Below, one piece after another: positions 1 to 38,580 of a stretch of DNA of 38,580 nt. Source of the stretch: Candidatus Binatia bacterium. Lineage in GTDB: Bacteria; Desulfobacterota; Binatia; UBA9968. The stretch spans positions 1 to 38,580 of the forward strand of contig JAICEJ010000003.1 in the NCBI GenBank assembly GCA_025924215.1. The letters run 5' to 3'. The position numbers were made by a program, and so were the translations under genes. Numbering within the stretch: the stretch's first letter is position 1; every line of letters starts with the position of its first letter. Below the pieces are notes generated by a model. That model did no database searches. It saw nothing but the letters and a program-made list of their open reading frames with translations, and was not told the DNA's origin.

Positions 1-1050
1 CGCTACGTGACAGATGATCGTCCAGGTATTTCCCGGCGAAGAAACGGCGCAGCGTTCCAATACATCGATCCCTCAGGAAAAGTGATCCGTGATCCGGAAG
101 AATTGCAACGCATAAAATCTTTGGCGATACCGCCGGCCTGGCGTGAGGTTTGGATCTGTCCGATACGCAATGGCCACCTGCAGGCGACCGGACGCGATGC
201 CAAGGGCAGAAAACAGCATCGTTATCACCCCCGCTGGCGCGAGGTCAGAGATGAAAACAAATATGGTCGTATTCTGGCTTTCGCGAAAGCTCTGCCGCTC
301 ATTCGTCAAAGAGTCGACAACGACCTTCGGCGGCCCGGGCTACCACGCGATAAAGTCCTCGCCACGGTGGTAAGGCTGCTTGAAACCAGCCACATTCGTG
401 TCGGCAACGAGGAGTACGCTCGGCAAAATAAGTCTTTCGGACTGGCAACCCTGAGGAATCGCCACGTCAATGTCTCCGGTTCGACGATCAGTTTCGAGTT
501 TCGCGGCAAAAGCGGCGTAGAGCATGCGTTGGATATCAATGATCGTCGCTTGGCAAAGATCATCAAGCGCTGCCAGGATCTGCCGGGTTATGAGCTGTTT
601 CAGTATATCGACGATGATGGCGAGCGTCGCACCATAGACTCCACCGACGTTAACGAGTACATCCGCCAGATTGCCGGTGAAGAATTCAGCACTAAGGATT
701 TCCGCACCTGGGCAGGAACGGTGTTGGCCGCGCGAGCATTGGAGGAGTTCCAAAGCGCTGCTTCTGATGCGGAAAGCAAACGCAATATAGTTCAAGCAAT
801 TGACTCGGTCGCCAAGAAACTGGGCAATACAAAAGCGGTGTGCCGGAAATGCTATATTCACCCGGCGGTGATTCAGTCCTATACCGACGGGACTCTGTTG
901 CGCGCTCTACGTCGGCGGCTCAAAAAGGAAATCAACGACTCACATGACCTCGAACCGGAAGAGGCCGCTGTGCTGAGGCTGCTGAAAGCTGGAGTTACCT
1001 CGGATAGTAAAGCAGCGCCAAAAGCCTCCGGCAATGGAGCGAGAGGCTAG
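1..1050 (+). CDS. Bacterial DNA topoisomerase IB (5' truncated by window edge)
   Basis: Frame is open from base 1 (RYVTDDRPGI...). TopIB motifs: IPPAW, GRDAKGRKQ, IRVGNEEY (Arg), FRGKSG (Lys), KDFRTW (Arg), LGNTKAVCRKCY (Asn in place of the poxviral His; catalytic Tyr). Confidence 0.95.
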   Translation, partial: RYVTDDRPGISRRRNGAAFQYIDPSGKVIRDPEELQRIKSLAIPPAWREVWICPIRNGHLQATGRDAKGRKQHRYHPRWREVRDENKYGRILAFAKALPLIRQRVDNDLRRPGLPRDKVLATVVRLLETSHIRVGNEEYARQNKSFGLATLRNRHVNVSGSTISFEFRGKSGVEHALDINDRRLAKIIKRCQDLPGYELFQYIDDDGERRTIDSTDVNEYIRQIAGEEFSTKDFRTWAGTVLAARALEEFQSAASDAESKRNIVQAIDSVAKKLGNTKAVCRKCYIHPAVIQSYTDGTLLRALRRRLKKEINDSHDLEPEEAAVLRLLKAGVTSDSKAAPKASGNGARG

Positions 1051-1093
1051 CGCCCGATTGCGCATGCAAAGTGATAATTAGATAACCGCTGAG

Positions 1094-2704
1094 ATGATTC
1101 CGTACGCACCGGCTGTTTCAGCAGCACACCCTACCGAAACCGCCTGGTGGCAAAAGGGTTCGATCTATCAAATTTATCCGCTGTCATTCAAAGACAGCAA
1201 TGGGGACGGCAGCGGTGACCTGCGAGGAATTATCAGTCGGCTTGATTACTGCCGCTGGCTCGGGATCAATGCGGTCTGGCTATCGCCGATCTATCCTTCG
1301 CCGATGATTGATTTCGGCTATGACATATCAAATTTCACCGATATTCATCCGCTGTTTGGCACCCTCAGTGATTTTGACGCGCTGATCAGCGACGCGCGGC
1401 GTTTAAACTTAAAAATCCTTTTGGATTATGTGCCCAATCACAGCTCGGACCAACACTCCTGGTTCCTTCAGTCCAAGTCGTCCCGGAACAATCCCTACCG
1501 AGACTGGTACATTTGGCGCGATCCAGCGCCCGGAGGTCGGCCGCCCAACAATTGGTTGAGCGCATTCGGCGGCAGCGCTTGGGAGTGGGATGAAAACGCC
1601 GGGCAATATTATTTGCACTCCTACCTTAAAGAGCAGCCCGATCTAAACTGGCGCAATCCTGCCGTCCAACAGGCGATGATCGACGTGCTGAGATTCTGGC
1701 TTGATCGAGGCGTGAGCGGCTTCCGAGTAGATTCAATCGCTCACTTGATGAAAGATACTCAGTTTCGAGACAACCCCTTGAATCCCGATTGGGAGCCAGT
1801 CACGGGTCCGTATTTTCGCTATCTGCCGGTCCACTCGCGGGATCATCCGGACAGCGCGAACATAATCCGCCAGATACGGCAAGTCATCGATGAATACGAG
1901 GATTGCGTGATCATCGGTGAGGCCTACCTATCTTTGGAGCGCACCGTTGCCTACTACGCCGCCGGAGTCCATCTCCCTTTTAATTTTGCCTTGATTACCA
2001 GTCCCTGGACCGCTCGCGAGGTGCATCGCATAATCACAACCTACGAGTCACTGCTCGGACCTGATCAGTGGCCCAATTGGGTGCTGGGAAATCATGACCG
2101 CCACCGGGTTGCCACTCGCGTTGGCCGGGCACAGGCGCGCGTAGCGGCAATGCTTCTGCTCACCTTGCGTGGCACACCGACGCTTTATTACGGTGATGAA
2201 ATTGCGATGCTGGATGTTCCGATCCCGGCAGAGCTGGTCAAGGATCCCTGGGAATTAAACGTCCCTTGCCTCGGCTTGGGGCGAGATCCCGAGCGCTCAC
2301 CGATGCAATGGGATTCGACCAATCACGCTGGCTTCAGCACCGCCATTCCGTGGTTGCCTGTGGCCAGTGATTTCAATCGCTTCAACGTTGCGTTTGAGAG
2401 CCATGAACCCGACTCAGTTCTCACCCTGTATCGCCGCTTGATCGCGCTTCGGGCCGAAAAGACGGCACTGCACAGCGGTTCCTATGGCGAAGTTTTGTGC
2501 GAAGATCACGTCCTGAGTTACAGCCGCCACTCCGGGTCGGAAAGTTTTTTGATCGTGCTAAATTTCAGCAAGGAGCCTAGAACATTTGAGAACGTCGGCC
2601 TTCGCGGCATTATAAGTTTAACCACCGCTCTTGATCGCGCTAGTGAACCCGTTGCCGAAAAGGTTCTACTGCGCCCTGATGAGGGAGTCATCGTCGGAAT
2701 ATAA
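1094..2704 (+). CDS. GH13 alpha-glucosidase (oligo-1,6-glucosidase/maltase-like)
   Basis: WWQKGSIYQIYPLSFKDSNGDGSGDL, DFGYDIS, DYVPNHSS and the QPDLN signature. Catalytic triad in GFRVD, IIGE and NHD. Confidence 0.95.
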   Translation: MIPYAPAVSAAHPTETAWWQKGSIYQIYPLSFKDSNGDGSGDLRGIISRLDYCRWLGINAVWLSPIYPSPMIDFGYDISNFTDIHPLFGTLSDFDALISDARRLNLKILLDYVPNHSSDQHSWFLQSKSSRNNPYRDWYIWRDPAPGGRPPNNWLSAFGGSAWEWDENAGQYYLHSYLKEQPDLNWRNPAVQQAMIDVLRFWLDRGVSGFRVDSIAHLMKDTQFRDNPLNPDWEPVTGPYFRYLPVHSRDHPDSANIIRQIRQVIDEYEDCVIIGEAYLSLERTVAYYAAGVHLPFNFALITSPWTAREVHRIITTYESLLGPDQWPNWVLGNHDRHRVATRVGRAQARVAAMLLLTLRGTPTLYYGDEIAMLDVPIPAELVKDPWELNVPCLGLGRDPERSPMQWDSTNHAGFSTAIPWLPVASDFNRFNVAFESHEPDSVLTLYRRLIALRAEKTALHSGSYGEVLCEDHVLSYSRHSGSESFLIVLNFSKEPRTFENVGLRGIISLTTALDRASEPVAEKVLLRPDEGVIVGI

Positions 2705-3093
2705 CGGCCAGGCGATAAGCAGCTCAAATCTAAGATGACCATTCACGGCCTAGTGTTTTTCGCAAGTAAGTTTCCGGCGCAGGGCGTTGCGTCATGCGGC
2801 GCATTCGCAACCTCGATGGGCAAACTGCGACGCCATCAGAAGGTAAATAATGAACCGCAAAAAGTCGGACGGACGGTCGCAGCCGTCACCCGAATAGGCG
2901 GTTCGACGCGCTTCATTCTTGTAGCGCTGGCGCACGAAGTCTCGACGCTGACTTCTCGGCTGCAGGATTTCCAGGGGCACGGAGCGTCCCCGACAGGAGA
3001 GCTTGTTCCGAAACAGCGATCTTCCTTCGCTTGGATAGGTCAACGCGCCAATAACATCATAGCTAGGAGGTACAACGCCTTCCGTGGATTTGA

Positions 3094-3471
3094 TCACGAA
3101 TGGAGTGTAGAGTCCTGCGGGTGAGAGGCGATTCGGTCCAGCAACTGGCGAAGCTCCTCGTCGCTGGTCTGCTCAAAATCCGAATACCACGAGCCAACAG
3201 CCATAAACGGCTCAGGGGTTGCGCCGCAAATTACCTCGTCGACTTCGCTGCGCAAATCCGCACAAGTTTCGGCAGCTGCCACAGGCACCGCAACGATGAT
3301 CTTCGACGGCTGCATGTTGCGCAGCGCGGTAGCAGCGGCGCGCATTGTCGATCCGGTTGCCAACCCGTCATCGATGAGAATCACCGAGCGCCCTTGTATA
3401 CTGGGGCGCGGCCGATCTCCACGGTACAGCCGTTCGCGGCGTTTCAACTCTTGCTCCTCGCGCAATCGTTC
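3094..3471 (-). pseudogene. C-terminal half of a COG1926-type phosphoribosyltransferase
   Basis: The PRPP-binding motif VILIDDGLATGSTM and AVPV...FMAVGSWYSDFEQTSDEE are present. An in-frame TAG lies just upstream of ERLREEQ, there is no RBS, and the N-terminal half (RGGV motif) is absent. Confidence 0.75.
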
Positions 3472-3538
3472 CTATCGGAGGAGCCGAGGACCGTCTTCAC
3501 ATCGGAACTAAGAAGAACAACACAGGCGAAGTGGTCCG

Positions 3539-3709
3539 CTACTTTTTCATCATCGGCGGCTCGCCTGCTCCGCCAAACTGTCCGATGCGGCGTTTGGAAT
3601 CCTGCTCAAATGGTTGCTCGGTTTGCGGACTAATTTCGCGCTGTCTTTTGCGCTTCGACGTTTTCTTCTGGGAGCCTGCCTGCTTGCCTCTTTTCTTTGC
3701 CTTTGACAT
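3539..3709 (-). CDS. Small basic hydrophilic protein, 56 aa (MSKAKKRGKQ...GQFGGAGEPPMMKK)
   Basis: Strong RBS AGAGGAG 4 nt before ATG 3709; internal start within the longer track ORF 3539..3832. Confidence 0.65.
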   Translation of the reverse strand: MSKAKKRGKQAGSQKKTSKRKRQREISPQTEQPFEQDSKRRIGQFGGAGEPPMMKK

Positions 3710-3883
3710 AGAATCTCCTCTCTGCAAACTTTCCATCTGACCGCCGGCTCCCAATGTTGAGCCGTCCAAGCGATAATCGGGGATATGCCGCCTATCCCCC
3801 TCGGAATTTTGAGTGTGCGACGTTAATGGCATGGGAGACTGTGACGGCGAAATTGAACCGTGCGCAGCTTCTACAGGTTAGAT

Positions 3884-4261
3884 TCACGAAGTAGGGGTTT
3901 GTGGTGCTTTATCCAACGCCCGCTGCACCTTGAACAGCAGATCATCTAAGACGAACGGCTTTCGAATGAACTCGGTTGCCCCCGCAGGCACGGTTGAAAG
4001 CGAATCGGATACATAGCTCGTCATGATCATAACCGGAATCTGTGGCGCCCTGAACTGAAGCTGCTGCAGCAGCTTCAAGCCGTCCATCCGGGGCATGACG
4101 ATATCCGACAACACCAGGTCAAACGGTCGCCCGGCAAGTTTTTCAAGCGCGTGAACTCCGTCGCTTGCCTGATCTACGTCATAGCCCTCATCACTGAGCA
4201 GCAGCGAGAGATTTCGTCGGGTGATGGCATCGTCTTCAACGATGAGGATTTTGCCCGTCAT
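3884..4261 (-). CDS. Single-domain response regulator (REC only, NtrC-receiver-like)
   Basis: ILIVEDD, LVLSD(phospho)IVMPRMDG, IMT and RKPF; no output domain. GGAG upstream of ATG 4261. Confidence 0.9.
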   Translation of the reverse strand: MTGKILIVEDDAITRRNLSLLLSDEGYDVDQASDGVHALEKLAGRPFDLVLSDIVMPRMDGLKLLQQLQFRAPQIPVMIMTSYVSDSLSTVPAGATEFIRKPFVLDDLLFKVQRALDKAPQTPTS

Positions 4262-4421
4262 AGACTCTAGTCTCCGCAAAAATGATTCCAGCTCGCTCTA
4301 ATGACGAGCTGGATTATCGATATCAGGCGTTAGGAGTGAAACCGTCAGTTACTGCGAAAAGGTGCCCGTTTTAATTAATCGAATGACAGCTTTTCCGAAT
4401 TCTGGGTGTGTTATTCAGGCG

Positions 4422-4495
4422 TGTCCGAAAAAAGGGTCAGGTCAGCTATCGAAATCTGAGATGCAGCTCCTCTAATTCGTCGCATTTTCGACACA
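4422..4495. promoter_or_regulatory. Putative enhancer (bEBP-binding) 18-bp palindromes
   Basis: TGTCCGA-AAAA-AGGGTCA (4422), CTATCGA-AATC-TGAGATG (4446) and CGTCGCA-TTTT-CGACACA (4478), upstream of the sigma54 motif at 4581. Confidence 0.45.
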
Positions 4496-4580
4496 CAGGC
4501 AATGCCATGCGTGGCCCACGCGAGAGCCATCGCGCCACTAGCGGACGCACTCCAGCCCAAGTAAAAGGCTCTGGCTATCC

Positions 4581-4596
4581 TGGCATCTTCGTTGCA
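4581..4596 (+). promoter_or_regulatory. sigma54 -24/-12 promoter
   Basis: TGGCATCTTCGTTGCA (GG-N10-GC), 41 nt before ATG 4638. Confidence 0.8.
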
Positions 4597-4637
4597 CAGA
4601 GCTTGCTACGCCACACAGCCTTATACACAGTGGACTC

Positions 4638-5399
4638 ATGCTGAGACCGATAGAGAGCCTCAAGAATTTTTCGATCGGCGCTAATGATGGCGAGATCGGA
4701 AGGGTAGTAGAATTTTTCTTCGATGACGACAAGTGGACGATCAGATATCTGGTTGCCGACACCGGAGGTTGGCTGAGCGGCAGAAAAGTGCTGATCTCGC
4801 CGATCTTCTTCGGCGCGGTGGATTGGGACGGCGAGGTTTTCAACGTCAACCTTACCCGACAACAAATCGAAAATAGCCCAAGCATCGACACCGATAAACC
4901 GGTGTCGCGCCAACAGGAGAGCAGCTTTTATGACTACTACAACTTTCCCTATTATTGGTTGAGTGCGGGGCTAACAACTCCAGCGGCGGTTGATCCTAGC
5001 GCAGCTACACCAGCCCCAAGCGGTCCGGAGGCCGCGGCGTTGGGCCAGCAATCGGATTTCGAGGACATTCATTTGCGTAGCACCAAGGACATACTCGGCT
5101 CTTATATTGAAACCACCGATGGCGACCTTGGCCATCTGGAGGATTTCATCATCGATGATCAAACCTGGGTAATCCGTTATCTGCTGATCGATACGACAAA
5201 TTGGTGGCCAGGTAAGACAGTGCTGATCTCGCCGGAATGGGTCAAGGACATGGTTGAGGCCGATTCGAGAGTCTACGTCGATCTGACCCAGGAACAGATA
5301 AAAACTAGTCCGCAGTACGATGAGACAACCGTTCTCGATCGTGACTACGAGTCGCGTCTCTACCAACATTACGGCCGCTCACGGTATTGGAGCGACTAA
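4638..5399 (+). CDS. Tandem PRC-barrel domain protein
   Basis: Two repeats of (A/T)xDG(E/D)(I/L)GxV/Lx(E/D)FxxDDxxWxIRYLxxDTxxWxxG(R/K)xVLISP...(V)xLTx(Q/E)QI, each followed by a Y-rich tail. Confidence 0.9.
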   Translation: MLRPIESLKNFSIGANDGEIGRVVEFFFDDDKWTIRYLVADTGGWLSGRKVLISPIFFGAVDWDGEVFNVNLTRQQIENSPSIDTDKPVSRQQESSFYDYYNFPYYWLSAGLTTPAAVDPSAATPAPSGPEAAALGQQSDFEDIHLRSTKDILGSYIETTDGDLGHLEDFIIDDQTWVIRYLLIDTTNWWPGKTVLISPEWVKDMVEADSRVYVDLTQEQIKTSPQYDETTVLDRDYESRLYQHYGRSRYWSD

Positions 5400-5472
5400 A
5401 AAATACTCCCCGGCCACCCATCGCAACGCCAAAGCACCGATCAGAGTGGATTCAAAAGCAGGAGAAGCAAGT

Positions 5473-7032
5473 ATGAACACAGCATGGGAGTGGAACGATA
5501 TCAATGAGCAAAAGGCTAAACGGCGTTTCGGCATCAAACGTTATCGCGCCGGCCAGCGCAAGCTCATTCAGGCGGTCCTGGAGAGAAGGAACGCTTTGGG
5601 GGTATTACCTACCGGGGGCGGCAAATCGCTTTGCTATCAATTGCCTGCTCTGTTTCTTCCGCGTGCCGTTTTGGTTGTCTCTCCTCTGATCGCGTTGATG
5701 CAGGATCAGCAGGAGAAACTCGTAGAACGAAGCATTCCTGCCGTTGAGTTGAACTCGACGCTAAGCTCAAACGAAGAACAGGAAAACATCGATACCGTTC
5801 AAAGCGGACAAACAGAGCTGATCTACGTCACTCCGGAACATTTGGAGAATGCAGGATATCTCAAGATTCTAAAAAAGGCCGGTGTGTCACTGGTGGTCGT
5901 CGATGAAGCCCATTGCGTTTCGCAGTGGGGCCATGACTTTCGCCCGGCTTACCTGTCACTGCGTAATGCGATCCGAGAGCTCGGGCATCCTCCGGTGCTG
6001 GCTTTGACAGCGACAGCCACTGACGAAGTCGCGACAGATATATTAAAGCAGCTTGAGTTAACCGACCCAGAGGTGATCAGTATCGGTATCGAACGAAAGA
6101 ATGTCGCTTTCGAGGTCGTTCGTACCGTCAACGAGGACGTCAAAAGAGATCGGCTCAAAGAAATTCTACGGGAACAGTCCGGCGGCGCCGGGATAATTTA
6201 TGTGCCCACCGTGAAACAGGTCGATGCTCTATGCCAATGGTTGATCGAGGAAGGATTTCGCGCTGGCCAGTATCATGGCCGGATGAAGACACCGATGCGC
6301 GAAACCAACCAACAGGCGTTCATGGCCAACGAGATCGATGTGATGGTCGCAACCAAGGCGTTCGGTTTGGGCATTGATAAGCAGGATATTCGTTTTGTCA
6401 TTCACTATGCGGTTCCGGACTCCATCGAAACTTATGTGCAAGAGACGGGACGCGCGGGGCGCGACGGCGAGCCGGCCCGGGCGATACTGTTCTATCGGCT
6501 TGAGGATCGCCGCGTTCAGTCCTACTTTCTCGGCGGCAAATATCCGCGTCGAGATGAGTCCTTGGCGCTGTATCGGACATTGGACCAAATGCCGCAACCA
6601 GAAGATTTGGGGGACCGAACTACCGAGCAATGGCTGGCCGAGGTTACCGATCTGACCGAGAAACGAGTCAAGGTTATTCTCGCGCTCTTGGAAAGCACGG
6701 GAATAATACAGCGCAAACCTCACGTGAGCAAAATCCGTGACTTCAACACCGATCAGGAGTTCGCCGCGTTTCTCGAAGAATACGAGCAGCGTCATAACGG
6801 CGACCGGCAACGTTTAGACGCAATGATGCTTTTTGGCCAGATTACCACCTGCCGAATGCGTTATCTGCTCGACTATTTTGACGAGGAGGTCGATGGCGAT
6901 TGCGCTCGCTGTGACAACTGCCGCGCTGGACAGGAAGCGACGGAAAACAGTTTCAGAGACGCCTCTTTATCCGGCGCAATCAAACAGGCACCGTCATCGT
7001 GCGGAATCGGCGCCGCTGTGGCGAATTCTTAA
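5473..7032 (+). CDS. recQ: RecQ-family ATP-dependent DNA helicase (short form, no HRDC)
   Basis: PTGGGKS, DEAHCVSQWGHDFRPAY, LTATA, QETGRAGRDG and the C-terminal Zn site CRMR...CARCDNC. Start moved to ATG 5473 after AGGAG. Confidence 0.92.
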   Translation: MNTAWEWNDINEQKAKRRFGIKRYRAGQRKLIQAVLERRNALGVLPTGGGKSLCYQLPALFLPRAVLVVSPLIALMQDQQEKLVERSIPAVELNSTLSSNEEQENIDTVQSGQTELIYVTPEHLENAGYLKILKKAGVSLVVVDEAHCVSQWGHDFRPAYLSLRNAIRELGHPPVLALTATATDEVATDILKQLELTDPEVISIGIERKNVAFEVVRTVNEDVKRDRLKEILREQSGGAGIIYVPTVKQVDALCQWLIEEGFRAGQYHGRMKTPMRETNQQAFMANEIDVMVATKAFGLGIDKQDIRFVIHYAVPDSIETYVQETGRAGRDGEPARAILFYRLEDRRVQSYFLGGKYPRRDESLALYRTLDQMPQPEDLGDRTTEQWLAEVTDLTEKRVKVILALLESTGIIQRKPHVSKIRDFNTDQEFAAFLEEYEQRHNGDRQRLDAMMLFGQITTCRMRYLLDYFDEEVDGDCARCDNCRAGQEATENSFRDASLSGAIKQAPSSCGIGAAVANS

Positions 7033-7108
7033 ACTCTTTTTTCTGCTGGGCAGCTTACCCTGATTTCGCTGTGGTTCAGGTTTAGAACCTGACCAGATTT
7101 CCAATCAG

Positions 7109-8668
7109 TCAACGTGGAGATAACGTTTGTCCTAGACTCAGCAACCAGTTTTTCAAATTGCTCACCCCACGACTAAAAAACGAATCCTCCGTGGCGGAAA
7201 TTCCTTCATAGCGGTCTTCCTGATAAAAGGGACCTTCAGGATCGAACGGCAAGCCCTCCGGGAGCACAGAGGTCACCCAGAGATAATCTTCAGAGACAAT
7301 ATCCAGCGGGTGATGCCGGAGCCGGTAAGATCCGCTGTCTGCCAAGCTGTTCAGATATTTTACCAAACCGCGGCTCCGGCTTAGATTCTCGAGTACCTGA
7401 GCTTCCCGCGCTCCTACATGTTCGGCCAAAAGGTCAACGCGAACAGCGCGAATCGCGCGGCCAACTTCACTCTCCCCCGCAGGCGCTTCCCATGCAACGT
7501 TCAATTCGGTATCGAGTCCCAAGCTGCGATTGTTCATATTGGCCGAGCCGACACTCAGGAAACGATCATCGACCAGGAAAAGCTTCGAGTGAATATACGT
7601 GGCGCTTTCTTTACCGTCGCCTCGGACCGAAGCCGGATAATAAATGCCGAAGGAGTGCCCTGTCTCCGCTGCGACACTCTGCAGTTCTCGAAGCAGTTTT
7701 TCCTGTACAACACCGATCGAAAGCTGCTCAACAAAAGCTTCGGCATCTTTGGCGATGACTAGGACGATTTCCAAATGAGAGCGCCGCGCATTCATCATAC
7801 GATCGACCAAAGCTTTGTACAGCGCGTTGGAGCTGAAATACTGATTCTCGACATAGATCAACTCCTCTGCGGCGTCGATCGCATCGAGAAATAAGCTGCG
7901 GATTTCCTGAATCGGCTTTTGCTCCCCCGCAGTTCCGGCTTGGGTTCGGCTGATCGCAATGAACTCTGCCGGAATCGCCACGGTAGGTCGAAACGGGAGC
8001 TGGTAATTCGACGATGATTTCGGCAACTGAAGAGTCCCCGTGGTGACGCAGTTCCAGCGGGCGACAAACAGCTCGGCCAGCTTCTGAGCCGCCGGGCCGA
8101 CGTGGAAAGATTGGATGTCGTGAAACGGGCCATAGCCGTTCTGGTCGGAATTCACACGAACCGGACTATCGACCGGATGGTCGCGATCGTCCCACCGGCC
8201 TGAACAAATATCCAGGCCACCGACAAAGGCTAGCTTGCCGTCGATCACGACGAATTTCTGATGGTGCGCGGCGCCGAAACAGTCGCAGCAGTCAAAGGAG
8301 AACGTGAACCTCTCATTCGTAGTCCAATTGAAGTACCAATCCTGAAACCACTCGCGATCGAGGCTGTAGAGCACTGTAAAGTCCCAAGCGAGGATGTAAA
8401 TGTGCAGACGTTGGTTTTGCTCGCAGAGATTATTCAAGAACGTGAGGAATTGAACGGACTCTTCAGCGGCGTCGGCATCCCTGCCGCGAAGCAGCGCCAC
8501 GTCGCTGTCGAACTGCCAACCAGAGATGAGAATATAATCCTCGGCAATTCGGGCGGCCTGATAAAACGCGCGGTAATAATCCCTGCCATCGATGAGCAGG
8601 CCCGATTTGGTGACTTCGCTGATGGTCCAGCAGTTCTTCTCCGGCTGTAGTATCTTTCTGACCGACAT
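7109..8668 (-). CDS. Phospholipase D superfamily protein (two HKD motifs)
   Basis: HHQKFVVID...GGLD and YIHSKLFLVD...GSANMNNRS; YVENQYF. Start is 8668 or 8692. Confidence 0.92.
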   Translation of the reverse strand: MSVRKILQPEKNCWTISEVTKSGLLIDGRDYYRAFYQAARIAEDYILISGWQFDSDVALLRGRDADAAEESVQFLTFLNNLCEQNQRLHIYILAWDFTVLYSLDREWFQDWYFNWTTNERFTFSFDCCDCFGAAHHQKFVVIDGKLAFVGGLDICSGRWDDRDHPVDSPVRVNSDQNGYGPFHDIQSFHVGPAAQKLAELFVARWNCVTTGTLQLPKSSSNYQLPFRPTVAIPAEFIAISRTQAGTAGEQKPIQEIRSLFLDAIDAAEELIYVENQYFSSNALYKALVDRMMNARRSHLEIVLVIAKDAEAFVEQLSIGVVQEKLLRELQSVAAETGHSFGIYYPASVRGDGKESATYIHSKLFLVDDRFLSVGSANMNNRSLGLDTELNVAWEAPAGESEVGRAIRAVRVDLLAEHVGAREAQVLENLSRSRGLVKYLNSLADSGSYRLRHHPLDIVSEDYLWVTSVLPEGLPFDPEGPFYQEDRYEGISATEDSFFSRGVSNLKNWLLSLGQTLSPR

Positions 8669-8680
8669 GGACGTTCCATC

Positions 8681-8709
8681 CCTGCGCCGCATCCACCGCG
8701 CGGCGCAGG
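8681..8709. other. GC-rich hairpin next to the PLD start
   Basis: CCTGCGCCGC-N9-GCGGCGCAGG, a perfect 10-bp stem. Confidence 0.5.
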
Positions 8710-8875
8710 ACGATTCCTAAAGTAAGTTTCAATAAAAAAAGCCGCTATTCAGCGCCGCTGTGTGTGAGTGCTGCTCGCATGACACGCAAAAAGAAAATGG
8801 CCGAGTGTTTTGTCGGCCTAAGGATTCCTAAACAGCGCGAGATTGCAGCAGAGGCAGAAAAGAAAATCGATGTTC

Positions 8876-9163
8876 TCAATTATTCCGCAACGAACTCGAT
8901 TCGCGAAACTCAGCAAGAGCCTGGTTACCGTTATCGTAGAGGGCGTCATAAAAAACGCCGCCGGTCTCATCTTGGTCGGCCTGGTTAAACGCTTGGCTGT
9001 TTTTCAACAATTGACGACGCCGTTGCAAATAAGTGTTCGTGGGCCAGCGCCAAGGGGATGTCGTCAAATTCTCGCCATCATATCGAGCCCCATTAACTTT
9101 ACTTTGACCAAATACTAATTGCCAAAAACTCTGTTCTTCCCACCTGACGCGTTGCGACTTCAT
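8876..9163 (-). CDS. Hypothetical protein, 95 aa
   Basis: Near-ideal RBS AGGAGGTG before ATG 9163 and its own sigma54 motif upstream; family not recognised. Confidence 0.65.
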   Translation of the reverse strand: MKSQRVRWEEQSFWQLVFGQSKVNGARYDGENLTTSPWRWPTNTYLQRRRQLLKNSQAFNQADQDETGGVFYDALYDNGNQALAEFRESSSLRNN

Positions 9164-9224
9164 GATCGCACCTCCTGTGCATCGACAAGATTAAAGCTGC
9201 GCAGCTGTAACTTGTAACCGCAAA

Positions 9225-9240
9225 GGCAAAACATATTCCA
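9225..9240 (-). promoter_or_regulatory. sigma54 -24/-12 promoter
   Basis: TGGAATATGTTTTGCC on the minus strand, 61 nt before ATG 9163. Confidence 0.65.
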
Positions 9241-9300
9241 GCCAAGACGCTTTTTCAATATACCAAATACATTGGCGAAACCGACAGCATCGATGAGTGC

Positions 9301-9360
9301 TGTACTACTGTTGGGACGGTCTCCGTGAAAAGACGCACTGGGTGTGCCAAATCCGACACA
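9301..9360. promoter_or_regulatory. Putative enhancer palindrome pair
   Basis: TGTACTA-CTGT-TGGGACG (9301) and TGTGCCA-AATC-CGACACA (9343), 42 bp apart. Confidence 0.5.
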
Positions 9361-9387
9361 CTTACTGATGAGGTACTAACGCCAGGA

Positions 9388-9834
9388 TTATAATTCGTAC
9401 GGGGACCTAACCTTCGCTCTATCTTCGTTCGGAGCCGAGCGTGAAGGCAGACTGCGTCCAGAAACTATCTTATTTGCGTAGTCCCGCGCCAGGGCAACTC
9501 CGGCTGCTGTGGCTATGCTCCGAAGGATTCCGCCGCCGGCGGCTTTCTGTTTGCCTTCCAGGTAGGCGCGCCGTTCGGGATCGATTGAAAACTTGCGCCC
9601 TCGCCCTCGGGGTGGAGCTTTTCCGAAAATGATGCCTTCAAACAAGTAGCCCGTTGCCACTGCCAGGCCGACCATCAGCCATGGTCGCTTTTGCGTCTGG
9701 TACTTGGGGTCAACCGTACGTTTAGCTTCCTGTATGGCATCACCGACACGTGCTTCAAGCGTCTCGATTTTTTCTGCCATAGCGGCGCGGGTAGCTTCAA
9801 TTTCTCGTCTAATCTCATTCTTCGATGGTTCCAT
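9388..9834 (-). CDS. DUF3618-domain protein
   Basis: N-terminal EIRREIEATRAAMAEKIETLEARV followed by RPWLMVGLAVATGYL. ATG 9834 after AAAGGA. Confidence 0.8.
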   Translation of the reverse strand: MEPSKNEIRREIEATRAAMAEKIETLEARVGDAIQEAKRTVDPKYQTQKRPWLMVGLAVATGYLFEGIIFGKAPPRGRGRKFSIDPERRAYLEGKQKAAGGGILRSIATAAGVALARDYANKIVSGRSLPSRSAPNEDRAKVRSPYEL

Positions 9835-9888
9835 CTGACATCCTTTGCGTTTTGCCCTCGTTGCTGTTCGTACTACCGACCGTAGCAA

Positions 9889-10257
9889 CTATCGTCGTAC
9901 TTTGCGGGCGAGCAATAAACCACTGACGACGCCGACGATCAGCGATGTTACCGGATTTTGACGTATATACCTTGTCGCCTTATCGATAAGTTGTTCGTAC
10001 TGCCTCTCCCTAAAATAAGCTCCACCCCGATCCAGCCTATCGGCGATAGTCTCTGCCGTGCTGTGCACGACAGCCTCCACCCGAGGCCCTGTTTGCCTTA
10101 CTCGTTCCGCGGCGGTCTTCATTTGATCACCGACCTTGGCCGCAGTACGACGAGCAGCCTCGGAGGCCTGCTCCCTTGCAGACCCAGCACGCTCACCGAC
10201 CTGAGATGCAAGATCTCGTACTTTATCCGATACTCTGTCTGAGCCGTTGTGTTCCAT
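9889..10257 (-). CDS. ElaB/YqjD/DUF883-like tail-anchored stress protein
   Basis: Ala/Glu/Arg-rich amphipathic helices and the C-terminal YIRQNPVTSLIVGVVSGLLLARK anchor; RBS GGAGG. Confidence 0.85.
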   Translation of the reverse strand: MEHNGSDRVSDKVRDLASQVGERAGSAREQASEAARRTAAKVGDQMKTAAERVRQTGPRVEAVVHSTAETIADRLDRGGAYFRERQYEQLIDKATRYIRQNPVTSLIVGVVSGLLLARKVRR

Positions 10258-10409
10258 GTTAGCCTCCGCCTTTCACTTCAAACATTTAAATGTCTTCTAT
10301 CAAACTCGCGACTTGAATTACCAGCGTATACCATTACATGCTTCTAGCAATTTTCATAGGCGTGCCGTCCGGGAGCAACCGCCGGCGTTGTATAGAGCGA
10401 CCTACGAAG

Positions 10410-10425
10410 CGCAAAAGCCATTCCA
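10410..10425 (-). promoter_or_regulatory. sigma54 -24/-12 promoter
   Basis: TGGAATGGCTTTTGCG on the minus strand, 152 nt before ATG 10257. Confidence 0.6.
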
Positions 10426-10459
10426 ATGCGAGCACCAACTCAGTACCAGTCCCCGACCG

Positions 10460-10475
10460 TGGCATAGCGGTTGCA
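10460..10475 (+). promoter_or_regulatory. sigma54 -24/-12 promoter
   Basis: TGGCATAGCGGTTGCA, 26 nt before ATG 10502. Confidence 0.8.
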
Positions 10476-10501
10476 CATCTCTGAGGCCGCGGGGGACCTA
10501 T

Positions 10502-10666
10502 ATGAAAAATGATACACGTGTACCTGAACGCAAAGACATCGACAATACAGAGTTCCCATGTCGTTCGTGCGGTGAAAAATTTAATTCGTTGGTGGAAGCA
10601 GAACAGCATGAAAAGGATTGTCGCAACCGAGAAACTTCAGGAGCTAAACCTGCCGAGCGAGAGTGA
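10502..10666 (+). CDS. 54-aa micro-protein with a C2H2-like (CCHC) zinc finger
   Basis: FPCRSCGEKFNSLVEAEQHEKDC = F-x-C-x2-C-x3-F-x8-H-x3-C. RBS GGGGGA, and a sigma54 motif directly upstream. Confidence 0.7.
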   Translation: MKNDTRVPERKDIDNTEFPCRSCGEKFNSLVEAEQHEKDCRNRETSGAKPAERE

Positions 10667-10739
10667 GTTTTTCGCGCCGCTGAGATCTCGAAACGAACTG
10701 GTACCCCTGACCTTTGATCTATTGGATCGGAGACACTTG

Positions 10740-10788
10740 TGTGCCGATTTCAAGACATGGCACTATATTTTGCGGCACTTCCGGGACG
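10740..10788. promoter_or_regulatory. Putative enhancer palindrome pair
   Basis: TGTGCCG-ATTT-CAAGACA (10740) and TGCGGCA-CTTC-CGGGACG (10771), 31 bp apart. Confidence 0.5.
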
Positions 10789-10830
10789 GTGAAATTTGTG
10801 TCAGCCGATACTAATCGCCTTAAATACCTC

Positions 10831-10846
10831 CGGTATGTCGATTGCT
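10831..10846 (+). promoter_or_regulatory. sigma54 -24/-12 promoter
   Basis: CGGTATGTCGATTGCT, 39 nt before the csbD ATG. Confidence 0.65.
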
Positions 10847-10885
10847 CCTATCGGACAACGAATAAAGCTATAAAGGAGGCCTGTC

Positions 10886-11083
10886 ATGAACTGGGATCAA
10901 ATGAAGGGCAACTGGAAGCAATTCAAAGGAAAGGCTAAAGAACAGTGGGGAAAACTTACCGATGATGAATTAGATCAGGTCGAGGGCAAGCGCGACCAGC
11001 TGGTCGGTAAGATTCAGAAGCAATACGGTTTGAGCAAGGAAGAAGCCGAGCGCCAAGTCGGTGATTGGGAACGCAGGCTATAA
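10886..11083 (+). CDS. csbD: CsbD/YjbJ family general stress protein
   Basis: MNWDQMKGNWKQFKGKAKEQWGKLTDDEL...GKRDQLVGKIQKQYG; RBS AAGGAGG. Confidence 0.97.
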   Translation: MNWDQMKGNWKQFKGKAKEQWGKLTDDELDQVEGKRDQLVGKIQKQYGLSKEEAERQVGDWERRL

Positions 11084-11122
11084 GCAAGTAGCGCAGAGTG
11101 GCGTACTTGTGTATTCCTAACC

Positions 11123-11165
11123 ACGGCGGTCATCGGCTGTGTAGCTCGATGGCCGCCGTTTTATT
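11123..11165 (+). terminator. Rho-independent terminator after csbD
   Basis: ACGGCGGTCATCG...CGATGGCCGCCGT stem (one G-U pair) followed by TTTATT. Confidence 0.7.
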
Positions 11166-11214
11166 GCGATCAGATTCAAAGACAACTGCAATCCTGTAAA
11201 CGAAGGGCGCATGC

Positions 11215-11970
11215 ATGGCCGACAACTTGATTCACATCGCCGCTATCGCCGACCTCCATTGTAAAAGTAATTTCGCCGGCAAATTCAGAGCGCTCTTTTC
11301 CCAAATCAGCGAAACCGCCAATATACTGTTGCTGTGCGGTGATTTGGTGGATTACGGCTTGCCTGAAGAAGCTCACGTGCTGGTAAAAGAATTAAGCGAC
11401 CTCACTAAACGGATCCCCGTCATCGCTGTGATGGGCAATCACGAGTTCGAGTCCGGCAAGATCGACGAGGTGCAAAAGATACTGACCGATGGCGGCGTTC
11501 TCCTGCTTGATGGCGAGGCATGCGAGATAGAGGGGATCGGCTTTGCTGGGGTCAAGGGTTTCGCCGGCGGCTTTGGCGAACGGCTGCTTGCGCCTTGGGG
11601 CGAGGCCATAATGAAGAGATTTGTGCACGAGGCTGTGGACGAAGCCCTAAAACTCGAATCGGCCTTGGCCAAGCTGCGCACGACGCATCGCATCGCTTTG
11701 CTGCACTACTCGCCGATCGCGGCGACAGTTATGGGAGAACCGCTGGAGATTTATCCCTTTTTAGGGTCGAGCCGGCTGGAGGAGCCGTTAAATCGATTTT
11801 CCGTAACCGCTGCCTTTCACGGTCATGCGCATCATGGCGTCCCTGAAGGAAAAACCAAAACCGGTGTGCCGGTTTATAACGTCGCCATGAAACTTCTCGA
11901 GTACAGTTTTCCCGGACAACTCCCCTACCGCATTTTGAATCTACCCCGGGGCAACGGATCCCCCAAATGA
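11215..11970 (+). CDS. Calcineurin-like metallophosphoesterase
   Basis: Metal-binding motifs ADLH, GDLVD, GNHE, LH and GHAH. Confidence 0.92.
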   Translation: MADNLIHIAAIADLHCKSNFAGKFRALFSQISETANILLLCGDLVDYGLPEEAHVLVKELSDLTKRIPVIAVMGNHEFESGKIDEVQKILTDGGVLLLDGEACEIEGIGFAGVKGFAGGFGERLLAPWGEAIMKRFVHEAVDEALKLESALAKLRTTHRIALLHYSPIAATVMGEPLEIYPFLGSSRLEEPLNRFSVTAAFHGHAHHGVPEGKTKTGVPVYNVAMKLLEYSFPGQLPYRILNLPRGNGSPK

Positions 11971-11983
11971 AAGGCTGATCACC

Positions 11984-12781
11984 GTGCAAACCCCGCCTGA
12001 ACAGAAACTGAACCACGTCTTTTATCGAGACGTTTTAAATATTGTGCGACACGCGGAAATACCGTTTCTAATCAGCGGCGGGTTTGCGCTGCAACATTTC
12101 ACCGGCATTCAAAGAGAGGTGAGAGATCTGGATATCTTCGTACTCGAAAAGCACGTTCATGCGGCGCTCGAGGCGCTTGCCGAAGCTGGCTATCCGACCG
12201 AGCTGACATTCTCGCATTGGCTCGGCAAAGTTTATAACGACGGTCGGACCGAGTACGTCGATCTGATTTTTAGCTCGGGCAACGGACTATGCAAAGTCAC
12301 CGAGAGCTGGTTCGAGCGCGCCGTCCCCAGTGAAGTGTTCGAGATGCCGGTTTTTCTCTGCGCTCCCGAAGAAATGATCTGGCAGAAAGCGTTCATCATG
12401 GAGCGGGAACGCTATGACGGCGCCGATGTCGCCCATCTGATCCGTACGCAAAGCGATGCGATAGATTGGAAACGGTTAATCGGCTTGTTTGGCGATCATT
12501 GGCGAGTGCTTCTGAGTCATGTGATCTTGTTTGAGTTCATCTATCCGACCGAGCGGGCGAAAATTCCTCGCTGGGTGAAGCATAGGCTTATCGTTTTGCT
12601 CCAAAGGGAGTTCGGCGAATCGTTTACCGACGAACAGGTATGCCAGGGACCGCTTCTTTCCCGTTCACAATTTCGCGTTGACACGGAACATTGGGGCTAT
12701 AAAGACGCCCGTTTGAACATCATGTCAGCGGACGAGGTAGCGCATTGGACGAAAGCCGCGGAGGAAAAAGAAAAGCCTTAA
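11984..12781 (+). CDS. Pol-beta superfamily nucleotidyltransferase (uncharacterised family)
   Basis: SGGFAL...RDLDIF (GG plus DxD), a third acidic residue in YVDLIF, and a conserved K...D helix (WQKAFIMERERYDGADV). Confidence 0.85.
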   Translation: MQTPPEQKLNHVFYRDVLNIVRHAEIPFLISGGFALQHFTGIQREVRDLDIFVLEKHVHAALEALAEAGYPTELTFSHWLGKVYNDGRTEYVDLIFSSGNGLCKVTESWFERAVPSEVFEMPVFLCAPEEMIWQKAFIMERERYDGADVAHLIRTQSDAIDWKRLIGLFGDHWRVLLSHVILFEFIYPTERAKIPRWVKHRLIVLLQREFGESFTDEQVCQGPLLSRSQFRVDTEHWGYKDARLNIMSADEVAHWTKAAEEKEKP

Positions 12782-12813
12782 TCACCAGTGTTCATTCAGT
12801 CGCTAAGCTGTTT

Positions 12814-14391
12814 TTAGCGCCCTTTCCTGCCGCCGACTTCGATCTCCCGTTCCAACCCGGGAAGAATCGCTCTGAAGAAAGCGTTTTGCACAAGGCCCAG
12901 GATTATGTCGGTCACGCTGGTTTGCGGATCTGAAAGGTTGCCGGAAATTTTGGTCGTGGTAGCGATCTCCTCGCGCGGACGATTCTCCAGAATCCAGGAG
13001 AGCCCCCCTAAAATGCCTTCGTAGAGTTTAGTGAAGATCCCTTTCTTACGATCTTGTTTCGGATCGTAAACGTCGACGTCCTTGAACAATGGTTTGACGT
13101 AGCCGTTGATCGATCCATCACGCACCGCGATCTCTGAGTAGAAGGAGAACTGGCCGGCGACAACGTCGGCGCCAACATAGGCTCTGAGCAAAGGATTGAG
13201 GGCTTTGAGCTCCGACTGATCGATGGCTAATTGCAGGTCGAAGTTGGGGCTCTTCCCTTTGGGTCTCAAGCGCGCCACCAGACGAGTTTTTCCCGAATTC
13301 ATAAATCTGCCGCTTGCTGTGATCGTCGCGGTGCCCTCTTCGCCTTGATTACTGAGGTTTTGAATTTTGACTTGGGCGCCAGTGACAAACAACCGGTACT
13401 GGGGCTCGCTTGCCTTATTGACAATTCCCAACTCGCTGTCGCTGATATTGACGTCGTTGACGTCCAATTCAAGGGTAGGCTCGTTGCTGTGCTCTCGAAT
13501 GACCTTATCTGCCTTTTTCGACAGTTCCTTGGTGGGAGAAGTCGCGGGCTTGGTATGCACGTAATCCGCCAGCAGATTTTGGACGTTGAGCGTTGGCACG
13601 CTGAGAATTTTTTTGTTCTTCGCGTATTCGATAGTACCGGTGGTGCTAAGTACACCGCGACGGACTGAGAAATTGTAACGTTCCGTTATAGGCCTGAAAT
13701 AATCCAGCTCGATTTGATTTGCCTGAATTTCTGCCTTGATGGCAATATGCGGTTCCGCAAGAAAGTCCGCGTTTCCCTGAAGGACAATTTTGCCATTCTT
13801 AAATACAGTTCCGTCAATATAAACCTCCGACGGATATTCGCCTTCTTGAGAAATGACGTTACGAATATTATAAGCCGTGACGTTAACATTGGTGAGTTCG
13901 AGCGGACGGTACTGGCCTTGATCTACATAGGTAAGCTCGCCACCAGTAATGACCAACTCGTTGATCTTGAGCGGGTAGATAGCCTGCACCGCATCCTGCC
14001 AGCCTCGCTCTTTTATCGGAGTTTTATCTTTTATTTCGTTCTGGGATTGCTTGAAGTTGAGAAACAGCTTCGGGTTGTTTATTTCGAAATCCGCTACCAC
14101 GTGGCCGGAGAGCAAAGCTCTCCAGTTAACGCTGGCGGTCAAATTCGGTATTTCCGCAACGGCGGGTTCGGGGTTGGCGTCCTGTGTGATAACTGAATTT
14201 TCGAGATCCAGACTAAATCCGATCGGGTGAAAATCCAGCTTTTCGATTCGGACGGTATAGCCTTTTAATGCCGCGTTGATCTTGGCTTCCGTCCGGCGGC
14301 GTAACGGTTCATCAAGGAAAAAGGCGGCGATAAATACTAATACGACAAGCGAACCGAGAATGGCTGCGAGCCAAACTAGACCCCTTTTCAT
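12814..14391 (-). CDS. DUF748 (AsmA-like) membrane-anchored protein
   Basis: N-terminal TM anchor, repeated beta-rich segments, and the C-terminal GQFSFYSEI...GYVKPLFKDVDV...ATT..ISGNLSDP...LVQNAFFRAILP. Confidence 0.8.
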   Translation of the reverse strand: MKRGLVWLAAILGSLVVLVFIAAFFLDEPLRRRTEAKINAALKGYTVRIEKLDFHPIGFSLDLENSVITQDANPEPAVAEIPNLTASVNWRALLSGHVVADFEINNPKLFLNFKQSQNEIKDKTPIKERGWQDAVQAIYPLKINELVITGGELTYVDQGQYRPLELTNVNVTAYNIRNVISQEGEYPSEVYIDGTVFKNGKIVLQGNADFLAEPHIAIKAEIQANQIELDYFRPITERYNFSVRRGVLSTTGTIEYAKNKKILSVPTLNVQNLLADYVHTKPATSPTKELSKKADKVIREHSNEPTLELDVNDVNISDSELGIVNKASEPQYRLFVTGAQVKIQNLSNQGEEGTATITASGRFMNSGKTRLVARLRPKGKSPNFDLQLAIDQSELKALNPLLRAYVGADVVAGQFSFYSEIAVRDGSINGYVKPLFKDVDVYDPKQDRKKGIFTKLYEGILGGLSWILENRPREEIATTTKISGNLSDPQTSVTDIILGLVQNAFFRAILPGLEREIEVGGRKGR

Positions 14392-14435
14392 AAACAGAAA
14401 ATGGCGTCACATCGCCAGTGGCATTCAGTTAGCGA

Positions 14436-14588
14436 TCATAGACGGCCCATCAACACGAGGATGATGATAATTAATAAAATTAGCCCAAGACCGCCGCTAG
14501 GATAATATCCCCAACCGCCACTGTAGGGCCATGTGGGAAGAGCTCCGATAAGCAAGAGTATTAGAATGATGATAAGAATAGTGCTCAT
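14436..14588 (-). CDS. DUF3309 family small membrane protein, 50 aa (not in ORF track)
   Basis: MSTILIIILILLLIGALPTWPYSGGWGYYPSGGLGLILLIIIILVLMGRL; RBS GGAGGA. Confidence 0.92.
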   Translation of the reverse strand: MSTILIIILILLLIGALPTWPYSGGWGYYPSGGLGLILLIIIILVLMGRL

Positions 14589-14659
14589 GTGTTGTCCTCC
14601 ACGGGTGCTATACAGACTCGATCATCCCTCTCGTACTTGACTGATACTACTCCGGTTGG

Positions 14660-14692
14660 CCGTGGCGCGCTTATCGACGCGCCACGGGTTTT
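14660..14692. terminator. Intergenic hairpin (terminator or mRNA-stability element)
   Basis: CCGTGGCGCG-N8-CGCGCCACGG, a perfect 10-bp stem; the T-run is only on the plus strand. Confidence 0.45.
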
Positions 14693-14758
14693 CAGAACCA
14701 ATCGTTTATCAAGCTGCCTAGCGGGATCACGCCTTGTCGGCCGTTTCTCCGTTGCATC

Positions 14759-15511
14759 TTAGCGTTTCGCAGCTTTTTCCTGTCTTTGGCTGAGCGCCTT
14801 ATCCGTTGCGTCCGCTTGCCACAAATTCGAAGTCACGTCGACTTTGGTGGCCTTGCCGCTGTTCTTGTCAAAATCGATCTGCACCTCGTAGGTGTCGTTG
14901 CCTTTGACGATCTCATACTCTACGTAATCGGGCTTATCAGCATTGACGGATGTGATCTTGTAACCCATCTTCTCGAGCTGGCTTCGATAGCTCTGCTTGG
15001 TTTCGCCGGTCTTCAGTGTCTTCTCCAGCTTCTCCTCCTCGCTGTCGTAAGCCTTACGCCGGTCCCGGTCGCTGTAACGTTCAGGGTTAGCTATCGCACC
15101 CTTTGGCGCGGAAACCTTTTTTCCTCGCAAAGCGGCCTTGGTGGAATCTGTTCGCCATAGATTCGGAGCGATGTCTACTTTTGTGGCTTTGCCGTTCTTA
15201 TCAAAATCTATCTGCGCTTCAAACGAATTATTGCCTTTCACAATCTCGTATTCGGCGTAATCAGGTTTGTCATAATTCACTGAGGTAATTTGATAGCCCA
15301 TCTTCTCCAGCTCGCGCCTGTAGAAGTTTTTGTCCTGTCCAGCCTTCAGCGCCTGCTCCAATTTCTCCTCTTCATCATCATAATTTTTTCTCTGATCACG
15401 GTCACTGTAGCGACTTCGATCGGTGTCGCCCTTTTTGGCGGTGCCATCCGCCGCTATCAGAGGGGCAGGAGCGAGCAATACAGCTGTGAATATCAGATAA
15501 TGAACTTTCAT
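14759..15511 (-). CDS. Secreted protein with two tandem PepSY-like repeats
   Basis: Signal peptide MKVHYLIFTAVLLAPAPLIA, then two copies of RYSDRD..YD.EEEKLE..LK.G..K..YR..LEKMGY.ITSVN.DKPDY.EYEIVKGN..E.QIDFDKN.GKATKVD...NLW. RBS GAGGAGG. Confidence 0.85.
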   Translation of the reverse strand: MKVHYLIFTAVLLAPAPLIAADGTAKKGDTDRSRYSDRDQRKNYDDEEEKLEQALKAGQDKNFYRRELEKMGYQITSVNYDKPDYAEYEIVKGNNSFEAQIDFDKNGKATKVDIAPNLWRTDSTKAALRGKKVSAPKGAIANPERYSDRDRRKAYDSEEEKLEKTLKTGETKQSYRSQLEKMGYKITSVNADKPDYVEYEIVKGNDTYEVQIDFDKNSGKATKVDVTSNLWQADATDKALSQRQEKAAKR

Positions 15512-15577
15512 GTTGATTCCTCCTCTTTGTTGAACAATCAAGATGGAAACCCGCTTCGATCGCACTAAGGTAAGTAG

Positions 15578-15593
15578 AGCAAGCGATATGCCA
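15578..15593 (-). promoter_or_regulatory. sigma54 -24/-12 promoter
   Basis: TGGCATATCGCTTGCT, 66 nt before ATG 15511. Confidence 0.8.
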
Positions 15594-15831
15594 GCACCTC
15601 CGAGCAGCCGTATTCCAAAGGCGGCGCACCTAATTGAGCATCTCAACGAGTTGAGTCCGGCTTGACGGAAACCGTAGCCAACGCTTTGTAGCGATTGCGG
15701 CACATGGAACGGGACACTTTCTCAGATCAGCGACATACACGGTGTCACCCGAAAAGACGCGGATTCACCGACGGATGAATGAGAGACCCCCGGCCCGCTT
15801 TTAGTGAACTTCCTGGCTGGTATTCTGGTAT

Positions 15832-16611
15832 TTATGGTGTCTGGGTTTTAGCGAGTGGTCTTTCTCGCTCGGCATAATAGGCGCGACCGCGTTCATAGCC
15901 GCGACGAAAGGTTTCGTCGTCACAAATATCCGGCTGCAACTCGCGCAGCTTCGGTACCGCAGCTTCATAGGCTTTACCGCGGCAATCAGGATGGAGAGCT
16001 GTTTCAAAGCCGGTGCGATAGCGGCTTTCGTTTCTGTGAAAGTCGCCGTCCGGCGCGTCATACTGCGCTTCTTCGGCGTCACGTATTCCGATCCACCACT
16101 TGTCACGGGCAGCATCAACGCTTTCAGCGCCGTTGCGCTCGATCACAGCTCTTCCCTTTTCAATCACATCGTCGTCCTGGGACCTGGCAATCAACACAGT
16201 TCGGCCCTGCCTCAAAGCATCTTCATAAAAGAACAGTTCATCTTTGGGCAATCCCGTTGAAAGCTGATTCTCAAGCGCGCCGCCGGTCACCGCGCCAGCC
16301 ACTGCCCCACCGATTCCAAACGCCCCGGCACCTAAACCAATCGCCAGTATGGTGCCGACACCCGGCAAGACAATGCTTGCGACGACACTTCCGGCGGCTA
16401 GTCCAACCGCGCCGCCAACAACGCCACCGATGGCGCTTCCCATACCGGGCTGCTCACCCTCATCTGTCGGCACCGCATCGAGGTCTTTTGCGGAGCTTCC
16501 CGGCGCCAGCAGTACGATATCTTCATTGCGGAAGCCCGCCTCAGTTTGCAGCTCCGAAAATGCCCGTTCGGCTTCTTTCCTCGAATTGAAAATTCCGGCG
16601 ATCGTTCCCAT
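15832..16611 (-). CDS. General stress protein (YflT-like split domain with glycine-zipper TM hairpin)
   Basis: IAGIFNSRKEAERAFSEL..GF..EDI; Gly/Ala-rich GGVVGGAVG...LPGVG; GLPKDE..FYEDALRQGRTVL. Confidence 0.8.
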   Translation of the reverse strand: MGTIAGIFNSRKEAERAFSELQTEAGFRNEDIVLLAPGSSAKDLDAVPTDEGEQPGMGSAIGGVVGGAVGLAAGSVVASIVLPGVGTILAIGLGAGAFGIGGAVAGAVTGGALENQLSTGLPKDELFFYEDALRQGRTVLIARSQDDDVIEKGRAVIERNGAESVDAARDKWWIGIRDAEEAQYDAPDGDFHRNESRYRTGFETALHPDCRGKAYEAAVPKLRELQPDICDDETFRRGYERGRAYYAERERPLAKTQTP

Positions 16612-16659
16612 CTATTTGCCCCTTATCTGATTATCGTTGCCGTGTCTTCATTACACAAA

Positions 16660-16675
16660 CGCAATGCAAATGCCA
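16660..16675 (-). promoter_or_regulatory. sigma54 -24/-12 promoter
   Basis: TGGCATTTGCATTGCG, 48 nt before ATG 16611. Confidence 0.8.
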
Positions 16676-16776
16676 CGATGAGTAAAATTGTTTTGACCGT
16701 CTCAGAGACTAGTTCTGTTTCGTGCGCTTCATAAGAACGCAGAAACTTCAACGAAAAACTATTGGGCAGATGTTCT

Positions 16777-16827
16777 CTTCCCACTCGTGGGACGACGAAA
16801 TCCGAGTAGTATGCCAACTCTAGGACG
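16777..16827. promoter_or_regulatory. Putative enhancer palindrome pair
   Basis: CTTCCCA-CTCG-TGGGACG (16777) and TATGCCA-ACTC-TAGGACG (16810), 33 bp apart. Confidence 0.5.
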
Positions 16828-17143
16828 CTGAAGCACATTTAGCCTGATCGCTAAGTTCTGTATTCTAATGCTTCGCCATAGTCAGTATGACGCACTAGCT
16901 TCATGGCACGCATGCCCATCCTTGGCCCTCGCTTTGCAGACCAAGCTGACGCTTTTAGAGGAAGCTTCACGTTTGAAAACCATTAACGCGCACTCGAAGC
17001 AGGGCCTAACGTGGCGCGAGCAATCCAGGCTTGCGGTGAGAGCGGCGACACGAGGCAAAAAGATACGAAGGATGACTCGTGACCGATGTCGCAGTTATCA
17101 TCTCGCGTCATCCTTCATTAATGTAAACTAAGGGAGAACTTCC

Positions 17144-17575
17144 ATGAACAACCGATTGGCCAAGGAACTCGGCGCGACTCTGCGGCGCAAGCGATCCTCT
17201 CTGCTGCTGCAAGAAATTGTCGGCAGCCAGAACGAAGTCGGGCCATCGTTAGAAGACCGTGAGAGCGAGCTCGAAGAGAGCGCGCAAAAGGATCGCATGA
17301 CTCGCTTGGAGAGTCGCCTGACCGAGCGCGGCCAGACCCTTCTACGCCAGATCGACGACGCTCTTGAACGAATCGATGTGGGAACTTTCGGCGAGTGTGA
17401 ACGATGCGGCAATGATATCGGTCATGGCCGGCTTAAGGCGATGCCAACAGCGGCGCTCTGTATCGATTGTGCAACCGCCCGGGAAAAGAGACAGCGTATG
17501 CTAGGAGCAAATGGCGACATCGAGCGACTGCCATTCAAGGACGATGAGCTTGAAGGTCGCCTAGGCTCCGAGTAA
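17144..17575 (+). CDS. DksA/TraR family C4 zinc-finger protein
   Basis: Coiled coil followed by IDDALERIDVGTFGECERCGNDIGHGRLKAMPTAALCIDCA. Confidence 0.92.
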   Translation: MNNRLAKELGATLRRKRSSLLLQEIVGSQNEVGPSLEDRESELEESAQKDRMTRLESRLTERGQTLLRQIDDALERIDVGTFGECERCGNDIGHGRLKAMPTAALCIDCATAREKRQRMLGANGDIERLPFKDDELEGRLGSE

Positions 17576-17627
17576 TCAGAGATTGATGCACACGGGCTTA
17601 GCTTGGCAGCGCGTTGTCGGCGTAACG

Positions 17628-19238
17628 CTAGTTGCGGCGAATGTCCGCAGCGGCTTCCGCTGTCACATTGGCTGGTAAGGTCAAGTGGAAGGTGGTGCCC
17701 TTGCCTACTGTGCTGGCATAAGAAACTACGCCATCGTGCGCAAGGATAATTTGCTGCACAATGAACAACCCCAGACCGGTACCGTGCGGCTTTGTCGAGC
17801 TGAACAGATCAAAGACCTTCAGATCATCGGGAATACCTATACCGGTGTCACTGATATCGATGCAGATCGAGCCGCCGCTCAAGTATCCCTTTACTGACAA
17901 AGTGCCGCCGTACGGCATCGCCTCTACGGCGTTTTTAAAAAGATTGAGTAACGCCTGTTTGAGTTTTGCCCCGTCGCCGCGGATTGGCGGCAGATCCGGC
18001 GAGCACTCCCACATAATCTGAACGTCCCCTTTGCCGTCCATATCCAATCCCGAGATCGTTTCTTGAACGACGCTGGCGAGCTTCACCGGCTGAAGACTAA
18101 GTTTTTGAGGTCGCGCAATCGTTTTGAACTCGTTCAGCAGAGAAGTAAGCCGGTCGATCTCGCTCTTCAAGTCCTTCAACGTCGCTAACATGTGCGGCGG
18201 AGCTTTGATGCCCTCTCGACTGATAAATCGCTCCAGCAGTTGGACCGTCGTGGAAATGCCGTTCAGCGGATTGCCAATCTCATGAGCCAGCATGGATGCC
18301 GCGGTTCCAATCGCCGCCAGATGTTCCTTTTCCCTTAACTTCTCTCGCAGATTTCGTTCCTGCGAGTCATCGCGCAACAAAATCAAAAATCCCTGCAAAC
18401 CGTCGGCATCGTCACGTAGCGCAAAGACGATGACCCTAGCATAAAACTGTGAGCCGTCTTTGCGCACCAACAGTTGGTAGTCGCGAAATGTTCCTTGATC
18501 ACTCGCCTCATCAAGCGCCTTTTTTATCAACGCCTGTCTGCCTTCCTGATCGGCGAAGAAAACCGACAACCGCTGGTCCGCCATATCATCACTCTCGCGG
18601 CCCAGGATGCGGGTTGCGGTGCGGTTCCAGTCAACGATGCGGCCATCGGCATCGGATATCAGAACCGCGTAATTTGTGATGTTGCGGAGCAAATTCCCGA
18701 GGATTTGCTCGACCTGCTTGCGTTGCGCCTCCTCGTGCTGAAGCTCCTCGGTTTTCGACATCAACTCGGATGTTTGTTCGATCACGCGCTGCGCCAAACG
18801 CTGATTTAATTCGAGAATAATCTTCTCCGCCTCGTTGCGTTCGGTAACTTCTCGAATCACTTTTACGACGTAGGCGCCCCTATCAGTTTGCAGAAGCGTG
18901 CATGTTGCTTCCGCGGCAAAAAGCGATCCGTCACGGCGGCGATACTGCCATTCACCGCGCCAGCAGCCGTTTTGCTCGATGTCGGGAATCGAGGTTTGAT
19001 AGATACGATCGAACCAATTCTTGTCGAGGTACAGCCGTTCGGTGGTCTGTTGCAAGACCTCCTGAGCCGAATAGCCAAACAACAAGGTTGCGCCCTCATT
19101 CCAGTAAACGATACAGCGCGACTTGAACTCGATAACGATGATCGCCTCAGGAATCCCTTTGTACAGTGACACCAGGACGTTCTCATCGAGAGGCGGCGGA
19201 CAGGTTTGGCTATGAATTGCTGGTTCGTTGGCAGACAT
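17628..19238 (-). CDS. Cytoplasmic PAS-PAS sensor histidine kinase (NtrB/AtoS-like)
   Basis: Two PAS domains; H-box LAHEIGNPL, N-box NLFKNAVEA, G boxes DTGIGI and STKPHGTGLGL; no TM segment. Confidence 0.93.
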   Translation of the reverse strand: MSANEPAIHSQTCPPPLDENVLVSLYKGIPEAIIVIEFKSRCIVYWNEGATLLFGYSAQEVLQQTTERLYLDKNWFDRIYQTSIPDIEQNGCWRGEWQYRRRDGSLFAAEATCTLLQTDRGAYVVKVIREVTERNEAEKIILELNQRLAQRVIEQTSELMSKTEELQHEEAQRKQVEQILGNLLRNITNYAVLISDADGRIVDWNRTATRILGRESDDMADQRLSVFFADQEGRQALIKKALDEASDQGTFRDYQLLVRKDGSQFYARVIVFALRDDADGLQGFLILLRDDSQERNLREKLREKEHLAAIGTAASMLAHEIGNPLNGISTTVQLLERFISREGIKAPPHMLATLKDLKSEIDRLTSLLNEFKTIARPQKLSLQPVKLASVVQETISGLDMDGKGDVQIMWECSPDLPPIRGDGAKLKQALLNLFKNAVEAMPYGGTLSVKGYLSGGSICIDISDTGIGIPDDLKVFDLFSSTKPHGTGLGLFIVQQIILAHDGVVSYASTVGKGTTFHLTLPANVTAEAAADIRRN

Positions 19239-19455
19239 CGTATCCTTATCTTTGCAGCCACACTTAAGTGACTGCGCGAATTCTATTGAGGTCCTACGAC
19301 CTGGGTCATCATTTAACTATATCTCTGATAAATCAAGATCCTGTCAATCTAGCTAGCTTGGCACAGCTCGATGGCCGCCTCACCGAAGACGCACCATAAA
19401 AGGTGAATTCCGACCTGGGACAAACCCTTTTGTAAAAACGAATCGCTACTTGTGC

Positions 19456-19471
19456 TGGCATGCTCGTTGCG
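19456..19471 (+). promoter_or_regulatory. sigma54 -24/-12 promoter
   Basis: TGGCATGCTCGTTGCG, 25 nt before ATG 19497. Confidence 0.8.
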
Positions 19472-19496
19472 TTTTTGCGCTGTTTAGGAGACACAC

Positions 19497-19868
19497 ATGA
19501 AGGCAATCGGAGCGAGGATTTGGGCAATCCCGGAGGGCTATATTCCCGGCTGGAGCAACGGTCCCGAACCTGAATTTACCAGCCATGAGACCGTCTGCTT
19601 GCTCAACACCGCGGATGAGAATGCTCACGTCCTCATTACTGTTTTCTTCTCTGATCGCGAACCTGCCGGCCCCTACGCGATTACAGTGGCGGCGCGCCGG
19701 ACAAAGCACGTGCGGTTTAACGATTTGAGGGATCCGGAAAAAATTCCACTTGCTACCGATTTTGCCAGCGTCATCGAATCGGACGTGCCGATCGTGGTGC
19801 AGCACACACGCCTCGACTCACGCCAAGCAGAAAACGCTTTACTCAGCACGATGGCTTACCGGGAATAG
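19497..19868 (+). CDS. Anabaena sensory rhodopsin transducer (ASRT) family protein
   Basis: IGARIWAIPEGYIP..S.GPEP..TSHETVCLLN...RTKHVRFNDL.DP...SDVPIVVQHTRLDSRQAENALLSTMAY. Confidence 0.9.
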   Translation: MKAIGARIWAIPEGYIPGWSNGPEPEFTSHETVCLLNTADENAHVLITVFFSDREPAGPYAITVAARRTKHVRFNDLRDPEKIPLATDFASVIESDVPIVVQHTRLDSRQAENALLSTMAYRE

Positions 19869-20224
19869 GCCATGCTCCTAGATCAACGATAGAATCAGAA
19901 CACACGACGGCCGCGTTCTCAGCAGCCTTGCCGGCATTTGTCAACGCTTTCAGAGCCCACCCCGTTTCGAGCTCCCATCACCCGGACACACTGTAATGAT
20001 TAGCGAAGCCTCGAACCAGAAAGGCACGGACGGATTCATTCTGTTTGGGTGCGCATGCTGTGCGCCGGCTGCGGACCTGTTGAGCCCGGGGATAAAGGGT
20101 GGAAACTTAAATGAACGGAATCTGCAGGACGCGATAAGCCCAGAGAAGCAAGGCAAGAAAGCGAACGATTCACTTGCGTTGATCACGCTGTTAGTTGAGA
20201 ACTAGGATTCGAGATTAGCTGGAA

Positions 20225-22051
20225 ATGAAATTCATACCCTGTTTGTTTTCTGCACTGGCGGTGTGGCTGATATTGGCGTGCCGCGCTTCAGCTATTCAAG
20301 TCGAAGAACTCGATCCAAGCCGCGAGTGGCGGGTGGAAAAAATCGAGATTTCGGGCAACCAACGTTTTCCTGATAACCAACTTCTCACGGAGATGGTAAT
20401 CCAGGCACGCCCCTGGTATCGATTCTGGGAAGAGCGGCCACTTTTCGATCCGCTCACGTTTGCCACCGACCTTGACCGCCTGCGGCGGTTTTATCAATCG
20501 GAGGGTTTTTACAAAAGCCGAATAACTCACAACATCGATCCCGATGAGACGCGAGGTCTCGTGAGTCTCGAGATTTACGTGGAAGAGAATAGTCCGGTCG
20601 TGATCTCGCAGGTGCTTATAGAAGTTAACGATGAGTCGCCAGACCGTCCGCCTTTGCCGGATAAATTTCCCATAAAACCCGGCGAGATTTTCCGGGAACA
20701 GAAGTATCAAGATGCGGAACTCTTGCTGCGTAATCATCTGATGGACAACGGCCATGCGCATGCCCAGACACAACGCCGCGCCGAAGTAGATCTGGAACAA
20801 GACCAAGCTGGCGTCCGGTACTGGGCGCAGCCGGGGCCCAAGGCTGTATTTGGTGAAACCGAGATCAAGGGAACCGAGCAGGTTGAGCCCTATTTAATAG
20901 TGAGAGAGCTGGCCTACGAGCCTGGCGAAATGTTCTCGTTAAAAAAGATCCGGGAATCCCGCCAGCAAATCCTGGCGTTGGATCTATTCAGCGCGCTTAG
21001 AATCAATCCCCGGGAGAGTGCCGGAACTCCAACGGTGGTTCCGATGGGAGTCCAGGTAACTGAAAAGCCACCGCGCCAGATCAGTGTCGGATTGGGTTAC
21101 AGCACAGAGGAGGAATTCCACGTTTCACTGGATTGGCGATATCAAAACTGGTTGGGCGATGGAAGACGATTATGGATTCGAGGCAAATACTCTTCGATCG
21201 TCGCCAGCGGCGACATCGATTTTACCCAGCCTCACTTCTTTACACGGCGCACCCAGGCCGGGCTACACTTGCGCCACGCTGTGGAAGAAGAAGAAACCTT
21301 CAAACGAACCCTAAGTCGATTCTCCGGCCGTCTTGAGCATCGCTTCACGCCAAGGCTTCTCAGCTTTTTCGGCTACCGCGTCGATAACAATCAACTTAGC
21401 GATGTTGCGGAGGCCACGACACAAGTCTTGGGAGAGATCAGAACGAAAGGTATTTTGACCGGTCCTTTTTTGGGGCTGGTCTGGAACAGCACTGATGATT
21501 TATTGCAGCCAACCCAAGGTGAGATCGTATCCTTCAACGCGGATCAAGCCGGCGGCATCTGGGGTGGCCCTTACGAATTCTTCAAGCTGACAGGCGAAGC
21601 GAAAAAGTACTTCCCGATTGGTTGGGACACCATCTTTGCCGGACGTCTAAAGTTGGGAGTCGCCGACGCTATCGGTTCAAAAGAGAACTATCCGTTGTTC
21701 GAGCGCTTCTTTGCCGGCGGCCAAGGCGGTGTCCGCGGCTATGGCAGGCGCCGCCTGGGCCCGCTCAACAGTGACGACGAACCGCTCGGCGGTCTCAGCT
21801 TGATTGAGGGTTCGGTGGAAGTGCGTCGTCCGGTTTGGCGGGAATTAGGGGGCGCCCTGTTTGTCGACTTCGGGCAGGTCTCGTTAAAATCATTCGATAT
21901 TCCCGTGAACGATCTCCAATTCTCAACAGGCTTCGGCCTGAGCTATACCACGCCTGTGGGTCCATTGCGGCTAGATATCGGTTTTCCGTTCAAACCGCCG
22001 CGCGGCGACCGTGCTTGGCAAGTTCACTTCAGTGTAGGGGCATCCTTCTAA
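20225..22051 (+). CDS. tamA: Omp85/TamA-like outer membrane protein (about 3 POTRA domains plus barrel)
   Basis: Signal peptide, POTRA repeats, RFFAGG..GVRGY, TPVGPLRLDIG and a C-terminal Phe. Confidence 0.88.
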   Translation: MKFIPCLFSALAVWLILACRASAIQVEELDPSREWRVEKIEISGNQRFPDNQLLTEMVIQARPWYRFWEERPLFDPLTFATDLDRLRRFYQSEGFYKSRITHNIDPDETRGLVSLEIYVEENSPVVISQVLIEVNDESPDRPPLPDKFPIKPGEIFREQKYQDAELLLRNHLMDNGHAHAQTQRRAEVDLEQDQAGVRYWAQPGPKAVFGETEIKGTEQVEPYLIVRELAYEPGEMFSLKKIRESRQQILALDLFSALRINPRESAGTPTVVPMGVQVTEKPPRQISVGLGYSTEEEFHVSLDWRYQNWLGDGRRLWIRGKYSSIVASGDIDFTQPHFFTRRTQAGLHLRHAVEEEETFKRTLSRFSGRLEHRFTPRLLSFFGYRVDNNQLSDVAEATTQVLGEIRTKGILTGPFLGLVWNSTDDLLQPTQGEIVSFNADQAGGIWGGPYEFFKLTGEAKKYFPIGWDTIFAGRLKLGVADAIGSKENYPLFERFFAGGQGGVRGYGRRRLGPLNSDDEPLGGLSLIEGSVEVRRPVWRELGGALFVDFGQVSLKSFDIPVNDLQFSTGFGLSYTTPVGPLRLDIGFPFKPPRGDRAWQVHFSVGASF

Positions 22052-22052
22052 A

Positions 22053-25000
22053 ATGAACAGATTGTTGGCCATCTTGTATCGCGTAGCCGTGAGCCTTGGG
22101 TTTTTGCTGCTGGTCTTGATCATCGCGGCGGCAATCATCACTCACACCGACCGGTTTCGTGAATTTGTCCGCGATAAACTGGTGACGGCAATCAACGATA
22201 CGATCGTGGGCTCCATCAGTTTAGGTCGAATAGACGGTTCTATCTGGGGCAATGTCATTCTGCATGATGTCGTCGTACGTCACGAGGGCGCCGAAATTCT
22301 CGAGGTGCCCGACCTGACCATTTCCTACTCACTATTCCCACTGATATGGGGTCGCTTGCACGTTTTTCAACTCGCAGGCAGCCGTCCGACGCTTCGTTTG
22401 AGACGCCACGAAGATAATCAGCTGAACATCGTGCAAGCTTTTTCCCCAAAGCAGCCACAGAGCGAAGAAACCTCAAGGCTCGTTTTGTCCTTGAACTCGG
22501 TCAGTCTACGAGAAGGACACATCGAACTGAGACTTGAGGGTCCGAAACCGCAAAACTACACCCTAGAGGACGTAACTGTCGCCGGCCGGATTGATGCTCG
22601 CCCTAAAATGGTCACCATCGATCTTAGTCGCATGGCCGCGCGCCTGAATTCCCTAGGTCTGCCTGAGCTGAGTCTCGATGGCGCCTTGGCGTACCGTGAA
22701 ACTGACGGCACAGACACATTTGAAGTGGCAAATCTCCTAGTTACGACTGGAGACTCGCGGGTCAAACTCAATGGCAAAATCGCCGACCTGCAGGCCACCA
22801 ACTTGGACGTGAAAATCGCCGTTGAAACGCTTGCCCCGCCTGACATTCGCCGTGTGTTTGCCGACTGGCCGATTAGACAAGACGTCGTCGGGGCTCTCGC
22901 AGTCAATGGACCGCTCAATGCGCTGTCTTTTGATATCGATTTGGCGGCGGCGGGCGCTAAATTGGCAGCGAATCTTGAGCTCGAAGAGGCGGGCGAGACA
23001 CCACGTTATCGCGGAAACATTAACCTAAGCGGTTTTGATCTAGCGAGATTGCTTGGCAGGAACGATATCGGCGGGGTTGCGAGCGCGGCTCTTGAGGGCC
23101 GCGGCACGGGTTTCTCGCTGGCTAATCTCGATGTCAAAGGCGCTATTCGAATCCAAAGTGCGGCTGTTCAAGGATGGGCCCTGGGAGAAGTCTCCATCGA
23201 CGGTCGCGTCCATGATAGCGTTGCGCAGATCAATGGAAACTTAAAGGGCAAAATGGGTCTCGCTTCATGGCAGGGCGAAGTTTCTCTCAAGGAGAGACCT
23301 GCCTACGAACTTTCTCTTGGCGTGGAGAATCTCGACGTACAAAAAGCGGCTGGGAATGAGAAGCAAATTGCAGGTAAGATCAACCTAAAAGGCACTGTCA
23401 TAGGCGCCGGGCTCTCGCCGCGCGACATGATCGTCCGCGCGGAGCTAAAGATCTTGCCGTCCACGATTGGGCCGGTGGAGGTGCAAGAAGGTTCTGTGGT
23501 TGCCAATCTCGCACAACAGCGACTTCAGATTCTGGAAGCAACGGCCAGGACTCAGGATGCAATGCTCAAGGTGCAGGGCGATGTCGGTCTCGAGCCAAAG
23601 CAAAACGGCAAGCTTGATTATGTTGTTCGCTCAGCGAACCTAACGCCGTGGCTGGCTTTAGCGAATCAGCAAGGTTCCGGTTCTATGGAGCTGACCGGAC
23701 GCGCCAGCGGCAATATTGCCGACCTCCGGTCACAAGGCACAATGAAGCTGGCGGGATTACGGCTGCAGAATACGACAATCAAGAGCGGCAGCATCGATTT
23801 TGACCTCCGCCTCGCCGGCACGCAGTCCCTGCCGCAAGGAACCATGAAGGTTGAACTCGCTGAGATCCAAGCAGGCATCCCGCTGCAAAGACTCGACGGT
23901 TCCATCGGACTCTCCTCTAAAAAAAATTACGAAATAGGGATCGACTTGAAAGCCGTGGATCAGGCCAAGCGCACGCATATTCTCGCGGGGCAAGTAGACT
24001 ATCAGCCGCAACTGATGGTCGCTCGACTGGATAGAGTCGGCTTGAGCCTCGAAGATGGAGTTTGGCAGCTCTCCCGACCGGCAACGATCACCGTACGCGG
24101 CGATAACTTCGACATCGAGGGTTTGCTGCTAAGAAATCGCGTCCAACAGGTAGCGATCAACGGCCGATTCGCCACCAGCGGCAAACAGGATCTCGCTGTC
24201 ACGGTGGAAGGCTTGCCGATCAGCGCAGTCTCGGCTTTTTTACCCAAGCCGCTTCCCATGAGCGGGATTTTGAATATACGTGCTCAGGTCACCGGCACAG
24301 CGGCAGCGCCGCAAATCACCGCATCAGCGAATCTGACCGATGCTAGCATCGGCGGACAAAGCTACGGCGGTGTTATCGGTGCTATCGACTACAGATCTCC
24401 CAACGCGGATATCAAGTTGACGGTGCGCCAGGACGCCGATCATGTGTTAACCGCATACGGCACGATTCCACTCATTTTGAGATGGAGCCCTCAGTGGCAA
24501 GCGGAAACCACCGGCGATATGAACGTACGCGTTCAATCAAGCGCTTTGAGCATCGCTTTTTTAAACGCGTTCAGTGGAGATGCGGCCCAGGGCATCGCTG
24601 GTATCATCGCTTTGGATGTCACTGCCCGAGGCCCGATGACCAAGCCGATACTTCGCGGCACATTTCAGTTGCAAGATGGAGGTCTCGCGATTAAGCCGCT
24701 GGGGGTGCAGATCGCCGCCATCAATGCAGACGCAACGTTCGACGGACAGACTGTTTCGCTGCGCCAGATTTCGGCCCGCGCCAAAGATGGACGTTTAAAC
24801 GGCAGCGGTATCCTGTCTCTGAAAGATTATAGCCCGGAGGACTTCAAAGTTTCTATCGCCCTTTCGGGCTGGCCAGCGATCGAAACACAACGATATCGCG
24901 CAACGGTGGCGGGCAATATCGAAGCGCAGGGACCTTTGGGAAAACCTTCCTTGAAGGGCCAGGTCGAAGTGCTCAATGCCGAACTGCGCCCGGATTTAGC

Positions 25001-25850
25001 TTTTCTTGGTCGTGGTAAGAGACCGCTCACCCGCGATGAAACCATTATCATCGTCCGCGGTGAAGAACCCGCCCAGGCGCAGACCCAAGAGAACAAAACC
25101 GCGCGACCAGCCGAGAATGAACTCCTGAGAGACGCCAGAGTGGATTTGTCAGTGGTCGTGCCGAATCAGGCGTGGATCCGACACCCGGAAGCCAACGTGG
25201 AGCTAAGTGGAAAACTACGGGCCGTTAAAGAAGCCGGAAAAGAGATTAGTCTGACAGGAACAATCAGAGTCGTAAGGGGATGGATCGGTTTTCAAGGCAG
25301 GCGCTTTAATTTAACTCGTGGCTCGGTGGAGTTTAGAGGCGATGAAACACTCAATCCCGCGCTCGATATCGTAGCGCAGTACCGTTTACCGCAATACCAA
25401 GTTGAAGTCATTGTCACTGGCACTGCGGACAAACCCGTTCTGACGCTGCGAAGCCAGCCGGCATTGGAGCAAGCCGATATTTTGGCGCTCCTGCTCTTTG
25501 GCAAGCCGGTCAGTAGTTTGAATCGAAACGAACAGGACACACTGCAGCAAAGTGCCGCCGAGATGGCCGGCGGGCTTGCGGCGGCGAAAGTTGCAGGGGC
25601 GGTATCTGAGGCGCTGGGATTGGACAGATTAGGACTCGACCTCGGTGAGATCGATGCTGGCGGAGGTCAGATCGGCTTCGGCCGGTACATAGGCGAGCGT
25701 ACCTATGTTTCCATCTCTCAGAAACTGTCGGGAGAAACCGCACAGGAAGTTTCGATAGAATACCAGATCGGACCCGATTGGAAGATCACAAGTTCGACGT
25801 CCACTGCTGGATCAAGCGGTGTTGGTATTCTCTGGCACAAACGTTACTGA
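22053..25850 (+). CDS. tamB: TamB/DUF490 translocation and assembly module protein
   Basis: N-terminal TM anchor, long beta-taco region, and DUF490 C-terminus (NPALDI.A...GTADKP.LTL.SQP.L.Q.DILALLLFG); starts 1 nt after tamA. Confidence 0.9.
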   Translation: MNRLLAILYRVAVSLGFLLLVLIIAAAIITHTDRFREFVRDKLVTAINDTIVGSISLGRIDGSIWGNVILHDVVVRHEGAEILEVPDLTISYSLFPLIWGRLHVFQLAGSRPTLRLRRHEDNQLNIVQAFSPKQPQSEETSRLVLSLNSVSLREGHIELRLEGPKPQNYTLEDVTVAGRIDARPKMVTIDLSRMAARLNSLGLPELSLDGALAYRETDGTDTFEVANLLVTTGDSRVKLNGKIADLQATNLDVKIAVETLAPPDIRRVFADWPIRQDVVGALAVNGPLNALSFDIDLAAAGAKLAANLELEEAGETPRYRGNINLSGFDLARLLGRNDIGGVASAALEGRGTGFSLANLDVKGAIRIQSAAVQGWALGEVSIDGRVHDSVAQINGNLKGKMGLASWQGEVSLKERPAYELSLGVENLDVQKAAGNEKQIAGKINLKGTVIGAGLSPRDMIVRAELKILPSTIGPVEVQEGSVVANLAQQRLQILEATARTQDAMLKVQGDVGLEPKQNGKLDYVVRSANLTPWLALANQQGSGSMELTGRASGNIADLRSQGTMKLAGLRLQNTTIKSGSIDFDLRLAGTQSLPQGTMKVELAEIQAGIPLQRLDGSIGLSSKKNYEIGIDLKAVDQAKRTHILAGQVDYQPQLMVARLDRVGLSLEDGVWQLSRPATITVRGDNFDIEGLLLRNRVQQVAINGRFATSGKQDLAVTVEGLPISAVSAFLPKPLPMSGILNIRAQVTGTAAAPQITASANLTDASIGGQSYGGVIGAIDYRSPNADIKLTVRQDADHVLTAYGTIPLILRWSPQWQAETTGDMNVRVQSSALSIAFLNAFSGDAAQGIAGIIALDVTARGPMTKPILRGTFQLQDGGLAIKPLGVQIAAINADATFDGQTVSLRQISARAKDGRLNGSGILSLKDYSPEDFKVSIALSGWPAIETQRYRATVAGNIEAQGPLGKPSLKGQVEVLNAELRPDLAFLGRGKRPLTRDETIIIVRGEEPAQAQTQENKTARPAENELLRDARVDLSVVVPNQAWIRHPEANVELSGKLRAVKEAGKEISLTGTIRVVRGWIGFQGRRFNLTRGSVEFRGDETLNPALDIVAQYRLPQYQVEVIVTGTADKPVLTLRSQPALEQADILALLLFGKPVSSLNRNEQDTLQQSAAEMAGGLAAAKVAGAVSEALGLDRLGLDLGEIDAGGGQIGFGRYIGERTYVSISQKLSGETAQEVSIEYQIGPDWKITSSTSTAGSSGVGILWHKRY

Positions 25851-26012
25851 AGGCTGCATTTCTAAGCCTGTTCGACGATTGCTGCGCTATTCGATGATGC
25901 GTACTCCGCTGCCGGATCGCTCAGATGGCCAGCCCTTCTGCAAGACCCGAAGATGCCGGGCTCTTGATGATCAGGCTAAAATGATGGGACGAGTACGTTC
26001 GATCTTGGTTGG

Positions 26013-27158
26013 TCAGGAAGGCGCGGCCTTGCTCTCAGTCCCGAGGAATTCACCGATCGGCGCAAGTTGCTCGACCTGATCGCAGATGATCTTGATGATC
26101 GCCAAGAGCGGAACGGCCAATAATGCTCCGATGATTCCCCAGATCCAGCCGCAGAAGATGAGCCAAATAAAAATCATTACGGGGTTCAACGCCAGCCTTC
26201 GGCCCAGGGCCATCGGGAAAATCAGATTGGCCTGAATCGTGTCAACGGTAAAATAGACAAGCGGGACCAGAACGATGCGAAAAACATCTTCAAATGTGAG
26301 AATTGCCACGAGCGTGACCGTGGTGAGTCCCACCAGCGCGCCCAGATAAGGGATGTACGAGAGAACGGCGGCCATGACTCCCCACAACCAAGGATTGGGC
26401 ATGCCGAGTAGGTACATGGCAATCCCGATCACACATCCAAATCCGATGTATATAAGAGTCACCACTGACAGATAGGTGGATACGTCCTTTTCGATGCGCC
26501 GATAAATTTCCACTGCGACTTTTTTGTTCTCCATAGTCGGCAAAACCTTCACTAGCTTCAACAAAAACAAATCTCCTGAAGCGAGCAGGAAGTAGAGCAG
26601 GACCAGCATCACACCGGTAGATAGGGCGAAGTCCTTGGCGCCGCTGAAGATAACCTGACTCAATCCGGGTTTTTTGAGCTCCACGGCGGCGGTTTGCTGA
26701 TCGTTGCCCAGACCCGCCATTTTCTCGATTTGTTTGGTAGTCTCCTGCACGTCTGCAACCGGGCGGATGAAGTTCTGCAGCTTGGCGCGGACATCAGTGA
26801 GAACCTGCGGTGCTCTTTGAATCCAGGACGCAACCGGATCCGACATACGATAGATGCCCAAAGACAGTATGCCCAAGAGCGCGGAGATAATTAGTAAGGC
26901 GCTCAATGGCTCGGCAACGCGAACGCGCTTGAGAGCGCGCACGACCGGCGCTAGGAGAGAGCTCAAGATCCACGCCAGCAGTATCGGTAAAATAAAATCC
27001 CGGGCAAAGTAGAGTGTATAAAAAGTAGCTAGTACGAAAAGACCGGTGAGCGAAACCGAGCGAATATCCAGAGCTCGTTCGGTGGGCAGCAAGTCCTGGA
27101 GATCGGCCTTGCCTTCATCCTGCCGAGGCTCGGGCGATTCGTGCCGGGCAGGCTTCAT
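26013..27158 (-). CDS. AI-2E (PerM/UPF0118) family transporter
   Basis: Multi-TM protein; ILLAWILSSLLAPVV, LSYIPYLGA, LNPVMIF..LIFCGWIWGIIGALLAVPL. Confidence 0.92.
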   Translation of the reverse strand: MKPARHESPEPRQDEGKADLQDLLPTERALDIRSVSLTGLFVLATFYTLYFARDFILPILLAWILSSLLAPVVRALKRVRVAEPLSALLIISALLGILSLGIYRMSDPVASWIQRAPQVLTDVRAKLQNFIRPVADVQETTKQIEKMAGLGNDQQTAAVELKKPGLSQVIFSGAKDFALSTGVMLVLLYFLLASGDLFLLKLVKVLPTMENKKVAVEIYRRIEKDVSTYLSVVTLIYIGFGCVIGIAMYLLGMPNPWLWGVMAAVLSYIPYLGALVGLTTVTLVAILTFEDVFRIVLVPLVYFTVDTIQANLIFPMALGRRLALNPVMIFIWLIFCGWIWGIIGALLAVPLLAIIKIICDQVEQLAPIGEFLGTESKAAPS

Positions 27159-27529
27159 GGCACAGACTGGTTATGGCTCCACCCCTTGGAAGACCGCGCC
27201 CAGATGAGGGGGGGAACAAGCATAACCGTTGCGCTGAGTTTCTTCGGCGGCCGTTTGGGCGGAGGATCGCCGGCTGGAGGCGGGTCTCGCGGATCTGATA
27301 TCTCCGGTTCACGTGAAGGTGGCTCCTCGACCGGCGGCTTCTTTCGCCGCTTTTGCGGTTCCCGCCTGGGCGCGGGCGGTCTCTTGGCTGGCCCGGCATG
27401 GAGAACGGATCCGATCCGGCATGTTGCCTGCCGTCTCAGATCATGGCGGTTGTCCATCGGCTGCGCCGCCAAATCAGCAAGCCGCCCGAACCGCGATATA
27501 AGAACGTAACATGCAGCTCGTCGAAGCAA
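27155..27529 (-). CDS. Possible proline-rich small protein (start uncertain)
   Basis: PPVEEPPSREPEISDPRDPPPAGDPPPKRPP. Its TGA overlaps the AI-2E ATG (ATGA), and it fills the BON to AI-2E gap. Confidence 0.4.
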   Translation of the reverse strand: MLRRAACYVLISRFGRLADLAAQPMDNRHDLRRQATCRIGSVLHAGPAKRPPAPRREPQKRRKKPPVEEPPSREPEISDPRDPPPAGDPPPKRPPKKLSATVMLVPPLIWARSSKGWSHNQSVP

Positions 27530-27530
27530 T

Positions 27531-27842
27531 CTAAGATTTGCCTAACTGAAGGTTATTGACCACCTTCTTAACACCGTCAACCCGACCCGCTAATTGCTCG
27601 GCCCGCGCTTTCTGTTCGGCGCTTTGTACCGTGCCGTTTAAGTAAACCACGCCGTTTGTGGTATCGACATCGATACGAGTAAAATTCGACGCCTTGTCGG
27701 ACGTCAATGTGGCCTGTACCGCAGTCGAGATGCGCGCGTCGTCAACATTTTGCCCAGCCGTTCGCCCGGTCATCGCTTGACACCCGGAGAGTGCGACAGC
27801 TAGGAGCGCTACTGCGGCAAAATGTCTACTCGGTTTCTTCAT
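27531..27842 (-). CDS. BON-domain (OsmY-like) lipoprotein
   Basis: Own RBS AGGAGG and ATG 27842; lipobox LSGC; VDDARISTAV...IDVDTTNGVVYLNGTV...VDGVKKVVNNL. Confidence 0.9.
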   Translation of the reverse strand: MKKPSRHFAAVALLAVALSGCQAMTGRTAGQNVDDARISTAVQATLTSDKASNFTRIDVDTTNGVVYLNGTVQSAEQKARAEQLAGRVDGVKKVVNNLQLGKS

Positions 27843-28244
27843 TGTGATTCCTCCTGTTTTTTGTTCATTCTTCTGGTGATTAGCAAAACACTCGACCAGC
27901 CGGCGCAACTCGTCCAAGTGAAACGGCTTGCCTAGCACTCGGTCACATCCGGCAGCGATCCAGAGATTTTTCTCCCGAATTGAGCCCATCGCCGCCATGG
28001 CTATCACCGGGATATCGGTGAAGCGCGAACCGCTCTTGAACTCGCTAAGCAACGAAGAAGCTCCACTGCCTGAAATCGTTACGTCGAGCAATATCAAATG
28101 GGGCCTTTGCCGCTCGAGCTGTAGCCAAAAATCCTCCTGGCTGTTTGCTGCCGACGCGCGCCAACCGCATAGCTCCAAGTACTTCACGATAAGTTCGAGA
28201 AGATCCTGATTTTCCTCGACGACGAGGATGCGAAAAGATTTCAC
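27843..28244 (-). CDS. Degenerate receiver (REC) domain that reads in-frame into the BON gene
   Basis: GTG 28244 after GAGGTG; ILVVEEN, LILLD, PVIAMAA (no Thr/Ser) and GKPF; no stop codon before the BON start. Confidence 0.7.
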
Positions 28245-28322
28245 GATACTTCACCTCGGCAGTCCGAAGCTCCGGATGCTGCGCAAACATATTGCTATTC
28301 GCTACTTTAATGTATGGCCGCC

Positions 28323-28487
28323 TCAAACCCCTGAGCGGCGACCCATTACTAAACTGACGACAAACAAAACTAGGAATACTACAAACAGGATCCAGGCAAT
28401 CTGTGTCGCCGCTCCGGCGATTCCGGTGAGTCCCAGAACCCCTGCGATTAATCCGATAATTAGAAAAGTGATTGCCCAACTGAGCAT
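28323..28487 (-). CDS. DUF1328 (UPF0391/YtjA) small membrane protein, 54 aa (not in ORF track)
   Basis: [54 protein letters not shown]; RBS GGAGGAGG. Confidence 0.95.
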
Positions 28488-28643
28488 GGCTTTATCCTCC
28501 TCCGCGTATTAGGCGGGTTTGAAAAACACAATATTAAACCGTTCTCGTGTTGAAGCTGTTCGTGCTTTCAGAAATTTCCCTTCTACATTCTCGTAAGCCC
28601 AAGAATCCCGGTGACGATTAAGTAAATAGCCACGACATAATTC

Positions 28644-28659
28644 AGCAATCTGGGCACCA
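28644..28659 (-). promoter_or_regulatory. sigma54 -24/-12 promoter
   Basis: TGGTGCCCAGATTGCT, 156 nt before ATG 28487. Confidence 0.55.
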
Positions 28660-28736
28660 GCAAAATAAGGATTCCGGCAATCAAGGCGATCAGCGGCTGC
28701 AAGGAAATGTAAAACTGCATCGATGATTCTCCTTCG

Positions 28737-29348
28737 TCACTCGGACCGTTTGAGAATTCGCGTTAATTCGAATCGATTCTCGCCTAGGAAGATGCCTTGA
28801 AACCGAACAAAATCGCCGGAGCGCAATTGGCTAAACTCTTCCTCAGTGATTTCAGTAGAATTCTGCGGCAAATACACGCTGGTCGAAGCGGCCGAGGAAG
28901 TACGCAGCTCGATGATCCGGCGATCGCTGAGCACCCGCTCAACGGTCCCTTCGACGATAGCGTCGCCGTTTCCACGTTCACGCAAGCTGATCGAGTCCGC
29001 CACCACGCGCCCGTCGGCTGTTCCATGCATCCGAACCTCGATCGTATCGCCGCGACCGAGTTCGGTGGGAGAAATTTCCTTTCGCTCGACGACGACCCGC
29101 GTGTGATTTGTATACGTGACAATCTGGCTGTGCCCTTCTTGGGTGCGTAGGTAAAGCTCGCGACGGCTATGGTCCAGCTCCTCAATCGTGCCGTTAAACT
29201 CGACATTCTCGCGGCGGGAGTGTGCGTCCAGTGCTGGTCGCCCCACCAAGGCAAGCTCTTCACAGCCCCAATGGATCATGGGCATTGCCGAAACCGCAGC
29301 TAGAGTGAAAATCGCGCGAGGCGTCGTTAGCGCGGGTTGTGGTTTCAC
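28737..29348 (-). CDS. Probable lipoprotein with two OB-fold-like (DUF5666-like) repeats
   Basis: GTG 29348 after AAAGGA; HWGC lipobox-like; repeats GT(I/V)E.....R...LRT...LxxGDx(I/V). Confidence 0.65.
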   Translation of the reverse strand: MKPQPALTTPRAIFTLAAVSAMPMIHWGCEELALVGRPALDAHSRRENVEFNGTIEELDHSRRELYLRTQEGHSQIVTYTNHTRVVVERKEISPTELGRGDTIEVRMHGTADGRVVADSISLRERGNGDAIVEGTVERVLSDRRIIELRTSSAASTSVYLPQNSTEITEEEFSQLRSGDFVRFQGIFLGENRFELTRILKRSE

Positions 29349-29362
29349 GTGCGCGTCCTTTG

Positions 29363-30058
29363 CTAACGCAATTTTTCTAACTGCGCGATACGATCTTCCG
29401 TGGCTGGGTGGGTAGATAGAAAGCCGCCGCCACCTCCACCTCCCGAACTTCGAGAAACCCAATTTAGCGCATTGATCAAAACATCTTTGGAGTATCCGGC
29501 GCGCCGCAAGATTTCGACACCATGTCTATCCGCAGCATACTCTTCGTTCCGGCTATAGCCACGGGCGATGAGACTGCCGGCGATCGGCGTCACCGCGCTG
29601 CTGCCCGGTATGAGCTGCTCAAGAAGTATCACTCCCAAATTCAAGCCGACGCCAAGACCCTGAGCTTTGGCGACATGGCCTAAGTCATCATGAGCGATTT
29701 CGTGGGCCATAATGCCACGCAACTGTTCGTCGTTGGCTTTTTCTAATAGACCGGTGGTCACGTAGAACTCCCCACCGCCGGCGTTCGCTGCATTGATGTC
29801 GGCTTCATCGATAATGCCGATCCTCACATCTTTTGGCGATTTCGGACGATCCATATTCTTTAGCAGCGGTGTCATGATGCGGTAAAACCGCTCCGCTTGC
29901 CGAGAATCTATTTGGCGTGTATTCGCCGGCTGACGCCGATCATCGTTCCTACTGTCGCCCCGCGGCGCTGCGCCATCCGCGACAACGCAACCTGAGATCA
30001 AGGTCGCGACAATCGCTATTGGGACGAGATAGAATTGTTTTATCGATTTCACGATCAA
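29363..30058 (-). CDS. M48 family zinc metallopeptidase lipoprotein
   Basis: LISGC lipobox; NAANAGGG..YVTTGLL, HEIAH, YSRNEEYAAD and FLSTHP..EDRI. Confidence 0.92.
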   Translation of the reverse strand: MIVKSIKQFYLVPIAIVATLISGCVVADGAAPRGDSRNDDRRQPANTRQIDSRQAERFYRIMTPLLKNMDRPKSPKDVRIGIIDEADINAANAGGGEFYVTTGLLEKANDEQLRGIMAHEIAHDDLGHVAKAQGLGVGLNLGVILLEQLIPGSSAVTPIAGSLIARGYSRNEEYAADRHGVEILRRAGYSKDVLINALNWVSRSSGGGGGGGFLSTHPATEDRIAQLEKLR

Positions 30059-30066
30059 GAGCTCTG

Positions 30067-30291
30067 TTAGTAAATGATCGATCCTCTTTCTATTTGCTTT
30101 TTGCGATCTTCATACTCTTCGCGCGATATTCTTCTTTTTTGGAAATCTTCATCCAAGCGATCCATCTGCCGTTTCGCCTGTATCTCATAACCCGCGCCCG
30201 TGGCCACCGCTCCAGTCGCTGCTCCACCAAGAAACGCACAACTCGATTGTGTTAGCCCCAATAACGCCAGTAATAGTAAATAATTTCGCAT
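30067..30291 (-). CDS. Small lipoprotein with a SHOCT-like C-terminus, 74 aa
   Basis: MRNYLLLLALLGLTQSSC, Gly/Ala stretch, ISREEYEDRKKQI; RBS AAGGAAGG. Confidence 0.75.
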   Translation of the reverse strand: MRNYLLLLALLGLTQSSCAFLGGAATGAVATGAGYEIQAKRQMDRLDEDFQKRRISREEYEDRKKQIERGSIIY

Positions 30292-30334
30292 AAACCTTCC
30301 TTTCGTTTGCACCCGATGTCGAAAAGGTACAAAG

Positions 30335-30350
30335 AGCAATGGATGTGCCA
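30335..30350 (-). promoter_or_regulatory. sigma54 -24/-12 promoter
   Basis: TGGCACATCCATTGCT (full TGGCAC-N5-TTGC consensus), 43 nt before ATG 30291. Confidence 0.85.
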
Positions 30351-30422
30351 CAACTGGGAATTCTATTCGGAAGTTCAATTAAGCCTAGTGCGAAGACGAA
30401 AACTAGACATCCAACCGTGCTC

Positions 30423-30472
30423 CGTCTTGAAAGTGGAACAAACTGAAAGCCAATTAGCGCAGTTGTGGGACG
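30423..30472. promoter_or_regulatory. Putative enhancer palindrome pair
   Basis: CGTCTTG-AAAG-TGGAACA (30423) and TAGCGCA-GTTG-TGGGACG (30455), 32 bp apart. Confidence 0.5.
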
Positions 30473-30622
30473 GATTTAATATGCCGCTGCTGGATAGGCG
30501 CAAATCTGAATCACCGATGCGATTTCCGAGGGCCCTACTTATCCTTGAAACGTGCCAAGAGAGAGTTCCGGGAACGCGTTCTAACTGTTAACAGCGAGTA
30601 TACCGAGCCTTGTGTACAACGC

Positions 30623-30658
30623 AAAAAGGCTTCTCACCTCCCGGTGAGAAGCCTTTTT
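30623..30658. terminator. Bidirectional Rho-independent terminator
   Basis: AAAAAGGCTTCTCACC-TCCC-GGTGAGAAGCCTTTTT, a perfect inverted repeat downstream of the OMP gene. Confidence 0.9.
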
Positions 30659-30694
30659 ACATTCGTGGTATCTCTTTAGATGGCGGAAGAAAGG

Positions 30695-31252
30695 TTACGG
30701 TCTTCTCGTGCCGGCTCCGGAACCGCCCCACGTAAAACCAACGCCGATATTGAATATATGGTTGCCATTGTCCGATTCATTATTGATGCGCTCGAACTTA
30801 TCCCAAAACCATTCGTACCGGTAACCAAGATTTACGAAAGTCTGTTCATGAACGAATAGTTTGACACCGACCTGGGGGCCCAGAGTTCCGGTGATGTCGT
30901 CATCGTTCCACGCTGCACCAATGAAAGCGCCGAGATAGGGAACGATGATGTCGGTCACTCGAAAATGATAATTAATGAAAGGCGCGGTCGTGGCGATCCA
31001 TTGATCACTGGCATCGTCTACGAAGAGGTAATTGAGCGCCTGTCGAAAGCCTAATTGCCATCCTGGACTGAGATAATACCCATAGCTCAAATCCAAGTTT
31101 AAATTGCCGAAGTCAGTATCTTCGGCATGAAAAAATCCGCCCGATACTTGAAGCTCACTAGCGCCCTGTCGGGGTGCGGCAGCGACAGGCGCAACTCCAG
31201 CGAGCGAACTGATCAAAGCCCAACTCACTAGAGACAGGAAAACTTTTTTCAT
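30695..31252 (-). CDS. Small outer-membrane beta-barrel protein
   Basis: Signal peptide; alternating amphipathic strands (YGYYL, VPYLGAFIG, LGYRYEW, FNIGVGFTW); RBS GGAGGT. Confidence 0.85.
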   Translation of the reverse strand: MKKVFLSLVSWALISSLAGVAPVAAAPRQGASELQVSGGFFHAEDTDFGNLNLDLSYGYYLSPGWQLGFRQALNYLFVDDASDQWIATTAPFINYHFRVTDIIVPYLGAFIGAAWNDDDITGTLGPQVGVKLFVHEQTFVNLGYRYEWFWDKFERINNESDNGNHIFNIGVGFTWGGSGAGTRRP

Positions 31253-31289
31253 AGAATACCTCCAACTGATAAAATTTGAAGCTTTTGTG

Positions 31290-31305
31290 AGCAATGAAGA
31301 TGCCA
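31290..31305 (-). promoter_or_regulatory. sigma54 -24/-12 promoter
   Basis: TGGCATCTTCATTGCT, 37 nt before ATG 31252; 14/16 identical to the 4581 promoter. Confidence 0.8.
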
Positions 31306-31367
31306 ACTCCGCGAAAAGACTAGCGCCTTGTAAATACAGAACTAATACAATGTAAATGCCTTAACGG

Positions 31368-31418
31368 TGTCCGGCAAACGCTACTGTGTATTGCTTCGCC
31401 TGTATTGTGAACGCTACA
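31368..31418. promoter_or_regulatory. Putative enhancer palindrome pair
   Basis: TGTCCGG-CAAA-CGCTACT (31368) and TGTATTG-TGAA-CGCTACA (31401), 33 bp apart. Confidence 0.45.
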
Positions 31419-31617
31419 CTTCGGGCAACCACTGAGATGCAAAATACCTGCGTCTCGTCTTGGTCTAATGCGTACAAACCATACGCATGCCACAAGCAGC
31501 GGCAATGATTACCAATCTTTACGCGACTGTCGTTTGGGATTATCTATGTTTTCACGAGGCGTAAGTTGTCCATACTATCACAATTACAAAAAGTCAATCC
31601 TAAACTGAGGTGTCGGC

Positions 31618-31767
31618 TCAGATTGAACTTCGCCCTTGAATCAATTGAATCAACAACACCACCACTGCGATTACCAAAAGCAGATGAATGAAGCCGCCAA
31701 TGGCGTAGCCGCTAACAAAACCTAGTGCCCAGAGAACGAGAAGTACCACGAATATGGTCCAAAGCAT
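31618..31767 (-). CDS. lmo0937-family (DUF5670) small membrane protein, 49 aa (not in ORF track)
   Basis: MLWTIFVVLLVLWALGFVSGYAIGGFIHLLLVIAVVVLLIQLIQGRSSI; RBS AAGGAGG. Confidence 0.93.
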   Translation of the reverse strand: MLWTIFVVLLVLWALGFVSGYAIGGFIHLLLVIAVVVLLIQLIQGRSSI

Positions 31768-31811
31768 GATCGCCTCCTTGGTTTTAACCTTGTTGTATCG
31801 TGGATGCCCAT

Positions 31812-31827
31812 CGCATAGGACATGCCA
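31812..31827 (-). promoter_or_regulatory. sigma54 -24/-12 promoter
   Basis: TGGCATGTCCTATGCG, 44 nt before ATG 31767. Confidence 0.7.
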
Positions 31828-31848
31828 ATAACCAACTGACTCTAACCG

Positions 31849-33114
31849 CTATGCTGAGCCATCTGGATTCGCTAAATCTTTGAGAGTGACCGCTGCCAAA
31901 TTTTCGTGAATGATTGCCTCACGCCTTCGCAGAAATTCTGCTACCGGATCGCTGTTATCGCTGCCGGGATCAGCCGGGCCATGCAGAATGTCGAGAATTT
32001 CCGTTGCCGGTATCTGTTCGGGGGGTCTCGCTAGACTGACGCCGGCGGGCTCGGCGGACCTCAGGACCAAGCCGCGGCCGATGTATTTCTCCAGCAAACT
32101 GTCGAGTTGGTCGGGCGGCACTCCGAGCGCGCGGCTTAAATTTTTTTCCGTTGCCGGAGGCTTGCCGGTAATGAATCGCTGGCCAATCTCACACATCAAT
32201 GTTAAGGCCAATTGTTCTTCAAACAGGTGACCCTGCTTCGCCGCAGCAGCGCCCGGCAGGTAAACCGAGGAGTGTTGATGTAGATAGCCGACTTGGGCGC
32301 CGATCAGGATTACCAGCCAGGCCGCATACAGCCACACCAAAAAGACCACTAGAATCGCGAAGCCCGAATAGATCGCGGCATAGCTCACCGAGTTAACGAT
32401 GAATGCGGTGAAAACGATACTCATCAACTGCCACAGAATTGCCGCCACCCCGGCGCCGATCATCGATGAACTCAGAGGCACGTGCGTGCTAGGCATAAAC
32501 TTATAGAGAAAAGCGAATGCCGCCCAGAGAAATAATAATGGCAGAAAGCGCGTTAGCAGCGCGAACCTGAGGCCAAATACAGTCGTGTCCACCAGCCGTT
32601 GCACGAGCCAGTAACTCTGGGCCGACGCAATCACGGCAAAAGCGGCGAAGATGAGAACCGGACCGACCAATAGCAGCCCCATGTATTCACCGTAGCGTCG
32701 GGTCCAAGTGCGGGATGGCTGTGCTCGCCAGATCTGGTTCAATGCTTCCTCAACCGTGCTTACGAGATAAATCACCGAATAAAATAGCCCTGCGACACCA
32801 ACGGCGCCGAGAACATCGACGCGAGTATTGTCGACGAACCCGATCAAGCGGCGAGTGATCTCAATCCGCTCCGGTCCGAGAGGGGCGAGAGCTTGAGTCA
32901 AGAATGGCTCGATCAACTGCTGAACGCCGAAAGCTTTGAGCACAGAAAACGTCACCGCGAGAAGCGGCACCAGAGACAGCAATGTCGCATAGGTTAAGCT
33001 TGCCGCACGCAAGCCCAGCATATTCTCGTAGTACTTGAGAAAAAGCAGGTGGAAAAATTGCGCGGAACGTATCCGCAGCGGCTTAAGCACCCGCAAAAAC
33101 GAGCGCACTTTCAA
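31849..33114 (-). CDS. YihY/BrkB (UPF0761) membrane protein with a C-terminal winged-helix-like extension
   Basis: RAASLTYATLLSLVPLLAV, ALNQIW, YAAIYSGFA...LVWLY..W..IL.GAQV; start uncertain. Confidence 0.9.
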   Translation of the reverse strand: MKVRSFLRVLKPLRIRSAQFFHLLFLKYYENMLGLRAASLTYATLLSLVPLLAVTFSVLKAFGVQQLIEPFLTQALAPLGPERIEITRRLIGFVDNTRVDVLGAVGVAGLFYSVIYLVSTVEEALNQIWRAQPSRTWTRRYGEYMGLLLVGPVLIFAAFAVIASAQSYWLVQRLVDTTVFGLRFALLTRFLPLLFLWAAFAFLYKFMPSTHVPLSSSMIGAGVAAILWQLMSIVFTAFIVNSVSYAAIYSGFAILVVFLVWLYAAWLVILIGAQVGYLHQHSSVYLPGAAAAKQGHLFEEQLALTLMCEIGQRFITGKPPATEKNLSRALGVPPDQLDSLLEKYIGRGLVLRSAEPAGVSLARPPEQIPATEILDILHGPADPGSDNSDPVAEFLRRREAIIHENLAAVTLKDLANPDGSA

Positions 33115-33189
33115 GCTTCTCCCCGGTGCGGATTAGGCAATCGACGCGCGGCGCAACTATGCCTCAGATAGAACATAAGAGGGAGAAGC

Positions 33190-33205
33190 GGCAAAAAATA
33201 TGCCG
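33190..33205 (-). promoter_or_regulatory. sigma54 -24/-12 promoter
   Basis: CGGCATATTTTTTGCC, 75 nt before the YihY ORF. Confidence 0.7.
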
Positions 33206-33420
33206 GTTGGTGACTTAGTCGACTGGGCGCAGCTCTTCATCGCCGCAATTTGATCGGAATTAGAGATGTCCCAAAGATGACTTGGCGATTCACCGACGGT
33301 TTTTTATCTGAGCAACGGATTTATTCCCCGTGCAGGATCGGTTCTAGGCAGGGGAACGCGAACGATAGATGAAGGGGCGAGTGCTGCCGAGATCATACCA
33401 AGCTTAGGGTAGACAGAGCC

Positions 33421-36400
33421 TTACAAACGTCTGTCTTGAGCTAAGTTAACCGCAATCAGCCTGTCGACTTCTTTGATATCGAAAGGCTTCATCAGATAAT
33501 CGTCAAAGCCAACTTGGCGCGCGCGTAGACGCTCTTCGTAACCATGGCCGGACAAGGCCACAAATACAGTTCCCGCGAGTGACTGGTTCGCTTTGAGCCG
33601 GCGGAACACCTCATACCCGCTGATGTCCGGCAGGCTGATATCCAACAGCACAAGATCCGGCGCAAACTCTCGTGCAACGCGAATCGCTGCATGTCCCGTC
33701 GAAGCGCTGCGGACCGTATGACCCTCCAGTTCAAGCAAACGGCTGGTCGCATTCAGTGCCACCGGACGATCATCGACCACCAAAATGCGCCAGTGCTTTG
33801 GCGTTGAGGAAGCCGTCAAAGAATCGTCAGCAGCCGCAGTATCCGGGCCCGGTTGAGGCTCAATTAAGCTCAACGAAGCTTGATCAGGGACCGGCTTGGC
33901 GGTGTAGCGCGCGATCATAGATAGCAGTGTTTCGAATTCGATAGGCTTCGGGAGGTAGTCATCGCAACCGGCCTTTAAGCATTTCTCTCGGTCACTGGGC
34001 ATAGCCGCTGCAGTTACGGCAATCACTGGTTTGCGAAATCCCAACTGCCGGATTCGGCGAGCAACCTCATAACCATCGAGCCGCGGCATTTGAATGTCCA
34101 AAAGAACCACATCCAAGTCATCCCCGGCTTGCTGAACCACCTCAAGCGCCGCCTCGCCGCTATCGGTCAAGGTCACTCGACCCCCGGCATCTTCGATAAA
34201 ACAGCCCATGAGGCGGCGGATCTCCGGTTGGTCTTCGCAGATCAAGACCCGCGCAGCCATCTTCTCGGCGAACAATCGCGCCACGCCGCCGTTCTTCTGG
34301 ATCATCGAAGAAGCGTAGGAGGCATTGGAGAGCACTTGGACTGGAATCGTCACCCGGAAGGTGCTGCCGCGACCACATAAACTCTCGACCGCAATAGCAC
34401 CGCCGAGAGCGCCAACCAAACGCCTCGTAATTGCCAATCCGAGGCCCGTGCCGCCATAAACTTTCGTTACCGAACTATCGCCTTGTGTAAACGGACGAAA
34501 TAAGTTTTGCTGCTGTTCTTCGGTCATACCGATACCCGAGTCGCTAACTTCAAACTGCAGCTGCGACTCCGCTCGTAGAAACCGCACGGCAAACTCGACC
34601 TTGCCGTGATCGGTAAACTTGATCGCGTTGCTCAATAAGTTGATCAGAATCTGGCGCAATCTTTTCGAATCGCTCTCGATTTTTTGCGGAATAAACCCGT
34701 CGTATTTTAAAAACAGCGGCAATGCCTTTTCTTTCGCATTCACTTCCATGAGCGCGTAAACTTCGCTTAAAAAAGCCGGCAAATAAATCGTTTCTCGATC
34801 AAGCTCGACACCCTGTGCCTCAATTTTGGCCAGGTCTAGAATGTCATTGATGATCTGCAACAGATACTGGCCGCTTTGCTTGATCGTGCGCACGCAATCG
34901 AGATCGTTGGGATCCTTCAGGCGGTTCAATAAGATTTCAGCGTATCCCAAGACTCCGGTGAGGGGACTGCGAATCTCATGACTCATGTTGGCGAGGAATT
35001 CACTCTTGGCGTAGCTCGCCGTATCGGCCGCCTCTTTGGCATCTATCAACGCCTGCTCCACCTGCTTGCGGCCCGTGGCGTCACGCACCAGACCGGTGAA
35101 GAATCGGCGCGGGCCGATCATGGTCTCGCTAACCCCTAAATCCACCGGGAACTCGCTGCCGTCCTTGCGCCGGCCCCGCACCTCGCGGCCAACGTCGATC
35201 ACCTTGCGTTCTCCGGTCCGGCGATAGTGATTCAAGTAGTCGTTGTGTTCGGACCGGTAGGGTTCGGCCATGAGCATTGAGAGATTGCGCCCGATCAGTT
35301 CGCGCGTTGAATAACCGAACATCTTCTCGACGGCTGGATTGACGGAGGCAATGATGCCATTCTCATCAATGGTGATGATTCCATCTACCGCAGTCTCAAC
35401 GATGGCTTTTAAATGAGCGGCCGCCTCAGCCACCGCCTGCTCCGCTTCCTCAAGAATTGTGATGTCTCGATTGACCTCGAGAATGACTTCGCCATCGGGC
35501 CGTGCGATCCGCTGCTGCCGGCTGAGAACTGCCACCTGGCCGCCGCGTTTGTTGACATGGCTGATCCGCCCTTCCCATTCGCCTTCACGGCGAATTTGAT
35601 CTTCGATCTCCTGCAGGGACACCGACTGGCTAGTTTTTAGTAGATCCTGCATCGACCGACCAGTGGCCTCCTCGGCGGAATAGCCGTAGAGCTTTTCAGC
35701 GCCTTCATTCCAGTACTCGATACCGTGAGCCACGCTCCAGACGCTGATCGCATCCAATGACAGATCCAAAAGCCGCGATTGCTGCTCGCGCTGTTGCTCG
35801 ATTCTCTTGCGCTCGGTAATATCTCGCGCAGTCACAGACACGCCGATGACTTCTTGATCGACCTTGATCGGTGAGATGGTTAAAGACACGTCAACCCGGC
35901 TGCCGTCCTTACGCCGGCGTACCGTCTCCAGCTGATCGATAGCTTCGCCACGTCTCAATGTTTCCGTTATTTGCGCCGATTCATCCGAATAATCTGGCGG
36001 CACATAAATCTCGGCAGTCTGACCTAACGCTTCCTCTGCCGCCCAGCCGAAAAGTTTCTCTGCCGCCCGATTCCACGTGACGATCTTGGAATCTCGTGAG
36101 AACGAGATGACGGCGTCCTGGGATGATGTGACGATGGCGGCGAGATGAGCGAGGCTCTGTTCCCATGATTTGCGGTCATGGATATCCAAGCTAGTGCCGA
36201 ACCAGTCGGTAATCAGGCCGCCCGCATCCTTGACCGGAAGAGCTTTCGCGATAAACCAGCGATATTCGCCATCGTGACGCCGGCAACGCAACTCCATCTC
36301 GTAACCATCCCCTCGAGCGACAGCCTGATCCCATTTTGAGAGCGCCTGCTCCCGATCTCCCGGATGTAGCGCGTCCAACCAACCAACACCGAGCGCCTGC

Positions 36401-38580
36401 TCCGGCTTAAAACCGGTATACTCGTACCAGCGGTCGTTGAGCGAATAGCACCAGCCGTCCGCACGGCAAGCCCAGACGAACACCGGCACATAGTTGGACA
36501 GCATGCGCAGCCGTTCTTCACTGTCCCGCAGCGCGCGCTCCGCCTTCTTCTCTTTGGTGATGTCCTGGGCCTCGATCACGGTGCCGACGGGCATGCCGTC
36601 TTGAATTATCGAGCTGGCGGCGCAACGCACAGAGAAAAAGGTGCCGTCCTTGCGCACGAACATCTCTTCGTGACCTGTAATTCTTTCGTCAAACGGCAGC
36701 ACACTATGAAGTCGACAATCGCCGATCGGGTAAGGCGAGCCGTCGGGCCGGCTGTGATGAATCTTTTCATGCAGAATCTGGCCGATCAGCTCTTGCTCAT
36801 CATACCCGGTCAAATGCCTTGCCGCCGGATTGGCGAAGGTAACGCGTCCCATCGGATCGGTCATAAACAACATCGATGGTGCATTATCTGTAATTGTTTC
36901 TAGCAGTTGCTTTTGGTGGCGCAGCTCTTCTTCGGCTCGCTTGGTTTCAGTAATGTCGATGTTGACGCCAAGAACGCGAGTTAGCTCGCCGGCGGCGTCG
37001 TACCAACCCTGGCCCTTGGAAGATACCCAGTGAATCTTTCCGGAAGGATGCAAAATGCGATATTCCAAAGTGAACGGCTGCCGCTGCCGAATGGCCTCAG
37101 CACGCTCAGCCTCCACTCGCTCAAGGTCCTCCGGATGAACCAGCTTTTGCCAGTGCTCGTAACGGGTCATGCCGCGGGCGGGCACTCCATAGACCATCTC
37201 TTGCTCGGGTGTCCATGCTAAATCGTTGGTTCGCGCGTTCCAGTCGAAGATTCCAAGATGAGCGCTGACCTGCGCCAAACGAAGCCGCTCAGCAGTCTCG
37301 TGAAAGGCATCCTCAGCGCGTTTCCGGTCGGTGAAGTCAAACACGATGCCAAGAAACCGAACCGCCGCACCCGCATCATCGTAGAGAAACCGGCCGAATG
37401 GCGCCAGCCAGCGAATCTCGCCATTGTCGGCGCGTATGATTCGGTGTTCCAGACAATAGAGGGATCGGGACGACTTTGCCCGCTCCATCGCTTGCGCGAC
37501 ACCGGCGAAATCCTCAGGGTAAATACGCGAGCGCCACATCTGGCGGGTGACGGGTTCGGCATCCGAATCGTATCCCAAGAGCGAGTACAGCTCCCGATTC
37601 CAGACTAAAGTGTCGGTTCGCAAATCCACATCCCAGATTCCCATGCCGGCGCCGTCCACCGCCAGCCGGAGCCTGCTTTCACTTTGCTCCAGCCGCTCCA
37701 CCTGGTGCCGTGACTCCGCCAGGAGGCGCAGACGCTCTTGCGCCATCGCCACGTAATGGCAAATCGTCCGCATGAAGTCGATTTCGTCATTGTCAAAACC
37801 GTCGCGTCTCTTACTCGCGAAACATAGTGTGCCGATCAAACGCTCGGCAAGCAGCAGAGGATGACCGGCATAGGCCGAAAAGCCCCGCGCCTGGGCAGAC
37901 TTTGCCTGTTGATCATCGACCTTCTTGAGTGCTTCCCGGATAACCTCCTGGCGTAAATGCGCAGGAACCTCATGGAGCGATTTGCTGATATCGAGTGGCT
38001 GTGAGGCGGGCAACGCATCAGGGTCTGCATCGCCGCGGGACTCCAGCACGAGGGCGGAACCGGAGCTGTCCACCCGGTAATTGAAGTAGGTATCCAATGC
38101 GAGGTGCTGTCGCACCGTCTCGAAAACTTCTCTGATCATCACAGTGGGATCATGCGCGGTAAGCAGTCGCTCCGAGACTTGCGCAAGCAACGCCAGTCGT
38201 TCGTTCTGCCGGCGCGCTCGCTCTTCAGCGCGCTTGCCCTCGCTGATGTCGACGACGACAGAGATTGTCCGCTCCGGCACGCCCGTGGCATCGCGGATCA
38301 ATTTGACGTTGATCGAGACCCAGAGAATTCGCCCGTCTTTGCGCACCAGACGTTTTTCTCCGACCAGGTCCTCGGTTTCGCCTCGCAATAATGCGGCTAT
38401 TAACTCGGCTTCACGGCGGCGATCGTCTGGGTGAGTCAGGTCGGATGGCGACAAGCCCAACAGCTCTGACTCGGTATAACCAACCAGCTCACAGAAACAT
38501 TTATTGACGCGAATGAATTTTCCCGTTGAGGCATCGATTTGCGTCTTGCCGACGCCGGCCAGCTCGAAGCTGGCGCGAAA
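33421..38580 (-). CDS. Giant hybrid histidine kinase: at least 8 PAS + GAF + HisKA + HATPase + 2 REC (5' truncated by window edge)
   Basis: Frame is open to the window end (FRASFELAGVG...). AKSEFLANMSHEIRSPL, NLLSNAIKFT, DSGIGM, YGGTGLGL; receivers LLDIQMP and LLDISLP. Confidence 0.95.
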   Translation of the reverse strand, partial: FRASFELAGVGKTQIDASTGKFIRVNKCFCELVGYTESELLGLSPSDLTHPDDRRREAELIAALLRGETEDLVGEKRLVRKDGRILWVSINVKLIRDATGVPERTISVVVDISEGKRAEERARRQNERLALLAQVSERLLTAHDPTVMIREVFETVRQHLALDTYFNYRVDSSGSALVLESRGDADPDALPASQPLDISKSLHEVPAHLRQEVIREALKKVDDQQAKSAQARGFSAYAGHPLLLAERLIGTLCFASKRRDGFDNDEIDFMRTICHYVAMAQERLRLLAESRHQVERLEQSESRLRLAVDGAGMGIWDVDLRTDTLVWNRELYSLLGYDSDAEPVTRQMWRSRIYPEDFAGVAQAMERAKSSRSLYCLEHRIIRADNGEIRWLAPFGRFLYDDAGAAVRFLGIVFDFTDRKRAEDAFHETAERLRLAQVSAHLGIFDWNARTNDLAWTPEQEMVYGVPARGMTRYEHWQKLVHPEDLERVEAERAEAIRQRQPFTLEYRILHPSGKIHWVSSKGQGWYDAAGELTRVLGVNIDITETKRAEEELRHQKQLLETITDNAPSMLFMTDPMGRVTFANPAARHLTGYDEQELIGQILHEKIHHSRPDGSPYPIGDCRLHSVLPFDERITGHEEMFVRKDGTFFSVRCAASSIIQDGMPVGTVIEAQDITKEKKAERALRDSEERLRMLSNYVPVFVWACRADGWCYSLNDRWYEYTGFKPEQALGVGWLDALHPGDREQALSKWDQAVARGDGYEMELRCRRHDGEYRWFIAKALPVKDAGGLITDWFGTSLDIHDRKSWEQSLAHLAAIVTSSQDAVISFSRDSKIVTWNRAAEKLFGWAAEEALGQTAEIYVPPDYSDESAQITETLRRGEAIDQLETVRRRKDGSRVDVSLTISPIKVDQEVIGVSVTARDITERKRIEQQREQQSRLLDLSLDAISVWSVAHGIEYWNEGAEKLYGYSAEEATGRSMQDLLKTSQSVSLQEIEDQIRREGEWEGRISHVNKRGGQVAVLSRQQRIARPDGEVILEVNRDITILEEAEQAVAEAAAHLKAIVETAVDGIITIDENGIIASVNPAVEKMFGYSTRELIGRNLSMLMAEPYRSEHNDYLNHYRRTGERKVIDVGREVRGRRKDGSEFPVDLGVSETMIGPRRFFTGLVRDATGRKQVEQALIDAKEAADTASYAKSEFLANMSHEIRSPLTGVLGYAEILLNRLKDPNDLDCVRTIKQSGQYLLQIINDILDLAKIEAQGVELDRETIYLPAFLSEVYALMEVNAKEKALPLFLKYDGFIPQKIESDSKRLRQILINLLSNAIKFTDHGKVEFAVRFLRAESQLQFEVSDSGIGMTEEQQQNLFRPFTQGDSSVTKVYGGTGLGLAITRRLVGALGGAIAVESLCGRGSTFRVTIPVQVLSNASYASSMIQKNGGVARLFAEKMAARVLICEDQPEIRRLMGCFIEDAGGRVTLTDSGEAALEVVQQAGDDLDVVLLDIQMPRLDGYEVARRIRQLGFRKPVIAVTAAAMPSDREKCLKAGCDDYLPKPIEFETLLSMIARYTAKPVPDQASLSLIEPQPGPDTAAADDSLTASSTPKHWRILVVDDRPVALNATSRLLELEGHTVRSASTGHAAIRVAREFAPDLVLLDISLPDISGYEVFRRLKANQSLAGTVFVALSGHGYEERLRARQVGFDDYLMKPFDIKEVDRLIAVNLAQDRRL

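Follow-up and report, generated by a model that had tools for sequence, protein, structure and literature searches.

Conserved tandem palindromes upstream of sigma54 promoters in a Candidatus Binatia bacterium: likely enhancer sites of one self-regulating NtrC-type activator

The 38,580-nucleotide stretch of DNA analysed here (the window) carries many promoters of the -24/-12 type, and an earlier note had listed 19 degenerate palindromes upstream of them, several in pairs, which raises the question whether these are genuine protein-binding sites and whether one activator reads them all. The source bacterium is an uncultured soil organism, Candidatus Binatia. All 19 site sequences are present at the positions listed, and the observation mostly holds, being confirmed in part. 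We consider it probable (about 0.7), from sequence comparison, that these palindromes serve a single sigma54 activator as upstream activating (enhancer) sites, for which a gene on contig C243 is the candidate and which would also regulate its own gene.

A de novo search in palindrome mode against controls, as the earlier note had proposed, returned a significant motif from the sigma54 upstream regions of the window. This unguided search yielded TGTCCCAAATTTGGGACA (TGTCCCA-N4-TGGGACA) and recovered 14 of the 19 sites; its score of 221.9 was reached by none of 30 control sets, of which the 15 dinucleotide shuffles gave 183.9 ± 4.5 and the 15 non-coding controls 186.4 ± 5.7. The element is an 18-bp dyad with the approximate consensus T-K-T-C-Y-C-A-N4-T-G-R-G-A-M-A, located 50-150 bp upstream of -24/-12 promoters. 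Almost all window sites are of the GT/AC type, and no perfect palindrome was found among the sites genome-wide. Sites in the window were accepted at 8 bits or more on the de novo PWM; since this matrix was trained on the same regions, bit scores within the window are partly circular, and independent support comes from the footprints and from tests outside the window's contig (C3). Fifteen of the 19 listed sites reach this threshold, while those at 4446, 10361, 15699 and 19405 fail.

For each promoter, 4 to 8 genomes from the genus were aligned, and the sites appear as conserved islands amid diverging flanks. Five of the six proposed pairs (9301/9343, 10740/10771, 16777/16810, 30423/30455 and 31368/31401) have both members at 8 bits or more and conserved, and their spacings were correctly given as 42, 31, 33, 32 and 33 bp; the pair 4446/4478 did not stand. 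Spacing in orthologous pairs is 31-33 bp, with the single exception of 42 bp. The distance between site centre and predicted transcription start is 77-169 bp (arithmetic from coordinates), in agreement with the proposed 75-170 bp. Among the sites listed as single, those at 4422, 15718, 19348 and 33267 score 9.4-11.9 bits, and those at 10361, 15699 and 19405 below 0.

At the left of the window, the predicted enhancer site CGTCGCATTTTCGACACA (4478..4495; 15.1 bits) is flanked by two divergent promoters, 4290(-) and 4581(+), and is kept in 6/6 genomes, reading TGTCGCAGACACGACACG in genome G003. The sigma54 promoter TGGCATCTTCGTTGCA (4581..4596, +) of a PRC-barrel gene is conserved in 6/6 genomes, as is, with 0-2 changes, the sigma54-like promoter TGGAATCATTTTTGCG (4275..4290, -) of a single-domain response regulator gene; the latter is very near the start codon, so that its exact transcript start is unsure. 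Position 4446 was rejected as partner of 4478 (1.1 bits, poorly conserved), and a weak candidate site, TGTCCGAAAAAAGGGTCA (4422..4439; 10.9 bits), 56 bp from 4478, is partially conserved. The promoter TGGAATATGTTTTGCC (9225..9240, -) of a 95-aa ORF (8876-9163) is conserved in 7/7 genomes together with its proximal (9301..9318; 13.6 bits; TGTCTCAGTTTTGAGACG in G003) and distal (9343..9360; 16.2 bits) sites, which are 42 bp apart in 4 genomes and 32 bp apart in G003. The TGTGCCA half of the distal site was rejected as a promoter, the match at 9334-9349(-) having no conserved -12 part and the palindrome being conserved.

Two further promoters, a sigma54-like one before YtxH-like/DUF3618 genes (10410..10425, -) and one before a small zinc-ribbon-like ORF (10460..10475, +), are each conserved in 4/4 genomes; an alignment of 4 genomes and the PWM revealed no convincing enhancer site for either, the sole candidate for the second being weak, at 10296. 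The promoter CGGTATGTCGATTGCT (10831..10846, +) of a CsbD-like gene (~10886-11080), intact in 4/5 genomes, is preceded by a site at 10740..10757 (15.5 bits; 5/5 genomes) and a weaker one at 10771..10788 (8.1 bits; core GGC..TTCCG..ACR in 5/5 genomes), with a spacing of 31-33 bp across the 5 genomes. Upstream of the promoter of ORF 14759-15511 (15578..15593, -; 4/4 genomes), the position 15699 had been mis-registered: the conserved site, overlooked by the earlier note, is TGTAGCGATTGCGGCACA at 15687..15704 (15.3 bits; 4/4 genomes), proximal to the promoter and the true partner of 15718..15735 (11.5 bits; 4/4 genomes), 31 bp away in all 4. The site CTTCCCACTCGTGGGACG (16777..16794; 10.6 bits), conserved in close relatives, is common to two divergent promoters, one of gene 15832-16611 (16660..16675, -; in 5/5 nearest homologous loci) and the sigma54-like TGGCCCTCGCTTTGCA (16923..16938, +; conserved in 4/4 close genomes), which is followed by a leader of ~200 nt and a DksA/TraR-type gene (17144-17575). 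This site was found in 4/5 nearest homologous loci scanned, the fifth scoring 8.7 bits, and its partner 33 bp away (16810..16827; 11.0 bits) belongs to orthologous pairs spaced 32-33 bp in 4 loci.

Of 8 genomes, only the 4 closest have the promoter of an ASRT-family gene (19456..19471, +), so the footprint of its possible single site (19348..19365; 11.9 bits) carries little information. In 8/8 genomes, the promoter TGGCACATCCATTGCT (30335..30350, -) of a small gene (30067-30291) is conserved, and the parts TGTTC...AGAC of its proximal site (30423..30440; 10.9 bits) and CGTCCCA of its distal site (30455..30472; 8.3 bits) are invariant; the spacing is 32 bp in 7/8 by PWM calls. The near-equality claimed for 30423 and site 10740, when the latter is read as its reverse complement, amounts to identity at 14 of 18 positions, counted by hand. 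The promoter of an outer-membrane beta-barrel gene (31290..31305, -), intact in 6/7 genomes, has a proximal site at 31368..31385 (8.5 bits; GTAnC-N7-CCGGACA in 6/7 genomes) and a distal one at 31401..31418 (11.4 bits), 33 bp apart and 32-33 bp apart in 6 genomes; the distal position reads as a perfect TGTAGC-N6-GCTACA in genomes G007 and G002 and as CGTCTCATAAACGGGACG in G003. Finally, the sigma54-like promoter CGGCATATTTTTTGCC (33190..33205, -) of a BrkB/YihY-Rrf2 gene is invariant in 6/6 genomes and has a single upstream site (33267..33284; 9.4 bits) whose GGGACA half is kept in 5/6 genomes, a better palindrome of 13-15 bits occupying this position in G002 and G007.

The matrix also has predictive value elsewhere. 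Outside the window's contig, an upstream site (20-200 bp) was found at 36 of 143 sigma54-like promoters versus 4 of 135 downstream, and 200 column-permuted PWMs gave 7.3 ± 3.5, with a maximum of 18 of 143. Counted in 50-bp bins, matches number 12, 24 and 8 within the 150 bp that precede the -24 element, and 0-4 elsewhere; their density peaks 50-100 bp before this element, and the motif occurs only upstream of -24/-12 promoters. A second de novo run on the 143 outside regions again yielded this core, as TCnCA-N4-TGnGA, in 63 regions. Pairs favour 30-33 bp, about three helical turns: 12 such pairs were found outside C3 against ~2 expected. Genome-wide, 19 pairs were counted against ~3.8 expected, 14 of the 19 upstream of a promoter-like match and 6 in the window, which makes up 0.7% of the genome. 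Of the genome's sigma54-like promoters, between a quarter and a third are marked by the motif. Points that weigh against the reading are that many promoters have only a single site of at least 9 bits, that no site is perfectly palindromic and that the window promoters 10425(-) and 10460(+) lack a convincing one.

The genome contains rpoN, and the best candidate regulator, encoded at C243:2317-3669 of genome G000, has REC, AAA+ (GAFTGA) and HTH_8 domains with Walker A present; it falls below each of the curated cut-offs for AtoC, NtrC, ZraR and GlrR. Among 19 sigma54-activator genes, this gene alone has a strong upstream site pair (12.2 and 14.5/16.0 bits, 30-32 bp apart), located 49-80 bp before GGGCACGCATCTTGCG, its own sigma54 promoter (arithmetic from coordinates). 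Sites were present at 12 of 12 clade-A orthologues examined (11 as pairs) versus 0 of 8 top matches of the sister clade, the two clades (A and B) being moderately supported in the tree (84/81 and 90/83), and this architecture spans at least 5 genera. Between genomes that share 72-93% of their DNA sequence in this region, the C243-type protein shows 96-100% identity. In three other genera, a clade-A gene stands among homologues of window genes, where sites and sigma54 promoters recur; the other-genus evidence relies partly on an unpublished genome (G018), and the argument stands without it. The earlier proposal, that tandem sites in helical phase serve a single sigma54 activator whose HTH is of the Fis type, is supported by the significance of the motif, its orthologous conservation, its position upstream of promoters, the 30-33 bp pairs and the C243 candidate, which together point to such a protein.

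Two sites on one helix face would be bound by dimers of one NtrC/AtoC-type response regulator, for which the C243 protein is the candidate. A histidine kinase would phosphorylate its receiver domain, allowing an active AAA+ ring to assemble, which by DNA looping would contact the promoter-bound sigma54 holoenzyme and open the promoter. A site pair of this kind would also let the activator drive its own gene, giving positive feedback, and the single-domain response regulator at 3884-4279 is probably driven by the same activator.

Several other explanations might account for the sites. They could be shared by two or more related activators with overlapping regulons and no single master, namely clade A and the 61% identical sister clade B (C637 type). 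We regard this as unlikely, although position 2 of the de novo motif from the outside regions is G (0.41) or T (0.43), clade-B genes in 5 genomes, including G000 C637, carry TTTC(G/T)CA-N4-TG(C/A)GAAA ~29-47 bp before the start, and the HTH recognition regions of the two clades are similar; the near-equal G and T and the TTTC-type sites at the paralogue's gene mean that more than one protein may read the sites. However, GG, GT and TT half-site combinations number 13, 18 and 10 against 11.8, 20.4 and 8.8 under independence, which gives no division of the sites into two classes, nearly all window sites are of one type, and the clade-B sites adjoin the start codon instead of lying upstream of a -24/-12 promoter. 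It is less probable still that the C243 activator is merely a member of the regulon and that another of the ~17 other activators binds the palindromes. A site pair upstream of a regulator gene shows regulation of that gene and not by it, the apparent autoregulation would equally fit a candidate that is just a target of another activator, and G003 retains sites while its best match to the C243 protein belongs to the sister clade; the G003 assembly is 95% complete, so its clade-A gene may be unassembled or truly absent. Against this alternative, none of the remaining activator genes in G000 shows similar sites or a similar setting, the architecture recurs in all 12 clade-A genes, the clade-A gene lies within the homologous gene island of other genera, and its protein is extremely conserved.

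A repressor or DNA-bending protein modulating these promoters, or some other factor that is not a sigma54 activator, is very improbable, because the exclusively upstream position at 50-150 bp, the dyad symmetry, the three-turn pairs and the exclusive association with -24/-12 promoters are traits of activator enhancers, and TGT/ACA half-sites 12 bp apart form a motif class described for such activators (PMC4641369). Chance matches to a loose, hand-picked pattern might be suspected from the degenerate IUPAC pattern of the earlier note and the four failing sites, but this reading is refuted by the control sets, by the conservation of sites and not of flanks, and by the position-specific enrichment that a window-only PWM predicts elsewhere in the genome.

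Examples of NtrC-family enhancers are those of NtrC at glnAp2, GlrR/QseF (TGTC-N10-GACA) at glmY and NifA (TGT-N10-ACA). The present sites resemble them in being dyads of ~17-18 bp that are present at least twice, some 70-170 bp ahead of a -24/-12 promoter, and phased by whole helical turns, with a REC-AAA+-Fis-type-HTH protein as reader (here a candidate) whose gene is often autoregulated. Unlike these motifs, the core TCnCA-N4-TGnGA is specific to the present system, and the predicted regulon is far larger and does not concern nitrogen, acetoacetate, zinc or GlmY. In Desulfovibrio vulgaris Hildenborough, three activator motif groups are built from TGT and ACA half-sites 9, 11 or 12 bp apart, and regulons mostly comprise 1-4 operons, the largest 12 (Kazakov et al., 2015; PMC4641369). 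The window sites, mostly YGT-N12-ACR, resemble the TGT-N12-ACA class in half-sites and spacing, and the logic of conserved promoter, conserved motif and co-localised regulator is shared, whereas here one motif occurs at 36/143 promoters outside the window's contig and ~10 in the window. The present organism also belongs to another class.

In Bacillus (SigB), Gammaproteobacteria (RpoS) and Alphaproteobacteria (EcfG), general stress regulons are controlled by alternative sigma factors of the sigma70 family. Their content of CsbD, YtxH, BON/OsmY-like, long catalase, universal stress protein, trehalose and glucan enzymes and DksA-type factors is similar; unlike them, control here would use sigma54 and an ATP-dependent activator in place of partner switching and a dedicated sigma factor. 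In the genome, no RpoS equivalog passes the cut-off (best 294.8 vs 378.7 bits), which, as other group-2-like sigma factors exist, is no proof against a sigma-based stress response.

The genes downstream of the sites encode CsbD, a long catalase, BON, YtxH, USP, hemerythrin and glucan or trehalose enzymes, and judged by these annotations they resemble a set for general stress or dormancy. The predicted element itself is of a textbook kind, a bEBP enhancer of the TGT-N12-ACA class, and the stress regulon predicted from it is unusually large; one self-regulating NtrC-type activator is likely to be its master switch.

The regions upstream of the sigma54 promoters in the window share a palindromic motif that emerged without guidance: palindromic expectation maximisation in a simple implementation (width 18, at most two sites per sequence), run on 10 merged upstream intervals, converged to TGTCCCAAATTTGGGACA. 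Its score of 221.9 compares with 183.9 +/- 4.5 for 15 dinucleotide shuffles and 186.4 +/- 5.7 for 15 non-coding sets from elsewhere in the genome, and none of the 30 control sets reached it, so that the comparison with control DNA proposed in the earlier note returned a significant motif. The search picked 14 of the 19 palindromic sites which that note had chosen by eye, together with a new site at 15687. All 19 sequences are present where they had been placed, and 15 of them score 8.1-16.2 bits with a palindromic matrix (PWM) trained on these upstream regions, values that are partly circular because the same regions served for training; the remaining four (4446, 1.1 bits; 10361, -3.6; 15699, -5.6; 19405, -7.3) have to be given up. 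Likewise, five of the six proposed pairs hold, but in the pair 4446/4478 only 4478 is kept (6/6 genomes) and 4446 is not conserved. Upstream of the promoter 15593(-), the conserved pair consists of 15718 and 15687, and not of the formerly listed 15699. The pairs are phased by helical turns (31-33 bp, 42 bp once) and their centres lie 77-169 bp from the predicted starts, in good agreement with the 75-170 bp first estimated. When k-mer enrichment in the window was measured against the whole genome, no word remained significant once the number of tests was allowed for (GTCCCA, p ~5e-4 over 1313 tests; the top k-mers were AT-rich words). The exact palindrome GTCnCA-N4-TGnGAC has no match in the assembly, and exact palindromes are therefore unusable for counting the motif across genomes.

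Conservation of the sites was followed in seven other genomes of the genus with the syntenic region (DNA identity to the window 70-93%). Upstream of 30350(-), the sole blocks conserved in 8/8 genomes are CGTCCCA..TG of site 30455 and TGTTC...AGAC of site 30423. Both sites upstream of 31305(-) are retained in 6/7 genomes; in the relatives G007 and G002 the palindrome there is a perfect TGTAGC-N6-GCTACA, and G003 has CGTCTCATAAACGGGACG at the equivalent position, so that variant half-sites evidently substitute for one another. Both sites are also retained upstream of 9240(-) in 7/7 genomes (in G003 as TGTCTCAGTTTTGAGACG) and upstream of the CsbD-like gene in 5/5, the pair 16777/16810 is seen again at all five of the nearest homologous loci, in four of them as a clear pair, and the GGGACA half of site 33267 is retained in 5/6 genomes. 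Almost all orthologous pairs keep a spacing of 31-33 bp. For 9301/9343 the distance is 42 bp in four genomes and, in G003, 32 bp; upstream of 9240(-), G007 and G002 have three sites 32 and 55 bp apart, the latter being no clean helical multiple.

The window makes up one entire contig of an assembly of 5.3 Mb in 745 contigs (54% G+C). The window-trained PWM was also applied to the rest of the genome. Outside the contig, matches 0-150 bp upstream of the -24 element number 12, 24 and 8 in the three 50-bp bins, each of the 13 remaining bins having 0-4, with the peak at 50-100 bp before the -24 element. Sites of at least 9 bits occur 20-200 bp upstream of 36/143 promoter-like matches and downstream of 4/135, the placement expected of an enhancer dyad about 70-200 bp upstream of the start, and column-permuted palindromic PWMs yielded 7.3 +/- 3.5 (maximum 18 in 200 permutations); at 11 bits the corresponding values are 20/143, 1/135 and 2.0 +/- 1.7. 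A separate de novo run on the 143 outside regions again gave the core TCnCA-N4-TGnGA, in 63/143 and with a total information of 11.2 bits. Position 2 of this motif is G (0.41) or T (0.43), and the half-site combinations GG/GT/TT occur 13/18/10 times where independence predicts 11.8/20.4/8.8, so that the sites do not divide into two classes. Pairs at 30-33 bp outside the contig number 12 against about 2 expected. Genome-wide, 19 pairs (both sites at least 8 bits, spacing 30-34 or 41-43 bp) were found against 3.8 expected. Six of these belong to the window, and 14 are followed by a promoter-like match within 250 bp. Equally good pairs are thus not common in unrelated DNA, and many promoters carry one strong site only. 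The two strongest pairs of the genome, C297:2805-2853 (15.5+16.1 bits, 31 bp) and C448:2242-2291 (17.2+14.3 bits, 32 bp), have no promoter-like match within 250 bp by the patterns used here. As far as sequence analysis reaches, these data support the proposal of the earlier note that the palindromes are enhancers for one activator.

The promoters downstream of the sites are of the GG-N10-GC -24/-12 type and conserved in 4-8 genomes. With at most one mismatch, TGGCAC-N5-TTGC occurs 11 times in the window against 2.7 +/- 1.8 expected, a number that none of 100 shuffles reached. Of 13 promoter-like sigma54 elements at intergenic positions, 12 are retained throughout, or almost throughout, the 4-8 genomes of the genus that could be aligned, and the thirteenth, 19456(+), is present in the four closest genomes only. 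For a stricter promoter pattern the assembly holds 154 matches against 72 for the reversed pattern, and seven of the 154 fall in the window, i.e., in 0.7% of the genome. Two further candidates were rejected as promoters: 28644-28659(-), because it sits inside an unannotated small hydrophobic, membrane-protein ORF (28520-28730, minus strand, starting MQFYISLQPLIALIAG), and 9334-9349(-), which is the enhancer site 9343 and has no conserved -12 part. The gene at 19497-19868 belongs to the Anabaena sensory rhodopsin transducer family (PF07100, 9e-57); its upstream region differs in the other four genomes, and its promoter footprint is uninformative because the promoter is confined to the four closest ones. 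Between 16923(+) and the DksA/TraR-type gene lies a leader of about 200 nt (16939-17143) with high conservation among the four closest genomes; the overlapping ORF 16868-17131 is probably not a gene, the predicted folding of the 198-nt leader is no better than that of shuffles (z -1.13), and no Rfam family matches within the window.

In content, the genes behind these promoters resemble a stress regulon. The window codes for PRC-barrel, YtxH-like/DUF3618, CsbD-like and REC-BON proteins, a DksA/TraR-type factor and an outer-membrane beta-barrel, for the envelope proteins Omp85 and TamB, and for two PAS histidine kinases and one single-domain response regulator. Pfam annotation of 19 ORFs behind site-bearing promoters outside the window revealed CsbD (two, in addition to the one inside), a 711-aa long catalase, BON, DksA-BON, Holin-X (PF07332), hemerythrin (two), a CBS pair, a universal stress protein, DUF4142, cytochrome c', peptidoglycan-binding proteins (two), SRPBCC/polyketide-cyclase and a CBM48 isoamylase-type enzyme; 3/19 had no Pfam family. 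Such content, including a GlgX-like enzyme as well as the YtxH-like and PRC-barrel proteins, is typical of SigB, RpoS and EcfG regulons, and from the annotation we infer general stress, desiccation or dormancy functions. The assembly contains rpoN (445 bits, cut-off 277) and four sigma70-family genes, none of its proteins scoring above the cut-off for the RpoS equivalog (best 294.8 against 378.7). On contig C590, a sigma54 promoter at 2919, with a site, heads a 73-aa ORF (2640-2861, minus strand) upstream of, and on the same strand as, a sigma70-family gene (794-1612), an arrangement that may represent a cascade from sigma54 to a sigma70-family factor. Homologues of the window gene 15832-16611 (259-aa protein) have a sigma54-like promoter within 400 bp upstream in 15/29 loci (among them L033, L035, L037, L038, L042, L044-L047 and L049, with titles naming Blastocatellia, Rokuibacteriota, Methylomirabilota and other Binatia), outside the genus mostly without the palindrome. 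Stress responses built on sigma54 might therefore be common among soil phyla.

Which protein reads the motif is suggested by the activator genes themselves. Sigma54-interaction domains were matched 19 times in the assembly (E <= 1e-10; 18 matches cover the full domain), with no activator gene coded in the window, and strong upstream sites were found at only one of them, C243:2317-3669, which codes for a 450-aa REC-AAA+-HTH_8 protein. Its sites, TGTGTTGTTTTCAGGACA (12.2 bits) and TGTGTCTCAAATGAGACACA (14.5 or 16.0 bits, depending on which of two registers is taken), are 30-32 bp apart and lie 49-80 bp before GGGCACGCATCTTGCG. The protein has the make-up of an NtrC-family response regulator, with Response_reg (1.7e-29), Sigma54_activat (3.5e-67) and HTH_8 (4.4e-13) domains, the acceptor Asp context LTDLKMPG, the Walker A motif GESGVGKE, GAFTGA and a Fis-type HTH; its best solved relatives are NtrC-family proteins, e.g., 4l4u (3e-106). 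It stays below the curated NCBIfam cut-offs for AtoC (447.3/714), NtrC (408.6/558.6), ZraR (386.4/760) and GlrR (339.8/763). GlgE-type and alpha-amylase-family genes come after it on the contig. Protein identity reaches 100% (rounded) in five genomes and 96% in another two, the DNA identity of these seven genomes to this part of the window being 72-93% and that of the five, over the stretch searched, only 81-93%; for the candidate and its orthologues (L078-L083) this implies unusually strong purifying selection.

In a tree built from the top match of each of 20 genomes together with the paralogue on contig C637, the candidate falls in clade A (12 rows; support 84/81), and the paralogue in the sister clade B (9 rows; support 90/83). 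Upstream sites are present in 12/12 clade-A genes, in 11 as pairs 30-32 bp apart, with a sigma54-like promoter by pattern in 10/12, and such a site pair was found in 0/8 clade-B top hits. In other genera (G024, G019 and G010), the clade-A gene lies among homologues of window genes; clade-A neighbours include beta-barrel, REC-BON, M48, TamB, Omp85, CsbD and Metallophos proteins and those of ORFs 14759 and 15832, and sigma54 promoters with sites are again dense in these neighbourhoods. The tree, the clade site counts and the neighbourhood scan partly use the unpublished genome G018, and the argument stands without it. The paralogue (C637:1429-2775) is 61% identical to the candidate. A palindrome TTTC(G/T)CA-N4-TG(C/A)GAAA is found near the start codon of the C637 gene itself (1398-1415) and of five of the eight clade-B top hits (e.g., L090, L092, L094 and L095), 27-47 bp before the start codon in five genomes, which suggests a paralogue autoregulated with shifted specificity, TT instead of GT. 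A partner kinase could not be singled out, as the kinases that adjoin the activator gene in G019 and G010 or lie close to it in G024 resemble five kinases of the assembly (C480, window 17628-19238, C151, C591 and C637) to about the same degree and within the kinase core only.

How a motif so positioned, paired, conserved and associated with -24/-12 promoters would act may be read from the established behaviour of NtrC-family activators. Activator dimers would occupy the paired sites from one side of the helix. Once the receiver domain is phosphorylated, formation of the AAA+ hexamer would be released or promoted; the GAFTGA loops would reach sigma54 via a DNA loop, and ATP hydrolysis would drive promoter opening. 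Autoregulation of the activator gene would provide positive feedback. The single-domain response regulator 3884-4279 could be a feedback element, since it has its own conserved sigma54-like promoter and the shared site 4478.

As a type of element, the palindromes are standard, textbook activator-enhancer architecture, and the sites of GlrR (TGTC-N10-GACA) and NifA (TGT-N10-ACA) appear to resemble the present motif. In the part of the Desulfovibrio study drawn on here, activator motifs consist of TGT and ACA half-sites 9, 11 or 12 bp apart, and regulons mostly comprise 1-4 operons, at most 12 (Kazakov et al., 2015; PMC4641369). The window motif belongs to the 12-bp class, TGT-N12-ACA (PWM columns 1-3 and 16-18), but its inner core is its own, and outside the window the fit is partial, column 2 being G or T about equally. 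The regulon predicted here is several times larger than the Desulfovibrio maximum given in that part of the study. The literature searched yielded no account of CsbD/BON/YtxH-type genes as a regulon under sigma54, nor any of sigma54 in Binatia; the portion of the main text of PMC12316311 that was covered contains no mention of general stress, CsbD, catalase, Acidobacteriota, Binatota or trehalose.

The nearest public loci all come from metagenome-assembled genomes, labelled, e.g., Candidatus Binatia bacterium or uncultured delta proteobacterium. A well-supported regulon, its motif and a candidate regulator have been obtained from sequence alone for a phylum-level lineage without a cultured member, and all three can be tested with purified protein and short oligonucleotides. 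What makes the finding interesting is how large the regulon is and which genes it contains, together with a candidate regulator that is ready for testing in an uncultured lineage. The known architectures of the general stress response are those of RpoS, SigB and EcfG. In this lineage, Candidatus Binatia by the titles of the records, general stress or dormancy might be governed not by a dedicated sigma70-family factor but by sigma54 together with one autoregulated NtrC-type regulator reading TKTCYCA-N4-TGRGAMA at about 40-50 promoters, between a quarter and a third of all those of the sigma54 type in the genome, a reading to which we give a probability of roughly 0.45. If this is true, it would constitute a fourth general-stress architecture, in which sigma54 and an ATP-dependent activator provide a tight off-state and two-component input, and stress islands in soil metagenomes would be recognisable by their density of sigma54 promoters.

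Follow-up and report, generated by a model that had tools for sequence, protein, structure and literature searches.

The window, by which we mean the whole 38.6-kb stretch of DNA that was analysed, belongs to the 5.31-Mb genome of an uncultured soil bacterium (G000). It encodes PRC-barrel, CsbD, ASRT-family, lmo0937-family and BrkB/YihY-family proteins, an outer-membrane beta-barrel protein, a single-domain response regulator and two histidine kinases, and many of these genes are preceded by a motif of the -24/-12 type (Table 1). The promoter at 30336 faces eight minus-strand genes separated by short gaps, which, judged from strand and spacing only, probably form one operon; they encode a lipoprotein (30067-30261), an M48 peptidase, DUF5666, DUF3096, DUF1328 and REC-BON proteins, a 124-aa ORF and an AI-2E transporter. 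The gene calls and start codons are the choices of a simple custom caller, on which the promoter-to-start distances depend.

Table 1. Predicted sigma-54 promoters, enhancer sites and kinase genes in the window. Exact, TGGCAY-N5-TTGC; kept, present in the congeneric genomes named.
Feature	Positions	Strand	Gene or location	Remarks
Predicted promoter, TGGAAT-N5-TTGC	4276-4290	-	Single-domain response regulator, 3884-4261	Kept in 5/5 congeners, -28 to -30 from start codon
Predicted promoter, exact	4581-4595	+	PRC-barrel, 4638-5399 (Pfam PRC)	
Predicted promoter, TGGAAT-N5-TTGC	9226-9240	-	95-aa product, 8876-9163	Kept in 5/5 congeners
Predicted promoter, at most one mismatch	10411-10425	-	9889-10257	Kept in G004, G006
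Predicted promoter, exact	10460-10474	+	54-aa zinc-finger-like, 10502-10666	Kept in G004, G006
Predicted promoter, CGGTAT-N5-TTGC	10831-10845	+	CsbD, 10886-11083 (Pfam CsbD, 79.1 bits)	TGGTAT/TGGTAC-N5-TTGC in G004, G006, G007
Predicted promoter, exact	15579-15593	-	Secreted repeat protein, 14759-15511	Kept in G004, G006, G003
Predicted promoter, exact	16661-16675	-	259-aa product, 15832-16611	Kept in 5/5 congeners
Consensus motif, exact	19456-19470	+	ASRT family, 19497-19868 (Pfam ASRT)	Doubtful as promoter
Predicted promoter, exact	30336-30350	-	Probable eight-gene operon, ending at 26013	Kept in G004, G006, G002, G007; G003 contig ends here
Predicted promoter, exact	31291-31305	-	Outer-membrane beta-barrel, 30695-31252 (Pfam OMP_b-brl)	Kept in 5/5 congeners
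Predicted promoter, TGGCAT-N5-TATGC	31813-31827	-	lmo0937 family, 31618-31767	Kept in G004, G006, G003; two mismatches in G007
Predicted promoter, CGGCAT-N5-TTGC	33191-33205	-	BrkB/YihY family, 31849-33108 (Pfam Virul_fac_BrkB)	Kept in 5/5 congeners
Enhancer palindrome, CGTCGCATTTTCGACACA	4478-4495		Between divergent response-regulator and PRC promoters	12.4 bits, matrix trained without window
Weaker second enhancer site	4512-4529		34 nt nearer PRC promoter than 4478-4495	
Two enhancer sites	9301-9318, 9343-9360		-78, -120 from 9226 promoter	9.7, 13.1 bits
Candidate enhancer	10740-10757		-91 from CsbD promoter	11.2 bits
Two enhancer sites, 31 nt apart	15687-15704, 15718-15735		-111, -142	9.5, 14.4 bits, matrix trained without window
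Two enhancer sites, 33 nt apart	16777-16794, 16810-16827		-119, -152	12.7, 8.1 bits
Two enhancer sites, 32 nt apart	30423-30440, 30455-30472		-90, -122	10.6, 8.9 bits
PAS histidine kinase (Pfam)	17628-19238	-	No adjoining response regulator	
Very large GAF/PAS hybrid histidine kinase (Pfam)	33421-38580	-	Runs off contig	

Analysis of the protein families supported part of the stress-gene naming in a preliminary description of this DNA: the CsbD, REC-BON, DUF1328 and lmo0937-family assignments (the last with NCBIfam NF033488, scoring 61.9 bits where the cut-off is 30) were matched, while the names elaB/yqjD and yflT-like were matched by no profile. The latter name had been given to the 259-aa product. 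No family match was found for the 95-aa product or the secreted repeat protein, the product of 9889-10257 has weak YtxH/MT0933-like matches below the cut-off, and the zinc-finger-like protein has sub-threshold Pfam matches only.

The same description had listed 13 motifs of consensus YGGYAY-N5-TTGC, and all were recovered at their positions, with minus-strand starts one base later (e.g., 9226 instead of 9225). Nine fit that consensus exactly, compared with 0.67 expected and with none of 100 shuffles reaching nine; the other four deviate (TGGAAT at 9226 and 10411, TGGTGC at 28645, and TATGC at the -12 element at 31813). For TGGCAY-N5-TTGC, the window contains 7 exact sites against 0.22 expected and 18 sites with at most one mismatch against 5.26 expected, neither count being reached in 100 shuffles, and exact sites occur at 0.18 per kb compared with 0.018 per kb genome-wide. 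The loose pattern TGGCAC-N5-TTGC with up to two mismatches is without enrichment in the window (42 against 37.8 expected). All 13 motifs point into the adjacent gene as described, with 26 to 157 nt between GC and start codon, and 12 of them are intergenic. The exception, TGGTGC-N5-TTGC at 28645-28659 on the minus strand, was rejected as a promoter: it lies within a 45-aa DUF3096 gene (28583-28720; Pfam, 66.3 bits, cut-off 23.3), has two mismatches and is unconserved in G002, G007 and G003. An additional site of the same kind, absent from the earlier list, is found at 4276-4290.

Comparison with the diverged congeners G002, G007 and G003 revealed 92% identity in the motif cores (221/240) against 29% in the anchored flanks (554/1916). 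Where an ortholog and its upstream DNA were available in these genomes, 21 of 27 listed sites were kept, the misses being the ASRT site (three) and 28645 (three); these two are also the exceptions among the 13 listed sites, of which 11 hold up. The 4276 promoter is invariant in an alignment of five sequences, and its GC lies just 14 nt from the ATG, so that the mRNA would be nearly leaderless. At 4581, the 16-mer is identical in all four close relatives (one with 81% protein identity) within differing flanks, and G003 has the promoter with a different spacer. The 10411 promoter, which probably also serves 9388-9834, has as its counterpart in G002 and G007 a different sigma-54-like site at -51. 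An ortholog of the zinc-finger-like gene was not found in the regions examined from G002, G007 and G003. Conservation of the ASRT site is limited to G001, G004 and G006, the closest relatives in that comparison; the motif is missing before the orthologs in G005, G002, G007, G003, G018, G019 and G020; a matrix scan found no enhancer there, and as a promoter this site appears doubtful or recent.

Of the 95 exact sites across the genome, 75 fall in intergenic DNA, which makes up 13.7% of the sequence, and 59 of these face a gene no more than 250 nt away; the free positions within the motif carry information too. Such promoters precede genes for CsbD, BON, long catalase, Usp, hemerythrin, HPF and DksA-type proteins. 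CsbD genes across the class have the motif in 33 of 80 upstream regions compared with 2 of 80 for the antisense strand, with 31 of the 33 positioned at -43 to -96. Enrichment and conservation indicate that the window motifs are no chance occurrences and that they behave as sigma-54 promoters. As read from sequence, at least 12 predicted promoters of the -24/-12 type with the consensus TGGCAT-N5-TTGC, placed 26-153 nt before small genes, several of them orphans, have stayed constant while the other intergenic DNA of the relatives was randomised.

Upstream of the sigma-54 promoters, an EM motif search identified an 18-bp palindrome, TGTCnCA-N4-TGnGACA, with a log-likelihood of 84 on 25 sequences (32 when shuffled) and of 150 on 130 upstream regions (16-21 when shuffled). 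In a held-out test with a 10-bit threshold, the palindrome was present at 32 of 127 sigma-54 promoters (25%; 40% when trained on the same set) and in 101 of 4266 control upstream regions (2.4%), and the enrichment over controls in held-out tests ranged from 10 to 33 times. Genome-wide, about 30-50 promoters have the palindrome in common. The sites peak at -50 to -130, paired ones are often 31-34 nt apart, and the pairs are positionally conserved in three lineages. A matrix trained without the window has matches at six window promoter regions. Of the 19 window matches scoring at least 9.5 bits, 12 fall within called genes, so single matches are unspecific.

The palindrome at 4478-4495 falls in a block conserved among all five aligned sequences, and sites related to the pair at 9301 and 9343 occur in G002, G007 and G003. 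The pair at 16777 and 16810 is present with equal spacing in the same three genomes, and that at 30423 and 30455 is kept in G002 and G007 at -92 and -124. The candidate at 10740 has similar sequences in G004 and G006, with weaker support than the other sites. Five window promoters (those of the zinc-finger-like, ASRT, outer-membrane, lmo0937-family and BrkB genes) lack an enhancer scoring at least 10 bits; the outer-membrane promoter, without a strong site in G000, has weak ones in G002, G007 and G003, and the BrkB promoter has conserved weak half-palindromes at -45 to -87. None of the 31 class-level CsbD promoters had the palindrome at a score of at least 10 bits. In sequence, the enhancer half-site (TGGGACA) is similar to the -24 element (TGGCACA), and a promoter-like match at 9335-9349 is the right half of the enhancer at 9343-9360.

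The genome encodes 18 full-length enhancer-binding proteins. Among them, the best candidate activator is an NtrC-type protein (G000:C243:2317-3669) with REC, AAA+ (GAFTGA-containing) and HTH_8 domains, which shows 100% identity in G004 and G006 and 96% in G002 and G007, where the neighbouring proteins reach 55-80%. Its gene is itself preceded by this type of promoter and by palindromes, which are conserved throughout the genus and, at the family level, in homologs sharing 64-74% identity; the activator would thus be positively autoregulated. In G003 (95% complete), no close ortholog was found (best match 61% identical), though enhancer sites are present. A paralog on contig C637, 61% identical and adjoining a histidine kinase gene, has a near-identical recognition helix, and palindromes stand at the genes of both proteins across the family. 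The palindromes split into GT-type and TT-type sites, matching two paralogous activators: the C637 protein probably reads the related TTTCnCA-N4-TGnGAAA, and the regulon is probably divided between the two.

The 40 enhancer-positive genes outside the window encode CsbD (two), BON, long catalase, Holin-X, DksA-BON, HPF-CSD, hemerythrin, dodecin, Usp, CBS and ferritin/rubrerythrin-like proteins, among others, and 15 of the 40 products have no family match. A dozen small stress genes in the window, behind predicted sigma-54 promoters that in many cases share an enhancer for one conserved activator, may be part of a general stress response run by sigma-54. In the proposed mechanism, sigma-54 RNA polymerase would sit on the -24/-12 sites as a closed complex, which an NtrC-type response-regulator ATPase bound to the 18-bp palindrome, often paired, 50-150 nt upstream would open. 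The C243 product would fill this role, with the C637 paralog acting through its own palindromes, and phosphorylation by at least one histidine kinase would switch the set on; as a speculation, the window's orphan kinases at 17628 and 33421 are possible sensors. In function, the regulon would resemble a general stress response or a dormancy response in which sigma-54 and an ATP-driven activator replace RpoS, SigB or EcfG. We give a probability of roughly 70% to the reading that the window is the densest cluster of such a genome-wide, activator-driven stress-protection regulon. Compared with the preliminary description, which proposed one sigma-54 regulon of 13 promoters forming an island, the promoters, rpoN, the stress genes, a shared enhancer and a candidate activator were all found. 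One regulon of 13 is unsupported: one listed site is rejected, the ASRT site is restricted to the closest relatives, and only about half of the window promoters have a clear enhancer. The enhancer sub-types match two activators, and the island gives way to members scattered across the chromosome.

That the motif is another protein's binding site, or a feature of chance or composition, seems very improbable. The loose pattern without enrichment would fit such a view; the exact GG-N10-GC geometry, sense orientation, start-codon spacing of 26-153 nt, strong intergenic bias and conservation speak against it, as does rpoN itself (TIGR02395, 445.6 bits against a cut-off of 277). The motif also precedes a PII gene (C61) and a pilin gene adjoining an enhancer-binding protein (C424), both named from their N-termini; PII and pilin genes are classic sigma-54 targets. 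A less remote, still unlikely, explanation is that the promoters are genuine and answer to several unrelated enhancer-binding proteins with different signals, the stress theme being an impression given by small uncharacterised proteins. The 18 enhancer-binding proteins, the five window promoters without a palindrome, its limited share of sigma-54 promoters, the GT/TT split and the failure of simple k-mer and dyad searches to find anything shared are all compatible with this explanation. It is countered by a palindrome strongly enriched over controls and common to the promoters of CsbD, BON, catalase, hemerythrin, Usp and window genes, and by the assignment of the sub-types to two paralogs with near-identical recognition helices.

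We regard it as rather improbable that a sigma-70 family factor is the main switch and sigma-54 a second input or part of a cascade, as in Borrelia. The genome does encode two extra RpoD-like factors of 505-511 aa (C365 and C342), which could share in stress control, together with one RpoH-like factor and some ten factors of ECF size, and a sigma-54 promoter shares the small contig C590 with the RpoH-like gene. However, no sigma factor attains the NCBIfam RpoS or SigB/F/G cut-offs, neither of the two longer Sigma70_r2 proteins checked is a receiver-domain sigma-like protein, and the diverged congeners keep mainly the sigma-54 motif and the ribosome-binding site intergenically, with no further shared block seen.

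Known general stress responses are run by RpoS in enterics, SigB in Bacillota and EcfG/PhyR in Alphaproteobacteria. The sigma-54 regulon proposed here resembles them in its effectors (CsbD, BON/OsmY-type, long catalase, Usp, DUF1328, lmo0937-family, Holin-X/YqjE-like, ferritin-like, HPF and DksA-type proteins) and in its many scattered small genes, each with its own promoter and some in clusters. It differs in that its predicted -24/-12 promoters require sigma-54 and an ATP-hydrolysing activator, and anti-sigma or partner-switch logic is not implied. EcfG is named in the abstract of PMC7083833.

Among sigma-54 systems, Nla28 of Myxococcus xanthus, described in PMC9765219, is an NtrC-like enhancer-binding protein that starvation induces; its sigma-54 promoter is autoregulated, and its regulon exceeds 100 genes. 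It shares with our candidate the autoregulated response-regulator activator, the tandem half-sites in front of numerous sigma-54 promoters and a context of starvation or stress, whereas its half-site, CT(C/G)CG(C/G)AG, differs from TGTCnCA. According to the abstract its targets are mostly metabolic, defence-related and regulatory, and it serves fruiting-body development; in the text, "general stress" occurs a single time, and neither "universal stress" nor "catalase" occurs. The Desulfovibrio vulgaris regulome likewise contains numerous enhancer-binding proteins that each control a small regulon, and for one of them, DVU3305, the label reads "general stress response, transmembrane transport" (PMC4641369, whose text does not contain "CsbD"). 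This label refers to two operons adjoining the regulator, compared with the 30-50 promoters with a common enhancer here. In the Borrelia burgdorferi Rrp2-RpoN-RpoS cascade, as outlined in the available portions of PMC2940757, PMC4014564 and PMC1976401, an NtrC-type response regulator and sigma-54 also head an adaptive response, but sigma-54 drives rpoS and RpoS drives the effectors, whereas the effector genes described here carry predicted sigma-54 promoters themselves.

Analysis of the window indicated that about a dozen of its genes are preceded by TGGCAC-N5-TTGC-like elements in which the GG and GC doublets lie exactly 10 nt apart, as in sigma-54 promoters. The pattern TGGCAY-N5-TTGC occurs 7 times (0.22 expected) and 18 times with at most one mismatch (5.26 expected), and the consensus of the preliminary description occurs 9 times (0.67 expected); no shuffle equalled any of these counts. 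The two-mismatch version is not enriched (42 versus 37.8 expected) and is uninformative. The whole genome holds 95 exact sites, or 0.018 per kb versus 0.18 per kb in the window, which bears out the proposed enrichment. Our own simple gene caller assigned 86% of the genome to coding sequence and placed 75 of the 95 exact sites between genes, 59 of them aiming at a gene no more than 250 nt away; of the 391 sites with one mismatch but intact GG and GC, 107 are intergenic and 75 aim at a gene. The unconstrained positions are biased as well: spacer positions 2 and 4 favour T and C, respectively, and A is never found after the GC, as a real sigma-54 consensus predicts. All 13 sites listed in the preliminary description had been taken as intergenic promoters; 12 of them, together with an additional site at 4276 (minus strand), are intergenic, sense-oriented and shortly upstream of a start codon, but the site at 28645 falls within the DUF3096 gene. 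The latter is ruled out as a DUF1328 promoter by this location and by its loss in distant congeners, and the promoter at 30336 more likely serves DUF1328 by co-transcription.

The window is the complete contig C3 of a 5.31-Mb assembly of 745 contigs, and its gene families were assigned with Pfam and NCBIfam. It encodes a bacterial topoisomerase IB, an alpha-amylase-family enzyme, a single-domain response regulator, a PRC-barrel protein, RecQ, a PLD-type enzyme, several small orphans, CsbD, a metallophosphoesterase, a nucleotidyltransferase, an AsmA/DUF748 protein, a secreted repeat protein of 250 aa, an orphan of 259 aa, a DksA/TraR-type protein, a PAS histidine kinase, an ASRT-family protein, TamA/TamB, an AI-2E transporter, a REC-BON protein, DUF1328, DUF3096 and DUF5666 proteins, an M48 peptidase, a small lipoprotein, an outer-membrane barrel, an lmo0937-family protein, BrkB/YihY and a very large GAF/PAS hybrid kinase. 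The names elaB/yqjD and yflT-like, used previously for some of these genes, are not borne out by any Pfam or NCBIfam profile. Among the stress genes, the receiver-BON fusion is unusual, and two further unusual fusions, of a DksA/TraR zinc finger with BON and of an S30AE (HPF) fragment with a cold-shock domain, are encoded on another contig. Very small Cys/His-rich zinc-finger-like proteins, which may be small regulators, each lie behind a sigma-54 promoter at five loci.

Features of the window and of related loci in the source genome (G000), with the number of orthologs in the distant congeners G002, G007 and G003 that keep the promoter motif and the scores of upstream palindromes against a matrix trained without the window
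Feature	Position	Strand	Motif kept	Palindrome (bits)
Alpha-amylase family profile match	1094-2704
Single-domain response regulator	3884-4261	-	3/3
Response-regulator promoter region	4261-4290
Response regulator/PRC intergenic region				12.4
PRC-barrel gene	4638-5399		1/1
95-aa gene	8876-9163		3/3	13.1 and 9.7
Small zinc-finger-like gene	10502-10666
CsbD gene			1/1
250-aa gene	14759-15511		1/1	14.4 and 9.5
259-aa gene	15832-16611		3/3	12.7 and 8.1
ASRT gene	19497-19868 (motif at 19456)		0/3
Receiver-BON fusion	27531-28244
Site within DUF3096 gene	28645		0/3
Lipoprotein (operon)			2/2	10.6 and 8.9
Outer-membrane barrel gene			3/3
lmo0937-family gene			2/2 (one with two mismatches)
BrkB gene			3/3
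DksA/TraR zinc finger-BON fusion	G000:C223:3798-4571
S30AE-cold-shock fusion	G000:C223:1722-2330
Small zinc-finger-like gene	G000:C30:13303-13509
Small zinc-finger-like gene	G000:C104:6778-6978
Small zinc-finger-like gene	G000:C728:1076-1270
Small zinc-finger-like gene	G000:C448:2408-2557
Candidate activator gene C243	G000:C243:2317-3669
Glycogen/trehalose-like genes beside C243	G000:C243:3875-7203
Glycogen/trehalose-like gene behind sigma-54 promoter	G000:C299:1-1371
Palindrome before paralog C637	G000:C637:1398-1415
73-aa gene to RpoH-like gene	G000:C590:749-2919

Comparison with relatives revealed that the island is syntenic within the genus, at DNA identities of about 90% in the close congeners G004 and G006 and 67–76% (coding DNA) in the three distant ones. 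The counterpart of the window is colinear on one contig in G006 and split over contigs C22 and C25 in G004, near window position 26000, which is a rearrangement or an assembly difference. Syntenic stretches were scanned over the 300 nt upstream of each ortholog found by tblastn, where a site with at most one mismatch on one strand is expected by chance with a probability of about 0.02 (shuffle rate). Most window promoters are kept in the diverged congeners, as the preliminary description would predict, but the motif is lost before the ASRT gene and at 28645. The gene at 9889-10257 has another sigma-54-like site instead in G002 and G007. Anchored on the motif, identity to the source genome is 221/240 at the ten specified positions, a value inflated by taking the best match per region, and 554/1916 in the flanks. 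The PRC promoter is identical letter for letter in four MAG relatives, with differing adjoining DNA. Two other sites were rejected as promoters: 16923, before the DksA-type gene, is not conserved, and 9335 is half of an enhancer site. The ASRT gene has a perfect sigma-54 consensus in the closest relatives only, and in G005 its ortholog (94% protein identity) has had its upstream DNA replaced, so that this gene looks recently recruited to sigma-54. The response-regulator promoter ends 14 nt before the ATG in all five congeners; its transcript is thus predicted to have little or no leader, an uncommon arrangement behind sigma-54 promoters.

Transcription from sigma-54 promoters requires both an activator and ATP. 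The source genome encodes the required machinery: one copy of rpoN, and 18 full-length enhancer-binding proteins with GAFTGA-type AAA+ domains among them, plus one fragment. Most are NtrC-type response regulators, and one is PspF-like in shape (AAA+ and HTH only). The alternative is that a dedicated sigma-70-family factor drives the response; the general-stress effector families found in the window and elsewhere in the genome are indeed typical of RpoS-, SigB- or EcfG-type responses, and the genome encodes RpoD, two RpoD-like proteins (505 and 511 aa), an RpoH-like protein and about ten ECF-size proteins. The promoters, however, are of the -24/-12 kind, and scores against the RpoS and SigB/F/G profiles stay below cut-off: the best score against the RpoS model is 252.5 (cut-off 378.7), the best non-RpoD sigma factor reaches 117.8 against the SigB/F/G models (cut-off 234; RpoD itself 132.7), and the two RpoD-like proteins fall below every equivalog cut-off. 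The two longer ECF-like proteins checked lack a receiver domain. The rpoN gene that the preliminary description called for is thus present, and its check for rpoS and sigB came out negative at these cut-offs; for an EcfG-type system the result is confined to the absence of a receiver domain from these two proteins. On contig C590, a 73-aa gene behind an exact sigma-54 promoter and an enhancer site lies about 900 nt upstream of the RpoH-like gene. The two genes share a strand and are separated by an opposite-strand ORF; a sigma cascade is possible there.

No common enhancer emerged above shuffles when exact k-mers, exact dyads or k-mers allowing one mismatch were searched, and exact-word footprinting across lineages recovered little apart from the promoter and the ribosome-binding site. 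The 10-mer CTGAGATGCA, present three times in the window, was dropped as a separate motif; it overlaps weak half-sites. An expectation-maximisation palindrome search over 25 upstream regions (window promoters with their G002 and G003 orthologs) yielded TGTCyCA-N4-TGrGACA, with a log-likelihood of 84 versus 32 for shuffled regions, and 130 upstream regions of the source genome alone gave the same motif (150 versus 16–21). With the matrix from these 130 regions, matches of at least 10 bits precede 51 of 127 sigma-54 genes versus 52 of 2133 other genes; in two-fold held-out scoring the counts are 32/127 versus 101/4266 at 10 bits and 14/127 versus 14/4266 at 12 bits. The palindromes lie mostly 50–130 nt upstream of the -24 element. 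Clear candidate sites precede the PRC and response-regulator genes, the 95-aa, 250-aa and 259-aa genes and the lipoprotein operon, and CsbD has a candidate; the others are weak or absent, with no notable palindrome upstream of the zinc-finger, ASRT, barrel, lmo0937 and BrkB genes under the matrix trained without the window. A 12.0-bit match for the gene at 9889-10257 is not trusted, being 209 nt upstream and within the zinc-finger gene. Paired sites are spaced 31–34 nt apart, and both members keep their positions before the 259-aa gene in G002, G007 and G003 and before the lipoprotein operon in G002 and G007. Single matches are not specific, since 12 of the 19 window matches of at least 9.5 bits lie inside called genes. 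The half-sites are of a GT type (TGTCnCA) and a TT type (TTTCnCA): the 51 enhancer-positive promoters comprise 20 GT/GT, 14 TT/TT, 15 mixed and 2 unclassified on one side, and the window palindromes are for the most part GT or mixed.

The most plausible activator gene, C243, encodes a protein of NtrC type, with Response_reg (102.6 bits), Sigma54_activat (225.7 bits) and Fis-type HTH_8 (49.2 bits) domains and GAFTGA at residue 218. GGGCAC-N5-TTGC and the palindrome TGTGTCTCAAATGAGACACA lie upstream of this gene, and in G002 and G007 its ortholog follows a CGGCAY-N5-TTGC promoter and a pair of palindromes spaced by about 33 nt, in DNA that otherwise differs. Identity of the protein reaches 100% in G004 and G006 and 96% in G002 and G007, far above that of neighbouring proteins, and in G004 and G006 the gene is on the same contig as the island, about 65–76 kb away. 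Among seven homologs with 70–74% identity, four (G018, G160, G020 and G152) have GT-type palindromes 70–100 nt upstream of a sigma-54 promoter, two (G024 and G161) have a palindrome downstream of a one-mismatch promoter-like site, and G162 has neither upstream. At 64–65% identity, G164 has a palindrome upstream of a promoter, and G010 and G019 have palindromes with no promoter found; the family-wide pattern holds without G018. From these palindromes and sigma-54 promoters before its own gene, in the genus and the family, we infer that the C243 protein would bind the regulon palindrome. What speaks against this assignment is G003, where palindrome sites occur but the search turned up no close ortholog of the protein. 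A paralog of 61% identity, C637, probably shares the regulon: most members of its group (61–66% identity) carry TT-type palindromes, TTTCnCA-N4-TGnGAAA, 38–48 nt before the start codon, downstream of TGGCYT-N5-TTGCT. This placement, with a sigma-54-like motif on one side and the start codon on the other, seen for C637 and its homologs L162, L163, L214, L218, L219, L222 and L226-L229, suggests auto-repression or a downstream enhancer. In G006, a C637-type gene is located about 2 kb from the DksA-BON/HPF cluster.

Elsewhere in the source genome, this promoter type precedes genes whose N-termini read like CsbD, hemerythrin, catalase, Hsp20, Usp, HPF, DksA, dodecin, DUF2267, GlgX and PII. A Pfam scan of 40 genes having both promoter and enhancer identified two CsbD proteins, BON, a long catalase, Holin-X, SDR, a START domain, a phosphoribosyltransferase, the DksA-BON and S30AE-cold-shock fusions, the C243 activator itself, hemerythrin, dodecin, DUF2391, DUF2267, a DksA/TraR zinc finger, DUF2934, a receiver, an AMP-binding enzyme, PaaA/PaaC-like and rubrerythrin/ferritin-like proteins, DUF5661, Usp and CBS; 15 of the 40 had no Pfam family. 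All three CsbD-domain genes recovered by family search (contigs C3, C70 and C14) have a sigma-54 promoter. Glycogen/trehalose-like enzymes, named from their N-termini, are encoded beside C243 and behind a sigma-54 promoter on C299. The alpha-amylase-family gene near the start of the window, the one member of this set assigned by a profile, is of similar kind, and a link of such genes to compatible-solute synthesis is possible. Among 120 other genomes of the class, 50 contain CsbD domains. Of 83 prepared upstream regions, 80 were used; two matches below the family cut-off had been dropped beforehand, as had the second domain of a gene with two. The motif with at most one mismatch occurs in 33/80 in sense versus 2/80 in antisense orientation, 31 of the 33 lying 43–96 nt before the CsbD domain. 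Counts by family range from 13/16 to 0/5. The palindrome of the source genome precedes 0/31 of these class-level promoters, which together with the promoter counts indicates a wide sigma-54 link but a family-local enhancer code.

The proposal of a sigma-54-driven stress effector set is thus largely right in kind, and the sequence predicts both a common enhancer and a plausible activator that regulates its own gene. The further claim of one island forming one regulon proves too simple: a single large island is ruled out by regulon loci on other contigs in G004 and G006, the regulon is genome-wide, with probably two related activators, and the membership of about half of the window promoters is uncertain. 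To our knowledge, the organisation of general stress responses outside a few model phyla is largely unknown; here a familiar effector set appears on a different kind of promoter. Full-text searches of open-access papers and bioRxiv yielded no description of sigma-54 control of csbD or of a set of general stress effectors, and the main text of the Binatota genomic description (PMC8262859) contains none of 'sigma', 'RpoN' and 'regulat'. The nearest precedents are Nla28 of M. xanthus (PMC9765219), the D. vulgaris regulome (PMC4641369) and the Borrelia Rrp2-RpoN-RpoS cascade. At somewhat below even odds (roughly 0.45), sigma-54 and two NtrC-type activators, each autoregulated, control the general stress or dormancy response throughout this class of uncultured soil bacteria. 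Such a design would add a fourth architecture to those of RpoS, SigB and EcfG, one in which phosphorylation and ATP hydrolysis, and not competition among sigma factors, would decide when a cell enters the protected state. If confirmed, this would represent a new regulatory design of stress protection in a widespread soil lineage, make the regulon readable in any genome of the group from a defined set of promoter and enhancer signals, offer a named activator testable in E. coli with no need to culture the organism, and place about twenty small orphan proteins in a stress regulon.

In soil metatranscriptome runs, 56–71% of the words sampled from window positions 8800-17000 are present as assembled contigs, which show neither transcript starts nor levels, since sigma-54 and non-sigma-54 genes are covered alike and DNA may be included. 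RNA-library contigs from two studies start at 4624 and 4630, 17–23 nt past the transcription start predicted for PRC, and were not counted as evidence. In three runs from two studies, contigs depart from the window at 10774 with the same 14–15 foreign letters, which is a strain variant between the zinc-finger gene and CsbD.
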